The position numbers were made by a program, and so were the translations under genes. The notes below the pieces were generated by a model. It had not been told where the DNA came from and made no database searches. It saw only the letters and a list, made by a program, of their open reading frames with translations. From positions 1 to 64,000 of the IMG/VR virus record IMGVR_UViG_3300017917_003822: 64,000 nucleotides of DNA. One strand, written 5' to 3'. Shown piece by piece: positions 1-64,000 of the stretch; position 1 is the first letter of the stretch, and the number at the start of each line of letters is the position of its first letter.

Positions 1-1704
1 AGTGGTTCATCAGGAACTAGCGGGTCATCAGGAACTTCAGGAACAAGAGGATCCTCTGGATCTAGTGGTTCAAGCGGTTCATCAGGATCTAGTGGTTCAT
101 CAGGAACTAGTGGAGTTAATGGAACACCGGGATCTAGTGGTTCGTCAGGAACAAGTGGAACAAGTGGAGTTAATGGAACACCAGGAACCCCAGGATCTAG
201 TGGTTCATCAGGAACTAGTGGAGCTAACGGAACCCCAGGATCTAGTGGTTCATCAGGAACAAGTGGAACTAGTGGAGCTAACGGAACCCCAGGATCACCA
301 GGAACCCCAGGATCAAGTGGTTCGTCAGGAACTAGTGGAGTTAACGGAACCCCAGGAACACCAGGATCAAGTGGTTCGTCAGGATCTAGTGGGACATCTG
401 GACCTTCTACTAATATAAATGCCACAAACACAACAACTAACACCACATATTATCCGGTTTTTGTTACTGGTGCTGGTGGATCTACTCCTTGGATTAGAAC
501 AACTGCTAATGCATTTACATTTAATGCAGGCACTAATGTACTAACTGCAGACTCTATAACTGCAAATACCCGAATGGATGCTCCTATTTACTATGATTCT
601 AATAATACACTGTATTATGTGAACCCGGCAAGTACATCCAGACTGGATATATTGGAGGTAAATAAAACCATAGATGCTGTTACCTCAGTAACAGCCCCTA
701 TTTTCTTTGACAGAGATAATACCACATATTATGCTAATCCTGCAAGTACATCCAGATTATATGCGATAGATGTGGTAGACCTACTTAGTGTTGCTGCTGG
801 TACTATTCAGGGTAGATTCCACGTTTTCCAATATACTAATTTAGGTGGAACTGCTGGTAATAGCTTAATCCTACAGACCCTTGAAAACACTGGAGGATCT
901 GGGGGTAACAGAGTATTTATAAAAGATTATGCTTTTAGAGACGCTACGGGAACATCTTGGACAACTTGGAGACACCACAACTCCATTGATGTTGACGGGG
1001 TTTATAATACCCCTGGAACCAATACTAGAACATTCTGGGAAAGAGATCCTCTTAGCCAGGTACACTATTTTGGATCTAGCGCAAGCTACACTCTGACGAT
1101 AGACTCTGCAAATAACGTTGTTATTGCAAATAACATAGAAGTACAGGCTAATTCATCAGGTATTTACAGCGATGGTGGAGATTTAGCTGTAGGTGATTTT
1201 AATGGAAATGGTTACGGTGTTTCCCTTTATGCTAACGGTAATCAAAACTTCTCGGTGGCTGAGACTGTTATATATGCATACCAACCTTTAGCATACTATA
1301 ATCTTATTGGTACTGGTACTGTAAATGGTGAGATTGCATACTGGGGCGGGGGATCTGTAACAGCGGGACAATTATATTACTATAACTCTTCCGGTAACTG
1401 GGTTGATGCGGATGCAGATGCAGCTTCCACCGCAACAGGTTTACTAGCAATTGCTAGAAGTACAGGTACAGCATCTAACGTGGGAATGCTTTTAAGGGGG
1501 CATGCAAGATTCACTGCAAATTCAAATTACACGGCTCTTACAACAGTGGGTGCTCCTCTTTACATTTCAACAACCGCTGGAGGATTCTCACAAACCGCAC
1601 CAAACGGAACTGGTGATATTGTAAGGATTATCGGTTATGTCCAAAGTACAGCAAACGATCAGATCTATTTCTGTCCGGATACGACTTGGATTGAACTGGT
1701 ATAA
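1..1704 (+). CDS. Tail fibre-like protein with Ser/Thr-rich collagen-like (Gly-X-Y) stalk; 5'-truncated by the window edge
   Basis: Frame 1 is open from base 1 into the listed 574..1704 ORF. It has 45 uninterrupted Gly-X-Y triplets (4..408), a duplicated APIxxDxxNTxYYxNPASTSRL motif and a C-terminal beta-rich domain ending IYFCPDTTWIELV. Confidence 0.8.
   Translation, partial: SGSSGTSGSSGTSGTRGSSGSSGSSGSSGSSGSSGTSGVNGTPGSSGSSGTSGTSGVNGTPGTPGSSGSSGTSGANGTPGSSGSSGTSGTSGANGTPGSPGTPGSSGSSGTSGVNGTPGTPGSSGSSGSSGTSGPSTNINATNTTTNTTYYPVFVTGAGGSTPWIRTTANAFTFNAGTNVLTADSITANTRMDAPIYYDSNNTLYYVNPASTSRLDILEVNKTIDAVTSVTAPIFFDRDNTTYYANPASTSRLYAIDVVDLLSVAAGTIQGRFHVFQYTNLGGTAGNSLILQTLENTGGSGGNRVFIKDYAFRDATGTSWTTWRHHNSIDVDGVYNTPGTNTRTFWERDPLSQVHYFGSSASYTLTIDSANNVVIANNIEVQANSSGIYSDGGDLAVGDFNGNGYGVSLYANGNQNFSVAETVIYAYQPLAYYNLIGTGTVNGEIAYWGGGSVTAGQLYYYNSSGNWVDADADAASTATGLLAIARSTGTASNVGMLLRGHARFTANSNYTALTTVGAPLYISTTAGGFSQTAPNGTGDIVRIIGYVQSTANDQIYFCPDTTWIELV
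4..408 (+). repeat. 9-nt-period coding repeat, 45 x Gly-X-Y (GSS, GTS, GTP, GVN, GAN)
   Basis: Direct translation of frame 1: a GGN codon every 9 nt from 4 to 400. Confidence 0.95.
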
Positions 1705-1721
1705 AAGATCAGAATAAAATT

Positions 1722-2288
1722 ATGTATTATTTAAATCAAAAACTGGTGTTTGAAGATGATATGATTTATTTTTTGAATAAATCAGGCAACAGACATGAGG
1801 TTATGATGAGTTGGGAAGACCCCTTAATGAAGGCCTCAGCGGATTTCATTTGTCAAAATGGCGGACATATATTGGAAATTGGATTTGGTATGGGCATTTC
1901 TGCAAACTACATTCAACAAAACCAAATACTTTCGCATACCATCATTGAGAGTCATCCCGATGTTATACCAAGAGCTTTAGCATGGGCAGAGAATAAACCG
2001 AATGCCACTATAGTTCAAGGAAACTGGTACGATGTCTTACAAAATCTTGGTGTCTATGATGGTATTTTTTATGATACTTATGGTGACGAGGATTTTAGAA
2101 AATTTCCTGCATCTGTGTTACAGTTAGGCAAACCTGGAACTCTGTTGACTTTTTGGAATCCATTCTCTGAGCCTTCGAATATATTTGGGTTTGATGATGC
2201 TGAATATGATGTACATAATGTAAATCCCCCAAAAAATTCATATTTTGAATTCGATAAATATTATTTACCTAAAATCATAATGAAATAA
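1722..2288 (+). CDS. Class I SAM-dependent methyltransferase, GAMT/Rmt2-like
   Basis: VMMSWEDPLM, motif I ILEIGFGMG, HTIIESHP, YDGIFYDTY. Confidence 0.8.
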   Translation: MYYLNQKLVFEDDMIYFLNKSGNRHEVMMSWEDPLMKASADFICQNGGHILEIGFGMGISANYIQQNQILSHTIIESHPDVIPRALAWAENKPNATIVQGNWYDVLQNLGVYDGIFYDTYGDEDFRKFPASVLQLGKPGTLLTFWNPFSEPSNIFGFDDAEYDVHNVNPPKNSYFEFDKYYLPKIIMK

Positions 2289-2974
2289 TGCCAACTACAA
2301 CAGTAAACGCAACATACCAGGGATATGTTAGAAGAAGAATAATTAACTATATTGATTGGATTCTTGATGTTCGTGATGGTTTAAGCGGAACTCCCGTTAC
2401 CATCACTACCAATACATCAACTTCTCTTGCTATTGAGACGACCGAGACTGTTACCAGGTTGGGTTCTGATGGAATTTGTTCGCGAACTTTTTTATATTTT
2501 GACCTATCCAGTGTTCCTGGAATAATAACAGGAGCAACTTTGAGTGTTTTTGGATTTACTCCAAGTATGTTAAATACTATAACTGTTAAAAGCACAGCTT
2601 GGTCAGGTAGCAATTCTCTGGTTGCTAATGATTTTAGTGCGATAGATTTCAGTACACCTTACAGTAGTTCTCTACTTAGTTGGAGTACGACGGGATATAA
2701 CGACTTCGTAATGAACAGTACAGCTGTTTCCGATATGGTTGCTAATGGATACCTTAATATTGCAGTGATAGAGGCAGATTATGATTATGGTAGTAATTAT
2801 CCACCATTCGGAACTAATAATCAAAATGGTGTTGAATTTTTGGATGCAACATCTCCCATTAAATTAACAGTAACTTACATTAGTATCGAGCCTCTAGGTT
2901 TATCCCCTCTATTAGTAAATAAAATAAATGGAACATCATTTAGTAATATTTCTAAGGTAATAGGTGCGGGATAA
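2288..2974 (+). CDS. Putative virion/fibre-associated beta-rich protein
   Basis: T/S-rich; RTFLYFDLSSVPGIITGATLSV resembles DNRLRE/CBM-like domains; lies in the fibre locus. Confidence 0.5.
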   Translation: MPTTTVNATYQGYVRRRIINYIDWILDVRDGLSGTPVTITTNTSTSLAIETTETVTRLGSDGICSRTFLYFDLSSVPGIITGATLSVFGFTPSMLNTITVKSTAWSGSNSLVANDFSAIDFSTPYSSSLLSWSTTGYNDFVMNSTAVSDMVANGYLNIAVIEADYDYGSNYPPFGTNNQNGVEFLDATSPIKLTVTYISIEPLGLSPLLVNKINGTSFSNISKVIGAG

Positions 2975-3005
2975 TAAAAAATAAATAACCATTTCTTGAT
3001 AAATT

Positions 3006-3419
3006 ATGCCACTACCAGCATCTGGACCATTAGGTTTATCTGACATAGCACTCGAATTAGGGCTTTCTCTTAGTAACGTATCTCTGAGAAGTATGTCAAA
3101 CACGGCTGGGTTCACTACTCCCGATGCTATAAGTGAATTTTACGGATATAGTGCGTACACACTCTATGCTCTTGCTTGGTCTGCGTACGGTCCATGTAGT
3201 TATGTTTATTATGATATTTACCTAAGTGGAGATGGTAAATATTACGTAACAAATGACGGAGGATCTACATTTTCTCTAATGTATAGTGTTGCTGAATTTT
3301 GGTATGAATATCTATATTATGATCCGAATTTCATGGCCGATGTGTTTAATGCATATAGTGTAAATACAACATCCACCGTGATAAATGATGATGGGATATT
3401 TTTAAACAATTGTTTTTAA
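3006..3419 (+). CDS. Small tail fibre-associated protein
   Basis: N-terminus MPLPASGPLGLSDIALELG...ISEFYGYS is typical of small phage fibre-tip proteins. Confidence 0.55.
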   Translation: MPLPASGPLGLSDIALELGLSLSNVSLRSMSNTAGFTTPDAISEFYGYSAYTLYALAWSAYGPCSYVYYDIYLSGDGKYYVTNDGGSTFSLMYSVAEFWYEYLYYDPNFMADVFNAYSVNTTSTVINDDGIFLNNCF

Positions 3420-3430
3420 TAATCAAACTC

Positions 3431-3742
3431 ATGATAGAAAAAATTAAGGAAATAACGATAGATGGGATGGGCACAGCTACTGAGATTTTTTATGAAACTA
3501 GTAGCAGAGGAGCTAAGGAAAATGAGATGCTTGTCTATTATCATCTAAGAGATGTGTCACAATCCACAGTGGCTTTTGATTCTAGAACGAATCAAAATGT
3601 GATTTTACCATATAAGATTGTAAAACGTCAAAGAATTGTGGTTGTTGGGGAAGATTTAATTATGTTAAATCTTGATCCTTTGCATGCCAGGGATATAGCG
3701 GTAAGAGAATCCGGAGTGGAATTAGACAGCGATAATAATTAA
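3431..3742 (+). CDS. Hypothetical protein
   Basis: ORF in operon context; ATG at 3431 preferred over 3410. Confidence 0.6.
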   Translation: MIEKIKEITIDGMGTATEIFYETSSRGAKENEMLVYYHLRDVSQSTVAFDSRTNQNVILPYKIVKRQRIVVVGEDLIMLNLDPLHARDIAVRESGVELDSDNN

Positions 3743-3806
3743 TCACCGAAACTTTTTTGAGTTTCTTTGATAGAGAAGTTGTAGATTTTAATCCAATCGT
3801 CGACAT

Positions 3807-4394
3807 ATGATTTTTAATCAACCCCATAACGACCCTCAAAATTATTACTGGTTTCCTTCAGGTTTTAGTAAAGATGAGCTTGATAGAATATACAGTGATG
3901 TAGCAGAGTTACCCTTTGATCTGGCTACAGTAACAAACGGTACCGATCAGGACGAACATAAAAAAATTAGAAGCTCGTCAATTAAATGGATTCCCAAGGA
4001 TACCAAATGGAACTGGTTATACACAAAATTAATGAATCAAGCCACCGAAGCAAATAATGCTCTCTGGAATTTCGATCTTCTATCAGCGCCTGAATTGATC
4101 CAATATACTGAATATTACGCCTCAGAGGACGGACATTATGATTGGCATCAGGATATTGGTGGAGGTCCAGCAAGTCACCGAAAAGTTTCCATAACTGTCC
4201 AATTATCATCACCTGATGAATACGAGGGAGGTGATCTCGAATTATGGCAGGGTGCATCGGCCATACAGACAGCTCATAGAGGTGCAGGTGTCGTCTTTAT
4301 ATTTCCTAGTTATATGATGCATAGGGTCACTAGAGTCACCAAAGGTACTCGTAGAAGTTTCGTCTTATGGGTTGGAGGATCACATTATAAATAA
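3807..4394 (+). CDS. 2OG-Fe(II) oxygenase (prolyl-hydroxylase/PKHD-like)
   Basis: HxD (YDWHQD), distal His and Arg (MMHRVTRVTKGTRRSFVLW), YEGGDLEL. Confidence 0.9.
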   Translation: MIFNQPHNDPQNYYWFPSGFSKDELDRIYSDVAELPFDLATVTNGTDQDEHKKIRSSSIKWIPKDTKWNWLYTKLMNQATEANNALWNFDLLSAPELIQYTEYYASEDGHYDWHQDIGGGPASHRKVSITVQLSSPDEYEGGDLELWQGASAIQTAHRGAGVVFIFPSYMMHRVTRVTKGTRRSFVLWVGGSHYK

Positions 4395-4399
4395 TAATT

Positions 4400-5605
4400 A
4401 TGATAACCTGTGGTATAGTATCAGTTTTGATAGGTAGAGAATTTTCATTAGACCCTCTGCTGAATTATTTTAATAGAGTAGAAATTCCATATGGGGTTTA
4501 TGCAAATCTATATTTAGTATTGGGTTGTGATAACGAATTTGAAAACATACTAAAAAATAAAATCGAGGGTTTAAAATTGGGTAGAAGATACCTAAATATT
4601 AACTTTATTCCTGGTAACTTAAGATCTAATCCTGATTGGAATTGGGTTGAATGGGAAACACTTAGTAGAATAGAAAAAAAAGAAGATAAACATAAATTTG
4701 CTCTGGAGAACATCGAGATCGGGCTAGAGGCGGCAAAAAATGAAACTTATATTCATTTTGTTGATGATGATACGATACCACCCAACAATGCTTTAGTTGA
4801 TCTATTGGAATCATATCGGAAGATTGATAATTGTGGAATAGCCAGCGGAATCTATTTTAATAAAACATGGGTTGAACCAACAATAGCCGTTAGTAAAATA
4901 GAGGCATCAAGAAGAATAGTAGCTAGTTTTGTAAAAGAAACTTGGAGAGGGTGTTCGATTGATGATTTAGCAATTGAAAATTATAAAGACGTAGGATTTG
5001 TGGGAAATGGATGTATGTTGGTCTCTGGTGAAGATTTAAAAAAAATACTTCCCCTGTCTGAATGGCGGGAGGAAGATGATGATATAGCTCCTCCTGATTT
5101 TATAATATGTAGAAGAATTAGAAGACTGGATAGGGTCATATCCATGGTGCCATCGGTTATAGCTGAGCATCTAGATGAATCCGGAAATCCTGTTGGTCTT
5201 ACTTTGGATTATCTGAGAAATGTAAAAAATTCGGAGGGTGAATTTAACTTTCTTGTTACCCATTACGATGAGTACCTAGATTATACTTCATTAAGTAAAC
5301 AGTATGATGAAATACTAGTTCTACATCATAGAGAAATTCATGATGAAATACCCAGTAAATTACTAGATATCGATAATATAAGAATTATAAGGAGAAGTAT
5401 CAAAGAAACCTGCGAAAGATATAAAAGATATAAAAACGTTGACGGAAACTCCATGAAATATGCAGTTTTAGAAGAGATGCACAATTTTGTGATAGATAAA
5501 TCGAATTATATTGCTTACCATTATGATTCTTTAACAAATACAATATTAAGAGTTCCTTTATTAGATAGCAGGAACTTGAAAAAATTATTAAATCAAAAAC
5601 CATGA
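4400..5605 (+). CDS. GT-A fold (GT2-like) glycosyltransferase
   Basis: YIHFVDDDTIPP DxD motif, VGFVGNGCMLV, PDFIICRR, AEHLD. Confidence 0.7.
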   Translation: MITCGIVSVLIGREFSLDPLLNYFNRVEIPYGVYANLYLVLGCDNEFENILKNKIEGLKLGRRYLNINFIPGNLRSNPDWNWVEWETLSRIEKKEDKHKFALENIEIGLEAAKNETYIHFVDDDTIPPNNALVDLLESYRKIDNCGIASGIYFNKTWVEPTIAVSKIEASRRIVASFVKETWRGCSIDDLAIENYKDVGFVGNGCMLVSGEDLKKILPLSEWREEDDDIAPPDFIICRRIRRLDRVISMVPSVIAEHLDESGNPVGLTLDYLRNVKNSEGEFNFLVTHYDEYLDYTSLSKQYDEILVLHHREIHDEIPSKLLDIDNIRIIRRSIKETCERYKRYKNVDGNSMKYAVLEEMHNFVIDKSNYIAYHYDSLTNTILRVPLLDSRNLKKLLNQKP

Positions 5606-5856
5606 GCGATCAAATAAAATTGTCTCCTGAGGAGATAGAAATAGCTAACCAATTTTATAATAAGAGAACCGAGTATTTAGTTAGGTTAGGTGAGATAAAG
5701 CTTGCCGAGATTACTAATAAAAAAATTGTAGAGGAGACTTATTTCAATTTAACTGAGCTGAATACAAGGGAAACTCAATTTATGGGAGATATGCGGGAAA
5801 GATATGGAGTCGGTTATATAGATTTAGTCGAGGGGTATTATATTAAGAAATCCTGA
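5602..5856 (+). CDS. Small coiled-coil protein (paralog of 6285..6560)
   Basis: C-terminal YGVGYIDLVEGYY matches YGNGKLDFQTGIF of 6285..6560. Confidence 0.65.
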   Translation: MSDQIKLSPEEIEIANQFYNKRTEYLVRLGEIKLAEITNKKIVEETYFNLTELNTRETQFMGDMRERYGVGYIDLVEGYYIKKS

Positions 5857-5882
5857 TATATAAATAAATAACCTCGAATAAT

Positions 5883-6206
5883 ATGACCTACACTTGGGAA
5901 ATAACTAACATAAAAACCGCGGATGTCGGAGATTTTCAGAATGCGGTAATCCAAACATATTGGATAAAAAAAGGAATAGACGAAAAGGGAAAGGTTGGTT
6001 TGTTCAATGGAGCAACCCCAATCCCAACCGAAACCCTCAATAATGAAAATTTCATTCCATATACTCAACTAACAGAAGAGATTGTATTAGGTTGGATTCG
6101 TAGCTATATTGATGAAACATACGAACAACATATAAACAACCAAATACAAAAGCAAATCGACGATCAGAATATAAAGAATCTCGATCTCCCATGGGCTTCA
6201 TCATAA
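5883..6206 (+). CDS. Conserved small phage protein, putative tail fibre assembly-associated
   Basis: TYTWEI...FIPYTQLTEEIVLGWI...LPW pattern; preceded by the late promoter motif. Confidence 0.6.
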   Translation: MTYTWEITNIKTADVGDFQNAVIQTYWIKKGIDEKGKVGLFNGATPIPTETLNNENFIPYTQLTEEIVLGWIRSYIDETYEQHINNQIQKQIDDQNIKNLDLPWASS

Positions 6207-6284
6207 TATATCGAACGTATTGAAATGAAATCTTTACAACGAAACTATTTTAAATAAATCCACTAAAAAATTAAAAATAAAATT

Positions 6285-6560
6285 ATGGAAGATAAGCCAT
6301 TTAAATTACCAGAGGATCTTCTGCTAGAAATCCAAGGTTTAAAAGATGAACTAACAGAAAATGTAGTTAGAATAGGAAAATTAAACGTTCAGAAAGCTTT
6401 TTATGAAAAAGATCTGAATATGATAAATCTTGAATTAGATGCTCTTTATGGGCAGGCCGAAGTTCTTTCCAAAAAAGAGGAGGATCTTCAGGCTAAAGTA
6501 GTTTCGCTTTACGGAAACGGAAAACTTGACTTTCAGACCGGGATTTTTACGAACGAATAA
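6285..6560 (+). CDS. Small coiled-coil protein (paralog of 5602..5856)
   Basis: Heptad pattern and shared C-terminal YGxGxxD motif. Confidence 0.65.
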   Translation: MEDKPFKLPEDLLLEIQGLKDELTENVVRIGKLNVQKAFYEKDLNMINLELDALYGQAEVLSKKEEDLQAKVVSLYGNGKLDFQTGIFTNE

Positions 6561-6575
6561 AAACAACATCCCGCT

Positions 6576-7541
6576 TTGAATAGCAGCATTAAAAAAATAT
6601 TATACATCACGCCTCATCTTTCCACTGGTGGACTTCCCCAGTATCTATGGAAAAAGATTGAGGCTTTTAATTCTTATTTTGATATTCATTGCGTTGAGTA
6701 TAGCTATTTAGGTGATGCTTATGTTGTCCAGAGAAATAGAATATCGAATCTTTTGGGAGAGAGGTTCATTCCTATACATGGTAACGGTGAGAAACTACTG
6801 GAAGTAATCTCTGACATAAATCCCGATATTATTCACTTCGAGGAGTTCTGTGAAAGCTTTGTTCCTGACGATGTTCTATCCAAAATATTTTCAAATACTA
6901 GAGACTACCTAATATGTGAAACATGCCACAGTTCAGTGACCGACGTGGAGAGCAAAATATACAGACCAGATATGCTTATAATGGTCTCTAAATGGATTGA
7001 TGATAAATTTAAAAAACTGGGAATACCCTCAAGAATACTTGAATATCCAATAGAAAACAAAATCCCTGATAAGTATCTAAGTATGGCTTATTTAGGTCTG
7101 GATCCCAATTTTAAACATGTTATAAATGTGGGACTTTTTACTCCAGGAAAGAATCAGTCAGAAATCTTTGAATATGCAAGGTTGTCGTTAAAGAATGGAC
7201 TTCCGATAAAATATCATTTCATTGGAAATACTGCTGATAACTTTAGAGATTATTGGGAACCTCTTCTTTCAGATGTTCCTGATAATTGCGTTATTTGGGG
7301 GGAAAGAAACGATGTGGATCTTTTTTATCAGGCTGCTGATATTTTTCTTTTCACCTCAAATTTTGAATTAAATCCGCTTTCTATAAAAGAGGCATTATCA
7401 TGGGGACTTCCCTCTTTTTTTAAAAGACTCCCAACTTATTTAGATACCTATGATAATAATTCTAACGTTTATTACCTAACTGAGAATATCGAGACAAATT
7501 TTTCTATAATTATAAATACACTCAATCAGGAATGGAGATAG
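6576..7541 (+). CDS. GT-B (GT4-like) glycosyltransferase
   Basis: PHLSTGGLPQY, NVGLFTPGKNQ, FYQAADIFLFTSNFELNPLSIKEAL (ExxxxxxxE). Confidence 0.85.
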   Translation: MNSSIKKILYITPHLSTGGLPQYLWKKIEAFNSYFDIHCVEYSYLGDAYVVQRNRISNLLGERFIPIHGNGEKLLEVISDINPDIIHFEEFCESFVPDDVLSKIFSNTRDYLICETCHSSVTDVESKIYRPDMLIMVSKWIDDKFKKLGIPSRILEYPIENKIPDKYLSMAYLGLDPNFKHVINVGLFTPGKNQSEIFEYARLSLKNGLPIKYHFIGNTADNFRDYWEPLLSDVPDNCVIWGERNDVDLFYQAADIFLFTSNFELNPLSIKEALSWGLPSFFKRLPTYLDTYDNNSNVYYLTENIETNFSIIINTLNQEWR

Positions 7542-8734
7542 GTGCAAGTTCTAGATTTATCTATGATGATATAAAAAAATCTGAAGGTGTTTATGTTGAA
7601 TTAAACGTGACCCCTCAGATTTATATGTCTTTTGACTATACTCCAAAAATAACAATCACCGGTAGACCGATCGGGGATAATCCGACTAAATATACAACCA
7701 TCATAAAGGATGGATCTGATGTCATCTATAATACCGAGATCCATGCTGGCATGTTTTCGAGCTCCTTCAGGAGAGGGGTTTTTGATTGCAGAATGGAGGT
7801 TTATGCTGATAATTTATTGATTAAGGAGTTTTCTTTATATGATTATCTTAGAAGCGGTAAAGTCTGTGTTTCTATTGATAGTGCTTCTTTGGGTGATACC
7901 ATAGCTTGGATTCCTTATATAGAGGAATTCAGAAAGGTTTATCAAGTTGAGAATCTGATCGTTACAACATTTTATAATGATCTTTTTGAAACCCAATACG
8001 ATCAAATTAAATTCATGCATCCCGGCTATCGTGAGTCAGGAATGGATGTTATCATCGGTATAGGTTGGTATCATGAGGATGATAGAAATATGCATAAAAT
8101 AGATCCGAGAACAATACCACTTCAGAAAGTTAGCAGCGATATTTTAGGATTGGATTACCTGGGAGAAATTAGACCTCAAATAAATAGGGATATAAAATCT
8201 AGACCCACTTCAAAAAAATATGTCTGTATTGCAACCGAATCCACTGCAGGTGCAAAGTACTGGCATTATCCCGGTGGATGGCAAAGACTTGTTAATCTTC
8301 TTAAGATGGTGGGATACGATGTCGTAGTTATACAGAAAGAAAAAAATACACTTTCTAGAGTTATCGACAAGAGCGGTGATATACCATTTTCGGATAGAAT
8401 CAGCGACCTTTTGCAATGTGAATTTTTCATCGGTCTAAGTTCCGGTTTATCTTGGCTTTCTTGGGGTCTTGGAATTCCCACGGTGGTCATTTCAGGATTT
8501 ACCGAACCGTATTTAGAATTCTCAGACAGATGTCTGAGAATAATAAACAGAAATGTTTGCCATGGATGCTTTACGAACCCGAAAAATAAATTTGATAGAG
8601 GTGATTGGTGGTGGTGTCCGGAGCACAAGGGAACTGAAAGATCCTTTGAATGTACACGCACTATAAAACCTGAGGATGTTTTTATCTCAATATTGGACTG
8701 GGTAGAATCTGATTATTCCTCAAGATGTAACTAA
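7532..8734 (+). CDS. Autotransporter-type protein O-heptosyltransferase (Aah/TibC-like)
   Basis: SLGDTIAW, KYW, FFIGLSSGLSWLSW, VVISGFT and the four-Cys iron finger CHGC...FDRGDWWWCPEHKG...FECTRTI. Confidence 0.85.
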   Translation: MEIGASSRFIYDDIKKSEGVYVELNVTPQIYMSFDYTPKITITGRPIGDNPTKYTTIIKDGSDVIYNTEIHAGMFSSSFRRGVFDCRMEVYADNLLIKEFSLYDYLRSGKVCVSIDSASLGDTIAWIPYIEEFRKVYQVENLIVTTFYNDLFETQYDQIKFMHPGYRESGMDVIIGIGWYHEDDRNMHKIDPRTIPLQKVSSDILGLDYLGEIRPQINRDIKSRPTSKKYVCIATESTAGAKYWHYPGGWQRLVNLLKMVGYDVVVIQKEKNTLSRVIDKSGDIPFSDRISDLLQCEFFIGLSSGLSWLSWGLGIPTVVISGFTEPYLEFSDRCLRIINRNVCHGCFTNPKNKFDRGDWWWCPEHKGTERSFECTRTIKPEDVFISILDWVESDYSSRCN

Positions 8735-8748
8735 CCTTTTTAATAGCG

Positions 8749-8756
8749 GATATATA
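8749..8756 (+). promoter_or_regulatory. Late promoter motif GATATATA (neck/terminase operon)
   Basis: Exact copies upstream of many structural genes; analogous to the T4 late promoter TATAAATA. Confidence 0.75.
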
Positions 8757-8775
8757 ATCAAAGTATCTAGCTATA

Positions 8776-11265
8776 ATGAATTTTTACCCAGAAGATAAAT
8801 TTCCTAAGAAAGGAACATCAGTTAAAAACGGGAACGGCGAACAGTATGATTTGTCGGATCCTAGATATAACTATCATGACGGTCTACAGAACACATCCAA
8901 GATAAAGGAATCGTCTACCGATAATATCTACTCCACTCCGGGTGCTGCTGAAGCAAGATCCCAACAAATAGGTTGTGGTGGATATCACGAGGTTGTTATT
9001 GACGGGAACACTTATTATAAACCTTGTTCGTCACCTTCTTATTACGAAACTAGAATGGAGCAACTGGAAAGTGCTCTTAATTTTACGTATATTGGTAGCT
9101 ATAGGGTACTAAGTTGGGATAAGCCATTTGAATATGTTACTAAGTTTAAAGGGTGGATAATAGATGCCCTAAATAGCAATAACACAGGGTCCAGACTGGA
9201 TGCCAACGACATAGCCATAGATTTCAGATATAGCATAGATGGAAAAACTTGGTCTCTTTGGACAAATGTTGGTACTGCTCTTGGTGGTCTTACCAATGAA
9301 TTCTCTGATATTTTTGAAATTGATCTTGATCCCTCCAACAAATTCTATCCCGAATTTAGATTTACATCGGTCCTGATCAATGATGACGGTACAATAATTT
9401 ATAACACCAATGAACCCATAGATCCTTCAATAGTCATAGTAAGCTTTGAACTTGATTTAGATTATGCGCCAGCACCTGAGGTTGTTATTTATAAACCAGC
9501 CCCGATATGTTCTAATGAGATATCAAATAGACCCGTAGTTTTCTCTGATTGTAAATTTACATTTAATCCCTATGCTGTAAATAGAGCTTTGAATTTATAT
9601 CAGGATCTAAGTTTGATGGTTAATAATATCTTCGGATTAGAAGCAAATTATTACTCAGTTCAACCACAAGCTAGAGGAAAGGATGTTATATTAAGAGAAT
9701 ATACGATTTTTAATGTAGTTGATGAGAAATGTGTAAAAGTTCTTGTCCCACAAAATCAGTTTCCTGACAATAAGATCAACTTCGATCCTTTTGGACTTCA
9801 ATTCGAGGAACCTTTTGAAATTCAGATTGATAAGAAGTATTTCGAGGGTATTTTTGGTAAAGGTTCTCAACCAAGAAAAAGAGACATTTTATACTTCCCG
9901 CTAACAAATAGAATCTATGAAATAAATTCAACTTATTTATTTAGAGATTTTATGAACGCTCCGGTTTATTTTAAAATCGAGCTTAAAAAATACAGTCCAA
10001 AAAGTAACACGTATTTTCAAGATCCAGCTTATAAAGAGGAGCTTGATGGCATTACTCTGACGACCGAGAGTCTATTTGGTGAGGAGACAAAAGCGGAAGA
10101 ACTTAAAGTTTCCAAACCTCAGCAATATGCAACTACAATAACCCAGATGTCTCAGGATCCTATTAGATCCTATGTTTATAAGGACCTTGCCATAATAGGT
10201 TATGATTTAAATAACAATTGGACTATAGTTCTGAATAATTATTATGACCTATCGGATGCTTTTGCTGACAATTCTGAATTTGGTTACGATCCGAGGAGGT
10301 ATAGAAATGCTATTAGATATAAAGTTTTACCTGAACTTGGTTCTAAGGGTGAATTAGCCTACACCTGCTGGTTTAGTTTGAGAGATTATTATGATAATCA
10401 GCAGATGTTAAAAAGACCATATCCCATATTGAATCTTACTCTAGAATCGTTTGATTCGGAACATCTTCACTTTAATAGTTATCCGAAAAGACATAGATTG
10501 TCACAGTGGGAATCTTATGCTTCAAATCCTGAAGGATATGTCTCTATACAGGGTGACAAGTTGCATTCTGGTGGGTATGAAGTTTTAGGTGTTATTGACG
10601 AGTATAGATTCATAGTTAAAAATAACTCAATGAATTTTGCTGAAGGTACGATCATCTGGAAAATGCAGAAGGCTCAAAGTAGAAATCTGATAAGTGGTCT
10701 GTATGAATCCGAAGATGGAGACATTAAGGGAATTAGAATAGATCTGATACACTCGGGGGTTACTGATGAATCTACAAATCCATTTCTTGGACAGGGAAGT
10801 TTAGTTATTAGACTCAATGATAAAATCATAAACTCACCGATTCAATTTACACCAGAGTATGGAAGCTGGTATGGTGTAGTAATAAACGTTTCAAATGTAT
10901 ATAAGCAAATAGCAGCCAATATTTGGGAGATGTCATATGATCCAACTAATCCTAACGATCAGTCGAGTAAACTTAATAAGGTTCACGAGGAAGTTAGAAT
11001 GTTTACAGATCCGATAACATTTAAAGCACCTTCTGATGTTGTTAGTGATACTGCCAGTCCTTATTATGGAACTGATAATAACTCTTATAAGATATACACT
11101 GGACCTATATACTTGAGTAATGTTAGATTATTCAAAAATATGATAGATATAGACAATCAATCAATAGTTCTGAACCAAAACATAGTGAGAGATGCACAGC
11201 TCGCTCACATTATTGACAACGCCAAGCCTCTATTAAACATGCCTAAGTTTGCAAGAAATAGATAA
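8776..11265 (+). CDS. Enlarged neck/head-closure protein (T4 gp14-like core)
   Basis: Central FGLQFEEPFEIQIDKKYF...PRKRDILYFPLTNRIYEI resembles gp14; lies upstream of the terminase genes. Confidence 0.6.
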   Translation: MNFYPEDKFPKKGTSVKNGNGEQYDLSDPRYNYHDGLQNTSKIKESSTDNIYSTPGAAEARSQQIGCGGYHEVVIDGNTYYKPCSSPSYYETRMEQLESALNFTYIGSYRVLSWDKPFEYVTKFKGWIIDALNSNNTGSRLDANDIAIDFRYSIDGKTWSLWTNVGTALGGLTNEFSDIFEIDLDPSNKFYPEFRFTSVLINDDGTIIYNTNEPIDPSIVIVSFELDLDYAPAPEVVIYKPAPICSNEISNRPVVFSDCKFTFNPYAVNRALNLYQDLSLMVNNIFGLEANYYSVQPQARGKDVILREYTIFNVVDEKCVKVLVPQNQFPDNKINFDPFGLQFEEPFEIQIDKKYFEGIFGKGSQPRKRDILYFPLTNRIYEINSTYLFRDFMNAPVYFKIELKKYSPKSNTYFQDPAYKEELDGITLTTESLFGEETKAEELKVSKPQQYATTITQMSQDPIRSYVYKDLAIIGYDLNNNWTIVLNNYYDLSDAFADNSEFGYDPRRYRNAIRYKVLPELGSKGELAYTCWFSLRDYYDNQQMLKRPYPILNLTLESFDSEHLHFNSYPKRHRLSQWESYASNPEGYVSIQGDKLHSGGYEVLGVIDEYRFIVKNNSMNFAEGTIIWKMQKAQSRNLISGLYESEDGDIKGIRIDLIHSGVTDESTNPFLGQGSLVIRLNDKIINSPIQFTPEYGSWYGVVINVSNVYKQIAANIWEMSYDPTNPNDQSSKLNKVHEEVRMFTDPITFKAPSDVVSDTASPYYGTDNNSYKIYTGPIYLSNVRLFKNMIDIDNQSIVLNQNIVRDAQLAHIIDNAKPLLNMPKFARNR

Positions 11266-11268
11266 AAT

Positions 11269-12051
11269 ATGCCAAGAAGAAAACCAAAACCAGAAAAAGT
11301 AGTACAGGAAAAAATCAAGGAAAGCTTAGATTCCATTATTATGGAGGAAGCTTTAGATAGTATTTTACCTAATACTGATGAATTACCGAGAATAAAAACA
11401 ACAGAAATGATGGATTTTGCGGGCGAAAAGTCTACAGCTTTATCAGAGGCTAAAGCACTATTAGATTCCATTACTAAGTTTTATGTTGATCTCGATCAAT
11501 CTGAATCACATGTCGAATTTAAGAAGAAAGCAGATACTCTAAATCTTTCTGCCATGATGTTTCAGCTAAAATCTGCTCAACATGCAATCACCAAGATACT
11601 TGAGGAAATAGATCTAGGTAATATGCACCCAAGATTATTTGAAGTTCTTGCACAGCTGCAATCCCAGATAATGCAAATGCCTAAAGATTATCAGGCTTAT
11701 TTGGAAAAAATGGAACAGAACTATAAAAAAACCAAGATGGAAATCGAGGAAAAAAGACACGCTGGTGGTATGGTTTTAGATCACGTTCAGACCCAGGATG
11801 GAACTTATATAGCATCACAATCCCAATCCGAAGGAGGATTAAGATCTAGAGGAACGAGAGGAATAATGGAGGGATTAAGAGATATAATCGGTTCTGAAAT
11901 AGTTGACGTTAAACCTGAGGTGATAGATCCTAATGCGGTTGTGAATGCTAGAGAAAAGAAAATAATAGATGCACAAAATCCAATGAGACAGGATCCAGAT
12001 ACACACGAAGATCTGGATGAGTTTGAAATTGAGGATGATATACTAGAATAA
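11269..12051 (+). CDS. Probable terminase small subunit
   Basis: Helical protein with a HPRLFEVLAQL motif, immediately upstream of TerL. Confidence 0.55.
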   Translation: MPRRKPKPEKVVQEKIKESLDSIIMEEALDSILPNTDELPRIKTTEMMDFAGEKSTALSEAKALLDSITKFYVDLDQSESHVEFKKKADTLNLSAMMFQLKSAQHAITKILEEIDLGNMHPRLFEVLAQLQSQIMQMPKDYQAYLEKMEQNYKKTKMEIEEKRHAGGMVLDHVQTQDGTYIASQSQSEGGLRSRGTRGIMEGLRDIIGSEIVDVKPEVIDPNAVVNAREKKIIDAQNPMRQDPDTHEDLDEFEIEDDILE

Positions 12052-12052
12052 C

Positions 12053-13876
12053 ATGGAGGATATATTAGAAAATGGCGTCCAACAGGAAACTAGTTATTGG
12101 ACGACTGCCAGGATAGACGAACTTTTAAGAAGAGTTGATGAAGAGGGCTTGGATTATAAAAGCGTGGAAAATCCCTTTCATGACAATAACCCAGAACTTA
12201 AGAGAGCAAACGTTCTTTGGGAGTATACAAAGGAGGAAATCCTTGAGATGAAGAAATGTGCAGAGGACGTTACTTATTTTGCTAAATATTGTAAGGTAAT
12301 GACGGACACTGGATTGGAATACATTAGGCTTCGTGATTATCAGGAGTCGGTTCTGCGGGAATATCAAGGAAGTAGATTTAACATCTTCTTGGCTCCAAGA
12401 CAGGTTGGTAAATCCATTACCTCTTCCATAATTCTTGTCTGGTATCTTCTTTTTAACCACGATAAGAACGCTATGATTCTGGCAAACGTAGGGGATACTG
12501 CGGAAGAATTGATGGATAAGATTAAGTCTATCATAAAAGGTCTTCCATTCTTCTTAAAACCTGGTATAATGGTCAATAACGTGATGTCCATGAGGTTTGA
12601 TAATGGATGTAGAGTTTTAGCAAAAACAACAACTAAAACTTCCGGTATTGGTTTTACCATACATTTTCTATATATGGACGAGTTTGCCCATATTAACCCC
12701 AACTTTATAGAGGCTTTCTTTAGATCAACATACCCAACGGTCTCCTCCTCTAAAGTTTCTCGAATCATAATCACATCCACTCCCAACGGGATGAATAAGT
12801 TCTATGAAATTTATCAGGGAGCACTGGACGGTGAAAATAGTTTTAATCCAATTAGGGTTGACTGGTGGCAAGTTCCCGGAAGAGACGAAGCTTGGAAACA
12901 GAAAGAAATAGGTAACCTTGGTAGTGAGGAATTATTCAATCAAGAATATGGAAATCAGTTTTTAAGTTCGTCCAGTCTTTTACTTGGATCTAGTGAACTT
13001 AAGAAGATAAGGAGAAATGAGGTTGAGTATACATGGAGGGAAATTGGATGCCTTCATGATAATAATATAAATTATGAAAATCTAATTTGGCATCCCAAAT
13101 TTGATCTTGATAAATGTGATTCGCCGGGTAAAAAATTCGTTCTTTCGATAGATCTTAGTGCTGGAGGGAAGGGAGATTTTACAGTTATTAATATATTTAA
13201 AGTTACACCTCTACCAAGAGCTGTTATTGAGAGGATAGATGATTATGAGGACGAGGCAGACTTCTTTGGACTTGTGCAGATCGGAGTTTTTAGAGACAAC
13301 GAGATTAAGCTCGAGGAGTTTACTAAATTAGTACAATTACTGTGTAGTGATCTTTTCACCGTCGACAGAGTTAAAATAGCCTTGGAGATGAATTTTAAAG
13401 GAGAGCTACTTTATGATAAATTAACATCTAGGGATGATTTTTATGACGAGATGTTTTTATTTACCAAACACAGCGAAAGTGCTAGAGTTCTAAAACCTGG
13501 AATAAAGTACAATGAAAAAAATAAGATGAAATACTGCGAAGTTCTAAGAAGTCTTATTAAGGAGGATCGTATATTAGTAAATGAAAAAAAATGGACTATA
13601 CCTGAGCTTTTCACTTTCGGTTTAAATTCTAGAGGTACGTATTCAAGTCAGAGCGGTCATGATGATGTTGCAATGACACTTGTCAACCTTCCTGGTTTAT
13701 TTGATGGCTATGATTTCAACCAGATGGTAGGGGACGTTTTCGATGAACTGGAGGATAACTCATACAAGGACACTATTATTAGAAAAATAGAGGGCGGACA
13801 GGTATTCGATGAAAATCACAGAGGTCCTAGCACCAAGGACGGAAGAAGCTATGGTGATTTCAGTAAATTGATGTAA
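12053..13876 (+). CDS. gp17: Terminase large subunit (T4 gp17-like)
   Basis: LRDYQ adenine motif, APRQVGKS Walker A, LYMDEFA Walker B, ITSTPNG, nuclease IDLS...GHDD. Confidence 0.97.
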   Translation: MEDILENGVQQETSYWTTARIDELLRRVDEEGLDYKSVENPFHDNNPELKRANVLWEYTKEEILEMKKCAEDVTYFAKYCKVMTDTGLEYIRLRDYQESVLREYQGSRFNIFLAPRQVGKSITSSIILVWYLLFNHDKNAMILANVGDTAEELMDKIKSIIKGLPFFLKPGIMVNNVMSMRFDNGCRVLAKTTTKTSGIGFTIHFLYMDEFAHINPNFIEAFFRSTYPTVSSSKVSRIIITSTPNGMNKFYEIYQGALDGENSFNPIRVDWWQVPGRDEAWKQKEIGNLGSEELFNQEYGNQFLSSSSLLLGSSELKKIRRNEVEYTWREIGCLHDNNINYENLIWHPKFDLDKCDSPGKKFVLSIDLSAGGKGDFTVINIFKVTPLPRAVIERIDDYEDEADFFGLVQIGVFRDNEIKLEEFTKLVQLLCSDLFTVDRVKIALEMNFKGELLYDKLTSRDDFYDEMFLFTKHSESARVLKPGIKYNEKNKMKYCEVLRSLIKEDRILVNEKKWTIPELFTFGLNSRGTYSSQSGHDDVAMTLVNLPGLFDGYDFNQMVGDVFDELEDNSYKDTIIRKIEGGQVFDENHRGPSTKDGRSYGDFSKLM

Positions 13877-13923
13877 TAAGTACCTTTTAACAGAGCCTCA
13901 CCAATAATTCTTGTTTCTTTTTT

Positions 13924-13931
13924 GATATATA
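13924..13931 (+). promoter_or_regulatory. Late promoter motif GATATATA (tail sheath)
   Basis: Intergenic exact copy. Confidence 0.75.
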
Positions 13932-13960
13932 GTCTAGAAGCAAAAATATCTTGAAAAATA

Positions 13961-16900
13961 ATGGCAAATAAGGTAAAAATAGACTACTCACAGTTTAGAG
14001 CATCTGGAGTTTATACGTTAGAATTTGACGCATCACAAAATGTTATTCTAACATCTCAAACTATCAGATTGGTTGTAGGTTTCTCTAATAGGGGGCCTTT
14101 CAACACTCCGGTCTATATCCCAGACGTAACAACTCTTATATCTATTTTTGGTGACATAGACAGATCACTAGAAAATAAAGGATCTTTCTTTCAGAGATCA
14201 ATCTTAACTTGTTTAAATACTGGTCCAGTCTTTGCATTAAATCTATTAAGATTAAATGACGACGAAGAATCTGCTGATCCAGATAGAGTTACGTATCAAT
14301 CATATTCTGTTGATACAGAGGAAGCTAACGGTGTTGTAACAAACAGACTTTATTCCTCGTATTATAACAAGGAAAGATTTTGGTTCGCTGACCCGAACTA
14401 CTTCCTTGCAACATTAAGCGTTGCTGATCAGGGTAAACTTTTCAATTTAACAAACCTTGGAAAATCCCCTATGAGTATAATTGTTAGAAAGTCTACGGAT
14501 TCTTCTAGACCACTCAGAGGTTATGATATTTTCGCAATTGACTGGTATGGCGCTGATAATGTGCCAAGTTTTATGCATCCTTACGACTACATCTCTGATT
14601 ATTTCATAGATGTTATTGCTGTTTTTGGAGATTGGACTAATTATCAGGCTCTTGCAATAGATCCTAAATGGAGCACGTATTTCACGAATAACGGGTTTAT
14701 CAAGAGTAGAATAGATCAATTCTTAGCAGATCCTGACGTTTCTATAGTTACTTCCGTGACCGGATGTATAATTCCAGATTTTGTCGATCTTAATGGAGTC
14801 AATCAGTATATCCAGACTCTTATTAATAACGGAACCCCTTCAACAGGACTATTCTGTGCTATTGACGAACAAGCATTTGATGATATTTGTCAGAATCCTT
14901 CCAAGATAGATTTGGTTGGTAACCATTTAATTGACGAACTATCAGGCGATAGGGACTTAGCTACCCCGAGAATTAACTTCCTAAGTTATGACCAGGTTTT
15001 AGTAGCTGATTATTTATATTCACAAAACGTTGTTGGTGTTACTGGAGCTACTGGATTTAACAGTGCAACCGGAGCAACCGTTTACACTACTGGAGCTAAA
15101 GTTGGTACACTTTTCACATTAACTGGCTCTGCTGGTACAACAGCAGGGGTTGCTTATCAGTCTTTTGAGGCTTATAATCCTAATGCTTATGATGGAGGTT
15201 TACATTATCTTCAAACATCTGGAACTTATGGTACAACTGCTGGTTATATGCAGAATACAGCGGATGTAAATGAGCTTAAAACTTTCCTAAGTGTTACTTC
15301 TTCTGATGATCAGAAATTCATACTAGGTGTGGTTTCTGGATACACCGGAGGATTAACCGGATCTTTAATAAACCAATTTGCTGAAGCTGATATAGTTAAA
15401 CTTAAAGTAACTGGTACTAGAGAGATTGGTGGAGCGCTTAGAATTTTCTTCACCCACCCATTAGATACCTCTTTTTATAGATCTCAGGGTATAACTGTTA
15501 CTCCTACCTACAATTTAACATCTTACAATACTGGTGCTTCCGGAAGTAATCAACCTTTCTATACCGATTCTTATCAATTTGGTAACTCTGACTATCTGGA
15601 TATAACAAGTGTTTCTACACCTAATGGCGTTACTGGTCCAGGTGCTCCTCTTGGAGTTTCCAATGTTATAGTTGCTTATAATGCTTCGGATTTATATCAG
15701 GATAATAAATATTCAGAAATAAATGACGGTGATCTTGCATGGACGGATTCAACAGGAACTCAAGTTAGATACCTAGGATTCGAAGAAACTGTAGATAGAG
15801 ATCAATTCAATCTTGTTTACACTAGGGCTTTCAGTAATGTTGATAGAGATGATGCTACAATCACAAACATACCTGCTTTTGGTACAACCTATGCTTCCGA
15901 TAATATTGGTTATCCGGTAGATGCACAAAACTTTGATATAGTATCACAAGAAGGATCAATTAATCAATTTGTAGATTGTACAAGAATAGATGTTACTACA
16001 TTCACTGTTGGTCTTGATTCGAACGGTAATGTTCCTTTCTCTGTAGGTGATTTGGTAGTTTCGACTGATCTTGATATTTGCGATCCTGCAACAGGAAACA
16101 GACAAAACAGATTGGCTAAAATAACTTCTGTGTCTAGAACAACAACAGCTGGTTTATATAGAGTAGTCTCAGCTAGACCTGTACTTTACTATTCGACCGC
16201 TAATGGAGTTAGAGTTCAGAAATTCCTATCTATTGCTCAATTTACAAGATCATTCGATTTCACTTATCTTTCAGGATTTACCATGACTGATTGGCATAGA
16301 CCTAACGGAAGTGATGCTAGAATATCTGAGATTTTAGATGTTATGTACAATACAAACGTAGCTAAAACATTAGCTTCTAAGGATGTTATTTCCTTCAGAT
16401 ATATTGTAGATACGTTCTCTGGACAGATTTTACCTAATTCTAAATATCAGCTTAGTAGACTTGCTAAATTAAGACAACAAGCACTTGCTATAATAAATGC
16501 ACCTTCGATGGCTCAATTTAGAAGTAGCACTGATCCTAGATTTACTGATGCACCAACAGCATCTAATCCATATCCTAAGTTAAATACAGCTTATATAGCT
16601 GAAGGAGGTAATTTATCTCTTAATCCTTCATACACATTCAGCTTACCTACTGAAGAAGATGGATCTAAATTCTGTGGATTCTATTCACCTTATATTACGG
16701 TTAGAGAATCAAACAGAAATATAGACGTTCCTCCGGCAGCTTACGTTTCTAATAACTTTTTAAGAAAATTTGCTAACGGAGAACCTTATGCAATCATCGC
16801 TGGACAGAAAAGAGGGGTAATAAGCGGATCTAATGTAGTTGGTGTTGAATACGACTTCACCGATGAGGACAGAGGAAATTTAGAACCTTTCGGAATAAAT

Positions 16901-17314
16901 CCTATTATAAAGAGAAGAGGAGTTGGTGTGGTTATATTTGGTAACCAAACTGCTTATCAGCAAGTTAACTCAGCATTCAATCTAGTTCACGTAAGAGACC
17001 TTTTAATTAGTATAGAAAGCGACGTACAGGAGATTTTATCTAATTATCTATTTGATTTCAATGACGACTCGATCAGACTTGAAATTAAAACTCTAGTTGA
17101 TAACTATTTAGATGGTGTAAGAGCAGGAGGTGGTATTTATGCTTACCAGACTATTATGGATGCATCTAACAATACTCCAGCTATTATAGATATGAATATG
17201 GGTATAATCGACGTTATCATCGAACCTGCTAGAGGAATCCAGAAATTCATCAATAGAATCACTGTTACTAGAACAGGTGGAATCGCAGCGGGTGGATTTG
17301 TACAGTTTGTATAA
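13961..17314 (+). CDS. gp18: Tail sheath protein with a large G/T/S-rich insertion
   Basis: SGVYTLEFD, GPFNTPV, PPAAYV, INPI...VIFGNQT, VRDLLI, NNTPAIID. Confidence 0.95.
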   Translation: MANKVKIDYSQFRASGVYTLEFDASQNVILTSQTIRLVVGFSNRGPFNTPVYIPDVTTLISIFGDIDRSLENKGSFFQRSILTCLNTGPVFALNLLRLNDDEESADPDRVTYQSYSVDTEEANGVVTNRLYSSYYNKERFWFADPNYFLATLSVADQGKLFNLTNLGKSPMSIIVRKSTDSSRPLRGYDIFAIDWYGADNVPSFMHPYDYISDYFIDVIAVFGDWTNYQALAIDPKWSTYFTNNGFIKSRIDQFLADPDVSIVTSVTGCIIPDFVDLNGVNQYIQTLINNGTPSTGLFCAIDEQAFDDICQNPSKIDLVGNHLIDELSGDRDLATPRINFLSYDQVLVADYLYSQNVVGVTGATGFNSATGATVYTTGAKVGTLFTLTGSAGTTAGVAYQSFEAYNPNAYDGGLHYLQTSGTYGTTAGYMQNTADVNELKTFLSVTSSDDQKFILGVVSGYTGGLTGSLINQFAEADIVKLKVTGTREIGGALRIFFTHPLDTSFYRSQGITVTPTYNLTSYNTGASGSNQPFYTDSYQFGNSDYLDITSVSTPNGVTGPGAPLGVSNVIVAYNASDLYQDNKYSEINDGDLAWTDSTGTQVRYLGFEETVDRDQFNLVYTRAFSNVDRDDATITNIPAFGTTYASDNIGYPVDAQNFDIVSQEGSINQFVDCTRIDVTTFTVGLDSNGNVPFSVGDLVVSTDLDICDPATGNRQNRLAKITSVSRTTTAGLYRVVSARPVLYYSTANGVRVQKFLSIAQFTRSFDFTYLSGFTMTDWHRPNGSDARISEILDVMYNTNVAKTLASKDVISFRYIVDTFSGQILPNSKYQLSRLAKLRQQALAIINAPSMAQFRSSTDPRFTDAPTASNPYPKLNTAYIAEGGNLSLNPSYTFSLPTEEDGSKFCGFYSPYITVRESNRNIDVPPAAYVSNNFLRKFANGEPYAIIAGQKRGVISGSNVVGVEYDFTDEDRGNLEPFGINPIIKRRGVGVVIFGNQTAYQQVNSAFNLVHVRDLLISIESDVQEILSNYLFDFNDDSIRLEIKTLVDNYLDGVRAGGGIYAYQTIMDASNNTPAIIDMNMGIIDVIIEPARGIQKFINRITVTRTGGIAAGGFVQFV

Positions 17315-17359
17315 TTAATATTAGATGATTTCGGAGATAAAAGATAAATATAACTAACT

Positions 17360-17914
17360 ATGGCAGGACTATCACATTTTCAAAATTCACTTTCAGCTAT
17401 AAACAAATTTGAACCTGTTTATCTGAACCAGTTCGAGGTAACAATTATACCTCCTGCTGCTGTTGCTGGTGGTGAAATATTACTCCAACATGTTAGCAAA
17501 GTTAGTGGACTTTCTTTGGATAAAAATCCTGGTGTTACTAGCCAGAAATATAAGTTCGCTAAAAGGAACTATGCGGGAGCTAAGCCAGAAAACACTTTTA
17601 TGGATGTGAGTATAAGCTTTAGCGTCAATTTAAATGATGCTAATTCGATGTATGTCTTTAAAACATTGAGACAATGGTCTGATTTAATTTACAATCCATT
17701 AACCGGTGCAATGGGTCTTAAAAATGATTATACGGGTACTATTGTTATCTCGATATTTAATAAACAGGGAGATGTTTTTAGAAGAATAACATGTAGAGAT
17801 TGCTTCCCGACAAAACCTATTTCACCAATGAATCTGAACTATACATCTACGGATCTGTATAAAATAGATGATATGACTTGGGCGGTTGATTACTGGGAAG
17901 ATTTATTCCTATAA
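17360..17914 (+). CDS. gp19: Tail tube protein, copy 1 (gp19-like)
   Basis: Follows the sheath gene; NQFEV, RQWSDLIYNP, CFP, DYW. Confidence 0.85.
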   Translation: MAGLSHFQNSLSAINKFEPVYLNQFEVTIIPPAAVAGGEILLQHVSKVSGLSLDKNPGVTSQKYKFAKRNYAGAKPENTFMDVSISFSVNLNDANSMYVFKTLRQWSDLIYNPLTGAMGLKNDYTGTIVISIFNKQGDVFRRITCRDCFPTKPISPMNLNYTSTDLYKIDDMTWAVDYWEDLFL

Positions 17915-17929
17915 AATAAGAAAAAATAA

Positions 17930-18505
17930 ATGGCAGGATTACCACATTTTACAAATTCTAGAGCTGCAATAAGCAATTTCGAACCAGTTTATTTAAACCA
18001 ATTTGAGGTTCTAATAAATCCTCCAGCTGGTATAGTTGATGCTTCCACAACCTTTAATGGCGAAGGAATATTAGCTCAGCAAGTTAAATCTATAACAGGA
18101 TTGGCTGTAGATATTGCACCTGCTCAGACTATTAATCAGAATTATAAATTTGCTACCAGACGATATGCTGGTGGTGAGCCTTCTCAGAGTGATATGACTC
18201 TGACCATGGAGTTTGAAGTCAATTTAAACGATGCAAATTCGATGACCGTTTATAAAATTCTTAGACAATGGTCAGATTTAATCTATAATCCACTTACCGG
18301 TGCTATGGGTATAAAATCTGATTATGTTGGTTCTATGTCTATATCTATTTTTAACAAGAGAGGTGACGTTTTCAGAAGAATTAGAATACCTTCGTGTTTT
18401 TTAAGTGAAGCGATAAACCCGATGGAACTTGATTATGAACAAGCAACTATCTATAGCATAACTACAAGCTGGGTGTGTGACTATTGGGAAGATTTATTCC
18501 TATAA
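17930..18505 (+). CDS. gp19: Tail tube protein, copy 2 (gp19-like)
   Basis: Clear paralog of 17360..17914 (FEPVYLNQFEV, RQWSDLIYNPLTGAMG, DYWEDLFL). Confidence 0.85.
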   Translation: MAGLPHFTNSRAAISNFEPVYLNQFEVLINPPAGIVDASTTFNGEGILAQQVKSITGLAVDIAPAQTINQNYKFATRRYAGGEPSQSDMTLTMEFEVNLNDANSMTVYKILRQWSDLIYNPLTGAMGIKSDYVGSMSISIFNKRGDVFRRIRIPSCFLSEAINPMELDYEQATIYSITTSWVCDYWEDLFL

Positions 18506-18534
18506 AATTAGTCTATATAAAATACTATAAAAAT

Positions 18535-18559
18535 GAGGTCAATTTTGGCCTCTTTTTTT
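18535..18559 (+). terminator. Intrinsic terminator after the tube genes
   Basis: GAGGTCAA-TT-TTGGCCTC hairpin followed by a T tract. Confidence 0.7.
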
Positions 18560-18594
18560 GTTTTTGGTTATATAATACATAAATAAAAAAAATT

Positions 18595-19689
18595 ATGGAT
18601 AACATATCACCAGAAGAAATTCTAAAGAGAAAAGAAATTGACGGGGGAATCCAGTATGATGACCCAGTTGAGACCGGTCCAGATCCCGGGAAAGATGAAC
18701 CTAACTTAGCAATACAACCGGAGCAATTTAAGAAATCCGAACCAGGTATTGTCTCAGAAACACCGAATTTAAAAATGGAGCAACCAGCTAAAAATATATA
18801 TTCGGAACAACCAGTGAATAGCTTTGGTAAAGCACAATCTGTCTCGCCGGCTTTTGATACTGGATGGAAAAATTTACCTGTTGAAATATTACCTTCGAAG
18901 GGAATGTTTTATCCCGAGGGTACTAAATTAGCAATAAGAGCCGCTGAAGTTAGAGAAATCAGACATTTTTCCACTATTGACGATGACGATAGATTGGATA
19001 TAGAGGATAAGTTAAGCTATATCTTGGATAGATGTTTAAGAATGGATTTTCCTAACGAAGGTGTGGTTTCATATTTGGACCTTAAACAAGAGGACAGGTT
19101 TTTTATAATAATGGCTATTAGGGATCTAACTTTTGTAAAGGGTGAGAATTCAATTATATTACAACTAGATAAGACATGTAGAGAAACTCCTGATTGCCCA
19201 TACAGGGATGGTATAGAATTAAGAACCGGAGTTTTAAGTTCCTATGAGCTTGATAATAAAATATTAGAATATTACAACCCGGAGAGTAGATCCTTTATAT
19301 TTGATGTTAGAAAAATAGGTAAAAAAATAGAAATGTTCATCCCAAGTATCGGAGTAACTAAGGCTATTTCTAAGTTCGTATCCGATATGGCAAAAAAAGG
19401 AACTGATATCGACGAAGGATTTCTTAAGATAGCACCATTCCTTTTTGAAGAATGGAGAGACTTGACTTCCGATAAGATATCACTTAGAATGAGGGAAAGT
19501 GATTATTGGACTAAGGAGGAATATAGCTTATATTTCGAATTGTCAGAAAAAATAAAATTAGGAACTGAGTTAACTGTTAAGCAAAAGTGCGCAGTGTGCG
19601 GTGATGAGGAGGTCACCGCAGGCATCAACTTTCCCAGCGGGATCAGATCTCTTTTCGTTATTTCAGATATCTTTAGAGAACTTCTTTGA
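18595..19689 (+). CDS. Baseplate hub assembly/tail chaperone (T4 gp26-like)
   Basis: LPSKGMFY, DRFFIIMAIRDLTF, two Cys pairs (CRETPDC, CAVC); lies between tube and tape measure genes. Confidence 0.75.
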   Translation: MDNISPEEILKRKEIDGGIQYDDPVETGPDPGKDEPNLAIQPEQFKKSEPGIVSETPNLKMEQPAKNIYSEQPVNSFGKAQSVSPAFDTGWKNLPVEILPSKGMFYPEGTKLAIRAAEVREIRHFSTIDDDDRLDIEDKLSYILDRCLRMDFPNEGVVSYLDLKQEDRFFIIMAIRDLTFVKGENSIILQLDKTCRETPDCPYRDGIELRTGVLSSYELDNKILEYYNPESRSFIFDVRKIGKKIEMFIPSIGVTKAISKFVSDMAKKGTDIDEGFLKIAPFLFEEWRDLTSDKISLRMRESDYWTKEEYSLYFELSEKIKLGTELTVKQKCAVCGDEEVTAGINFPSGIRSLFVISDIFRELL

Positions 19690-19861
19690 TATCAAGTTTA
19701 GATTGTGGCACGAACATAAAATAGATCCCGATTGGTTAGAATCTATTCCGTTCTATGAATATCAGATATGGTTAGACAAGCTTAACGCAGCAATTGAACA
19801 GGAAAATGCAGAGAAACAGAGTGAAGGTGGTGTTAAACAGATATTTAACCTAACCAGATAA
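19601..19861 (+). CDS. gp51-like hub assembly protein, possibly made by +1 frameshift from the upstream gene
   Basis: SLENFFDIKFRLWHEHKIDPDWLESIPFYEYQIWL resembles T4-like gp51; overlaps the gp26-like gene by 89 nt in the +1 frame. Confidence 0.65.
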   Translation: MMRRSPQASTFPAGSDLFSLFQISLENFFDIKFRLWHEHKIDPDWLESIPFYEYQIWLDKLNAAIEQENAEKQSEGGVKQIFNLTR

Positions 19862-19884
19862 AATATATACAGTAATTATAAAAC

Positions 19885-21387
19885 ATGGCCATAGATCAGA
19901 AACTTATATCCTCTCTATTAGATTTATCTAGAAACGTAGATAAACTCTCCGGTGACATTAAAAAGAATACGGAGACGACAACCGAACTTGTAGCTACGCA
20001 AGAAAAAAGTGTAGATAGTAACAAGGAAATCGGGAAAGTAGCTGAAAGTATAAAGGGTCTGGATTTAAAAAGTTTAAAGGGGGATTTCTCTGAATTAACT
20101 AAAAGCATCAGTGGACTTGATTTTAAGAATCTTTCCACTGATCTTAAATCATTAGACTTTAAGGGACTTTCAAATAGCATCAAATCGCTGGATCTTAAAA
20201 GCGTAACTAGCGATCTTAAAAATTTAGACTTCAAGAATCTATCTAATACAATCAAGGATTTTGATGTAAAAAACATAGCTAGCACGATAAAGGACCAGGG
20301 AATAAAAAACGTAGTCTCTGGATCTGTTGGGGGATTATTGAAAAAAGGTAAGGGTATACTTGGTTCCTTTGCTGATGGCGGAGATGTTAACAAGACTGGT
20401 AACTATCTTGTTGGTGAAAAGGGACCGGAAGTAGTTAAGTTAAATGCAGGATCTGTCGTTATACCCAATAATATTTTAAAAGAAAGGCAGGATATTTTAA
20501 AAAAATTAGGAGCTGACGCTCCTAGCGAAAAGGAAATATCAAGAAAAAGAAATGAATTACTCCTAAGTGATCCTGATTATTATTCGGATGAACCTGGTTG
20601 GTTGGAGGAGGACATTAATTCATATCTGGAGGGTCTTCAGGGAAAATCAACATCACTATTCACCCCGGAGGATTTAAAGAAGCTAAGCAAACCAGTGGAT
20701 AATAAAGCTGAAGCCTTGGTAAATCCTTTATCGACCCCAGCAAAAAATGACAAGAAAGAAAAAAATAAGAAGGACGAACCCAAATTAAAGGAAAAGAAGG
20801 ACGGACTATTTTCTAAAATTTTTGGTAAGAGTGATAAGAGTGAAATTAAAGGATCTGAGATTGTATCTAATACACCATCTAAGGATAAAGTTTTTGATAA
20901 GAATAGCATATTGACTCAGGGATCTAGTTTACTGAAAGGTGCCAGCGGTCTTTTGAATAATGAATTTGGTGGGAAGCTGAATATGGCGGGTGATATACTA
21001 AGTAAAGGAACAGAACTGGGCAAAAAAATAAAAATGCCTTCAATCGAGACCAGAACTCCTGAATTAAAAACTCCGGAAATTAAAACTGACATAAAGAAAC
21101 TTTCACCCCAACCCCAACCTAAGCCATCCAAGGTTGCTGAAACTAAAAATGAATCCCAATCTCAGGAAGTTCTTAAAAATGAAATAATTGAAACAGGTTC
21201 AGCTAAATCTGAAGCTAAAACTCCTGAATCTACAAATTCTAATCAGCAAGGAACCAATCCAACAATGACGTCCAAGGATATTGAGGAAATGAAAGCTGCA
21301 CTAGTTAGAATAGCTTCGCTGTTGGAGGGCCCGTTGAATGTTGCTCCTATGGAGAGACCATTTAGACCCGATTCAAGAAGAATATAA
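19885..21387 (+). CDS. Tape measure / baseplate hub protein (putative)
   Basis: Position after the chaperones; 12-aa LDFKxLSxxxKS repeats; FADGG...LVGEKGPEVV motif common in tape measure proteins. Confidence 0.6.
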   Translation: MAIDQKLISSLLDLSRNVDKLSGDIKKNTETTTELVATQEKSVDSNKEIGKVAESIKGLDLKSLKGDFSELTKSISGLDFKNLSTDLKSLDFKGLSNSIKSLDLKSVTSDLKNLDFKNLSNTIKDFDVKNIASTIKDQGIKNVVSGSVGGLLKKGKGILGSFADGGDVNKTGNYLVGEKGPEVVKLNAGSVVIPNNILKERQDILKKLGADAPSEKEISRKRNELLLSDPDYYSDEPGWLEEDINSYLEGLQGKSTSLFTPEDLKKLSKPVDNKAEALVNPLSTPAKNDKKEKNKKDEPKLKEKKDGLFSKIFGKSDKSEIKGSEIVSNTPSKDKVFDKNSILTQGSSLLKGASGLLNNEFGGKLNMAGDILSKGTELGKKIKMPSIETRTPELKTPEIKTDIKKLSPQPQPKPSKVAETKNESQSQEVLKNEIIETGSAKSEAKTPESTNSNQQGTNPTMTSKDIEEMKAALVRIASLLEGPLNVAPMERPFRPDSRRI

Positions 21388-21427
21388 AAAATTCAGTTTA
21401 ATATTTTTTTATTTCGTACTTTTGTAT

Positions 21428-21435
21428 TACATTTG
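21428..21435 (+). promoter_or_regulatory. Bacteroidota-type housekeeping promoter -7 element (TACATTTG)
   Basis: Matches TAnnTTTG; same element at 35230 and 54658, variant at 41715. Confidence 0.65.
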
Positions 21436-21446
21436 TGGATAATCAA

Positions 21447-22037
21447 ATGGAAGAGAGCTTTATGATACAAACCTACGAAGAATACCCAGATCTGTCATTC
21501 ATGACTGACGAATTTATATCCCTTCCGTTCTGGAGAGTTAGAAAAAAAGAAAATGGGACTTTCGAGGTTTCCAGCTTTCCAAAAAAAATTAAAAATTTAA
21601 ATATAGGTATCGAAAATAGAGATACCATATATTTAGAGATGGCATCTGTTTGGTCCAAGAATTCATATTGTAGTCGAATGAAGGTGGGATGTCTTATAGT
21701 TAAGAACAAATCCATCATATCTGACGGATACAATGGTTCTCCAACCGGATTCCCAAATATTTGTGAAAGTGAAGATAATGTAACCTTACCATACGTTCTC
21801 CATGCGGAGGCAAATGCAATCACTAAGTTGGCAAAGGGAACCCAGAGTTCCGATGGATCTACTCTCTATGTAACTCTGTCCCCGTGCTTTGAGTGCTCAA
21901 AACTAATAATACAATCCGGTATAAAAAGAGTTATTTTTTCTGAGGTTTACAGAAAACCTGAATCCCTGTCTTTCCTGGTCGAGGGAGGAGTAGAAATTAT
22001 AAGATTCTCGAATAACCAAGATAAAACCCAAATTTAA
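21447..22037 (+). CDS. dCMP deaminase
   Basis: HAEANAI and SPCFEC zinc motifs, DGYNG. The GTG at 21435 overlaps the promoter, so ATG 21447 or 21462 is preferred. Confidence 0.92.
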   Translation: MEESFMIQTYEEYPDLSFMTDEFISLPFWRVRKKENGTFEVSSFPKKIKNLNIGIENRDTIYLEMASVWSKNSYCSRMKVGCLIVKNKSIISDGYNGSPTGFPNICESEDNVTLPYVLHAEANAITKLAKGTQSSDGSTLYVTLSPCFECSKLIIQSGIKRVIFSEVYRKPESLSFLVEGGVEIIRFSNNQDKTQI

Positions 22038-22040
22038 TAT

Positions 22041-22649
22041 ATGCAACAAAAAGAAAAAAACATTCAGAAGATCGCGGAGGATTTTATCACTCTAAAGAAT
22101 GACAAAAATTTTAAAATTTTATTTGAGAGACTTAGACCAGGTATATTGAACCACTGCTTTCTTATTCTTAAAGAACAGGAACTTGCTGAGGATGCATTCA
22201 TAAATACTATGTCAAAGATATGGTTGAAAATAGACCAGTATAACGATGAGAGAGGAAATTTTTCAACTTGGTGTTATAACATAGCAAGAAATGAATCTTT
22301 GCTTCTAATGAAATCTAGAAAAAGATATCACAGTCACACGGACAGTGAACTTGAATTTCTTTCCTCGCAAAACACAATCGGTGATTCTGTTCAGTATTAT
22401 ACGATAGACGACGACCCAACTTATGCTTTCTACAATGAGGGTTCAGATTTGGATGTGGTGTATGAGTCAGTACTGGATGAAATTAGAGAATTACCCGAAT
22501 TATATAGGGATATTATGATCGATAGGGAAATCAATCATATGAAATATAAGGACATAGCGGAAAAATATGGAATCAAGAAAAGATCCATAGCAACCAGAAT
22601 TCGTAGAGCTAGAGGTAAAATAAGAAAAAAAATAGACGGGAAACAATAA
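22041..22649 (+). CDS. ECF-type sigma-70 factor
   Basis: Region 2 AEDAFINTMSKIW...FSTWCYNIARN; region 4 LPELYR...MKYKDIAEKYGI...TRIRRAR. Confidence 0.9.
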   Translation: MQQKEKNIQKIAEDFITLKNDKNFKILFERLRPGILNHCFLILKEQELAEDAFINTMSKIWLKIDQYNDERGNFSTWCYNIARNESLLLMKSRKRYHSHTDSELEFLSSQNTIGDSVQYYTIDDDPTYAFYNEGSDLDVVYESVLDEIRELPELYRDIMIDREINHMKYKDIAEKYGIKKRSIATRIRRARGKIRKKIDGKQ

Positions 22650-22666
22650 TTGTTCCTAGTGCTATA
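22640..22666 (+). promoter_or_regulatory. ECF-like promoter GAAAC-N17-CTATA
   Basis: Same spacing at 6241, 23943, 36589 and 60040, and at 29421 with GAAAT. Confidence 0.65.
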
Positions 22667-22681
22667 AAAAATAAAAAATCT

Positions 22682-23125
22682 ATGCTTAGATTATTTAAAG
22701 TTATAAAAGAGATATCACTTTATCGTGAATATGTCAGAATTATAAAAAAAGAAGAGACAGATTCCCCAATTTGGGCAAGAAGAAATCTTCGTAGGGATTA
22801 TCTTAACCGAATCTATACCGTGGTAAATTTACCCCCTCAGGTACTTTTATCTGTCGATTTACCTAGAGATGCAAGACCTTCGTTCGTTATCAGCGAACTT
22901 AAGCCAACTAATGAATATTTCAAATCACTTAACCTTGAAGAACTCTTAACCATGTGGATAGAGCCTGTTAAAGGGACTGATGAGGAATCATATCTTGCTG
23001 TTTATCAGTTTCTGTTCAGACATCTAAGTTGGTTATGGATTCTAAGATTTTTAATTGAAATCTCCTTAATTACTTTTATTATTATTAAATGGGATTGGGT
23101 TTTAAATCTATTTAACTTAGCATAA
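22682..23125 (+). CDS. Hypothetical protein with C-terminal transmembrane helix
   Basis: Hydrophobic C-terminus WLWILRFLIEISLITFIIIKW. Confidence 0.65.
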   Translation: MLRLFKVIKEISLYREYVRIIKKEETDSPIWARRNLRRDYLNRIYTVVNLPPQVLLSVDLPRDARPSFVISELKPTNEYFKSLNLEELLTMWIEPVKGTDEESYLAVYQFLFRHLSWLWILRFLIEISLITFIIIKWDWVLNLFNLA

Positions 23126-23943
23126 TGAGGCCGGAAATACTAGCTCTCAAGAACGAAATAGAAAAAAAATTAGAATTCTTTACTAATGACAATAAATTCT
23201 CATTTGATGAAGAATCTCATACCTATAGATATGGTGGAATAAAATACGATTCTGTTACCACTTTTCTAAAGACATTTAAGGTACCTTTTGATAGGGAATA
23301 TTGGTCGAAGAGAAAAGCACAGGAAGCTGGAGTTGACGTTTCTATCATACTTAATGAATGGCAGAATAAAGCTAACGTAGCTAATGATCTTGGTACCAGG
23401 GTCCATAAATTCATAGAGGATTTTTGGAGCGGACTAAATCCGGAAATACCTGAATTTGATCCAGACGATGAGTATTCAAAGAGAGTTCATAAATTTATTG
23501 ACCTGTATAAGAGAAAACTTCACGTTTTCGTTCCATTAAAATCTGAACTTAGAATATTTTGTAAAAAGTGGAGACTTGCAGGTACTATAGACCAACCTCT
23601 TCTTTTCTGGGACGAGAAAAGACAGAAAGTTTTTTTAATAATAGGAGACTGGAAAACTAACGGAGATTTTAAGCATGATGATCATCCTAAGGGTAGATAT
23701 AAAAAACTTCTTAGACCATTTTCTCATCTATGGGAAAACCAGCATAACGAGTATTCCATACAAATAAGTCTATATAGATTGATGTTAGAAGAGGAGGTTG
23801 GAATTGAAACAGAGAGTGGATTTCTTTGTCATATAGGACCTGACGAATTACCAAAATTATATCCAGCAAAAGATCTGAGAGAACCCCTAAGAGCCTATTT
23901 GGATCAGAATAGAATTAGTTTTGATATTTTTGATCTTAGATAG
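23125..23943 (+). CDS. PD-(D/E)XK exonuclease
   Basis: FDEESHTY, SVTT, GTRVH, AGTID, IGDWKT, YSIQISLY. Confidence 0.85.
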   Translation: MRPEILALKNEIEKKLEFFTNDNKFSFDEESHTYRYGGIKYDSVTTFLKTFKVPFDREYWSKRKAQEAGVDVSIILNEWQNKANVANDLGTRVHKFIEDFWSGLNPEIPEFDPDDEYSKRVHKFIDLYKRKLHVFVPLKSELRIFCKKWRLAGTIDQPLLFWDEKRQKVFLIIGDWKTNGDFKHDDHPKGRYKKLLRPFSHLWENQHNEYSIQISLYRLMLEEEVGIETESGFLCHIGPDELPKLYPAKDLREPLRAYLDQNRISFDIFDLR

Positions 23944-23987
23944 AAACAAAATACAACAAACCGACTAGAAAAATAAAAAAAGAAAAT

Positions 23988-24521
23988 ATGTCAACAAGTA
24001 AAAAACAAGAAAAATTAATTACATCAGAATCTCCTCTACCTGGAGGATCTAACGAAATTGATTTCAGTACGATGGGTCAGGATATGGGTATTTCGTACGA
24101 CCAGGAAAGAGTTGATGAAATCCAAAACGCAATTAATGCAAAGAAGGAAGAAATCAAATCTAAGGTTTATGCAGTATCATGTAACGATGAGCTTTTCGCA
24201 GAATATGAATCCTTCATGGTAAATAAAGCGGAATGGAATTCAACTGAAGCCCTTGGTGTCGTGGAAGTTAATAGAAACATCAGAAAAATCAAAAAGGAGG
24301 GAATCAAGGATAATACTATCTATATGGGGGCACTTCCATTAGAGGCTAGTCATTATTTTCTTTCTAAATCCAAAGGAACTGGACTTAAGAGTGCAGAAGA
24401 TTTTATTAAGCTATTTAAAGCTTTCGATCAGGCTTTATCCGATGCAAAAGAGGATGCTGCACAAATAAAAGAAATGGAAAAACAATTAGCTGCAGCAATG
24501 CAGGGTATCTCTTTAGGATAA
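23988..24521 (+). CDS. Hypothetical protein
   Basis: 177-aa ORF with its own ECF-like promoter (23943) and a downstream terminator. Confidence 0.7.
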   Translation: MSTSKKQEKLITSESPLPGGSNEIDFSTMGQDMGISYDQERVDEIQNAINAKKEEIKSKVYAVSCNDELFAEYESFMVNKAEWNSTEALGVVEVNRNIRKIKKEGIKDNTIYMGALPLEASHYFLSKSKGTGLKSAEDFIKLFKAFDQALSDAKEDAAQIKEMEKQLAAAMQGISLG

Positions 24522-24540
24522 ACTAAAAAAATAATACTCA

Positions 24541-24571
24541 AAAAACCAGCTTTATCATGCTGGTTTTTTTT
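24541..24571 (+). terminator. Intrinsic terminator
   Basis: AAAAACCAGC-TTTATCAT-GCTGGTTTTTTTT. Confidence 0.85.
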
Positions 24572-24618
24572 GTGAGAACTCTTTTTGGATATATAAAAAA
24601 ATAAAAACACTTTAGATT

Positions 24619-24921
24619 ATGAAACTATTAGAAAAAATCAAAGGTAATTTTGAAATTATCGTGTTATGCTTACTAGCAGTTATTTTTATTAGACAGTGCG
24701 GTGCAAATCGTGACATCGATAAATTAGCAAAACAATCAAAAATTCAAACATCAATTCTTGATTCTATTTCTTCTAAGGAGGAATTGAGAATTCTTTTGGA
24801 AATTGAAGGACTAAAATCCGAGAAAAGAATGATCCAATCAACGGATAGAAGAATATTGGATGTTAATCGTCAGACCGAAATTGATGAAGAAATAAAAAAA
24901 TTAGAGAAATCTAAAAAATAA
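24619..24921 (+). CDS. Membrane-anchored coiled-coil protein
   Basis: N-terminal hydrophobic helix ending RQC, followed by a coiled coil. Confidence 0.65.
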   Translation: MKLLEKIKGNFEIIVLCLLAVIFIRQCGANRDIDKLAKQSKIQTSILDSISSKEELRILLEIEGLKSEKRMIQSTDRRILDVNRQTEIDEEIKKLEKSKK

Positions 24922-24927
24922 TCGACG

Positions 24928-25566
24928 ATGAGTAAAAAGGCTGTTAGTTATTTCATTATAGGGACTTTCGTCAGTCTATATTTAATGGTTTCGGTAATTT
25001 CTACTATCCACGTTATAGACTTCTTTAAGATCTCAAATCCAACCTGGCTTGCTGTTAGCTTAGCAATAGCTTTTGAAATAGGTGCTGCTGCTTCGTTAGC
25101 TTCTCTGATCTCACTAGATAAAATGAATAAGGGAATGGTATGGGGACTTTTTATAATATTGACTCTCATGCAAGCGATGGGTAATACATATTATGCATAC
25201 ACACATCTCGAAAACTATCAGGGGTGGATAGAGCTTTTTGGATTATCTGAGGAGGACGTCATATACCAGAAAAGAATGCTTTCTATTATAAGTGGTGCGG
25301 TTTTACCTGTTGTTGCCCTTGGATTCATTAAATCCCTGGTTGATTATATAAAACCTGATGAAACTAAGGAGACTCTTCCCGAGCAACCTGTAGATGCTAA
25401 TGCTGAAATGGCGACAGATACTCCTTTTATCAAGGATGAATCTGGTGATACTATTATAGATCTAGCATCTTCGGATAATATGATACCTTCGGACTACGTG
25501 GATGAACTGATGACTCCAGCAAACAAAAACAGGGTTTCGCTTGAAATTGACCCGACAAAACTTTAA
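24928..25566 (+). CDS. Multi-pass membrane protein (about 4 TM)
   Basis: Four hydrophobic segments and an acidic C-terminal tail. Confidence 0.7.
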   Translation: MSKKAVSYFIIGTFVSLYLMVSVISTIHVIDFFKISNPTWLAVSLAIAFEIGAAASLASLISLDKMNKGMVWGLFIILTLMQAMGNTYYAYTHLENYQGWIELFGLSEEDVIYQKRMLSIISGAVLPVVALGFIKSLVDYIKPDETKETLPEQPVDANAEMATDTPFIKDESGDTIIDLASSDNMIPSDYVDELMTPANKNRVSLEIDPTKL

Positions 25567-25581
25567 AAATAATTAATAAAA

Positions 25582-26256
25582 GTGACAGATTCTGAAACAG
25601 TAAACAATGATAATTTTGATGGAGGTACATCGAGTCAGGTGGGAGACATAAACCTGATTGGAGGTAATTCGGAATTTGCAATATCTCCATCAGGAGCTAC
25701 GGCTGGATTTGATATTAAATATAAGAATATAGCCGAAACCATGCCTGATCTGGAGATAATCGAAGCTACTTTTCAGAGGTTCAATGATCCAAATGAGGTT
25801 GAATTTATAAAGGAATCTTTTGAGGTTGTATACCAGGATAAGACATTAGATAAACTGGATGTTGTTGATTTCTTCCATCCTCTCCAAAGTTTTTCTAACT
25901 ATCAAAAACAAACTTTCGTTATTCTTCCTCAAACATCAGCTAATTTGGACCCTTCGTCATTCACGAGTACCAACGGTGAAGTTTCTATGCTGATAGCTAA
26001 AGCGGAATACCTTCCTGGTACCCCCATTGAGGAAAAGATTATTTTTTGGGATTATAAGGGTAATCAGAGAAATATAATGGGAGAAATAATGATTTTAACC
26101 GGTGCAATAAAGGAGAATCTTTCTTGGAAGGGATGGGACGTTGACCCTTTTTCGACATATGGACACACAGGACCTGCTAATTCGGCCAACGGAGGATTTA
26201 TATTCACGAATCCAACAGATTCGGAGGTACAATTAACAGTAATAACAGCAAATTAA
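25582..26256 (+). CDS. Putative structural protein (paralog of 26258..26755)
   Basis: Shares WxYKGN...MGExMxLxG...GW...GGxxFxNP with the next gene. Confidence 0.65.
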   Translation: MTDSETVNNDNFDGGTSSQVGDINLIGGNSEFAISPSGATAGFDIKYKNIAETMPDLEIIEATFQRFNDPNEVEFIKESFEVVYQDKTLDKLDVVDFFHPLQSFSNYQKQTFVILPQTSANLDPSSFTSTNGEVSMLIAKAEYLPGTPIEEKIIFWDYKGNQRNIMGEIMILTGAIKENLSWKGWDVDPFSTYGHTGPANSANGGFIFTNPTDSEVQLTVITAN

Positions 26257-26257
26257 T

Positions 26258-26755
26258 ATGGCAACTCAACCGATAACCTGTCCTTATGATGTACTTGAAG
26301 GATTTAGATTTTATAGAGGTGATTTAGTACTAGATAACGGCTTAACTAACAATCCACCGAAATATCTCTCTCTTAAGGATCTCAATATACCCGTTGATAA
26401 ATTCTCCAGAAGTAGAGTTACTCTTAAACCCGGAGGATATTCTCTTCTGAGTCAAACTGATATTGGTGACGAATATGGGTATGTTTCTTTTATAGCTGTG
26501 AAAGCGATATATCCCACTTCAACAGTGGAGTCAAGAAAATATATAAACTGGACATACAAGGGAAACACTAACTATATGGGGGAACTTATGGTTCTTTCTG
26601 GACAGAGAACATCTTCTACTGATTCAGAATTCGAGGGTTGGAATCTATCAAAACCTGGCACTATTCCCGAGAATGATCCAGGAAACGGTGGTATAGTTTT
26701 TTATAACCCTAGCACTGAAACCACAGTTAAGTTAGAAATATTGGTGTGTGGGTGA
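26258..26755 (+). CDS. Putative structural protein (paralog of 25582..26256)
   Basis: Shares WxYKGN...MGExMxLxG...GW...GGxxFxNP with the previous gene. Confidence 0.65.
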   Translation: MATQPITCPYDVLEGFRFYRGDLVLDNGLTNNPPKYLSLKDLNIPVDKFSRSRVTLKPGGYSLLSQTDIGDEYGYVSFIAVKAIYPTSTVESRKYINWTYKGNTNYMGELMVLSGQRTSSTDSEFEGWNLSKPGTIPENDPGNGGIVFYNPSTETTVKLEILVCG

Positions 26756-26808
26756 TAAAATGTGACAATAACATTAAATATATACTAAAAGTTTCTTGTC
26801 CTTAGTTG

Positions 26809-26816
26809 GATATATA
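26809..26816 (+). promoter_or_regulatory. Late promoter motif GATATATA
   Basis: Intergenic exact copy. Confidence 0.72.
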
Positions 26817-26841
26817 ATAAACAGTAAAAAAAAAGTAAACC

Positions 26842-29220
26842 ATGGACTTTATAAACCAAGTTAAAAATTTAAAAGAACTAACAAAATCACCAGAGGTAAG
26901 AGCTTTGTGTGAAAGCTTCCTTAGAGGTGAATCTGTTTCTAAGGATCAATTGATAGCTTCTATCAACGAACATAACGATTCAGAGACGATACAAATCAAT
27001 GAAACTCCAAGCATTACTAATCACATGGATGCTATAAGGAGAGAGGAGACCGAGGTTTCTAAGAAAACCGCTGCTGCTCTTATGGAGTCTTGGGGAGGAT
27101 TGGGATCAAGAACATCTTCTAACTCAGGATCTTACTTAAATAAATCGGAGGAGATTGAGAAAAAATCAGAAACCCTTTTTGAGAATATCTCAAAGGTAGC
27201 TTCATCAGACCCAGCTACTATCTCTTTTATGGATTCACAGAGTATAAAAAATCTTGGAGTTATTGAAGCGATTTCTAAATTGAAGGAATCATCAATTTAC
27301 ACATACCCAAAAGCTAAAATCGTTTGTGAGCAATATCAGAATCTTATCGTAAATAAGAGATTGCCTGAATTTGCAGTTATAAACAATTTTATAGCTGAAT
27401 TGGAATCTTTCAGCTGGGACAACACTGTTACCCCTATAGCTGATGATCTTAAATCCAAAGCTAAGAAATATTCAAGAGAGATAGAAGTTGCTAAAGTGTT
27501 GGAATCTATTAAGGGTAGTGGTAGTTCTTCTTTCTATTCTGAACTTTCTGAAACTTTAAATTCTTGGTTGGTTTCTGAGAGTAAGTCAAATGGTCTTTTA
27601 GTTAAAAATATTTCTAAATACAGCTTTAACCCAGTAGTCAGAAATCTTATAAACTTTTTAAATGTTCATGAGAGCAATGACACAAGAAAATTAGAAATCC
27701 CAGTAAATGCTCAGGGTGAATCTAGTGTATCTAAAGTATATTCTCCGGTTTTATTTGAGAACGGAAGAACTTTTTTCTATATAGGTGAATCTGTATTTGA
27801 AGCAACCGAGGATGAGCTTGTTAAACTTACCGAAAGCCAGCTATCTTCTCTTCCTGCTGATTATATTAAATTGGTTGAAGTTTCTAAGAAACCTCATGTT
27901 GCTATCAACGAGAATGGTATTTCAATCAAATTTGGTAAGAAAATAGTTAGATTGATCGAAGAGAATGAAAAAGTTGAAGTTTACTTAGGTAAAGATAAAC
28001 TTAAATTTGGTGAAGTTTCAGGACTTGCTAAAATATTAGGATTAGAGTCTGGCTCTTATTTCGGTGTTAATGAATCTGAAGTTGTTAATGACACTCTGGT
28101 TCTTTACACGAACTATTCTAACATAGTAGAATTAGATTTTGCTAAAAACATTTCTTCCAACATATATGAGGGAGTTTGTGTTAATCTATTCAAATGGAAC
28201 AATCAAATTTATGTTCAGAAGATTAACCAAACAATGAATGAAAATTCTATATTCAAGGTAAATGGAACACAGGCGGTATCTATGGTTAAATCTTATTTAA
28301 GATATGATATTTCCGAAGGTTTAACTGAATTTCTTGAGGGTGAGAATAAAATTAAATCTGTCATGATAAATGACAGAAATAAAGTTCTGGAAAATATCAC
28401 TAAGGTTGAGAATGAAATTCTTAAATTGAATTCATTGATGGAATCAACTCCTCTTTATAGAGAATCTAAAGAAATTTTATCTGCTAAATCTATTCTTGAA
28501 AAAGAACTATTAGTACTAAGAGAAAAATGGAATCAGATTAATTCTGAGCTTTCTAAGATTGATGAAGAGATTAAAATCGCATCTTTAATTAATATCTCGG
28601 AGGATGAGAAATTTAATATTGGTGATTTTATTAAAGTTAAGGAATCTGGAGAAACCGGAAAAATCATATCAGTAGACGGAACATCAGGAAGATACACTGT
28701 TCTTTTAGATAGCGGAAAGACCTCGGATTTCTTAGTTAACGAGATTTCTGATCTTGAGGAGGCACTAAGTCAGGCAGCTGAAAAAAATGCTGAAGATGCT
28801 GAAGATGAAGGACAAGAAGAAGTTAAAGAATCTAATAACTTGAACAAGTCTGATTTAAGTATCGAAGAACAAAAAAATCTTTTAAAAACTTTTGCTGAGG
28901 GACACGGATTTTCTAAAGCCCCAAAAGGAGAGGGTGATTCTATAGAAATGGGATTAGATTCTTTACATGGCTATAATATCACAATGAATGAAGGAAAGGA
29001 TAAAAAAGAGGAAGGGGATTTAGCAAAAGCTCCAGGTAACAACAAGAAGGAAAAAGGTAAAGTTGAAGGTGAAGATCTTTTAGCTGACGCTCCTGAAACT
29101 AAGGATAAGACTGAATTTGATGCTGAGGATGCTGATGGAGAAAAATATGAAATTGGTTACAATCTTAGAGAGGGTAACGAAGAAGGATTAGACGAATCTG
29201 AGGTTTTAAAAAAAAAGTAA
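26842..29220 (+). CDS. Large late protein, probably head-associated; KOW/SH3-like module, acidic tail; -1 frame extension to 29381
   Basis: Late promoter at 26809; many I/L-x-E sites; FNIGDFIKVKESGETGKIISVD; ends in an A9 run before TAA. Confidence 0.7.
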   Translation: MDFINQVKNLKELTKSPEVRALCESFLRGESVSKDQLIASINEHNDSETIQINETPSITNHMDAIRREETEVSKKTAAALMESWGGLGSRTSSNSGSYLNKSEEIEKKSETLFENISKVASSDPATISFMDSQSIKNLGVIEAISKLKESSIYTYPKAKIVCEQYQNLIVNKRLPEFAVINNFIAELESFSWDNTVTPIADDLKSKAKKYSREIEVAKVLESIKGSGSSSFYSELSETLNSWLVSESKSNGLLVKNISKYSFNPVVRNLINFLNVHESNDTRKLEIPVNAQGESSVSKVYSPVLFENGRTFFYIGESVFEATEDELVKLTESQLSSLPADYIKLVEVSKKPHVAINENGISIKFGKKIVRLIEENEKVEVYLGKDKLKFGEVSGLAKILGLESGSYFGVNESEVVNDTLVLYTNYSNIVELDFAKNISSNIYEGVCVNLFKWNNQIYVQKINQTMNENSIFKVNGTQAVSMVKSYLRYDISEGLTEFLEGENKIKSVMINDRNKVLENITKVENEILKLNSLMESTPLYRESKEILSAKSILEKELLVLREKWNQINSELSKIDEEIKIASLINISEDEKFNIGDFIKVKESGETGKIISVDGTSGRYTVLLDSGKTSDFLVNEISDLEEALSQAAEKNAEDAEDEGQEEVKESNNLNKSDLSIEEQKNLLKTFAEGHGFSKAPKGEGDSIEMGLDSLHGYNITMNEGKDKKEEGDLAKAPGNNKKEKGKVEGEDLLADAPETKDKTEFDAEDADGEKYEIGYNLREGNEEGLDESEVLKKK

Positions 29221-29381
29221 GTCGTAATTTCTACTTCGCGCCACAAGCAGAAGATCAGAATAAACCGGGTGAACCTTTTGTACAATCGTCCGAGGGTAAG
29301 TTAAGTAAAGCACCTGATGGAAAGAATATAATAGATAAGGATAACGAAGATAACGAAGAATCTGAAGAATCTAAGGAATAA
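29208..29381 (+). other. A9 / A_AAA_AAG slippery site and 54-codon -1 frame extension
   Basis: The -1 frame reads VSRNFYFAP...LSKAPDGK...EESKE* (TAA 29379-29381), ending just before the terminator. Confidence 0.6.
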
Positions 29382-29384
29382 GAC

Positions 29385-29418
29385 AAAAGAATGTAGCTAT
29401 ACGCTACATTCTTTTTTT
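29385..29418 (+). terminator. Intrinsic terminator
   Basis: AAAAGAATGTAGC-TATAC-GCTACATTCTTTTTTT. Confidence 0.85.
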
Positions 29419-29420
29419 AT

Positions 29421-29448
29421 GAAATCTTTCCCTATTTTTTGACTAAAA
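29421..29448 (+). promoter_or_regulatory. ECF-like promoter GAAAT-N17-CTAAAA upstream of the late sigma gene
   Basis: Same 17-nt spacing as the other copies. Confidence 0.6.
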
Positions 29449-29486
29449 TATAGACCCGAATTAAACAAATTAAACTCAAACTATTA

Positions 29487-29846
29487 ATGACAAAAATTTA
29501 TGTAAAGAATAGCGAGCTCATGGCAGCAGTTATAGAATCAAAGAATGCTGGAAAATTAACACCTGAGACCATAGAGATGTTCAATCTTATGATAGAGGGA
29601 ATATCTAAAAAAATGTCATATAAGGATCCTGAGGATAAAGAGGATTGCATGGCTTTTGCTATGGAGGACTTATGTAAATATTGGAATAGATTCAATCCTG
29701 AAAAATCAAACAATCCGTTTGCGTATTTCACTCAGATTGCAAAGAATGGTTTTGCTAAAGGTTGGAAAAAACTACATCCGCCAAAAAATCCTAAAACTAT
29801 ACCCTTTAGTTATATTACAGGGGAGGATAACTCATATAACGTATAA
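29487..29846 (+). CDS. gp55: Late-transcription sigma factor (T4 gp55-like)
   Basis: YVKNSEL, FNPEKSNNPFAYFTQIAKNGF. Confidence 0.88.
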   Translation: MTKIYVKNSELMAAVIESKNAGKLTPETIEMFNLMIEGISKKMSYKDPEDKEDCMAFAMEDLCKYWNRFNPEKSNNPFAYFTQIAKNGFAKGWKKLHPPKNPKTIPFSYITGEDNSYNV

Positions 29847-29855
29847 TTATTGATT

Positions 29856-30341
29856 ATGACTGATATAAAAAAAGTAAAACCGAACGGTGAATACAGATCT
29901 GGAAAATATGAACCAAAAAATCCGGAGAAATATATCGGTGATATCCATAATATAATTTTCAGATCTTCCTGGGAATATAGATTTTGCACATATTGTGACA
30001 CTAATGATTCCATACTAAAATGGAGTTCAGAACCTTTGTCCATAGATTATTATAATCCATTGGATAAAAAAACACACAAGTATAATGTTGATTTTTATAT
30101 GAAGGTGCTGAAAGAAAGCGGGGAAACCCAGGAATGGATTATCGAGATAAAACCAGAAAACCAAACTAAGAAGCCTATTTATGAGGGAACTATGACCGTA
30201 GCCAAACTTAAATCATATAATAGAAACATGCAGATTTGGATTACAAATCAGGCCAAATTCAAAGCTGCCAAAGAATGGGCGGAAAAAAGAGGTTATAGAT
30301 TCGGTGTGATCGATGAGAATTTTTTATTTAAAAGCAAGTAA
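29856..30341 (+). CDS. gp4: Head completion nuclease (T4 gp4-like, TnsA fold)
   Basis: PKNPEKYIGD, FRSSWE, WSSE, IEIKP, NQAKFKAA. Confidence 0.9.
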   Translation: MTDIKKVKPNGEYRSGKYEPKNPEKYIGDIHNIIFRSSWEYRFCTYCDTNDSILKWSSEPLSIDYYNPLDKKTHKYNVDFYMKVLKESGETQEWIIEIKPENQTKKPIYEGTMTVAKLKSYNRNMQIWITNQAKFKAAKEWAEKRGYRFGVIDENFLFKSK

Positions 30342-30943
30342 TGTATAACGATCTAGTTCTCCAGTATAAAGAATCCTTAAATAAATCGGATGACATTTTT
30401 TCAGCAACTGATGATTTTTTTTTAAAAAAATATTTTAAAAATGAATCAGTGGAGAGAAAATTTACTCCTCCTTTTGTACCAGGAGAGATTTACACTTTCC
30501 TATACCAAACGGATTCCGAGGTAAATGAGAAAAGACCCTTTATAGATAGAATGCCTTTGATTATATGTACAGATACGTTTAATACAAAGGAATCAGGTAC
30601 GATAATTAAGGGAATAGATCTAATAACAGTGCCACCGAGAATCAGGATTGATATCATCGGAAAAATCTATGACAATTTTAGCGAGCAGATAAAGTCCAAT
30701 GACTCATCATATACTAAAGGAGGAGCTAAATCGCCAATAAATTTGAAGGATCAGGTATTAAAAGTTTTGCTAAATAATACTGGTTATGTGAATTCTCTCT
30801 TCGGATTTAAGTACAAGTTTATAAGATCTCCCAAAGTTATATCCTCCGATGACTGGGCAAAGATACCATATTTGAGAGTAAATTTTATAGAGGGCTTACC
30901 TATACAATCGATATATAATGAATATCAATCGAAATTAATTTAG
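30341..30943 (+). CDS. DNA end protector protein (T4 gp2-like)
   Basis: PGEIYTFLY, DRMPLI, GIDLITVPP; adjacent to gp4. Confidence 0.7.
   Translation: MYNDLVLQYKESLNKSDDIFSATDDFFLKKYFKNESVERKFTPPFVPGEIYTFLYQTDSEVNEKRPFIDRMPLIICTDTFNTKESGTIIKGIDLITVPPRIRIDIIGKIYDNFSEQIKSNDSSYTKGGAKSPINLKDQVLKVLLNNTGYVNSLFGFKYKFIRSPKVISSDDWAKIPYLRVNFIEGLPIQSIYNEYQSKLI
30910..30917 (+). promoter_or_regulatory. Late promoter motif GATATATA (portal genes)
   Basis: Exact copy in the 3' end of the gp2-like gene, about 60 nt before portal 1. Confidence 0.65.
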
Positions 30944-30976
30944 TTTTTTCGATAAAATGAATAAAGTATTTAATAA

Positions 30977-32572
30977 ATGGCAGGTTTCGTAGATAATAAT
31001 AATCCATCACAAACCCCTGTTATACAGAGGATAAGGGAATCTGTGAGAAAGATCAGCACCTTTGGAATGAAGTATGATGACATGGTAATCAGAAATTCCC
31101 AAGCTGTTGGTGTAACAGAGGCGGCTTTCCTTAATAAAAATAAATCCAATGTCGAGGACGAGAGTATGTTATGGACGCTTGCTAAGCAAGATGTATCTTC
31201 CCGCCAGTTCATTGGTTATTTTGATAAGGATTATAAGGGAAAGAGAGATTTTCTAAGAAAGTTTTCGCTGAATCCTGAGATTGAATGGGTACTTGATACA
31301 ATTTGTGACGAGGCGGTTTCATATGATCCCTCCAATTTTTTTGCATATCCTGATTTTATAGATCTTACTGACATTAATGAAAAATTAAAAGAGGATCTAT
31401 ATGAAACATATAAAAAGATTTATGATATCTGGGGGTTTTCTGATGATATTACCGGTTGGCAGTATTTTAGACAATTTATTGTCGATGGATTCCTAGCATT
31501 TGAAATCATTTATGATGACAAGGGACAGAATATAATAGGTTTCAAGGAGCTTGATGCTGTTACTTTGGTACCGAGTGTTGAAAAACAAATAGACGGATCT
31601 TTTGTAAATACATGGACACAATATCCTCAGGACCCTAAAAGAAAGAGAGTTCTTTATGATCCTCAGATTATCTATATTTCTTACGCTAAGGGTAACTCAA
31701 TATCAAGAATAAGCTACATCGAGAGATTAATTAGACCTTATAATATACTTCGGATTATGGAGTATACTCGTGTTATTTGGTCTGTTATGAATGCATCATT
31801 TAAGCTTAAAATGACCGTTCCTATCGGGTCAAAATCTCCTCAAAAAGGTATGCAGACTCTAGGTGAGTTGATGAGTATCTATAAGGAGGATATTGAACTT
31901 AATGATGAAAGTGGCGAATTAACAATTGACGGTAGACCAAAAATACAATTCTATAAGAATTACTTGATGCCATCCGGAGTTAATGGAACTCCAACTATAG
32001 AACCTCTAAATACCGAGGGTCCTAATCTTAATGATCCGCAACCGCTGGCATATTTCTTTGATAAATTTATTCTTGAATCTAAGGTACCTCCATCGAGATT
32101 TCATAATCCTGACGGTGGTAGTACATCACCATATTCCAACGGAGCCGAAGGATTGGATAAGGAGGAAATAAGATTTGCTAAATTTATATCTAGACTTAGA
32201 TCGGTTTTCCAGGAAATATTAGTTAAACCTCTGTGGATACAGATGGTTAAAAAATATCCAAAACTGGAGGATGATTTTCTTTTTAAGAGTCAATTGGGAT
32301 TAGATTATTTTTCAGATAATCCATTTAAACTAAATCAGGAGATGGATATGATGAATAAGAAAAAAGAAGCTATAGTATCCATGAGTGGTTTGATTGGAGA
32401 TGATGAAAAACCATTCTTCTCTAATGCATTTCTTATTGAGACGTATCTTGGATTATCTAAGCAGGATATAGACGCAAATAAGGAGGCGATCGAGAGAAAA
32501 GAGAAAGCTAAAAAGAAAAAGGAGAAAGAAGGCGGTGAGGAAGAAGAAGGAACACCGGAAGTAACACTATAA
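30977..32572 (+). CDS. gp20: Portal protein, copy 1 (T4 gp20-like)
   Basis: PEIEWVLDTICDEAV, FIVDG, SYIERLIRPYNILRIME, VPPSRF, EEIRFAKFISRLR. Confidence 0.92.
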   Translation: MAGFVDNNNPSQTPVIQRIRESVRKISTFGMKYDDMVIRNSQAVGVTEAAFLNKNKSNVEDESMLWTLAKQDVSSRQFIGYFDKDYKGKRDFLRKFSLNPEIEWVLDTICDEAVSYDPSNFFAYPDFIDLTDINEKLKEDLYETYKKIYDIWGFSDDITGWQYFRQFIVDGFLAFEIIYDDKGQNIIGFKELDAVTLVPSVEKQIDGSFVNTWTQYPQDPKRKRVLYDPQIIYISYAKGNSISRISYIERLIRPYNILRIMEYTRVIWSVMNASFKLKMTVPIGSKSPQKGMQTLGELMSIYKEDIELNDESGELTIDGRPKIQFYKNYLMPSGVNGTPTIEPLNTEGPNLNDPQPLAYFFDKFILESKVPPSRFHNPDGGSTSPYSNGAEGLDKEEIRFAKFISRLRSVFQEILVKPLWIQMVKKYPKLEDDFLFKSQLGLDYFSDNPFKLNQEMDMMNKKKEAIVSMSGLIGDDEKPFFSNAFLIETYLGLSKQDIDANKEAIERKEKAKKKKEKEGGEEEEGTPEVTL

Positions 32573-32576
32573 TAAA

Positions 32577-34202
32577 ATGGCAGGATTTTTAGATTATTTA
32601 AAACCCAATCAATCTGCTCTAGGTAACATATTAAAAAACCTGGGGAACATATCAAAATTTGGTATGCAATATGATGATATGGTTGTGAGAAATTCACAGG
32701 CCATCGGTAAAACTGAGGGTTATTTCTTTAACCAGGAAGGAACAGGATTCACACAAAACGATGCCTTTTATTGGACAGCTTCCTATCAGGATACTAAGGT
32801 AAGAAAATATATTGCATATTTTGACAAGGACTATATAGAAAAAAGAAACTATCTCAGAAAGTTTTCTTTGAACGGAGAAATTGAATTCATATTAGATACT
32901 GTTGCTGATGAATCGATATGTTATGATGACAGGAATTATTTTGCACAACCCTCCTTTATAAATATAGATTTAAAGGATAAAATTAAGGAGGAGATGTCAA
33001 ATCATTATAATAGGCTGTATAATGTTTTTGGATTTCAGAACAGTGTTTTAGGTTGGCAGTATTTTAAACAGTTTTTAATTGACGGATTCTTAGCATTTGA
33101 AATTATTTATGATAACAAGGGAAAGGAAATCATAGGATTTAAAGAGTTGGACCCATCGTCTCTACAGCCCGTTGTTGAGAAAGTTGGCGAGACTGAATAT
33201 AAACAGTTTTGGATACAATATCCAAAAAATCCTCAGATGACTAGGAAACTTACTAACGAGCAGATCATTTATATTTCTTATGCGAAAGGAAATAGTATAT
33301 CGAGAGTAAGCTACATCGAAAGACTTGTTAGATCATATAACATTTTAAGAATCATGGAGAATTCCAGAGTTATCTGGAATGTTATGAATGCTTCATATAG
33401 ACTTAAGTTTATTATACCCATCGGTAGTCAGTCTCCACAGAAGGCTATGCAGACACTTGGCCAATTGATGTCTAATTATAAGGAGGACATTTCGATTAAT
33501 GATGCATCCGGTGAGTTAACAATAAATGGAAGACCAAAAGTTCAGTTTTATAAGAACTACCTATTCCCAGAGAAGGACGGTGTATCACCTCAGATAGAAT
33601 CTTTAAATCCAAGCGGACCTGATTTTAATGTAATGGAGAATGTTCTTTATTTCTTCAATAAGCTTAAAATGGATTCAAAAATTCCTTATGCTAGATTTGC
33701 ATCAAAGAATGGTACACCAGCCAACTATCAGATTTCCATAGATCAATTGGAGCGGGATGAAATTAGATTCGAGAAGTTCCTTAGAAGATTAAGATCCATA
33801 TTTCAGGAAATATTAGTCAAACCCCTTTATATTCAGATGTGCCTAAATCATCCCGAGTTATCTAAGGATAAGAGTTTCAAAGCTAACATAGGACTTAATT
33901 TCTACAGGGATAGTGAATTTGAGGAAATGGTTGAGATGACTGGATACACCAAAAGAAGTGAATTTATTAAAGGTCTGGGTGAGTTAAAAGTTAAATTTGG
34001 AGAAGAAGAAAAACCATACTTTGATAACGACTTTCTTATTCAGAGATTCCTTGGTATGAATCCTGATCAAATTAAAATGAATAAACTCTACAAAGAAAGA
34101 GAGGATAAAGCTGCTGAAAAAGCTAAAGGTGCTGAAGGTGCTGAAGGAGAAACAGAGGGAGCAGCTGAGGGAGAAGAAACAACACCGGAAGTAACGCTAT
34201 AA
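32577..34202 (+). CDS. gp20: Portal protein, copy 2 (T4 gp20-like)
   Basis: Same motifs as copy 1 (SYIERLVRSYNILRIME, IPYARF, RDEIRFEKFLRRLR); full length. Confidence 0.92.
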   Translation: MAGFLDYLKPNQSALGNILKNLGNISKFGMQYDDMVVRNSQAIGKTEGYFFNQEGTGFTQNDAFYWTASYQDTKVRKYIAYFDKDYIEKRNYLRKFSLNGEIEFILDTVADESICYDDRNYFAQPSFINIDLKDKIKEEMSNHYNRLYNVFGFQNSVLGWQYFKQFLIDGFLAFEIIYDNKGKEIIGFKELDPSSLQPVVEKVGETEYKQFWIQYPKNPQMTRKLTNEQIIYISYAKGNSISRVSYIERLVRSYNILRIMENSRVIWNVMNASYRLKFIIPIGSQSPQKAMQTLGQLMSNYKEDISINDASGELTINGRPKVQFYKNYLFPEKDGVSPQIESLNPSGPDFNVMENVLYFFNKLKMDSKIPYARFASKNGTPANYQISIDQLERDEIRFEKFLRRLRSIFQEILVKPLYIQMCLNHPELSKDKSFKANIGLNFYRDSEFEEMVEMTGYTKRSEFIKGLGELKVKFGEEEKPYFDNDFLIQRFLGMNPDQIKMNKLYKEREDKAAEKAKGAEGAEGETEGAAEGEETTPEVTL

Positions 34203-34224
34203 TTCTTTTTTTAAAATTCCATTA

Positions 34225-35199
34225 ATGAAATTTGATTTTTCAAGATTATTTTCTAAAAGTAAAATACTCGTAATTGGCGATGTTATGCTGGATCATTATG
34301 TTCTTGGTTCAGTTTCGAGAATTTCGCCAGAAGCACCAGTTCCTGTTCTAGTTAGGGAATCTGAGAGTCATTATTTGGGTGGTGCAGGTAACGTTTTTTC
34401 TAATATACATTCTCTAGGTGGGAATGGTGATATAATTTCCGTGATTGGAGACGATTTTAATGGTGAATATATCGAGAAAATGATTTTTGATAAATCCACA
34501 TTAAGTGTTCTTATTAAGGATAAAACAAGAAAAACCACCATAAAATCCAGATACATCGGAAATTCTCATCAATTACTTAGGGTTGATGACGAGGATTGTC
34601 TGGACATTAATCAGGAAATCCAATTACATTTTATGGAGAGACTTAATGCAATCATAGACTTCTACGATTGTGTTATTATGGAAGATTATAATAAGGGACT
34701 TTTAACCCCCGAAATAATAAAAAATGTTGTTAATCTATGTAGATCGAAGGGAAAGAAACTTATAGTTGATCCTAAAATAAGAAACGTTGATTTCTATAAG
34801 GGTTGCTCCGTTCTTAAACCTAATTTTTCGGAATTTTGTATTCTTGCAAATAAGAAGATGAACGTTTCAGATTTTGATTTAATAATAGAGGAGGCCAGAA
34901 AGATTATAAAAAAAATGGATCTCGAGTCTATCTTGGTAACTTTGTCTGATTCTGGAATCCTCTATGTTAGCAAATACGAATCGTACCACAGTCCGGGTTA
35001 TCCAATAAAAGTATCCGATGTTTCCGGAGCTGGCGACACAGTCACCGCTATGTTCTCCCTGTGCTGGTCGTCCGGTGTCGATTTAAAAGAGACTTTGGAT
35101 CTTTGCAATGTAGCAGGATCTATAGCTTGTTCGTTTGTTGGTGCTGTTTCCGTAAACATAGAAGATGTAATTAACAGCGAACATCTAAAAAATCTGTAG
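34225..35199 (+). CDS. rfaE1: D-glycero-D-manno-heptose-7-phosphate kinase (HldE/RfaE domain I, PfkB family)
   Basis: VIGDVMLDHY, RISPEAPVPV, GGAGNV, LLRVD, DYNKG, VDPK, DVSGAGDT. Confidence 0.92.
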   Translation: MKFDFSRLFSKSKILVIGDVMLDHYVLGSVSRISPEAPVPVLVRESESHYLGGAGNVFSNIHSLGGNGDIISVIGDDFNGEYIEKMIFDKSTLSVLIKDKTRKTTIKSRYIGNSHQLLRVDDEDCLDINQEIQLHFMERLNAIIDFYDCVIMEDYNKGLLTPEIIKNVVNLCRSKGKKLIVDPKIRNVDFYKGCSVLKPNFSEFCILANKKMNVSDFDLIIEEARKIIKKMDLESILVTLSDSGILYVSKYESYHSPGYPIKVSDVSGAGDTVTAMFSLCWSSGVDLKETLDLCNVAGSIACSFVGAVSVNIEDVINSEHLKNL

Positions 35200-35229
35200 T
35201 TAATATTTTTTCTGTCCGGGTTTCTTTAT

Positions 35230-35237
35230 TATATTTG
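35230..35237 (+). promoter_or_regulatory. Bacteroidota-type -7 promoter element (TATATTTG)
   Basis: TAnnTTTG about 20 nt upstream of the ligase ATG. Confidence 0.65.
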
Positions 35238-35256
35238 TGGAAATTAAAAAACAAAT

Positions 35257-36588
35257 ATGATACAGGAACTAAGATTATTTAAAACCCTCGAGAATCTAAC
35301 TGGTGAAGGTTCTCAAAAATCTAAACAAAATTTAATTGCTGAAAATCTAAATGAAAGATTTTCATATATGTTGGATGTTTGTTACAATCCTTTCATCACC
35401 ACTAAACTCCATAAGATTGCATTTAATGAATCATTGTCAGATAGCAATCCTAATCATTGGGAAGATTTCAAAACACTCATAGAGGAGCTTAAAACAGCTC
35501 CTGCAGCAAACGATTCTCTCCGAAATAGAGCTCAGAATCTTATATCTCAGAAAATTTCGGATGATCCAGCGGAGGATCTTGAGCTTAGAACTGTTCTTAT
35601 GAAGATTTTCACCAAGAGAATGAATATCGGAATCGGTGCCAAATTAATCAATAAAGCTGTTAAAAGGGAGCTAATTCCCGATCCGTCACTTATGTTGGCA
35701 ACTGATGATCACGAGACCATAGAGAAATGGGAAAAAATATACTGCGAGGAAAAGTATGATGGGGTGAGAGTTATTGCTCTTTATAAAAACGGAGAGTTTT
35801 CTTATTTTACCAGGGCTTTCAACGAGCTTGATTCCACATGCTTTCCTAAGATAACTTTTGATCTTAAAACCTGTATGATAAACAGCGGTTTAAAGGGTGA
35901 TTGGTTTTTTGATGGCGAATTGACAGATTTGAATAGAAAATCAGTAAGCGGTAAAGTTACCCAGATATTAAAAGGAAAGGTTGATTCTTCGATAGAGTCA
36001 GGTTTACTTTTTAATGTGTTTGATTTGGAGGAAGCTTCAACACTGGAGAAAGGTTCAGGTATCATTGATTACAAAACGAGGAGAGATACTCTGGAAGTAG
36101 TGCTTAAAAACATAGATGAAAATTCACCGATTAAATTAGCACAAATGTGGGAGCTTGATGATGTTAGTGAGGTTGCTACTATTTATAAAAGATTGGTTGA
36201 CGTTGGCGGCGAAGGCGTTATTTGTAAAGACAATGGAATTTATGAATGCAAGAGATCAAAATCTTGGGTTAAATTTAAGGAGGTGAATGATTGCGATCTT
36301 GAGATAGTTGGTTGGTATCCTGGTGAAGGTAAAAGGGAAGGTTTTATTGGAGGTTTTATTTTAACTGACAGCTCAAAAACACTAAATGTAAGAGTTGGGG
36401 CTGGGTTTACTGATAATGATCTAAAAACTCTAAGTCAGGATCCGGACTCACATATCGGAAAAATAGCAGCTATTCAGTATAACGTAACGATTACCGACAA
36501 GCACGGTAACAGATCTTTGTTTCTTCCTAGATTCATAGAGGTCAGATCTGATAAAAGCTCACCTGATGATTTTTCGGGCAAATTTTAG
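35257..36588 (+). CDS. lig: ATP-dependent DNA ligase
   Basis: EEKYDGVR (KxDG), FDGE, EGVICK, WVKFK, FLPRF. Confidence 0.95.
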   Translation: MIQELRLFKTLENLTGEGSQKSKQNLIAENLNERFSYMLDVCYNPFITTKLHKIAFNESLSDSNPNHWEDFKTLIEELKTAPAANDSLRNRAQNLISQKISDDPAEDLELRTVLMKIFTKRMNIGIGAKLINKAVKRELIPDPSLMLATDDHETIEKWEKIYCEEKYDGVRVIALYKNGEFSYFTRAFNELDSTCFPKITFDLKTCMINSGLKGDWFFDGELTDLNRKSVSGKVTQILKGKVDSSIESGLLFNVFDLEEASTLEKGSGIIDYKTRRDTLEVVLKNIDENSPIKLAQMWELDDVSEVATIYKRLVDVGGEGVICKDNGIYECKRSKSWVKFKEVNDCDLEIVGWYPGEGKREGFIGGFILTDSSKTLNVRVGAGFTDNDLKTLSQDPDSHIGKIAAIQYNVTITDKHGNRSLFLPRFIEVRSDKSSPDDFSGKF

Positions 36589-36616
36589 GAAACAAGCTTC
36601 TGAATATCAACTAGAA
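36589..36616 (+). promoter_or_regulatory. ECF-like promoter GAAAC-N17-CTAGAA
   Basis: Upstream of the clamp loader operon. Confidence 0.65.
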
Positions 36617-36621
36617 CAATT

Positions 36622-37566
36622 ATGATACAAGAATTATTAACAGAGAAACTTAGACCGAAGGAACTTAGACATATGATCCTTCCGGAGAGAATATCAAGAA
36701 TATTCGAGAATGGACTTAATCAAAATGTTTTGTTAAGTGGACCTCCTGGTTGTGGTAAAACAACTTTAGCTAAAATTTTAGCTGCTCCATATCCCCATAT
36801 TTTTATAAATGGTTCGGACGAGAGCTCAGTAGAAACCCTACGTGTGAAAATTAACGATTTCTGCTCCACGATTTCTGTTATGGATGGTAAATCCTCCAAG
36901 AAAGTGGTTATATTGGATGAGTTTGATGGTGTTTCTGATCAGTTTCATAAAGCTTTACGTGGAACCATAGAGAAATTCGCAGGAAATACTCGATTTGTTG
37001 CTACCTGTAACTATATAAATAAAATTCCTGACGCGATACAAAGTAGATTTGAGGTCATAGATTTTAATCCAGTAAATAGCGAAGAGGAGGAATCTTTAAA
37101 AAAGGAATGGAATAAAAGGGTCAGTCTTATTCTATCTAGACTTAATATAGAAATAGACGAGGATTCTTTATTTGAATTCCAAAAGAATTATTACCCAGAT
37201 TTTAGATCAGCTCTGAATAAAATTCAAAGTTGGAATATTGAGAAAGTTAAGGTTGTTGATTCCAAGAAAATGAGTGAACTTGGATGGTCATATGAATCTC
37301 TATATGAGCTTATAATCTCATCTAAAGACCCTGTTGTTAACTACCAGATAATAGTTGGTGAATACCAAGGTAAGGTTGATGATGTTATGTCAGCACTGGG
37401 TGAGGAGTTCATTAAATGGATCATTGACAATAAACCAGAGTTTAAGAAGATAATTCCTGCTGTGATTGTCCTAGTCGCTGATCATCAGGCACAGAGAAAC
37501 CAGGTTATCGATCCAATGGTCTCACTACTTTCTCTAGTCTTTCAGATACAGAAATTAGTAGAATAA
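36622..37566 (+). CDS. gp44: Clamp loader AAA+ subunit (gp44/RFC-like)
   Basis: EKLRP, GPPGCGKTT, ILDEFD, TCNY, IQSRF. Confidence 0.93.
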   Translation: MIQELLTEKLRPKELRHMILPERISRIFENGLNQNVLLSGPPGCGKTTLAKILAAPYPHIFINGSDESSVETLRVKINDFCSTISVMDGKSSKKVVILDEFDGVSDQFHKALRGTIEKFAGNTRFVATCNYINKIPDAIQSRFEVIDFNPVNSEEEESLKKEWNKRVSLILSRLNIEIDEDSLFEFQKNYYPDFRSALNKIQSWNIEKVKVVDSKKMSELGWSYESLYELIISSKDPVVNYQIIVGEYQGKVDDVMSALGEEFIKWIIDNKPEFKKIIPAVIVLVADHQAQRNQVIDPMVSLLSLVFQIQKLVE

Positions 37567-38097
37567 ATGAGAAGGGTAATATTAGTTGGTAAGGGGGGAT
37601 CAGGTAAGGATTACGCTAGGAAAATACTAGAGGACAAGGGATTTAGATATTGCATTTCTCATACAACTAGACCACCTAGAGAAGGGGAGGTTAACGGGAG
37701 AGATTATAATTTTATATCTAGGGATTCTGCAGCTCATCACTATATTCCTAATAATCTTTTCTATGAGTACGTGATATTCAATAATTGGTTATACGGAACA
37801 ACCAAGGAAGAATTTGAAAAATCCAACCTTTTCATAATGACTCCCTCCGGTGTATCTAAGCTTTTGCCCGAAGATAGAAGGGAATCTTTTATAGTTTATT
37901 TTGACATTGATATAGAAACTAGACGCGGGAGATTAAGTGAGAGAAGGGATGCAGATAACGTCGAGAGAAGGCTGGAGGCCGATGATTTAGATTTTGAAAA
38001 CTTTACAGATTTCGATCATAGAATAGTAGATCCCGAATTTATAATTGAGGGAGACTGGACCGACGTTGAAAGATATAAAATTAAACAATTACAATAG
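37567..38097 (+). CDS. gmk: Guanylate kinase-like protein
   Basis: GKGGSGKD, SHTTRPPREGEVNGRDYNF, YGT. Confidence 0.85.
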   Translation: MRRVILVGKGGSGKDYARKILEDKGFRYCISHTTRPPREGEVNGRDYNFISRDSAAHHYIPNNLFYEYVIFNNWLYGTTKEEFEKSNLFIMTPSGVSKLLPEDRRESFIVYFDIDIETRRGRLSERRDADNVERRLEADDLDFENFTDFDHRIVDPEFIIEGDWTDVERYKIKQLQ

Positions 38098-38102
38098 AAA
38101 GT

Positions 38103-39251
38103 ATGGTTAATATACTGATAGATGGGAATTACATATTCCATAAAACATTTGGGATATTTGGTGGATATGGGAACGTGGATCCCGGTAAAATATTAAAAGA
38201 TAAATCTGAACAAGCTGCTTTTATAAGAAAAGTATCTACCGATTTGTGCTCGTCATTAAAGATGATACCACAGGGAGGAAGATTGGTTTTCACTGCAGAT
38301 AGTAGAAGTTGGAGGAAGGATGTAGAAATAGAGGATGGCGGATATAAATCAGGAAGAGTTAAAGATGAAACTGTTGACTGGTCGATATTTTTTGAACTTA
38401 TGCATTCATTCGGTACACATTTAGAAAAAATGGGATTTATTTTTTCTAAGGTTGATGGTGCCGAGGGTGACGATCTTTTAATGTTTTGGTCCGATTATTT
38501 CAATTCACAGAACGAGAATTGTATTATTATAACCGGAGACGGAGATTTGCATCAGTTAGCAAAAATATCTGATGATTCATGGACAGCCATATGGAACAAT
38601 AACTCAAAGAAAAATACGATCTATGTTCCCAATGGGTGGAAACAACTTTGGCTTGATCGAAGTGAATCTGTTAGCATATTTAATATGTCATCAGCAATCT
38701 CTCCGGAAAAAGAAAGATTCAAAGATTTTTTAAAGAAGGTTAAATTGGAAGAGGTTGAGAGTAGACCTTTCATATTTAAAAAGATCCTTGTTGGTGACGA
38801 TGGAGATTCTGTTCCCTGCGTCTGGAGCTATTCGCAAAATAACAAGGTTGTTAATTTTACACCAAAAAAAGCTGAGACAGCATATGCTGCATTTCTTGAA
38901 TCTGAGTGGTGTGACAAAACTTTTGAATATCTACTTACTTCACCGGAGAGTGATGATTTTTTAAAATGGTTGAGTGGAGTGATTATCAGAACATCCAAAG
39001 GAATTGATAGTTCCGAAAACAGAGAAAAGGTTAAATCCAATATACTTCGTAATTTTAAACTTATGTGGTTAAATTCCCTTATGATACCAGATTTTGTTTC
39101 TCTGGGTTGTAAAAGTGAAATAAACCGAGGATTGGCTTTGGAAAAAAGATCTGTAACATTAGACAGAATAAAAATACTAGAGGGTACAGAATGGGTTACG
39201 CAGGGATATCAGCCTAAGGGATTTGATCCATTTGAACATCTTTTAAAGTAA
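38103..39251 (+). CDS. rnh: 5'-3' exonuclease / T4 RNase H-like
   Basis: LIDGN, SWRK, EGDD, GDGDL, GDDGDSVP. Confidence 0.85.
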   Translation: MVNILIDGNYIFHKTFGIFGGYGNVDPGKILKDKSEQAAFIRKVSTDLCSSLKMIPQGGRLVFTADSRSWRKDVEIEDGGYKSGRVKDETVDWSIFFELMHSFGTHLEKMGFIFSKVDGAEGDDLLMFWSDYFNSQNENCIIITGDGDLHQLAKISDDSWTAIWNNNSKKNTIYVPNGWKQLWLDRSESVSIFNMSSAISPEKERFKDFLKKVKLEEVESRPFIFKKILVGDDGDSVPCVWSYSQNNKVVNFTPKKAETAYAAFLESEWCDKTFEYLLTSPESDDFLKWLSGVIIRTSKGIDSSENREKVKSNILRNFKLMWLNSLMIPDFVSLGCKSEINRGLALEKRSVTLDRIKILEGTEWVTQGYQPKGFDPFEHLLK

Positions 39252-39262
39252 AAATTCTTATC

Positions 39263-39682
39263 ATGCAACTTTTCGATATAGTTAAAAATATATTTTCCAC
39301 CAATAATAAGACATGGAAATCTGTTGGTAGAAATGACAAATCCAGGAATTTCTTTATGATTAACCGGATTATGTCAATCCAATTCCCCATACAAGCCAAC
39401 CAATTTAATAAACTTAGAGTTTCTCCACCTCCTGTGGTTGATTGGTGGAGAGATACTCTGTCCCATAGATTTAGTAAACCTCCTGTATGGATCTATACGA
39501 AAACAAAAAAAGTAGAGAAAGAGGATGTTTCCAAAGTCAAGGAATCTCCTGAGGTCGAATCCTTTATTAGGGAAAAATATAAAGTAACCAAAAGAGATTT
39601 AGCTCAATTAAAACAGTTCTATCCGGAAAAATATCAGGAATGGATTTCAGATATTGCCGATCAAACTGGACTTCAAAAATAG
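39263..39682 (+). CDS. Probable clamp loader small subunit (gp62-like)
   Basis: LFD...FFMINRIMS...ANQFN pattern; same operon as the gp44-like gene. Confidence 0.5.
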   Translation: MQLFDIVKNIFSTNNKTWKSVGRNDKSRNFFMINRIMSIQFPIQANQFNKLRVSPPPVVDWWRDTLSHRFSKPPVWIYTKTKKVEKEDVSKVKESPEVESFIREKYKVTKRDLAQLKQFYPEKYQEWISDIADQTGLQK

Positions 39683-39697
39683 ACGATATATAGAGGG

Positions 39698-40249
39698 ATG
39701 GGAAAGGTAAATAATAAATTGGTTGATAAAGTAATCTCAAGTTTAGATTGGGATGCTATCTACGAGGTTAACAACTGTTTTAAACATGGTGTTGGTGACG
39801 GAACCTCAGCTATTCCTGGGATTAAAAGAAAGCCTTTTGCTGACGGAATAACTAAATCGGATCTTAAAAACGAACTTAAGGGTCTTCTTAAATACGTTAT
39901 AGAAAATGATCTCTCTGAATTGATCTATGGCTATTGGATGATATTTTGGAATAATGCCGAGTGGACCGAAGAATCAATTAGCCAACTGAGGGACCAATAC
40001 GAGGATGAGGATACCGATGAATTTGAGCAGATTGTTCTGGATTCAACTCTTGAAGTAATATACTCACCTCAGAGGGTTTTTGCTATCGAAAATTCCCAAT
40101 TAAAAAATATCAGGACTGAGGATTCCGATATTAATAAACTAGAATCTATGCTTAAGAAAGCATTAGATGGAGAGCAGTATGAATTAGCATCTAAAATAAG
40201 GGATGTTATCAAACTGCACAAAAATAACCCGGAGGAGTCGGATAAATAG
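39698..40249 (+). CDS. Protein with C-terminal UvrB/UvrC (UVR) coiled-coil motif
   Basis: LESMLKKALDGEQYELASKIRDVI. Confidence 0.7.
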   Translation: MGKVNNKLVDKVISSLDWDAIYEVNNCFKHGVGDGTSAIPGIKRKPFADGITKSDLKNELKGLLKYVIENDLSELIYGYWMIFWNNAEWTEESISQLRDQYEDEDTDEFEQIVLDSTLEVIYSPQRVFAIENSQLKNIRTEDSDINKLESMLKKALDGEQYELASKIRDVIKLHKNNPEESDK

Positions 40250-40253
40250 TCTA

Positions 40254-40733
40254 ATGAAACACATAATCCCAATAAACGAATTTGATAGTAATGCATTTGG
40301 AGACACCTACGGATATGGTGGAGCTAATGGCGTACTTAAAATAAACTATAAGCCCTTCAGCGATCTTTCAGTTTCTGTTGGACCTGACCCTAATGTTGAT
40401 AGGACTGTAAAGGGATCTGAATTTCAGTTAGGTGATGTTATAATTGCTGAACCGTTGCATTCTAAGAAAAAAGTCATTGGTGTTATAGTTAGATCATTTA
40501 GAAACCCGGACAATCAGCAATATAGATATTTCATTCAAGTTTATAATAAAGGTAAAAAAACGGAGAGAGTTATCGAGGTCAAATCTAATACTGCCAAATT
40601 TGCGGAAGGTGGAGATCACGGAAACATGGAGACTATTTCTAAATATAAAAACAATGAGATACCAAGTTCTGCTTTCAATTCAAAAACAGTTTATAGTTCG
40701 AATGAACTTGGTTTAGAAACTACGGGAGGATAA
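40254..40733 (+). CDS. Hypothetical late protein with capsid-targeting-like leader
   Basis: GATAAATA at 40241, then MKHIIPINEF; start at 40254 preferred over 40203. Confidence 0.65.
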   Translation: MKHIIPINEFDSNAFGDTYGYGGANGVLKINYKPFSDLSVSVGPDPNVDRTVKGSEFQLGDVIIAEPLHSKKKVIGVIVRSFRNPDNQQYRYFIQVYNKGKKTERVIEVKSNTAKFAEGGDHGNMETISKYKNNEIPSSAFNSKTVYSSNELGLETTGG

Positions 40734-40757
40734 TTTTTATCCGGAACTAATTCCGCT

Positions 40758-41690
40758 ATGTATGATACAAAGAATAAAGGTATTCTTATGGTATCAGGAA
40801 ACAGCAATCAAAACATTTCTTATATTGGACTTCCCAAGAGAAGCATAAAGGGTGATTTTACCATCACCTCCTATGATGATATGTTGGCTCTTATCTTGGA
40901 TGTCTGTACGATTAACTCTGGACTTATGGCAAAAACCATATGTCTGGACGTAAATGAATTGAATCTATCACCATCTTTTTTTGATGACACAATAGAGGAG
41001 GAAAATCCCAATATATCAGAAAAAATAAATGAAATAAACTCTCTGATAAATAAAAATTCTCTAAGAATTTGTTTTTTTGTCGGTAAGGATTATTTTCTGG
41101 GTAGTCAATTAGAGCATGTTAAAAACAACACAGTATCCTTGCTCAATATACTTGGATCCATATTAGATCTTCTGGGAGTTAATTATCCTTCCATTATAGT
41201 TAGAGTAGGATCTGCTTACGGCAACAGAAAGGTAACCATGAAATCTTTTTGCGAGAGAATTTCCCTATTAGATAAATCAGCGTCGAATAAGCTTTGCGTT
41301 ACCAATGACGAGAAACCAAGTCTTTTTTCAATAACGGATCTTTTATCTGGTATTTATTATGAATCCGGGATTCCACTTTGCTTTAGATCCTTACCCCATC
41401 AATTTAATGACGGAGGTCTGAGTTTCAGAGAAGCTCTTTTTCTTTCCAGTTCAACCTGGAAATCCGAACATAAGCCATTTTTCATACATGCAGAATCTAG
41501 CGAAATAAATGAACATGGAATCTCACTTTCTCCGATTCCTTCTTCTTTACTAACTAGAAGAATTCCAACTTTTGGTTTAGATTGTGATATTATCATAGAT
41601 TCACCTCTCGGAGAATCCGCTTATATTGATTATATGAAGGTTCATAAATCTCTTCCTCCGGTTGTTATAAATAAAATTTCCAAGAAATAA
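40758..41690 (+). CDS. UV-damage endonuclease UvsE-like TIM-barrel protein, degenerate active site
   Basis: IIVRVGSAYG, LCVTNDEK, ALFLSSSTW, PFFIHAES; the start may be 40788. Confidence 0.6.
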   Translation: MYDTKNKGILMVSGNSNQNISYIGLPKRSIKGDFTITSYDDMLALILDVCTINSGLMAKTICLDVNELNLSPSFFDDTIEEENPNISEKINEINSLINKNSLRICFFVGKDYFLGSQLEHVKNNTVSLLNILGSILDLLGVNYPSIIVRVGSAYGNRKVTMKSFCERISLLDKSASNKLCVTNDEKPSLFSITDLLSGIYYESGIPLCFRSLPHQFNDGGLSFREALFLSSSTWKSEHKPFFIHAESSEINEHGISLSPIPSSLLTRRIPTFGLDCDIIIDSPLGESAYIDYMKVHKSLPPVVINKISKK

Positions 41691-41739
41691 TTTTTATTTT
41701 CCGACTTTCTCGATTATATTTACAGAAAAATAAATAAGC

Positions 41740-42441
41740 ATGTTTACTAAGGATACCATACAAAATTTTCTATATTTCGATGTTGAAACTGCATCTCTTT
41801 ACCCATCACTCGATGAAATGTATAAAGAAAACTATAGATTATTTCACCTTTGGAAAAAGAGAGAGGAGTATTATAAAGGGGCTTATCCAAAGTTAGCTGA
41901 TTTGGATCCTGATGAAATATACAATCAAAAAGCAGGATTGGAACCAGAGTTTTCTAGAGTTGTTTGCGTTACATTTGGCTCTTATAGCGACGACGGCGAA
42001 AAGAGATTCATGTCATTCTCAGGTGAAGATGAGGTTGACATTCTAACTAAAAGTAACAAGGTTCTAAATAATGCTATGGTCAAAAATTGGAAATTGTGTG
42101 GCCATAATATAAAGGGATTTGATGTTCCATGTCTAGGTAAGAGAATGATATACAATGGAATAAATCCATCACCCAATCTAAGAACATGGGATAAAAAGCC
42201 GTGGGAGATGCCCTACGTTGACACTTCAGAGATTTTTTCCTTTGGTAGCTGGATTCATCAAAAATATTTAAGTTTGGATCTTTTGTCTTGTTCTCTGGGA
42301 ATACAATCACCAAAGGATGATCTTGATGGATCCAAAGTTAATTCCACTTATTGGATAGAAAAAGATTATGAAAAAATAGCAACATATTGCGAATCTGACG
42401 TTAAAACCGTAATGGATGTCATGGAAAAAATATGTTTTTGA
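41740..42441 (+). CDS. DEDD 3'-5' exonuclease (PolB-exo-like)
   Basis: FDVET, GHNIKGFD, YCESDV. Confidence 0.88.
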   Translation: MFTKDTIQNFLYFDVETASLYPSLDEMYKENYRLFHLWKKREEYYKGAYPKLADLDPDEIYNQKAGLEPEFSRVVCVTFGSYSDDGEKRFMSFSGEDEVDILTKSNKVLNNAMVKNWKLCGHNIKGFDVPCLGKRMIYNGINPSPNLRTWDKKPWEMPYVDTSEIFSFGSWIHQKYLSLDLLSCSLGIQSPKDDLDGSKVNSTYWIEKDYEKIATYCESDVKTVMDVMEKICF

Positions 42442-42466
42442 AGTAAATAAAAAACACTAATACATT

Positions 42467-42505
42467 AAAAGCTTTTCTCGATATATAGAGAAAAGCTTTT
42501 TTTTT
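42467..42505 (+). terminator. Terminator hairpin whose loop is the late promoter motif
   Basis: AAAAGCTTTTCTC-GATATATA-GAGAAAAGCTTTT followed by a T tract. Confidence 0.75.
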
Positions 42506-42506
42506 A

Positions 42507-43322
42507 GTGGATACAGTATTACAATTTACGGAATTTTTAAATAACAGGAATAGCTTACTCAACGAAAGGGAAATAAACCCGTTCTATCACGATGAGTTGA
42601 ATCCGGTTTTTTGGACAAAGAAAAAGGATAGATCTGGTAACGATAAATGGGTCTTTGATCAGAGAGTAAGAAGGAAGTTGCTTCGCATAGCTAAGGAATT
42701 TTTTAGTGAATTTGAAAATATCCTGAAGGAAAAGGATATAGTTGATGTTCAGCTTACTGGGTCTCTAGCTAATTATAACTACACTGATTTCTCGGATCTT
42801 GACGTTCATATCATAGTCAATCTTAAGGGCATTGATGATGATAATCCCCAAATACTTAAAAAAGCCATAGACGGAGTAAGATTTGCATGGAATTTAAGAC
42901 ATGATATAACCATTAGAGGATATGACGTTGAATTGTATATACAGGATAAAGACGAACCCCACACAGCATCGGCTCTTTTCTCTTTACAGGATAATGAATG
43001 GATAAAATCTCCAATATATGATCCACCTGCTGTGGATGAGAGAGACGTTGAGAAAAAATACAACGGTATAGTTGCCGACATTGAACAGTTACATTCGAGA
43101 TTAATGGTCGATTCTATATTACCAACCAACGCTAGACAACTTTATAAAAGATGCATAAAACTTAAAACTAAGATCTTCAAGATGAGAAAAGAAGGTTTAG
43201 CCAAAGGTGGTGAAATGTCGATAGGAAATTTAGCTTTTAAAAAGCTCAGAAATGAGGGATATATAGAAAAATTGATAACTATCATATCAAAGTCATACGA
43301 CAAGATTTACACAGAAAAATAA
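42507..43322 (+). CDS. Pol-beta superfamily nucleotidyltransferase
   Basis: LTGSLANYNYTDFSDLDVH (GS...DxD), third acidic residue in YDVELY. Confidence 0.8.
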   Translation: MDTVLQFTEFLNNRNSLLNEREINPFYHDELNPVFWTKKKDRSGNDKWVFDQRVRRKLLRIAKEFFSEFENILKEKDIVDVQLTGSLANYNYTDFSDLDVHIIVNLKGIDDDNPQILKKAIDGVRFAWNLRHDITIRGYDVELYIQDKDEPHTASALFSLQDNEWIKSPIYDPPAVDERDVEKKYNGIVADIEQLHSRLMVDSILPTNARQLYKRCIKLKTKIFKMRKEGLAKGGEMSIGNLAFKKLRNEGYIEKLITIISKSYDKIYTEK

Positions 43323-43330
43323 GATAAAAA

Positions 43331-45940
43331 ATGATTATATTATTACCCAAGAAGGCTGAATATAAGATAGGTGAGGATTTCCCCTTTTTAACTGTCCCTC
43401 TAGAGATGGAAAATTCAGAAAATGCATCATTTGAGGATTTCCAATGGTGGTCAACTTCAGAGGATTTTCAGAAATGGCTAAAGAATAATCCTAGAGAATG
43501 GGTAGCTGATTCTGAGAATATGCAAAAATATGGTGATTTAACATCATATCTTAAGGAAAATTACGGGTTAAATATCGATCAATTGGACGTTGTTATTAAT
43601 GAAGAAACTGGTGTGGTTTCGTTTAGTGATTTTTCCAAACTGAATGAGCAGACTTCAGGTAAAGCTGATGAGGATCCAAAATACAGAGAAGCAATAAAAT
43701 TTCACTTTGCATACAATAAACTTAGATCCGAGGGTAAAATTGATGAAACTTTAAGTCCTACTGAAATTCCGGTTGGAAGTGATAAAGCAATTTTTGTTTG
43801 CGGCGAAGACCCAAATACCGGAGATAACATTTTAGAAACTTTAAAAGCAGTTAGAGCAACTGGTTTTAGTAAAACCAGCAGCGATTCTAAGATCACTTTA
43901 TTGAAAGTTTCGGAAATGGTACCCGGAGGTCCTATAGCTGATGATGAAACTGCTGAGGGTCTAACTCAAAGAATTATACAGGACGCATCAATTCTTGCTG
44001 CAATGGGAGGAGCTGGTATAGTTCTTTTCGGAGCTCTTAAATTAGCAGGAAGTGCTTGGGCAGGTAACAGACTACTAAAAACCATATCAGGATTTACTCC
44101 GGCTGGAAAGGCGGCGGCTCAAGCTTCTAAGGGAGCTGGATGGATGAGTAAATTTAAATCTTATTCTAGTGCTGGTATAAAGAGTCTATGGGGAACTGCT
44201 AAAGATATGGCTTTGCTTAAAAACACTAGAACTGTGGGCTCTGCGGTAGCTAGAGGAGCCAGAGGAGCCAAAGCAGCATACACTTTGGGTAAAGTTGGAC
44301 CAAAGGGTGCACTAAAAGCTTTTGGTAAAGGTCTAAGTAGAGGAGCTACTCAGGGAGGAGCTAAATTGATTCCTTTTGTCGGTGAGGTTCTGATGGTTGT
44401 TGATGCTGTTGGATCTACTTGGAACTGGTTTAGCGATAAACAGGCACCTAAATACACGGAGGTTAAGGAATTTGCCCATAATGAGATGGACCCTAAGAAA
44501 CTTCCTATTGGCGTTCCTATTACTATTTGTTGGTCTCAGCCAGCTGGTGGTGGATGGGGAAGTGTTACTAGTTTCTTATTCAATAACGAAACCAGAACAA
44601 CCGCTGAATTCATAAAAATTGCGGACAAGAATAACTATTCCATTCTTATATTAACTCAGGTTAACTCTAAAGCTGTGCAGAAACAAATAGCCGAACACGA
44701 TTTGGTTTTGATTGCTCTTGATAATAATGATATCGTAAATGATCAGGGAGGATTTCTAAACACGGTGGCAAGAGTTTTTGATAACGAGGATCTTGATTTT
44801 AAAATATCATATGTTGATGGTATATCTAAAATAGCAACTATTTTTAATTTTCAGGGAATGTGCGACTGGAGCGTTTTAGAGGAAGCTATGCAAAATGCAT
44901 CAGATCAGCTCATAGTATCTGACACGAGTGCTCCTGCAACTTATGAGTTCTATTATGAGGATTCTGAAGATAATATAATTAATGTATCGGGTAGACTTAT
45001 GACCGATGAGGAATTAAGATCAACATCTCAATCAGATATAGAGAAAATATTCCTACCCAAGGATGACAAAACCCCATACGGTACCAATCCGGGTGAAAAA
45101 TCGAAAGATTCTAAGAATGAAAGTGAAAATTTAGTAGGCTATAACTTACTCGTCAATGAATCCGGTGTGATAACAAATTTTGGTGACTTTAATAGGAGAT
45201 TGGATTCAATCGATCCAGATCAGATTAATGAAAAAGAGGGATCAGGTGATCAGATAAAACTTGATCGGGATCAATTATCCGGACCTGCTAAGGTTGCAAT
45301 CTATTGGGTAACTGACAGAGAATATGCTGATCCGGATCTTAGAAAATATAAAGCTGGTTTATTTACAAACTTTACGATAGAACCTAAGGATTATGATGCT
45401 AAGAAGGGTCAATCCATAGAAGTGGAGGTTAATACTGTTAATGAGGATATAGAAAATCCAAAAAGAGGTATTTACACATTCAAGAAAGTTAAGGATGAAG
45501 ACAATAAGAAGGAGGAAGATGGTAAAATCGTAAAAGTAACAAAACCTAAAACCGAAGAGGATGACAAAGTAACAGCTCAGGATTCGGGTACTAGCGTATC
45601 TGATGATTACTATATCAAGGTTGATCCTAAGGACGTCCAGATCAAGGATAGAAGAAGTTCCACGGTAATTAGGGATAATTCCGTAACTGGTGGGATAAAT
45701 TTAATTGACAAATTCCTTACAGATAAAGAGAAGGAAGTATTGGGTATACAAGATTGGAAAGCTATTACTTTCGCTAAAGCTCTACAAGACAATAGAGGAG
45801 ACGTAGTTGAAGTTAAGTTAAAGAACAGATTTGCAGCTTTCGGTGATAAAACAAGAAAATATAGAGTTACTGATGGAGAATCTTTCCAGATAGCTAAGAA
45901 TTTCGCTTCTGAGGTTGAAGAAAGAATAAAATATGAATAA
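43331..45940 (+). CDS. Large putative internal virion/ejection protein
   Basis: GATATATA at 43258; Gly/Ala-rich hydrophobic region; internal SFSDFSKLNE motif. Confidence 0.55.
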   Translation: MIILLPKKAEYKIGEDFPFLTVPLEMENSENASFEDFQWWSTSEDFQKWLKNNPREWVADSENMQKYGDLTSYLKENYGLNIDQLDVVINEETGVVSFSDFSKLNEQTSGKADEDPKYREAIKFHFAYNKLRSEGKIDETLSPTEIPVGSDKAIFVCGEDPNTGDNILETLKAVRATGFSKTSSDSKITLLKVSEMVPGGPIADDETAEGLTQRIIQDASILAAMGGAGIVLFGALKLAGSAWAGNRLLKTISGFTPAGKAAAQASKGAGWMSKFKSYSSAGIKSLWGTAKDMALLKNTRTVGSAVARGARGAKAAYTLGKVGPKGALKAFGKGLSRGATQGGAKLIPFVGEVLMVVDAVGSTWNWFSDKQAPKYTEVKEFAHNEMDPKKLPIGVPITICWSQPAGGGWGSVTSFLFNNETRTTAEFIKIADKNNYSILILTQVNSKAVQKQIAEHDLVLIALDNNDIVNDQGGFLNTVARVFDNEDLDFKISYVDGISKIATIFNFQGMCDWSVLEEAMQNASDQLIVSDTSAPATYEFYYEDSEDNIINVSGRLMTDEELRSTSQSDIEKIFLPKDDKTPYGTNPGEKSKDSKNESENLVGYNLLVNESGVITNFGDFNRRLDSIDPDQINEKEGSGDQIKLDRDQLSGPAKVAIYWVTDREYADPDLRKYKAGLFTNFTIEPKDYDAKKGQSIEVEVNTVNEDIENPKRGIYTFKKVKDEDNKKEEDGKIVKVTKPKTEEDDKVTAQDSGTSVSDDYYIKVDPKDVQIKDRRSSTVIRDNSVTGGINLIDKFLTDKEKEVLGIQDWKAITFAKALQDNRGDVVEVKLKNRFAAFGDKTRKYRVTDGESFQIAKNFASEVEERIKYE

Positions 45941-45976
45941 TTCTAAAAAAATGTAAAAAATACTGAAATCAGTATC

Positions 45977-45984
45977 GATATATA
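45977..45984 (+). promoter_or_regulatory. Late promoter motif GATATATA (protease-capsid operon)
   Basis: Intergenic exact copy. Confidence 0.78.
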
Positions 45985-46010
45985 AGAAACATAAAAAAGA
46001 AGATATAAAA

Positions 46011-47960
46011 ATGCCAACAACTCAAAAATTGAACGAAGATTTGGTCTTTATTCTTGAAAGACAGAACACAATTCTCGAATCTAAGAAGACAGATTCTGAA
46101 GAGTATGTCTTAGAAGGTACTGCTGCTGTTTTCGGAAAAGAAAATAATAACAACAGGATCTATGAAGAGGCTGAATATTTACCTCATTTAAATTACCTTA
46201 AAGACAAAATAGCTCAGAAAAGGTTAGTTGGTGAATTAGATCACCCTGAGAAATTTGATGTCTCATTAAAGAACATCTCACATATCATTACTGACCTTAG
46301 CTATGATAAGCCGAGCAGAGAAATCAAAATTAAGGTGAGACTTCTGGACACCCCAGCGGGTCAAATTGCTAAAAAGCTAGTTGATGCTGGAGTTCCTTTA
46401 TCGATATCGTCTAGAGCTGCTGGAGCAGTTGGTAACGATAAGAAAGTACAAATCAAAAAAATATTCACGTACGATTTAGTTGCAGACCCTGGATTTCAGG
46501 ATGCACAATTAGAAAGAGTATATGAGAGTGCAGGTTATACATTTGAAGAATTCTTTCAAATGAGAAACAATAGCATCTTATCTGATCTAGTTTGTGTAAA
46601 TGAATCATTAGGTCTAGAAAATGAATCTTCAGTGAAGATATATAAAGTTGAAAACAACGAAGAATTCAACAATCTCGTATCAAAATCAGACAAAAATAAA
46701 ACAATCCTCATGGAGAATAATGAATTTGTTACTGCGAAAGAACTTAACGAATATTCAATTTTCTTGAAAAAAGAAATGGATTCGATGAAGACTACATTGG
46801 CAGAAATTAAAGAACAGAAAGAAAAAATAAGCGAATCAGCTGGAGAATCTAACACATCTGAGTTAGAAGAAAGAGTAGCAAAACTTGAAAAGTACTCTGA
46901 ATATCTTGCTGAAAATTTGGACAATGCTATTAAATACGGTGAGTATTTAGCAGAGAATCTTGATTCAAGCATCAGTTATAGCAAATACTTAGCTGAAAAC
47001 CTGGATAAAAATATTTCTTATTCTAAATATTTAGCTGAGAATGTAGATAAATCTATCTCTTATTCTGAATATGTTGCTGAGAGCGTTGATAAGTCTATCG
47101 AGTATTCCAAATATCTTGCTGAAAAAGTAGATCAGAACATTCAATATTCTGAGTATTTAGCAGAGAATTTAGATAAAGGTATTGCTTACAGCGAATATCT
47201 AGGAGAAAACTTAGATAAAGGTATTGCTTATACTGAGTATGTTGCTGAAAAATTAAATGATGGCATTGAATATTCTGAGTATTTAGGTGAAAACTTAAAT
47301 AAAGCGATCCAATATTCTGACTATTTAGCAGAAAATCTTAACAGAGGATTAGATTATTCTGAATATTTAGCAGAAAAAGTTAAAAGATCTATCTCTTACA
47401 GTGAATATATAGCAGAAAACGTTAACAACGGAATAATGACTAATAAGGAATCTTTAAGAGAAAGTGTTGATCTTTCAGCTCAAGCAGGTTTAAATGAATC
47501 TGGATTTGCTGGAGATTACAATAATCTTTCATCACAAATTGATAGTTTGATAGAATCAGTTAAAACACAAAAAACTGAATCAAATATAAACGAAGCTTCT
47601 AGATCAATAGAAGCACCAGCCGACACACAAAAGGCAGAAGCTCTTAACGAAGAGGAGAACACTAACAAAACTGGTCTTAAGTTTATCGACGAAATGCCTG
47701 AAGAATATGCACAGGTTTGGGAATCACTTAATGAGGGACATAAGCAATCAATTATTGCTCAAAGTAACTTCTATAGATTGGATACACCATACCAAATCAA
47801 AAACTTCTGGTCAACACGTCAACTTGGAACTAAAACAGTTGGAGTTCAAAAATTAGACGAGAGCGAAAACGTAGCTCAGACAAATGCAACACAAGCTTAT
47901 TCAAGTGATTACATGAATTATATAGCTTCTGCATTAGAGCAAAAATTCGTAAGACGATAA
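46011..47960 (+). CDS. gp21: Prohead protease (gp21-like) fused to a repeat-containing scaffold
   Basis: NNNNRIY, GELDHP, LDTPAG, ISSRAAG, YDLVADPGF; C-terminal 14-aa repeats. Confidence 0.92.
   Translation: MPTTQKLNEDLVFILERQNTILESKKTDSEEYVLEGTAAVFGKENNNNRIYEEAEYLPHLNYLKDKIAQKRLVGELDHPEKFDVSLKNISHIITDLSYDKPSREIKIKVRLLDTPAGQIAKKLVDAGVPLSISSRAAGAVGNDKKVQIKKIFTYDLVADPGFQDAQLERVYESAGYTFEEFFQMRNNSILSDLVCVNESLGLENESSVKIYKVENNEEFNNLVSKSDKNKTILMENNEFVTAKELNEYSIFLKKEMDSMKTTLAEIKEQKEKISESAGESNTSELEERVAKLEKYSEYLAENLDNAIKYGEYLAENLDSSISYSKYLAENLDKNISYSKYLAENVDKSISYSEYVAESVDKSIEYSKYLAEKVDQNIQYSEYLAENLDKGIAYSEYLGENLDKGIAYTEYVAEKLNDGIEYSEYLGENLNKAIQYSDYLAENLNRGLDYSEYLAEKVKRSISYSEYIAENVNNGIMTNKESLRESVDLSAQAGLNESGFAGDYNNLSSQIDSLIESVKTQKTESNINEASRSIEAPADTQKAEALNEEENTNKTGLKFIDEMPEEYAQVWESLNEGHKQSIIAQSNFYRLDTPYQIKNFWSTRQLGTKTVGVQKLDESENVAQTNATQAYSSDYMNYIASALEQKFVRR
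46890..47435 (+). repeat. 13 x 42-nt (14-aa) coding repeat, consensus xYSEYLAENLDKxI
   Basis: Counted from the translation. Confidence 0.92.
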
Positions 47961-47990
47961 AAAATAAAACAAAAAAAAGTAAATAAAATC

Positions 47991-49709
47991 ATGAAATTGA
48001 TTAACGAACAAGAAATCTATGATACCTGGTCTCCGATTATCGAGAGCAAAGCAGGAATCACTGATTCAAGCAAAAAAGAGTGGTTAACTAAATATTGTCA
48101 CTATCACTCATTAAACGAGTCTGCTGGTGCATACCAATCATTAGGAGTTGTAAACGGTATGGGTGCTGTAGCTCCACCTGCTTTCCCTGGTGCTAACATC
48201 GGTGGTAATGCATTCTCAACTGGTGCTAATGCAGGTTTCTATAACCAAACTTGGCAAGGTTCAGGAGATAAATTCCCTTCATTGTTACCTTTAGCTATTC
48301 AGGTAGCTGCTAAAACAATCGGGTTTGATATCGTTCCTGTTATCCCTATGTCAGGTCCAACTGGTATCTTATCTTACTTAGATTATGTATACGCAGGTGG
48401 TAAATTAGCTGGTGCTACTTCAGCTGCTTCTGGAGACAGTTTATCTAAAGCTCCTGCAATGATTAAATTCCCTGTTTACCAAGGATCATCATCTGGTGCT
48501 ACTGGTGCTACAGCTGGAACTTTCACTGTTGGACAATCTTACACAGTAACTAACGCTGGTACATTAACTTTAACTTTCGTTGGACTTTCTAGAATTGATG
48601 GTTTCCCAATCTTCGAAATCACAAACATCACTGATGGTTACAACGTAGCTGCTATCGTAAATGGTACTTCTGTACAAGTTGGTTCTACTGGTATGTATAC
48701 TGGTACTTCAGCTTCATCTAACGGTTACGTTGCTCAGTTAGTTAAAGCTTTAGAAGATCACATCCAAGGATTCTCTGGTGCTGGTTTCAACAACGACGCT
48801 GATTGGCAAGGTCCTTATGTTGATGGTACTAAAACTTACAACCCAATGTTAAGAGGTGTTGGTGAGTCTAACTACTACAACTCAATGGGTCTTTCTACTT
48901 TCACTAAGTTCGTAGAAGCTGACACTTTCCAAGTTGCTGCTTCAGTTACAACTGAGCAAATCCAAGACCTTAACAAACAATTCGGTATCGACGTTATCTC
49001 AATGATCGAGAACGCATTAGTTAATGAGGTTTCACAAGCAATTAACAAGCACATCCTTTCAAGAGCATTTGCTTTAGGTTGGTCTAACCACGTTCAATTC
49101 AACAATGTTGAAAACCAAAACTTGAACTTGAACTTAGTACTTAACGGTTCTGCTGGTACTACTGCATCTTACGTTAACAAGTCTGATGTAAATGTATCTA
49201 TGGCTATCCCTGCAGGTCCTGCATCAACTTCTTTCGAGAACTTATCAACTTTACAAAGAAGATTATTCTCTAGAATCCTTGCAGCTGCAAACGTAGTAGC
49301 TAACAGAGGTAGAAGAGGTCCTGCTAACTTCATCGTAACAAACGCTGCAGTTGCAAGTGCACTTCAAGATATCTCTCAGTTCACTTTCGCTCCATTCTCT
49401 AACACTTTAACTCAAAATAACGGTACTTTATACCCTGTAGGTTCTCTTGCTGGTATGACAGTTTACGTAGATCAGAACATGAACTACTCCGATACTAGAG
49501 TATTAGTTGGTAGAAAAGGTGGTGATGATGAACCAGGTCTTAAATTCATGCCTTACATGATGGCAGAGTCAATTCAGACAATCTCTGAAGGTACAATGTC
49601 ACCTAAGATCGCAGTTAAATCTAGATACGCTCTAGTTGAAGCTGGTATGTTACCTGAAACTATGTACTTAACATTCTATGTTAATGTACCTGCTGGAGGT
49701 TTAGCATAA
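47991..49709 (+). CDS. gp23: Major capsid protein (T4 gp23-like)
   Basis: WSPIIE, VPVIPMSGPTG, RRGPANF, FMPY, PKIAVKSRY; strongly biased codon use. Confidence 0.96.
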   Translation: MKLINEQEIYDTWSPIIESKAGITDSSKKEWLTKYCHYHSLNESAGAYQSLGVVNGMGAVAPPAFPGANIGGNAFSTGANAGFYNQTWQGSGDKFPSLLPLAIQVAAKTIGFDIVPVIPMSGPTGILSYLDYVYAGGKLAGATSAASGDSLSKAPAMIKFPVYQGSSSGATGATAGTFTVGQSYTVTNAGTLTLTFVGLSRIDGFPIFEITNITDGYNVAAIVNGTSVQVGSTGMYTGTSASSNGYVAQLVKALEDHIQGFSGAGFNNDADWQGPYVDGTKTYNPMLRGVGESNYYNSMGLSTFTKFVEADTFQVAASVTTEQIQDLNKQFGIDVISMIENALVNEVSQAINKHILSRAFALGWSNHVQFNNVENQNLNLNLVLNGSAGTTASYVNKSDVNVSMAIPAGPASTSFENLSTLQRRLFSRILAAANVVANRGRRGPANFIVTNAAVASALQDISQFTFAPFSNTLTQNNGTLYPVGSLAGMTVYVDQNMNYSDTRVLVGRKGGDDEPGLKFMPYMMAESIQTISEGTMSPKIAVKSRYALVEAGMLPETMYLTFYVNVPAGGLA

Positions 49710-49727
49710 TCTTAACCGATATAAATC

Positions 49728-49762
49728 AAGAAACCCTAGGATTAATCCTAGGGTTTCTTTTT
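49728..49762 (+). terminator. Strong terminator after the capsid gene
   Basis: Perfect 32-nt palindrome AAGAAACCCTAGGATTAATCCTAGGGTTTCTT followed by Ts. Confidence 0.88.
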
Positions 49763-49770
49763 GTGTGTGG

Positions 49771-49778
49771 GATATATA
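49771..49778 (+). promoter_or_regulatory. Late promoter motif GATATATA
   Basis: Intergenic exact copy right after the capsid terminator. Confidence 0.75.
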
Positions 49779-49804
49779 GAACATAAAAAACAAATTGTTT
49801 GTAA

Positions 49805-50947
49805 ATGAAAAATATACCATCTTTTAGCGAGTTTAAGAAATATGGAGATCTGCTGGAGAAAGCTGATCCCAGATTAATTCATGAACTTAAGTCCTTGGAC
49901 AAGGTGGAGCCTTATCACTCGGTCAATGAGGGTCAATTGATGAACGTTCTAAAAAACAATCTATCTAAATTTTTTCTTGGATCTATGTCAAGAATAAATA
50001 TGATAGATCAGGCTAGAAAAATCATACTTGATCTGGAGCTGGATATAGTTGAGAAGAAGCACGAATTCGAGAAAGCTATAGATAAGCTCGATAGTCAGAT
50101 AGACGGTCTTTCTAGAATAGGAGATAGAGAAAAAATAATATCTCTGGAGAGGGAAAGAGAAGCAAAAGCTAAGGAGATGGAAACATACCTTAAAGCACAA
50201 AGACTCAAGATAAAAAAATCTAAGGATGTTGCTTCGAGATTAGCTGATGATAATGCCAGAAGAAAACAATATCTTTTAGCCGGTTATGCAGAGGACGAGA
50301 TAGCAATAGCTGAGCTTGAATATAAACTAGCTGTTGAAAGAGCCGAAGAGCAGAGTAAGATAACGGAATACAAGGAAAAAATAGAATCAGCTAAAAAAGA
50401 AGCTGAGGAAAAAGCTAGGGAGATAAACGACAAAACTGAGGAAGATCTTAAAAACAAGGAAGCCGGGGTAGAGCTTTTAGTGGATCCCGAAAAAGAAAAA
50501 AGAAAAATTTCTAGCAGAAAAGGTAAGGATGTTATACAAAGAAAGAATGAGCTTGTAAAAGAAATTGCCGATTTGAGATCCGAACTTGAAAGAAAACTGA
50601 TTTCTTTTAAAAATAAGGTCGAGAAAACACCTAAAGGTGTTAGCCCGAGATATCTTAGCAGCATGGAGATGGAGCTGCTAGAAATCACTTCTTCCATAGA
50701 TGCCAAGGAAAATCTTTTATCTCTATTCAGAAAGATCGGAAAAACCGAAGAACAGATAACCAAAGTTTTAAGTAATGAATCTAAATTAACCAAGATTTTA
50801 AATCAAATAAATCAGGAAGTTGGCGATGCCAATGATATTAACTCTGGAACCAAGAAGCTAGCGGCAGATCTCTTTTCATCACTAAAATCTGGAGGTAAAA
50901 TAGATCCTCAAAAAATTAAAAATGTAATATCCAAATTAAACGATTAA
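49805..50947 (+). CDS. Coiled-coil putative internal head protein
   Basis: Leader MKNIPSFSEF; distant paralog of 50949..51839. Confidence 0.65.
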   Translation: MKNIPSFSEFKKYGDLLEKADPRLIHELKSLDKVEPYHSVNEGQLMNVLKNNLSKFFLGSMSRINMIDQARKIILDLELDIVEKKHEFEKAIDKLDSQIDGLSRIGDREKIISLEREREAKAKEMETYLKAQRLKIKKSKDVASRLADDNARRKQYLLAGYAEDEIAIAELEYKLAVERAEEQSKITEYKEKIESAKKEAEEKAREINDKTEEDLKNKEAGVELLVDPEKEKRKISSRKGKDVIQRKNELVKEIADLRSELERKLISFKNKVEKTPKGVSPRYLSSMEMELLEITSSIDAKENLLSLFRKIGKTEEQITKVLSNESKLTKILNQINQEVGDANDINSGTKKLAADLFSSLKSGGKIDPQKIKNVISKLND

Positions 50948-50948
50948 T

Positions 50949-51839
50949 ATGACTCTTAATTTTAAAGAATGGGAAAAATTGAACGAAGCCAATGTTTTTG
51001 ATAAAATAAAAGATTGGTTTAGCAGCAATTTTGGTGGGTCAATAGGTAAACTTGACGGGTTACTTTATGATTATAAAAATGCTGAGCTTGAGTTCGTTGA
51101 TGAGTGGGAGGAGATCCTAGTCGAAATAGATAAACTTGAACTTGAAAAGGGACAGGCAAAAAATGACCCAGCGGAAGTTAAAAAAGCTGAAAGATACATT
51201 CAAAGAAATAATCAAGTCCTGGTTAATTCAAAAAAAGCCCATGCTAAAAAAATTGACAGCCTGATGGTTAAGGTCAAACAATTAATAGGTGATAGTAGAA
51301 AGCTTCAAAACTACTGGGAAATGAATAAATCCAAGATTGATGCTGAGGTTGCTGAGGAGATGTATAAGAGATCTAAAGATCTCGCAGATACTTCGACCTC
51401 TAGGGAGCTTTATAACACCTATAAAAATGCGGTTTTAAAAGCTAAAGAAAGGGATATTGAATTTAGAGATCAATATGGTGATCTTATTAGAAGAGAAGGA
51501 AAAAGAGAGATCCCAAAAATAAAAAATGCGGCTCAATCAACCGAAGCTTCAGCGGATCTTTATGGTTCTATGTCATTGTCTGATTTTACTAAAGCAGTTT
51601 CAGATCTTACTTCGACACAAGCTAAAAGCTTGGTTTCTGAACTCATCAAAGCAAGAAATGAGCTATATGTACAGATGGACTTAGAAAGAGATGCTCTTAA
51701 TGCAGAAATTGCTAGCAAGACAGGATCCGGATCGACCAGAGAAGATGCTGCTAAAAAAATAAAAGAAATCCGTGAGAAATACATGGAGAAAATTAGAGAT
51801 CTCAGATCCAAAATAACAATAACTAGAAAGTATGCTTAG
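50949..51839 (+). CDS. Coiled-coil putative internal head protein
   Basis: Leader MTLNFKEWEKLNE. Confidence 0.65.
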   Translation: MTLNFKEWEKLNEANVFDKIKDWFSSNFGGSIGKLDGLLYDYKNAELEFVDEWEEILVEIDKLELEKGQAKNDPAEVKKAERYIQRNNQVLVNSKKAHAKKIDSLMVKVKQLIGDSRKLQNYWEMNKSKIDAEVAEEMYKRSKDLADTSTSRELYNTYKNAVLKAKERDIEFRDQYGDLIRREGKREIPKIKNAAQSTEASADLYGSMSLSDFTKAVSDLTSTQAKSLVSELIKARNELYVQMDLERDALNAEIASKTGSGSTREDAAKKIKEIREKYMEKIRDLRSKITITRKYA

Positions 51840-52089
51840 TTTTAATGAATTTAGACTATCTGAGGCTTCCGAAAATACGAAAGCACAGGAAATCAAACTT
51901 GAGATTGCTAAGAAATTTGATGAGATCTCCGAGATAAAAAAATCAAAGAAGGAGGGTGATGTTAATTCAGAGGTTGATGCGTTAAACAAGCAGGCAGCAG
52001 CTTATTTACAAATTTCGACCCTTATGAAATCACTCTCGACTGAAATAAAAGCCAGTGCTGCCAAAGGTGGTTCAACTAATATATATTAA
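51832..52089 (+). CDS. Small putative internal head protein
   Basis: Leader MLSFNEFRLSE. Confidence 0.6.
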   Translation: MLSFNEFRLSEASENTKAQEIKLEIAKKFDEISEIKKSKKEGDVNSEVDALNKQAAAYLQISTLMKSLSTEIKASAAKGGSTNIY

Positions 52090-52093
52090 AGAA

Positions 52094-54580
52094 ATGATGA
52101 ACAAGAATCCGTATTTAAATAACCTAGTAGCAAGATCTCTTTTTGAGAATCACTACGAAAAAATTTTTGAGAACGAGAAGGTCGATGCCTTATTAAATAA
52201 AATTTCAGATAACGCTCTTGATGCATTCAAAATATTAACTTTTGATCTTGCACCGTCCAGAGACAGAAATCCTGATATTATGAGGGTTAAATTATCTGAC
52301 ATTAGCAATTCTGATAATGTTAAGGAGCTTACAGCCAAACTTCTTGATTATGCTGATGATAATGATCTCCTTAATCCGAAATACGCAGAGACAAAAAGAC
52401 TTTATTTAGAGGCTCTTAAAAAATTATCAGCTGCTCTAAATAGAGCTGTTGAGATAGGTAAAGATAAGGACGAGGTTATATTAAAAGCTTTTAAAAAATC
52501 TCCACTTAAACTTCAGAATACATTAGATAACATAGCTAAGGATGCTGAAGAAGCTCTGAAAGCTAAAAAGAAAAATGAATCTGAGGATTTTATCGGAAAT
52601 CCTATTTTTGAATCTATATTCACCGGCTATAGAGGTAGAGTTGAGAATTTGAAAAAGTTACTAGCTAATCTAATTACTTCTTCCGAAGGTAAGGATCAAA
52701 GAAACGGGTATGGTAGGGACTGGAAAAGAACCTTCATAGATCTTGATGAGAAAAGGAAAGTCCTGGATACCACAAGAGGAGGTTTCGGTGAGAAGGATAA
52801 AAAAGCTCTTGATGAGCTTGAGAAACAGGTTGAAAAATTCCAGGATGATTTTAATAAGTCTATAATTCAAGCAGCAAACAGATCTCTTCAGAATTTGGAG
52901 GACGATGAGGAAGTTTATACTTCTTATTCTGATGTTACTGAATTGACAAACACTGCTCTTGACCTTCTAACAAGAGCAAAAGCACAGTATTCTATAACTG
53001 CCAAAGAAATAAAAGAAGATCAGATAGCAGAAGAAAATACCGTAATTAAATCGGTATTTCCACTTAAGAGAGGTGACGCTGATACTGATAAAAAAATCAA
53101 AGGTAGCGGACTTATCTATGCTATACAAAGTGCACTTGTGAATGGTATACCTTCCGCTGGGAAGCTGATAAGATCTAAAGGAGGTCCTAATGGTAAATAT
53201 GGACCAGCAACAACCGCTGTAGTTTCGACCTTACAAAAAATAATTGGTAATAAAAATACCAATGGTGAGATGGATAAGGTTTTATTGGATGATATAATTT
53301 CTTCTGATTGGGTGTCTGAAAAAGACAAAAAAGCTATACAGAAATCTCTGGAGGTGGTTAGAAACAAAATGAATGAAAGCACCAGTCCAGTTATTAGCCT
53401 TTCAGATTTTGGTAAAATTTACGAGGGAAAAATTGTAATAAATAATGCAGATTTCGAGAAAGAGCTTGATGTCCAATATAAAAATATTGGAGGTTCTCTA
53501 CCTGGTAAAAAAGAAACTCACGAATCACCAAAGAGCGGAGGATCATCATCCGGTGTTAAGACTCTGGCCAAAAATTTAAGATCTGCTTATAATTTAAAAA
53601 TAGAGGACGAGGATTTTCTTAAGCAAGATGGGTCGCTAAGATCAGTGTACAGTCCACAGTTTATAAAAGCTTGGAACTCAACATTGGAAAAAATAATAGC
53701 AGATAAAAAAGTTGAGGAATATTCATACTTTTTCTTTTCCGGTGGGGTCTATAATATAAATCTATCATCGAGCTCACTAAAAAATCCATGCAATTGGAAT
53801 AAATGGGCTGACGCAAGAGGAATAAAAACATTAGGTAATGATGATGCTACTGACTTTATTGAAAACTACTTAAAGGGTTGGAAAACTTTCGGTATGATCA
53901 GACCTGGATTTAGATATGATGGAATCAGATCTTTACTTAAAGAAAATGCACAGAACGATTCTCTTGATTTAAGTTCAGCATACGAGATGATGGACACCTC
54001 AATCAAAAATAAAAGTATTCCTTTTATTGATTTTGATAACTTAAAGGGTGATATATCTAAAGCATTCGGTTTAGCTTTACAGAAAGGTGAAAAAAATCCG
54101 GATTTAGGTAAAGAGGAATTCGTTGCAATAAACAATTTCCTAGTTATGGTAGCCAATGCTATTACTTTCGACGGTAGCAAATTTATAAGTTGTCTTAAAT
54201 GGATACATGATAATCTTTTGGGAGAGTCCACAGCTAAGAGAATAAAGAGAGATCAGATGTTTTCGGTTACTAATGAGGATAAAGACAGCGGAAAAATGTT
54301 AGGCTTTGACGGTTCAAGTATAGTTTCGTCAACTTCCAAAAAGATAGCAGATAAGAAGCTAAATAAAAAGTCCGATGTTAGTGAGGATCTTCCTGGATTA
54401 AAGGTTCTTGCAGAGACTGGTCAGGACTCACAGATCAAAGAAGCTCTTGCTAAGAACTGTTATTATATGGGAGCTGACATATACCCTAGTATCAAAATAC
54501 ATTTAAAGAGAATGAATGCTACCAATTTTGAACAAGTTCCTCAGACTTCTCCTTTTAAATGTAAGGAATTTAAAGTCTAA
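52094..54580 (+). CDS. Large virion-associated protein with a peptidoglycan-binding-like motif
   Basis: PLKRGD...AIQSAL...NGKYGPATTAVVSTLQ resembles PG_binding_1; ATG at 52094 preferred. Confidence 0.6.
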   Translation: MMNKNPYLNNLVARSLFENHYEKIFENEKVDALLNKISDNALDAFKILTFDLAPSRDRNPDIMRVKLSDISNSDNVKELTAKLLDYADDNDLLNPKYAETKRLYLEALKKLSAALNRAVEIGKDKDEVILKAFKKSPLKLQNTLDNIAKDAEEALKAKKKNESEDFIGNPIFESIFTGYRGRVENLKKLLANLITSSEGKDQRNGYGRDWKRTFIDLDEKRKVLDTTRGGFGEKDKKALDELEKQVEKFQDDFNKSIIQAANRSLQNLEDDEEVYTSYSDVTELTNTALDLLTRAKAQYSITAKEIKEDQIAEENTVIKSVFPLKRGDADTDKKIKGSGLIYAIQSALVNGIPSAGKLIRSKGGPNGKYGPATTAVVSTLQKIIGNKNTNGEMDKVLLDDIISSDWVSEKDKKAIQKSLEVVRNKMNESTSPVISLSDFGKIYEGKIVINNADFEKELDVQYKNIGGSLPGKKETHESPKSGGSSSGVKTLAKNLRSAYNLKIEDEDFLKQDGSLRSVYSPQFIKAWNSTLEKIIADKKVEEYSYFFFSGGVYNINLSSSSLKNPCNWNKWADARGIKTLGNDDATDFIENYLKGWKTFGMIRPGFRYDGIRSLLKENAQNDSLDLSSAYEMMDTSIKNKSIPFIDFDNLKGDISKAFGLALQKGEKNPDLGKEEFVAINNFLVMVANAITFDGSKFISCLKWIHDNLLGESTAKRIKRDQMFSVTNEDKDSGKMLGFDGSSIVSSTSKKIADKKLNKKSDVSEDLPGLKVLAETGQDSQIKEALAKNCYYMGADIYPSIKIHLKRMNATNFEQVPQTSPFKCKEFKV

Positions 54581-54604
54581 TACGTAGCAACATATATTTT
54601 TAGT

Positions 54605-54632
54605 AAGGAGGGATCTAAGATCCCTCCTTTTT
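54605..54632 (+). terminator. Intrinsic terminator
   Basis: AAGGAGGGATCT-A-AGATCCCTCCTT followed by Ts. Confidence 0.85.
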
Positions 54633-54657
54633 ATTTTTAATCCCCGGATTTTTTTTC

Positions 54658-54665
54658 TATATTTG
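54658..54665 (+). promoter_or_regulatory. Bacteroidota-type -7 promoter element (TATATTTG)
   Basis: TAnnTTTG upstream of the kinase-asnB pair. Confidence 0.6.
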
Positions 54666-54722
54666 CACCAGGTGAAATTAAATGTAACTATCGGGGTATA
54701 ATAACATGTAAATATAAAAATT

Positions 54723-55304
54723 ATGCTATACGTATTTGAAGGACCAAGGAATTCTGGTAAATCTTTCCTTTCTGATTACATATCAAAGAAATTTGATATA
54801 CAAAGATATCAATTTGCCTTTGCTGAGTATTTCTCAAGACTTAATATGGAAAGTCAGAATAATAGGGAGGCTCATGCATTTGCAATGGGTAAGGAACTAA
54901 TGATTATGCAGCTTTTTAAAGAGTTAAACGTCAAACTTGAAGGTGGTGAGAATTTCTCCCTTATTCACGATAGAGGTATCTTAACAGTATTGGCATGGGG
55001 AATAATGGAGGGTAGGATAACTGAATCTGAGATGGAAGATCAAATACAAATGTTATTCGATCTTGATTTAATGAGGGAGGTCACTTTTATTTTTATTACC
55101 GGAGATAATCCAAACAAGAATGATAGAAATAAGGATCAATGGGATAGGATAGATGGCGATAATAGAGAACTTGAATCCTATTTGAAAGTTATCTCCAAAA
55201 TAAGTGAATATGGAAATGCCAGAATATGCTTGTTTAAAAATACATTCGATGACAATTCACTACTAGACATAACACAAACTTTCGAGAATATTTTATTTAA
55301 TTAA
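54723..55304 (+). CDS. P-loop nucleotide kinase (dNMP/thymidylate kinase-like)
   Basis: FEGPRNSGKS, IHDRG. Confidence 0.75.
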   Translation: MLYVFEGPRNSGKSFLSDYISKKFDIQRYQFAFAEYFSRLNMESQNNREAHAFAMGKELMIMQLFKELNVKLEGGENFSLIHDRGILTVLAWGIMEGRITESEMEDQIQMLFDLDLMREVTFIFITGDNPNKNDRNKDQWDRIDGDNRELESYLKVISKISEYGNARICLFKNTFDDNSLLDITQTFENILFN

Positions 55305-55306
55305 TT

Positions 55307-56713
55307 ATGTGCGGAATACTACTTACTACACAAGCAAAATCAAATCCGAATGTACTGGATTCTATAAAACACAGAGGTATAGAGAGCTCAAGTGAATCTT
55401 TCGGCGATATAACATTATGTCATCATAGATTACCGATACAAACCCTGGATGGTGATAATTGGAATCAACCAATTGAAATAAGTGACGGCATTTATATGAT
55501 GTTCAACGGGGAGATTTTTAATTATGATTCTAATATATTTGAATCTGACACTGAATATTTATGCGATCTGTTTAAAAATTATAAAGGGGGAAATTTAGAA
55601 TTCTTTGCTGCAATGTACATTCCGCATATTATAAAATGGGATGGTTTTTGGGCTATCGTTATTTATAATTCCAAAAATGGTGATGTTGTTTATTTTACTG
55701 ATCCTCTGGGTAAAAAATGCCTTTATAAGAATGAACTGGGAGAAATTTGTTCGGAAATAAAAGGTCTTTACACTGAACAATCGGAGTTCGATGAGAAGTT
55801 TATAAGCTCCGTCAGAAAATGGGGCTATAATACGGATAATAGAACAGCTTATAGTAATATAAAGAGGGTTTTACCAAATACCATCTACTACCATAATATG
55901 CAATCCCCTTTGTTCGAACAAACATACAGAGAATATTATAGAGCTTGGGATTTACCTATACCCGAGTTAGTGGGTGCTGATTATGACACCCATGTTGATT
56001 GGTTATGGGACAAGATGTTCGAAAGTGTTTCGAACAGGTTGGTTTCTAAGAATTACCCGATCTCGATATTGGTTTCAGGTGGGTTAGATTCCTCCATAAT
56101 TGCCGCTATTTTAAAAGAAATGAATGCCAAGGTAACTTGGTTTAGTATAGAGAATGGAGAAACCCCCTTTGTTAATGATTTAGGAGCTCATTTAGACACT
56201 TCTGTAACTTTTCTTGACTATGATATGGATCAGGAAAAAAATGGAGCTATATACGCTTTATGGAACGAAAGCCCAATCGATCTCGGTTCTGTTATACCGC
56301 AGTATCACCTATTTGAGGCAATTAGAAAAAGTACAGATTATAGAATAGTTATAAGCGGGGATGGATCGGATGAACTTTTCGGTGGATATTCTAGGATTCA
56401 TGAGTATGATTCTCAAAAATCTGATATATTTGAGGAACTATCATTCTACCATCTTCCACGATTGGATAAAATGTCAATGGCACATACACTGGAGTTGAGA
56501 AGTCCATTTTTAAACTTAGATATAGTTAGATTTGCAATGCACCTTCCGCTTGAATGGAGAAAGGATAAAAAAATTCTCAAGGATACTTTTGGTCCGATGC
56601 TTCCCGAGTCAATAATAAATAGGAAAAAAGAGGCTCTTAAAAATCCGGAGATAAAACAAGATAAACTTGCATACAGACAAAAAGCTGTGGATCTATTTCT
56701 CACTTTTTCTTAA
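55307..56713 (+). CDS. asnB: Asparagine synthetase B-like glutamine amidotransferase
   Basis: N-terminal MCG, HRG, FNGEIFN, SDTE, SGGLDSS, GDGSDELFGGY, ELRSPFL. Confidence 0.9.
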   Translation: MCGILLTTQAKSNPNVLDSIKHRGIESSSESFGDITLCHHRLPIQTLDGDNWNQPIEISDGIYMMFNGEIFNYDSNIFESDTEYLCDLFKNYKGGNLEFFAAMYIPHIIKWDGFWAIVIYNSKNGDVVYFTDPLGKKCLYKNELGEICSEIKGLYTEQSEFDEKFISSVRKWGYNTDNRTAYSNIKRVLPNTIYYHNMQSPLFEQTYREYYRAWDLPIPELVGADYDTHVDWLWDKMFESVSNRLVSKNYPISILVSGGLDSSIIAAILKEMNAKVTWFSIENGETPFVNDLGAHLDTSVTFLDYDMDQEKNGAIYALWNESPIDLGSVIPQYHLFEAIRKSTDYRIVISGDGSDELFGGYSRIHEYDSQKSDIFEELSFYHLPRLDKMSMAHTLELRSPFLNLDIVRFAMHLPLEWRKDKKILKDTFGPMLPESIINRKKEALKNPEIKQDKLAYRQKAVDLFLTFS

Positions 56714-56766
56714 CATCGAATATTCGGATGTTCTTTGGATATATAGTTTAAAATAAAAATCAAAGA

Positions 56767-57411
56767 ATGTCAAATATAAAAAAATTCGAAGATTTTCCGT
56801 ATGATCCTTCACCGATTAACGAGGGATTTCTTGATGATGTTACTAGCATTATAGGAAAAATGGTTCCTTTCTTGGGAACTGGTTTTATCAAAACAATCAA
56901 GCAGAAATTAGCGGCTACTCTTTTAGAAAAGCTAGGTATAATGGAAAATACAGCAGCTTCTACGATAGTTCAGGAGTTGGTTGATTCGATAGAGGTTAAG
57001 GAAATGCCTGGATTATTAACTGGGGAAAATGCAAATGCAGAGTTTCTTGCACCAAGATTGGCACAGGCAGTTCAGGAATATATCCAAAGAAAAGGTTTCG
57101 ATTCATTATACGCCCCATTTGGTATAGATCCAAATGGATGGTTAGCCTCAACTATAAGAGAATCGTTCCAGGAGGAAGTTGGCAAAGAGAGATTGACTAA
57201 CTTCTTTTTAAAAGCTCTTGGTAGTGAACCTGTTGGTAGAGATTTAATAGGTAAACTTGATGATAAAAGCAAGGACCAATTTAAAGATGCCTTATCTCAG
57301 CAGTTAGCTAAAGAATACCCGACAAAGGTTAAATCTGAAGGTGGATCAAAAGGTTTTATGGATACTGTAGGTTCCATTTGGGATAGCTTTTTGGGAGGAT
57401 CTAATAAATAA
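56767..57411 (+). CDS. Putative internal head protein
   Basis: Late promoter at 56738; leader MSNIKKFEDF...INE. Confidence 0.6.
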   Translation: MSNIKKFEDFPYDPSPINEGFLDDVTSIIGKMVPFLGTGFIKTIKQKLAATLLEKLGIMENTAASTIVQELVDSIEVKEMPGLLTGENANAEFLAPRLAQAVQEYIQRKGFDSLYAPFGIDPNGWLASTIRESFQEEVGKERLTNFFLKALGSEPVGRDLIGKLDDKSKDQFKDALSQQLAKEYPTKVKSEGGSKGFMDTVGSIWDSFLGGSNK

Positions 57412-57424
57412 TTAATAAATTACT

Positions 57425-57763
57425 ATGAATCAACAAAACGTAGCAAAAAGGGAAATTCTGGATTATAAAGAATTTCTGGGTAAAGTTCACGATGATACTT
57501 ATAAACCATTTTCGGCTGAAAATCAAACTCCGCAACCAGAAAAAACTGGTCTTTCTAAGATAACCAGAGAGCCTGCATTTGATTATGCTGGGTATGCTGA
57601 TTCTGTTTTTGCCGGCACATCTAAGGTTGACGTTCCTGGATATAGAATTTCGATAGGGGATAAATCTGGTATGGCTGATGCTTCCGGTGCTAGTGGAATA
57701 TTTAACATGGGTGCAGCAAATGAATCTGAAGAATTTACAATTAAGAAATTAAACGATTTTTAA
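57425..57763 (+). CDS. Hypothetical protein
   Basis: ILDYKEFL near the N-terminus, IKKLNDF at the C-terminus. Confidence 0.6.
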   Translation: MNQQNVAKREILDYKEFLGKVHDDTYKPFSAENQTPQPEKTGLSKITREPAFDYAGYADSVFAGTSKVDVPGYRISIGDKSGMADASGASGIFNMGAANESEEFTIKKLNDF

Positions 57764-57770
57764 TAAAATA

Positions 57771-57799
57771 AAAAAAGCCAGACATCGTCTGGCTTTTTT
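57771..57799. terminator. Bidirectional terminator between convergent genes
   Basis: AAAAAAGCCAGAC-ATC-GTCTGGCTTTTTT. Confidence 0.88.
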
Positions 57800-57805
57800 G
57801 TGAAC

Positions 57806-58531
57806 TTATGATACGTATTCTATAAATTTTTCTTTGGCTAGCTTGTAGATTTCAGAATTCTCATCGAAGTTTTCGTATATCTCTATAACGTGTAGATCTG
57901 GTGATATCTTTTTTTCCGCAGAAAATTCTTCCAATATCTCGTGGTAAATGTACTCGTAATTTAGGGAGAAAGTCTGATTTTTTATGTGTATTTTTTTAAG
58001 AACACAAATTTGTTTGTCGCCTTCCTTTGTTTTCATGATAACCGAACCCTGCCAATAGTAGGATATTATTTTATCAGTAATCATATTTCTGACTATCAAT
58101 ATTCCGGAATTACTCTTTTCGTTGATTTCTAATAAATTTCCAGGATTTACCCTAAATATTCTTATTTTTGATTCTTCTTCCTTCAATATGTCTAAGCAAA
58201 CCTCTGAATATTCATATAAAGTTTCCAGCGAGGATTCAACTATTTTCGTGATTGTATCCTTTTCGATTTCCGATAATTTTTCGTATTTGAATTTTTTAAT
58301 AAGATCTTTTTCCTCATTTTTGAGTTGTCTTATTATGGACTGGTTGATTTTTTTAGTCTCTTTAAATTCATTCAGTATCTTAACTATATTCGAAACTGAT
58401 CTCAGTATAGAATAGCAATTTTCAGCATCTAAATTTTTGCTAATTGATTTTAGATAATCTAATAAGATGTATTCCTTGTGCTCCGGGTCTATTGGATCTT
58501 TTATGAACCAAATTGGACTTATATTCTTCAT
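57806..58531 (-). CDS. Hypothetical protein (only convincing minus-strand gene)
   Basis: 241-aa ORF filling the gap and ending at the bidirectional terminator; WFIKDPIDPEHKEYILLDYL. Confidence 0.8.
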   Translation of the reverse strand: MKNISPIWFIKDPIDPEHKEYILLDYLKSISKNLDAENCYSILRSVSNIVKILNEFKETKKINQSIIRQLKNEEKDLIKKFKYEKLSEIEKDTITKIVESSLETLYEYSEVCLDILKEEESKIRIFRVNPGNLLEINEKSNSGILIVRNMITDKIISYYWQGSVIMKTKEGDKQICVLKKIHIKNQTFSLNYEYIYHEILEEFSAEKKISPDLHVIEIYENFDENSEIYKLAKEKFIEYVS

Positions 58532-58619
58532 ACTCCAACTTTTTAAAAAACATGCTTTCCTTATATATTTGAAATATAAAAATGTTACAAAAGGATATAT
58601 AGAATAAAAAAAAAGAAGA

Positions 58620-59069
58620 ATGTCAAGAATATACGACTACACAGCGTTTTCAGGAAATTCGAGCAAGGGTGGAAATACCAATGATTATTCTTTTGGTATT
58701 GATATGAAATATGTTGATATTGATCTTTTCGGTAGACCTGAAGAATATGAGGACATTAGCGATGCCAAGGCTTTTATTGAATATTCTGTTGATTTGGTGG
58801 TAAAAAAAGGAGGGATCGACGGGATGATCTTTAATGTAAATTCAATAGAGTTAGAATTTGAGGTTGATGATTATCCGAATGGATCTAAGGAATTTGATAT
58901 TGATCTTATACCAGGAAAAACTGTAGATTACAGTCAGATAAAAACAGAGATTCATGAAAGTCCAATCCCAACTTATCCTGATAAAATCGAGATAAACATG
59001 AATAAATCCACAGATCCCAAAAACTTTGACATAACCGTTTATTTTGGAAATGATGTCAGATATAGATAA
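58620..59069 (+). CDS. Hypothetical late protein
   Basis: GATATATA at 58594; acidic, beta-rich. Confidence 0.65.
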   Translation: MSRIYDYTAFSGNSSKGGNTNDYSFGIDMKYVDIDLFGRPEEYEDISDAKAFIEYSVDLVVKKGGIDGMIFNVNSIELEFEVDDYPNGSKEFDIDLIPGKTVDYSQIKTEIHESPIPTYPDKIEINMNKSTDPKNFDITVYFGNDVRYR

Positions 59070-59070
59070 A

Positions 59071-60024
59071 ATGAGAGTTTTAAATTTCAAAGATTTCATA
59101 TTAAATGAATCTGATTCCGGGGGTTACGGAATTCCCGACGTTAAGAATATCATGGATGATGGTTATGAATTAACTGCGGAGGATTTTGTTGGTCAAAAAT
59201 CAACACCACCGGTGGGAAAAATATTGGTTGTTGATGATAGCAATAATTCACTAACCCTATCTTTCAGAGATAGATCAGGTAAGATGGACAGAAAGCTGAT
59301 GGTAGGTAAGGATTCCGTTAAATTCTCAAAGAATTCGGATGGGAACTATATAATAAAAATAGATCCAAACCTTAGATGGTTGAATACCGGTAACAATAGG
59401 GAAAATATAGAGGATTTTATAGAGGATCTGATAAATTGTAAATTGGATTCTGAGAATCATGAAAGTAGATTTATTGACGGTATTAAGGATGATGTTTATT
59501 TCATAATGGATATTCTTGGAATTCCTTGTGAAGTTTCAGATATTAAGAAAATAGAGGACAATAAATATGAGATTACTTTGGATAATGACATGGTGATTGA
59601 TGTTAAAAAGAGATCATCGGATGACCTTGTTGGTAATTTTGATATTTATAAAAAACATTCTGATGTTTATCCGTCCGTTACAATAAAGAGCGATTTAGGA
59701 AAGATGCATTTCAATTTCGATCAGGATAATCTTGATGGTAATGAGGAGGTTGAATCGGATATAACTGACGTAAGTAAAAATGATTACTTAAACTTCCTTC
59801 TTAAGAAATCACTTGGTTTAGAAACTACCGCCGACGAGGAAAGACTATATAATCACTTCTTAGAAGTTATAGATTCTAAAGATTGGGAATATTCTGAAAT
59901 AGACGAAGAGGAAAAAAAGGAGAGGGGTAGAAAAACTCAAAAATATATAAAGAAACTTAAGAAACTTGTATTATCATTCCTACCGGAAACTAAGATTCGT
60001 GAGATTTATCCTGATAAAAATTAA
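59071..60024 (+). CDS. Putative internal head protein
   Basis: Leader MRVLNFKDFILNES; start at 59071 preferred over 59044. Confidence 0.65.
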   Translation: MRVLNFKDFILNESDSGGYGIPDVKNIMDDGYELTAEDFVGQKSTPPVGKILVVDDSNNSLTLSFRDRSGKMDRKLMVGKDSVKFSKNSDGNYIIKIDPNLRWLNTGNNRENIEDFIEDLINCKLDSENHESRFIDGIKDDVYFIMDILGIPCEVSDIKKIEDNKYEITLDNDMVIDVKKRSSDDLVGNFDIYKKHSDVYPSVTIKSDLGKMHFNFDQDNLDGNEEVESDITDVSKNDYLNFLLKKSLGLETTADEERLYNHFLEVIDSKDWEYSEIDEEEKKERGRKTQKYIKKLKKLVLSFLPETKIREIYPDKN

Positions 60025-60044
60025 ATAACACCAATTAACGAAAC

Positions 60045-60083
60045 AAAGACCATTCTAGATTCTACAATTTAGGATGGTTTTTT
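60045..60083 (+). terminator. Intrinsic terminator with G-U pairs
   Basis: ACCATTCTAGATT-CTAC-AATTTAGGATGGT followed by a T tract. Confidence 0.65.
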
Positions 60084-60146
60084 ATTGCTGGCTTATGCTC
60101 GGACAAATAGAAACAATCCTCTTAAAGAAATGTAAAATATATAAAG

Positions 60147-60821
60147 ATGCGTGATTTTATTGCTCTTTTATTTGGAAAAAACAAAAAAAGTAAAAAAATG
60201 GAAATAACACAAAAAACCCTGGATGAGGCTAGATCTATGTACTCAAACATGGATTTCCAGTGGATTAAGGGTGATGATGCTCTCTCATTAGAAACTTTCA
60301 AATCCATAAACATGGTGGGTGATCTAGCCTTTATCGAGTTTGCTAGCGGTAAAAGAATTAACATGGAACTTTTGGATGAATATATGACATATTTCCCATC
60401 CCAACCAAAAACGAATTCATTGCCACCCGTACGTACCGAACAACAATCTTTTGTCGAGCCGCCAAGAATTTCCACAGTAACGGAGGTTGTTTACAAGGAT
60501 CAACAACAATCTTCAGTAGATATCGACTCTCCGATATATAAGCTATTAAGAAAGCAAAAAAAGAACATTGTTGAGGTTTCTATAAAAATGAAGCTTAATC
60601 TTCCTCCTAAGGATCTGTATGGTGTTCTTTCTAGCTCCTTTGAGGATGCGGATAACGAGATTATAAACTTTGTTTTGGATGGAGTTGATATTGATGATAT
60701 TAAGGCTTCTTTAGCTGAATCGATCAAGAAAACATACTATTCAGTCAGCAAACCAGAATCAGTAAAATCCGGAGCTTCTGAAAAAAACACAAACAGAAAG
60801 AATTCAACAGAAAATGAATAA
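60147..60821 (+). CDS. Hypothetical protein
   Basis: Long ORF in operon; the start may be 60198. Confidence 0.7.
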   Translation: MRDFIALLFGKNKKSKKMEITQKTLDEARSMYSNMDFQWIKGDDALSLETFKSINMVGDLAFIEFASGKRINMELLDEYMTYFPSQPKTNSLPPVRTEQQSFVEPPRISTVTEVVYKDQQQSSVDIDSPIYKLLRKQKKNIVEVSIKMKLNLPPKDLYGVLSSSFEDADNEIINFVLDGVDIDDIKASLAESIKKTYYSVSKPESVKSGASEKNTNRKNSTENE

Positions 60822-61395
60822 AGAAAAAGTTTTACTTAACACCAAAAAATTCGATGTTGTTGAGAGAGGGGATAAACCAGGTATAGTTTCCAAAGTTGAA
60901 ACCGTAATGCTTCTACCTTTTATTACCGACGATAACGGGCTCCCATTAATGCTTGGAGTTCTGAAGGAAAGAAATCTTTTCAGAGAGGGTGGATATGCAC
61001 TGTCTCTCATCACAGGTACCTGCGAGGAAGAAGATCCAGATTATCTTCAAACGGCTAAGAGGGAACTTAAGGAAGAATCTGGTTATGACGTTCCTGATAA
61101 TAATAAATGGTATTTTCTAGGAACCGTTACTGCAACTAAATTCGTTGAAAAAGAATACCCATGTTTTGCAATTGATGTTACTGGGATAGAGAAAGGCGAT
61201 CCACAAACGGATGGATCTGAGCAAGAGGCTCTTTCATCTTTCCATTTTATTCCTGCCAACGACGTGGTTAAATCTAAGGATGTTTTCATACCTGCATTAT
61301 TTCTTAAACTTTTTAAGTTCGTTGTTGGTATGGATTTATATAACAGAGATGATTCAGTTTTTACTAAAAGTAAAGGATTCACAGCAGAAATTTAA
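60814..61395 (+). CDS. NUDIX hydrolase
   Basis: Nudix box GTCEEEDPDYLQTAKRELKEESGY. Confidence 0.88.
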   Translation: MNKEKVLLNTKKFDVVERGDKPGIVSKVETVMLLPFITDDNGLPLMLGVLKERNLFREGGYALSLITGTCEEEDPDYLQTAKRELKEESGYDVPDNNKWYFLGTVTATKFVEKEYPCFAIDVTGIEKGDPQTDGSEQEALSSFHFIPANDVVKSKDVFIPALFLKLFKFVVGMDLYNRDDSVFTKSKGFTAEI

Positions 61396-61416
61396 AGATT
61401 TAAACATTTTCATTTT

Positions 61417-61716
61417 ATGAGTAATAGAAGAGAACGAAGACAGATACTTAGAAGAATGGGACTTCTTTCTGAGGTTAAGTCCAAAAAAAATACACTAGAA
61501 AATTCCATCGAAGATGGAAAAAACAAGCACCGTCAGCATTTACAAAGGGTTAAAAATGATTTAATAAAAAAAGAGAAAGAAAAATCGACTAAATCAGAGA
61601 ATTCTGATGACTTTTTCTTTTATAGAAATCAAAATAATGAGTACTCCTCATTAAAATCAATCTTATTAAATAGAGATTGGAGTAACTTCGAATCGGAAGA
61701 TAGTGATGCAGAGTAA
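61417..61716 (+). CDS. Basic hypothetical protein
   Basis: ORF starting MSNRRERR. Confidence 0.6.
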   Translation: MSNRRERRQILRRMGLLSEVKSKKNTLENSIEDGKNKHRQHLQRVKNDLIKKEKEKSTKSENSDDFFFYRNQNNEYSSLKSILLNRDWSNFESEDSDAE

Positions 61717-62035
61717 AAATAAAATAAACTTCTACATATCAAGATATTCACCAAAGGAGGCTAAAAAAAGAGCTACTGATGGGAATGATTTCTATGTGGT
61801 TGACATTTCCAAAATAATAAGGGAACTTGGATATGAATTGGACAATCTTTCCGATGAATCTGAGTTTATAATAAACTACACCATTCGCAAGAAAATCTTA
61901 CAAGGAATATATAGTACAAAGTGTGACGGTATACTTGTGTGCTATAAGAGTCTTTCCGATGATTTTCTTGAAAATCTGGAGATTTTTCTGGATGAACATG
62001 TAGAAGAATTTGAGTATACCATTCACAGTCTTTAA
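61706..62035 (+). CDS. Hypothetical protein
   Basis: ORF in operon context. Confidence 0.6.
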   Translation: MQSKNKINFYISRYSPKEAKKRATDGNDFYVVDISKIIRELGYELDNLSDESEFIINYTIRKKILQGIYSTKCDGILVCYKSLSDDFLENLEIFLDEHVEEFEYTIHSL

Positions 62036-62053
62036 AAAAAAGATTAATGGTAA

Positions 62054-63904
62054 ATGCCAAATGGACCTAGTGCTCAAGAGCAACTTTTAAGACAGAATGT
62101 TTCTGATGTAGTAAACAGAAACAGTAATCTCGGATCTAATAATCCATTTAAAGGACCTACTGCTAGGAGTCTCTTCTATGATGCTGGGAGGAGAAATCCA
62201 AGCAAATATGGTCAGTTTTTATTCTATGCTTTAGGTAACAATGATAATAACTTTGTTGACGCCTATTATAAATCTGAGAATGCTCAATATAATAGGAAAG
62301 TATCCTCTTTAAAATCAAAAAATCCATCTGCCGGATATCTCGTAAGAGAAACAGCAACGCTGGAAGCACTTAGTGCCAATCCCAATGGTATCCTTTCTGG
62401 ATTAGTTTCTAATTTCGAAAAAAACATAGTCGGTGGGTTATCCGCACCTTATTATTGGAAGGATTTCTTATACTGTAAGTATTATGGTACAATACCAAAT
62501 AACTACATGATAACATTGAGAAGGTTTCCTACACCAGTTTTGGATAATCTCTCGGTTCCGGATTCCATAAAATCTTCGGAATCTTATAGAACCCAGGGAG
62601 CGGGAAGACCCGTTGCCCAAGCAGTAACTTGGTTTGGTGGGAATACCGGAAACACTTTAAGTTCTCTTATTGAATTTAGTACTGGACTTGAATGGGCACC
62701 AAGATCTCAATCCGATATAATAGAGCAGGAAGCTTTTTCTAAGGGTTTCTTTAATGATCTACCTTTTCAATGGTTTTCTCAGGCAGCTAGAGCAGCTACA
62801 GGAACGGATGCACTTAGTAATGGTGCCAATGTTATCGGGGAGTCAGCAGTTATTGGTTTCGATCCAAATAACACATCCATAGAAAATCAAAGGTTTAGAG
62901 GTTTAAGAGACAGAGCGAAGGACGGTAGAATGGGTCTTCTTAGTGAATATCAATGGGTTCCTATGGATGTCGTGAAGGACACTCAAGTTAGAACTTCTGG
63001 ACTTAAATTCACTTGGGGTGGACTAAGTATTGTTTTTGAATATGATTTGACCTCGGTCGGTGAGGTCAATACGAAGGCTGCTATGCTGGATATTCTCGGT
63101 AATTTACTTTCTATTGGAACCAATTATGGTAATTTTTTAACTCCCGATGTTCGATATCAATCTAATTTTGCTGGTATTGGTTTCCCTGGTGGTGATGCTG
63201 GACTTGCTCTGTTTTACAAGGACCCTTTGGCATTTTTGCTCTCCTATGGTGAAAAGATAGTTAACCCGAAGGGTGATGCCATCAAATCCGCTCAGGATGC
63301 ACAGATAACTGGACAAATAAATCCATCGGATTCTTCCAGTGGTACTTTTGATACCGAGGTTGCTGATCTAAAAGCACAGCTTTCTAAAATTAGTGAGGAT
63401 GGTATAAGTATAGATAAAATTAAAGATCTAGCTAAAAAATTTCCCGCAGCTTTTGGTAGAATATTACAGGGTGTAGTTACTCCGGATTTTTTAGAAAAAT
63501 ATCAAGCTTCTGCAAGTTTGCTGACTGGTGCTCCCATAGGGGAATGGCATTTGACGATAGGCAATCCTTGTAACCCGATTGCTATGATTGGAAATCTTAT
63601 ATGCGACGATGTTAAAATAACTTTTGGCGACACCTTGGGTCCTGATGATTTTCCAACCACACTTAAAGCAACATTTACCCTTGCGCATGCAAGAGCAAGA
63701 GAAAGAGGTGAGATCGAAAGTATATTCAACCGAGGGGATGGTAGATTGTATCAAACAACACTTAGTACATCTTCGAGTTCTCAATCTTATAGTGCATTTG
63801 CAGATACTGCGGGTAATATTTTAAGCGAGCAAACTAAGGATAATATACTTAATTTCAATTTTTATAAATCTGGATTACCAGATCAACAATCGCCAAATCA
63901 ATAA
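62054..63904 (+). CDS. Probable baseplate/tail-tube initiator (gp48/gp54-like) structural protein
   Basis: C-terminal WHLTIGNP...IGNLICDDVKITF...FPTTLKATFTL resembles tube-fold baseplate proteins. Confidence 0.5.
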   Translation: MPNGPSAQEQLLRQNVSDVVNRNSNLGSNNPFKGPTARSLFYDAGRRNPSKYGQFLFYALGNNDNNFVDAYYKSENAQYNRKVSSLKSKNPSAGYLVRETATLEALSANPNGILSGLVSNFEKNIVGGLSAPYYWKDFLYCKYYGTIPNNYMITLRRFPTPVLDNLSVPDSIKSSESYRTQGAGRPVAQAVTWFGGNTGNTLSSLIEFSTGLEWAPRSQSDIIEQEAFSKGFFNDLPFQWFSQAARAATGTDALSNGANVIGESAVIGFDPNNTSIENQRFRGLRDRAKDGRMGLLSEYQWVPMDVVKDTQVRTSGLKFTWGGLSIVFEYDLTSVGEVNTKAAMLDILGNLLSIGTNYGNFLTPDVRYQSNFAGIGFPGGDAGLALFYKDPLAFLLSYGEKIVNPKGDAIKSAQDAQITGQINPSDSSSGTFDTEVADLKAQLSKISEDGISIDKIKDLAKKFPAAFGRILQGVVTPDFLEKYQASASLLTGAPIGEWHLTIGNPCNPIAMIGNLICDDVKITFGDTLGPDDFPTTLKATFTLAHARARERGEIESIFNRGDGRLYQTTLSTSSSSQSYSAFADTAGNILSEQTKDNILNFNFYKSGLPDQQSPNQ

Positions 63905-63910
63905 TAAAAA

Positions 63911-64000
63911 ATGGGATATTTTAATATAGATACTCTATCGAAAAATAAATCGGTATTTAATCCAAGAACATCTTTGGAATCTACCAGCAGCTATGGTATA
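63911..64000 (+). CDS. Start of a gene truncated by the window edge
   Basis: ATG after an A-rich leader; frame stays open to the end (MGYFNIDTLSKNK...). Confidence 0.55.
   Translation, partial: MGYFNIDTLSKNKSVFNPRTSLESTSSYGI

What the first reader, a model, noticed from the sequence alone, without database searches (positions are those of the whole stretch)
40254..60024. Family of late proteins with a T4-like capsid-targeting leader (predicted injected cargo)
Seen: N-termini MKHIIPINEF (40254), MDTVLQFTEFLN..LLNE (42507), MKNIPSFSEF (49805), MTLNFKEWEKLNE (50949), MLSFNEFRLSE (51832), MSNIKKFEDF..INE (56767), ..ILDYKEFL (57425), MSRIYDYTAF (58620) and MRVLNFKDFILNE (59071). Internal copies occur in 43331 (VVSFSDFSKLNE, ITNFGDF) and 52094 (ISLSDFGKIYE). 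Most follow a late promoter motif. Known: T4 internal proteins carry MKTYQEFIAE-type leaders that gp21 cleaves after L/I-x-E. Inference: about ten otherwise unrelated proteins are packaged, processed and delivered with the DNA, a pool likely to include anti-defence or takeover factors.
Basis: partly seen in the sequence, partly recalled or inferred. Interest (0 to 1): 0.7.

Follow-up and report, generated by a model that had tools for sequence, protein, structure and literature searches.

The report
T4-like capsid-address leader on many proteins
A 270-kb uncultivated jumbo phage puts the same short N-terminal tag, very like the peptide that phage T4 uses to load proteins into its head, on some 30-40 otherwise unrelated proteins, which probably marks the proteins it packs into the capsid and partly injects with its DNA.

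Summary
The window is the first 64 kb of a 270,629-bp phage with a T4-type capsid protein, a T4 gp21-type head protease fused to a scaffold, and a gp55-like late sigma factor. About 30-40 of its roughly 364 genes start with M-K-x-[ILV]-x-x-[FY]-x-[DE]-[FW]. A variable linker follows, then [LIV]-N-E before S, A or G. The aromatic core sits at residues 4-10 in 24 genes against 5.5 expected (p 4e-9). Two related genomes repeat this. Orthologues keep both elements while the linker changes in length. Internal copies lie between two cleavage-like sites, and one aligns with the start of a separate gene in relatives. The tagged proteins are mostly unrelated in sequence. Most follow a GATATATAG promoter that also precedes the sheath, neck and protease genes.

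In T4's MKTYQEFIAE, residues 4 and 7 target and residues 8 and 10 direct cleavage, with the same spacing. The 13 scaffold repeats (YSEYLAE) share this pattern.

The best reading is a capsid-targeting propeptide removed by the head protease. Packaging, cleavage and injection are inferred, not shown. The tagged genes in the window look like conserved head-core proteins. Tagged enzymes lie elsewhere in the genome.

The parts
42480..42488 (+). Late-type promoter motif GATATATAG, lying in the loop of a terminator-like hairpin (42467-42500) just upstream of 42507
42507..43322 (+). Leader-tagged nucleotidyltransferase. The leader is residues 1-20 (nt 42507-42566) and ends LLNE before R. The GTG start is conserved in relatives.
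   Evidence: Pfam NTP_transf_2 and phrog_36119. Leader conserved in about 45 orthologues. Virus-only NTase clusters.
43331..45940 (+). 869-aa protein with two internal leader modules, each lying between two h-x-E sites: residues 89-106 (nt 43595-43648) and 608-634 (nt 45152-45232). Predicted to be cut into three pieces.
   Evidence: No family match.
45977..45985 (+). Late-type promoter motif upstream of the protease-scaffold and capsid genes
46011..47960 (+). Head maturation protease (gp21/S77 type, N-terminal about 200 aa, with LNE at residues 7-9) fused to a scaffold. The scaffold carries 13 tandem 14-aa repeats of the form x-x-I-x-YSEYLAENLD (residues 291-476, nt 46881-47438) and further LNE sites.
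47991..49709 (+). Major capsid protein (Gp23 family). The N-terminal 50 residues are nearly invariant and hold LINE(3-6), IIE(16-18) and SLNE(40-43) before SAGAY. The predicted propeptide is residues 1-43 (nt 47991-48119).
   Evidence: Terminator-like hairpin 49728-49759. RNA contigs stop there.
49771..49779 (+). Late-type promoter motif for the run 49805-54580
49805..50947 (+). 380-aa charged protein; leader residues 1-18 (MKNIPSFSEF...LLE before K)
50949..51839 (+). 296-aa charged protein; leader residues 1-13 (MTLNFKEWEKLNE before A)
   Evidence: both aromatics, P3 and P1 kept in all of 53 orthologues
51832..52089 (+). 85-aa protein; leader residues 1-11 (MLSFNEFRLSE before A)
52094..54580 (+). 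828-aa protein with an internal leader module at residues 426-444 (nt 53369-53425). In loci L072 and L073 the second half is a separate gene that starts with this module. There is a weak peptidoglycan-binding-like motif at residues 362-395.
   Evidence: Weak leads.
56738..56746 (+). Late-type promoter motif for 56767-57763
56767..57411 (+). 214-aa helical protein; leader residues 1-19 (MSNIKKFEDF...INE before G). F10 and E19 are two of only eight invariant columns among 29 orthologues.
   Evidence: RNA contigs in run X15.
57425..57763 (+). 112-aa protein with the conserved ILD[FY]xxF at residues 12-18. Doubtful member, because no cleavage-like site follows.
58620..59069 (+). 149-aa protein with the conserved RIYDYxxF. 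Doubtful member. A late-type promoter motif lies at 58594.
59071..60024 (+). 317-aa acidic protein; leader residues 1-13 (MRVLNFKDFILNE before S)
40254..40733 (+). 159-aa protein with the conserved MKHIxxINEF. This is a variant core (Ile in place of the first aromatic) with no clear site after it. Doubtful member.
29487..29846 (+). gp55-like late sigma factor, the likely reader of the GATATATAG promoters
   Evidence: E 4.8e-6, 34% identity to T4 gp55

Best explanation
The motif is a T4-type capsid-targeting propeptide, a short address tag of usually 11-22 residues (most often 13).

Anatomy:
- After Met-Lys the tag has a hydrophobic residue, then two aromatic residues three positions apart with an acidic residue between them.
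- A linker of free length follows, then [L/I/V]-N-E.
- On a helix the conserved residues at positions -3, 0, +3 and +4 relative to the first aromatic fall on one face.

Proposed mechanism (inferred):
1. Late in infection the tagged proteins are made from GATATATAG promoters, together with the protease-scaffold and capsid proteins.
2. The aromatic core docks the protein onto the assembling scaffold core. The 13 tandem repeats of the scaffold carry the same [FY]-x-E-[FY]-[LIV]-x-E pattern, so the tag may work by imitating one scaffold unit.
3. Once the shell closes, the gp21-type protease cuts after the Glu. The tag leaves, the scaffold is chopped at its own LAE and LNE sites, and the mature proteins stay in the head.
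4. Large proteins with internal tags are cut into two or three pieces.
5. A subset of the cargo then enters the host with the DNA. Candidates are the two SLT lytic transglycosylases, the phosphatase, the ATP-grasp enzyme, the nucleotidyltransferase and the adenylate kinase.

Shown here: the motif, its position, its conservation, its modularity, its promoter association, and the presence of the T4-type machinery.

Inferred: docking, cleavage, presence in the virion and injection.
For: - Position-specific enrichment in three genomes.
- Logo from 35 proteins: the first aromatic is at residue 7 in 20 of them, the position three residues before it is I, L or V in 30, P1 is E in 32, P2 is N in 18, and P1' is mostly S, A or G.
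- In four orthologue families (27-53 sequences, mean column identity 41-55%) the second aromatic is kept in 100%, P1 Glu in 78-100% and P3 in 81-100%, while linker length varies.
- Gene fission and fusion: the internal module of 52094 aligns with the N-terminus of a separate gene in L072 and L073.
- Internal modules lie between two sites: 10 found against 1.4 expected. The hits are in 43331, the scaffold repeats, and two other proteins.
- The same h-N-E site follows the invariant capsid-protein N-terminus, and LNE sits at residues 7-9 of the protease. T4 gp21 has LIE-9 (PMC9026906).
- T4 machinery is present.
- In T4, CTS residues 4 and 7 target and residues 8 and 10 process, and gp21 cuts after L/I-x-E. 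The T4 record gives MKTYQEFIAE before A for IPII and IPIII, and MKTFKEF...ITE before A for IPI.
- The tag is grafted in front of complete enzyme folds. The adenylate kinase domain starts at residue 27, and its tag is kept in two relatives. Nearly all full-length entries among the 120 listed metagenomic homologues of the SGNH/phosphatase protein carry it.
- The promoter is shared with the sheath, neck and protease genes.
- In phage PAU, which infects a Bacteroidota host, ten head-region genes share MKT[LI]xxL[YF]E(xKLNE). They include the scaffold protein and two genes that the depositors call 'internal capsid protein'.
- RNA contigs cover the 56767-57763 unit and the capsid gene, but not the flanking metabolic genes.
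Against: - There is no proteomic or structural evidence that any tagged protein is in particles or is cut.
- The complex prediction gave no answer.
- An adenylate kinase is an odd thing to package.
- Some tagged proteins have no convincing site after the core (127027, 161741, 244876).
- The run 49805-52089 has no RNA contigs in run X15, where the capsid mRNA is deep. If that reflects expression, these are not abundant core proteins.
- The scaffold domain has no significant similarity to T4 gp22, and the leader is too short to prove homology with the T4 CTS.
- PTm1, another relative with a protease-scaffold fusion, shows no such family in the 67 kb examined.
Confidence: 0.68

Rival explanations
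1. The tag is a head-protease propeptide or docking motif of internal head-building proteins only (scaffold, core, inner-body-like). The proteins help to build or fill the head and are degraded or stay inside. Little or nothing is delivered as an active effector.
For: - The tagged genes next to the capsid gene are conserved, syntenic, charged proteins.
- The scaffold itself carries the pattern 13 times.
- In PAU the scaffold protein bears the tag.
Against: Tagged enzymes with complete catalytic folds have no obvious building role: SLT (twice), adenylate kinase, ATP-grasp, phosphatase and NTase. A few tagged small genes are variable between relatives, as the T4 internal proteins are.
Confidence: 0.2
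2. The N-terminal motif serves another purpose unrelated to the capsid. Examples are binding to a phage chaperone or assembly factory, regulated turnover by a protease, or oligomerisation. The h-N-E after it would then be incidental.
For: - Cleavage and packaging are unproven.
- The adenylate kinase and the ATP-grasp enzyme would be ordinary cytoplasmic enzymes.
- Some members lack a site.
Against: - The core and the h-x-E site co-occur and are both conserved.
- Internal copies are bracketed by two sites.
- The same site follows the capsid protein's invariant N-terminus.
- Late promoters are shared with virion genes.
- The pattern corresponds one to one with the mapped T4 CTS.
Confidence: 0.1
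3. The pattern is an artefact: chance, AT-rich codon bias after start codons, or an ordinary paralogous gene family.
For: The genome is 35% G+C, and K, N, I, F, Y and E have AT-rich codons.
Against: - p is 4e-9 in this genome and the result repeats in two others.
- Synonymous codon use at the conserved positions equals the genome average.
- Internal copies exist.
- Only 2 of 43 candidates pair up beyond the leader.
Confidence: 0.02

Closest known systems
[quoted passage not shown]
   Same: - A short N-terminal tag starting M-K, with two aromatic residues three apart and an acidic residue between them.
- The tag ends in [L/I]-x-E before a small residue. The linker may vary, as in IPI.
- It is shared by unrelated proteins.
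- The phage has a gp21-family protease, a gp23-family capsid protein, and late -10-only promoters with a gp55-like sigma factor.
   Different: - Three extra residues, including a conserved Ile, Leu or Val, precede the first aromatic.
- P2 is nearly always Asn.
- About 30-40 carriers, compared with the few T4 proteins known to carry a CTS (IPI-III; Alt also has a short propeptide).
- Most carriers are conserved across relatives rather than hypervariable.
- Internal tags bracketed by two sites occur in large proteins.
- The protease is fused to a scaffold made of 13 tag-like repeats.
- The host is probably a Bacteroidota bacterium.
Sphingomonas (Sphingobacterium) phage PAU head region, GenBank JQ362498: gp142 and gp154 annotated 'internal capsid protein'
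   Same: - A jumbo phage of a Bacteroidota host with a related capsid protein (32% identity).
- Ten neighbouring head-region genes share an N-terminal tag ending in L-[YF]-E and/or KLNE before A or S.
- The capsid protein has KLNE before S.
   Different: - The tag sequence differs (MKT[LI]xxL[YF]E, with one aromatic).
- The protease and the scaffold are separate genes.
- The basis of the depositors' annotation is not given, and no paper on it is in the searched library.
Propeptides of head and ejection proteins of giant phages phiKZ, 201phi2-1 and SPN3US
   Same: Many internal head proteins are processed after Glu by a gp21-related protease. Some are ejected. Propeptides are thought to target proteins into the prohead (PMC5694885).
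   Different: - Those propeptides are mostly 100 residues or longer and have no shared short motif.
- The site is S/A/G-x-E rather than L/I/V-N-E.
- Those phages have a different capsid lineage and a virion RNA polymerase.
Ejection (internal virion) proteins with a lytic transglycosylase domain, such as T7 gp16 (from my own knowledge)
   Same: Two tagged paralogues carry an SLT domain. This fits a wall-cutting protein that leaves the head with the DNA.
   Different: T7 gp16 is a large core protein of a podovirus and has no cleaved address tag. Here the SLT proteins are 245-272 aa, and the phage is a myovirus with a sheath.

Membership tests
T4-type CTS / internal-protein system | The phage encodes a gp21-family (Peptidase_S77) prohead protease with catalytic His and Ser | tested here: met
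   Pfam PF03420 and phrog_207. BLASTP aligns GELDHP and ISSR with T4 GELNH(85)P and VS(140)SR. The catalytic role of those T4 residues comes from my own knowledge.
T4-type CTS / internal-protein system | gp23-family major capsid protein with an N-terminal propeptide ending in h-x-E | tested here: met
   PF07068, E 2e-42. SLNE before SAGAY at residues 40-43 is invariant in 55 relatives. Cleavage itself was not tested.
T4-type CTS / internal-protein system | A short N-terminal leader whose residues i and i+3 are aromatic (T4 Tyr4 and Phe7, needed for targeting) | tested here: met
   Logo of 35 leaders. T4 sequences from the record. Mapping of residue functions from PMC9026906. Pattern only; targeting was not tested.
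T4-type CTS / internal-protein system | The leader ends in L/I-x-E followed by a small residue | tested here: met
   32 of 35 leaders have such a site. P3 is L, I or V in 27 and P1' is S, A or G in 17. The T4 rule is quoted.
T4-type CTS / internal-protein system | The leader is shared by proteins unrelated in their mature parts | tested here: met
   All-against-all BLASTP of 43 candidates gives 2 pairs. The Pfam domains are diverse.
T4-type CTS / internal-protein system | Late expression together with the head genes | tested here: inconclusive
   There is a promoter association and a gp55-like sigma factor. RNA contigs cover one unit but not another. No time course is available.
T4-type CTS / internal-protein system | Proteins are physically in the head and the leader is removed by the protease | not testable with these tools
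   This needs virion proteomics or reconstitution. The complex prediction gave no answer.
T4-type CTS / internal-protein system | Mature proteins are ejected into the host with the DNA | not testable with these tools
   Suggested only by the cargo types (SLT, phosphatase and others).
T4-type CTS / internal-protein system | Demonstrable sequence homology of the leader to the T4 CTS | tested here: inconclusive
   The shared pattern is only 7-10 residues, too short for statistics. The scaffold domain against T4 gp22 is not significant.
phiKZ/SPN3US-type long propeptides | Propeptides of about 100 residues or more and an S/A/G-x-E site | tested here: not met
   Leaders are 11-36 residues with a mode of 13, and P3 is L, I or V. 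The comparison is from PMC5694885.
Secretion signal peptide (Sec, Tat or lipoprotein) | A hydrophobic core of 10 or more residues after a basic N-region | tested here: not met
   The leaders are acidic and aromatic, with no hydrophobic run. This is read directly from the sequences.
Ordinary paralogous gene family | Similarity extends through the proteins | tested here: not met

The most novel reading that the evidence does not exclude
The tag is an ancient, portable capsid address shared from T4 to the huge phages of Bacteroidota, and it works by imitating one unit of the scaffold's tandem repeat. Reading it from sequence alone would then give the whole packaged proteome of uncultivated jumbo and huge phages. 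Here that is about 40 proteins, including an adenylate kinase, an ATP-grasp ligase, a protein phosphatase, a nucleotidyltransferase and wall-cutting enzymes that are delivered ready-made into the host. Large polyproteins would be cut at internal tags.
Probability: 0.3. Interest if true: 0.8.

Novelty: new variant of a known kind. Interest (0 to 1): 0.6.

Why it matters
If the tag does what its T4 counterpart does, a simple sequence rule predicts which proteins a whole clade of uncultivated jumbo and huge phages carries inside the capsid. This clade occurs in pond, lake, marine, wastewater, soil and salt-marsh metagenomes. For such phages no virion can yet be purified.

- The rule names concrete candidates for the first proteins to act in the host: a phosphatase, an ATP-grasp enzyme, a nucleotidyltransferase, an adenylate kinase and lytic transglycosylases.
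- It suggests how cargo is recruited, namely by imitating a scaffold repeat. The partner of the T4 CTS within the core has, as far as I know, not been defined structurally.
- It offers a ready-made tag for loading foreign proteins into phages of Bacteroidota.

Tried and rejected
- **Complex prediction.** The protease-scaffold with a 24-residue leader gave no answer, which is no evidence either way.
- **Structure of the 56767 protein.** AlphaFold2 with 29 orthologues gave mean pLDDT 54.6, too poor for a fold search. The leader (residues 1-22) has pLDDT below 50.
- **Scaffold against T4 gp22.** BLASTP was not significant (E 0.12). I therefore treat the resemblance between 'EWLAEN' in gp22 and the repeat as anecdotal.
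- **Other relatives.** In 67 kb of Tenacibaculum phage PTm1 there is no leader family, and the scaffold repeat is different. The Lak-C1 head region shows no clear leaders.
- **Solved structures.** Searches for 42507, 59071, g200030 and g201619 gave nothing useful.
- **Peptidoglycan-binding domain in 52094.** Only sub-threshold signals: Atlas score 0.80-0.83, Pfam 15.8 bits against a cut-off of 23, hhalign 41%. I keep it as a lead only.
- **Variable small tagged gene g263016.** No close relative was found in IMG/VR by pattern search.
- **Sigma-70-type promoters.** There are fewer than in shuffles (57 against 76), so they do not explain the units.
- **Early promoter motif.** I looked for one in order to classify early genes. 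None stood out apart from GATATATA.
- **Rejected explanations.** Translation-initiation codon bias and an ordinary paralogue family.

Full report
**What the window is.** The window is bases 1-64000 of a single 270,629-bp contig. It is an IMG/VR virus record that CheckV rates 99% complete. It has 35% G+C and almost all genes are on the + strand.

The nearest public phages are uncultivated huge phages: LR756500 at 46% capsid-protein identity and the Lak phages at about 40%. More distant relatives are jumbo phages of Bacteroidota hosts, namely Tenacibaculum PTm1 and pT24, Flavobacterium MaF61, Chryseobacterium MA9V-1 and PAU. PAU's host is really a Sphingobacterium (PMC3738902). IMG/VR holds at least 185 related loci, with contigs up to 434 kb. 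Near-identical sequence occurs in pond, freshwater, marine, wastewater, soil and salt-marsh metagenomes.

**The head machinery is of the T4 type.**
- 47991-49709 is a Gp23-family capsid protein (E 2e-42).
- 46011-47960 starts with a Peptidase_S77 / phrog_207 protease. BLASTP aligns its GELDHP and ISSR with T4 gp21 His85 and Ser140.
- The rest of that protein is a scaffold with 13 tandem 14-residue repeats, x-x-I-x-YSEYLAENLD.
- Two T4-type portal paralogues lie at 30977 and 32577.
- The large terminase is at 12053 and the tail sheath at 13961.
- A gp55-like late sigma factor is at 29487.

On my own 364 gene calls, [FY].[DE][FW] peaks sharply at residues 5-9: 15 hits in that bin against about 2 in other five-residue bins. 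The slightly wider pattern [FY].[DE][FWY] occurs at residues 4-10 in 24 genes against 5.5 expected (p 4e-9). With a following h-x-E site the count is 10 against 1.2.

The same test gives 24 against 6.2 in the 343.5-kb relative G002, and 35 against 7.6 in the first 400 kb of the 434.5-kb relative G003.

Relaxing the middle residue and curating by eye gives 43 candidates, eight of them doubtful. An automatic two-element rule gives 26. I therefore put the family at roughly 20-40 genes, not ten. Clusters lie at 118-127 kb and at 262-270 kb on the minus strand.

**The logo** comes from 35 proteins.
- Consensus: M, K, N/K, I/L/V, L/K, S, F/Y, x, D/E, F, L/I.
- The first aromatic is at residue 7 in 20 of them.
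- After 0-20 further residues comes P3 L/I/V, P2 N (18 of 32), P1 E (all 32), and P1' mostly S, A or G.
- The commonest predicted leader length is 13.
- Codon use at the conserved positions equals the genome average, so the constraint acts on the protein.

**Conservation and modularity.** Orthologues of the window's tagged genes occur in 25-65 of 80 related loci and in the complete genomes G002 and G003.

Across them the aromatic core and the terminal h-x-E persist, while the linker gains and loses residues. In four families with mean column identity 41-55%, the second aromatic is kept in 100% of sequences, P1 Glu in 78-100% and P3 in 81-100%. In the 56767 family, F10 and E19 are two of only eight invariant columns.

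The internal copies are real modules.
- In 43331 both copies are conserved down to 25% identity, and each is preceded by another h-N-E site.
- In 52094 the internal copy aligns with the N-terminus of a separate gene in loci L072 and L073. That is a fission or fusion of genes at exactly the tag.
- A formal pattern 'site - core - site' finds 10 internal instances against 1.4 expected: two in 43331, six (non-overlapping) in the scaffold repeats, and one each in two other proteins.

Beyond the leader the candidates are unrelated. Two BLAST pairs were found among 43 proteins.

**The tag is grafted onto whole enzymes.**
- 42507: nucleotidyltransferase of a virus-only family.
- g138700: adenylate kinase. 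The domain starts at residue 27, and the tag is kept in two relatives at 70-86% identity.
- g150676: RimK-type ATP-grasp enzyme.
- g219456 and g266378: SLT lytic transglycosylases.
- g191160: a protein that starts with a GDS motif, as SGNH hydrolases do (read by eye, not tested), and whose homologues JGI names as Tyr/Ser phosphatases. Nearly all full-length entries among the 120 homologues listed carry the tag.

**Promoter.** GATATATA is the most enriched 8-mer upstream of genes, found at 39 genes against 2 expected. Of the 84 [GA]ATATATA sites, 61 lie within 80 nt of a start.

The motif precedes the sheath, the neck protein, the protease-scaffold/capsid operon, and most tagged genes. The count is 27 of 41 curated candidates against 30 of 323 other genes. 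This list is biased because some members were noticed in the promoter table. The automatic set gives 15 of 26.

- promoter 42480, lying in the loop of a terminator hairpin, then 42507;
- promoter 43258, then 43331;
- promoter 45977, then protease-scaffold and capsid protein, then a strong hairpin at 49728-49759;
- promoter 49771, then 49805, 50949, 51832 and 52094, then a hairpin at 54605;
- promoter 56738, then 56767 and 57425, then a hairpin at 57771-57799;
- promoter 58594, then 58620 and 59071.

Tail and neck genes with the promoter lack the tag, so the tag is not a general feature of late genes.

In one metatranscriptome (X15, contigs more than 99% identical) RNA contigs cover the end of the scaffold gene and the capsid gene and stop at the hairpin. 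They also cover the 56767-57763 unit. They do not cover the flanking metabolic genes, nor 49805-52089. These are assembler contigs, so this is weak evidence.

**Comparison with T4, from data rather than memory.** The T4 record gives MKTYQEFIAE before A for IPII and IPIII, and MKTFKEF followed by 12 residues ending ITE before A for IPI.
- The review PMC9026906 states that targeting depends mainly on CTS residues 4 and 7 and processing on residues 8 and 10.
- An Asp at position 10 blocks processing but not targeting.
- gp21 cuts after L/I-x-E, and gp21 itself has LIE-9.
- The CTS sequence is confirmed in PMC8442874.

These positions map one to one onto the conserved positions here: aromatic, x, acidic, aromatic, L/I, x, E. 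IPI shows the same two-element plan with a linker. The protease here has LNE at residues 7-9. The invariant capsid-protein N-terminus carries LINE, IIE and SLNE before SAGAY.

**The link to the scaffold.** The seven-residue pattern [FYW]-x-x-[FYW]-[LIVM]-x-E occurs 37 times against 7.5 expected: 13 times in the scaffold repeats, 10 times at called N-termini (residues 6-9, plus one more if the start of 133021 is corrected), and the rest at about background level.

The same repeat (NISYSEY[LI]AENLDK) is kept in LR756502, whose capsid protein is only 32% identical and whose head region also shows such leaders. PTm1 has a different scaffold repeat and no leader family in the 67 kb I examined.

This suggests, but does not prove, that the tag enters the core by imitating a scaffold unit.

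**A cultured precedent.** In phage PAU ten genes around the portal, protease and capsid genes begin MKT[LI]xxL[YF]E, often followed by xKLNE before A or S. They include the scaffold protein and gp142 and gp154, which the depositors labelled 'internal capsid protein'. I found no paper in the searched library that describes this. I also found none that links a capsid-targeting sequence to huge or jumbo phages other than the phiKZ/SPN3US group.

**Verdict.** The most likely explanation is a T4-type capsid-targeting propeptide cut off by the head protease (confidence about 0.7).

The tagged genes in the window are conserved head-region genes that look like core, scaffold or ejection-apparatus proteins. 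The enzymes that could act in the host lie elsewhere in the genome. Nothing here shows packaging, cleavage or injection.

The finding is a new variant of a known kind. It uses the same principle as T4, in a distant lineage of uncultivated jumbo and huge phages, on a much larger scale, with internal excisable tags and a scaffold built of tag-like repeats.

Noticed in passing
window 30977-32572 and 32577-34202: Two adjacent full-length T4-type portal (Gp20) paralogues (Pfam E 8e-58 and 9e-66). A phage head normally needs only one portal gene.
   Followed up: no
window 46881-47438; L096 (LR756502) 17806 onward: The 14-residue scaffold repeat YSEYLAENLDK is kept almost letter for letter in a 642-kb huge phage whose capsid protein is only 32% identical. 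DNA-level hits to this repeat occur at up to 9 places in some huge-phage records.
   Followed up: partly
window 42467-42500: A terminator-like hairpin whose loop is the late promoter motif GATATATAG, followed by a T run and a conserved GTG start. Several other tagged genes have a hairpin, a T run and then the promoter (49728-49779, and upstream of 219456, 263957 and 266378). They therefore look like self-contained late cassettes.
   Followed up: partly
proteins P0071, P0076, P0105, P0108, P0111, P0116, P0120 (homologues of G000 191160-192569): Phosphatase homologues from other metagenomic phages start with a different shared N-terminal motif, MNLQENIxRIKxxM. This may be another lineage's address tag on the same cargo.
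   Followed up: no
G000 138700-139320 (L085:700-1320) and 150676-152133 (L085:12676-14133): A complete adenylate kinase and a RimK-type ATP-grasp enzyme each carry the leader and a late promoter. Both are unusual candidates for packaged enzymes.
   Followed up: partly
L145 (phage PAU, JQ362498) 2924-10608: Ten head-region genes of PAU, including the scaffold protein and two annotated 'internal capsid protein', share the leader MKT[LI]xxL[YF]E(xKLNE).
   Followed up: partly
window 34225-42441: Replication, repair and metabolic genes sit between the portal genes and the head genes. They include a PfkB kinase, an ATP-dependent DNA ligase, a clamp-loader-like AAA protein, a 5'-3' exonuclease, a UvdE endonuclease and a PolB-type 3'-5' exonuclease. 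None carries the leader.
   Followed up: partly
window 26842-29220: A 792-aa protein of unknown family behind two late promoter motifs holds one internal 'site - core - site' module at residue 409. It may be another processed head protein.
   Followed up: no
window 47991-52089: Near-identical sequence is held by metagenomes from pond, lake, marine, wastewater, soil and salt-marsh samples taken between 2018 and 2025. This phage lineage is therefore geographically and ecologically widespread.
   Followed up: no
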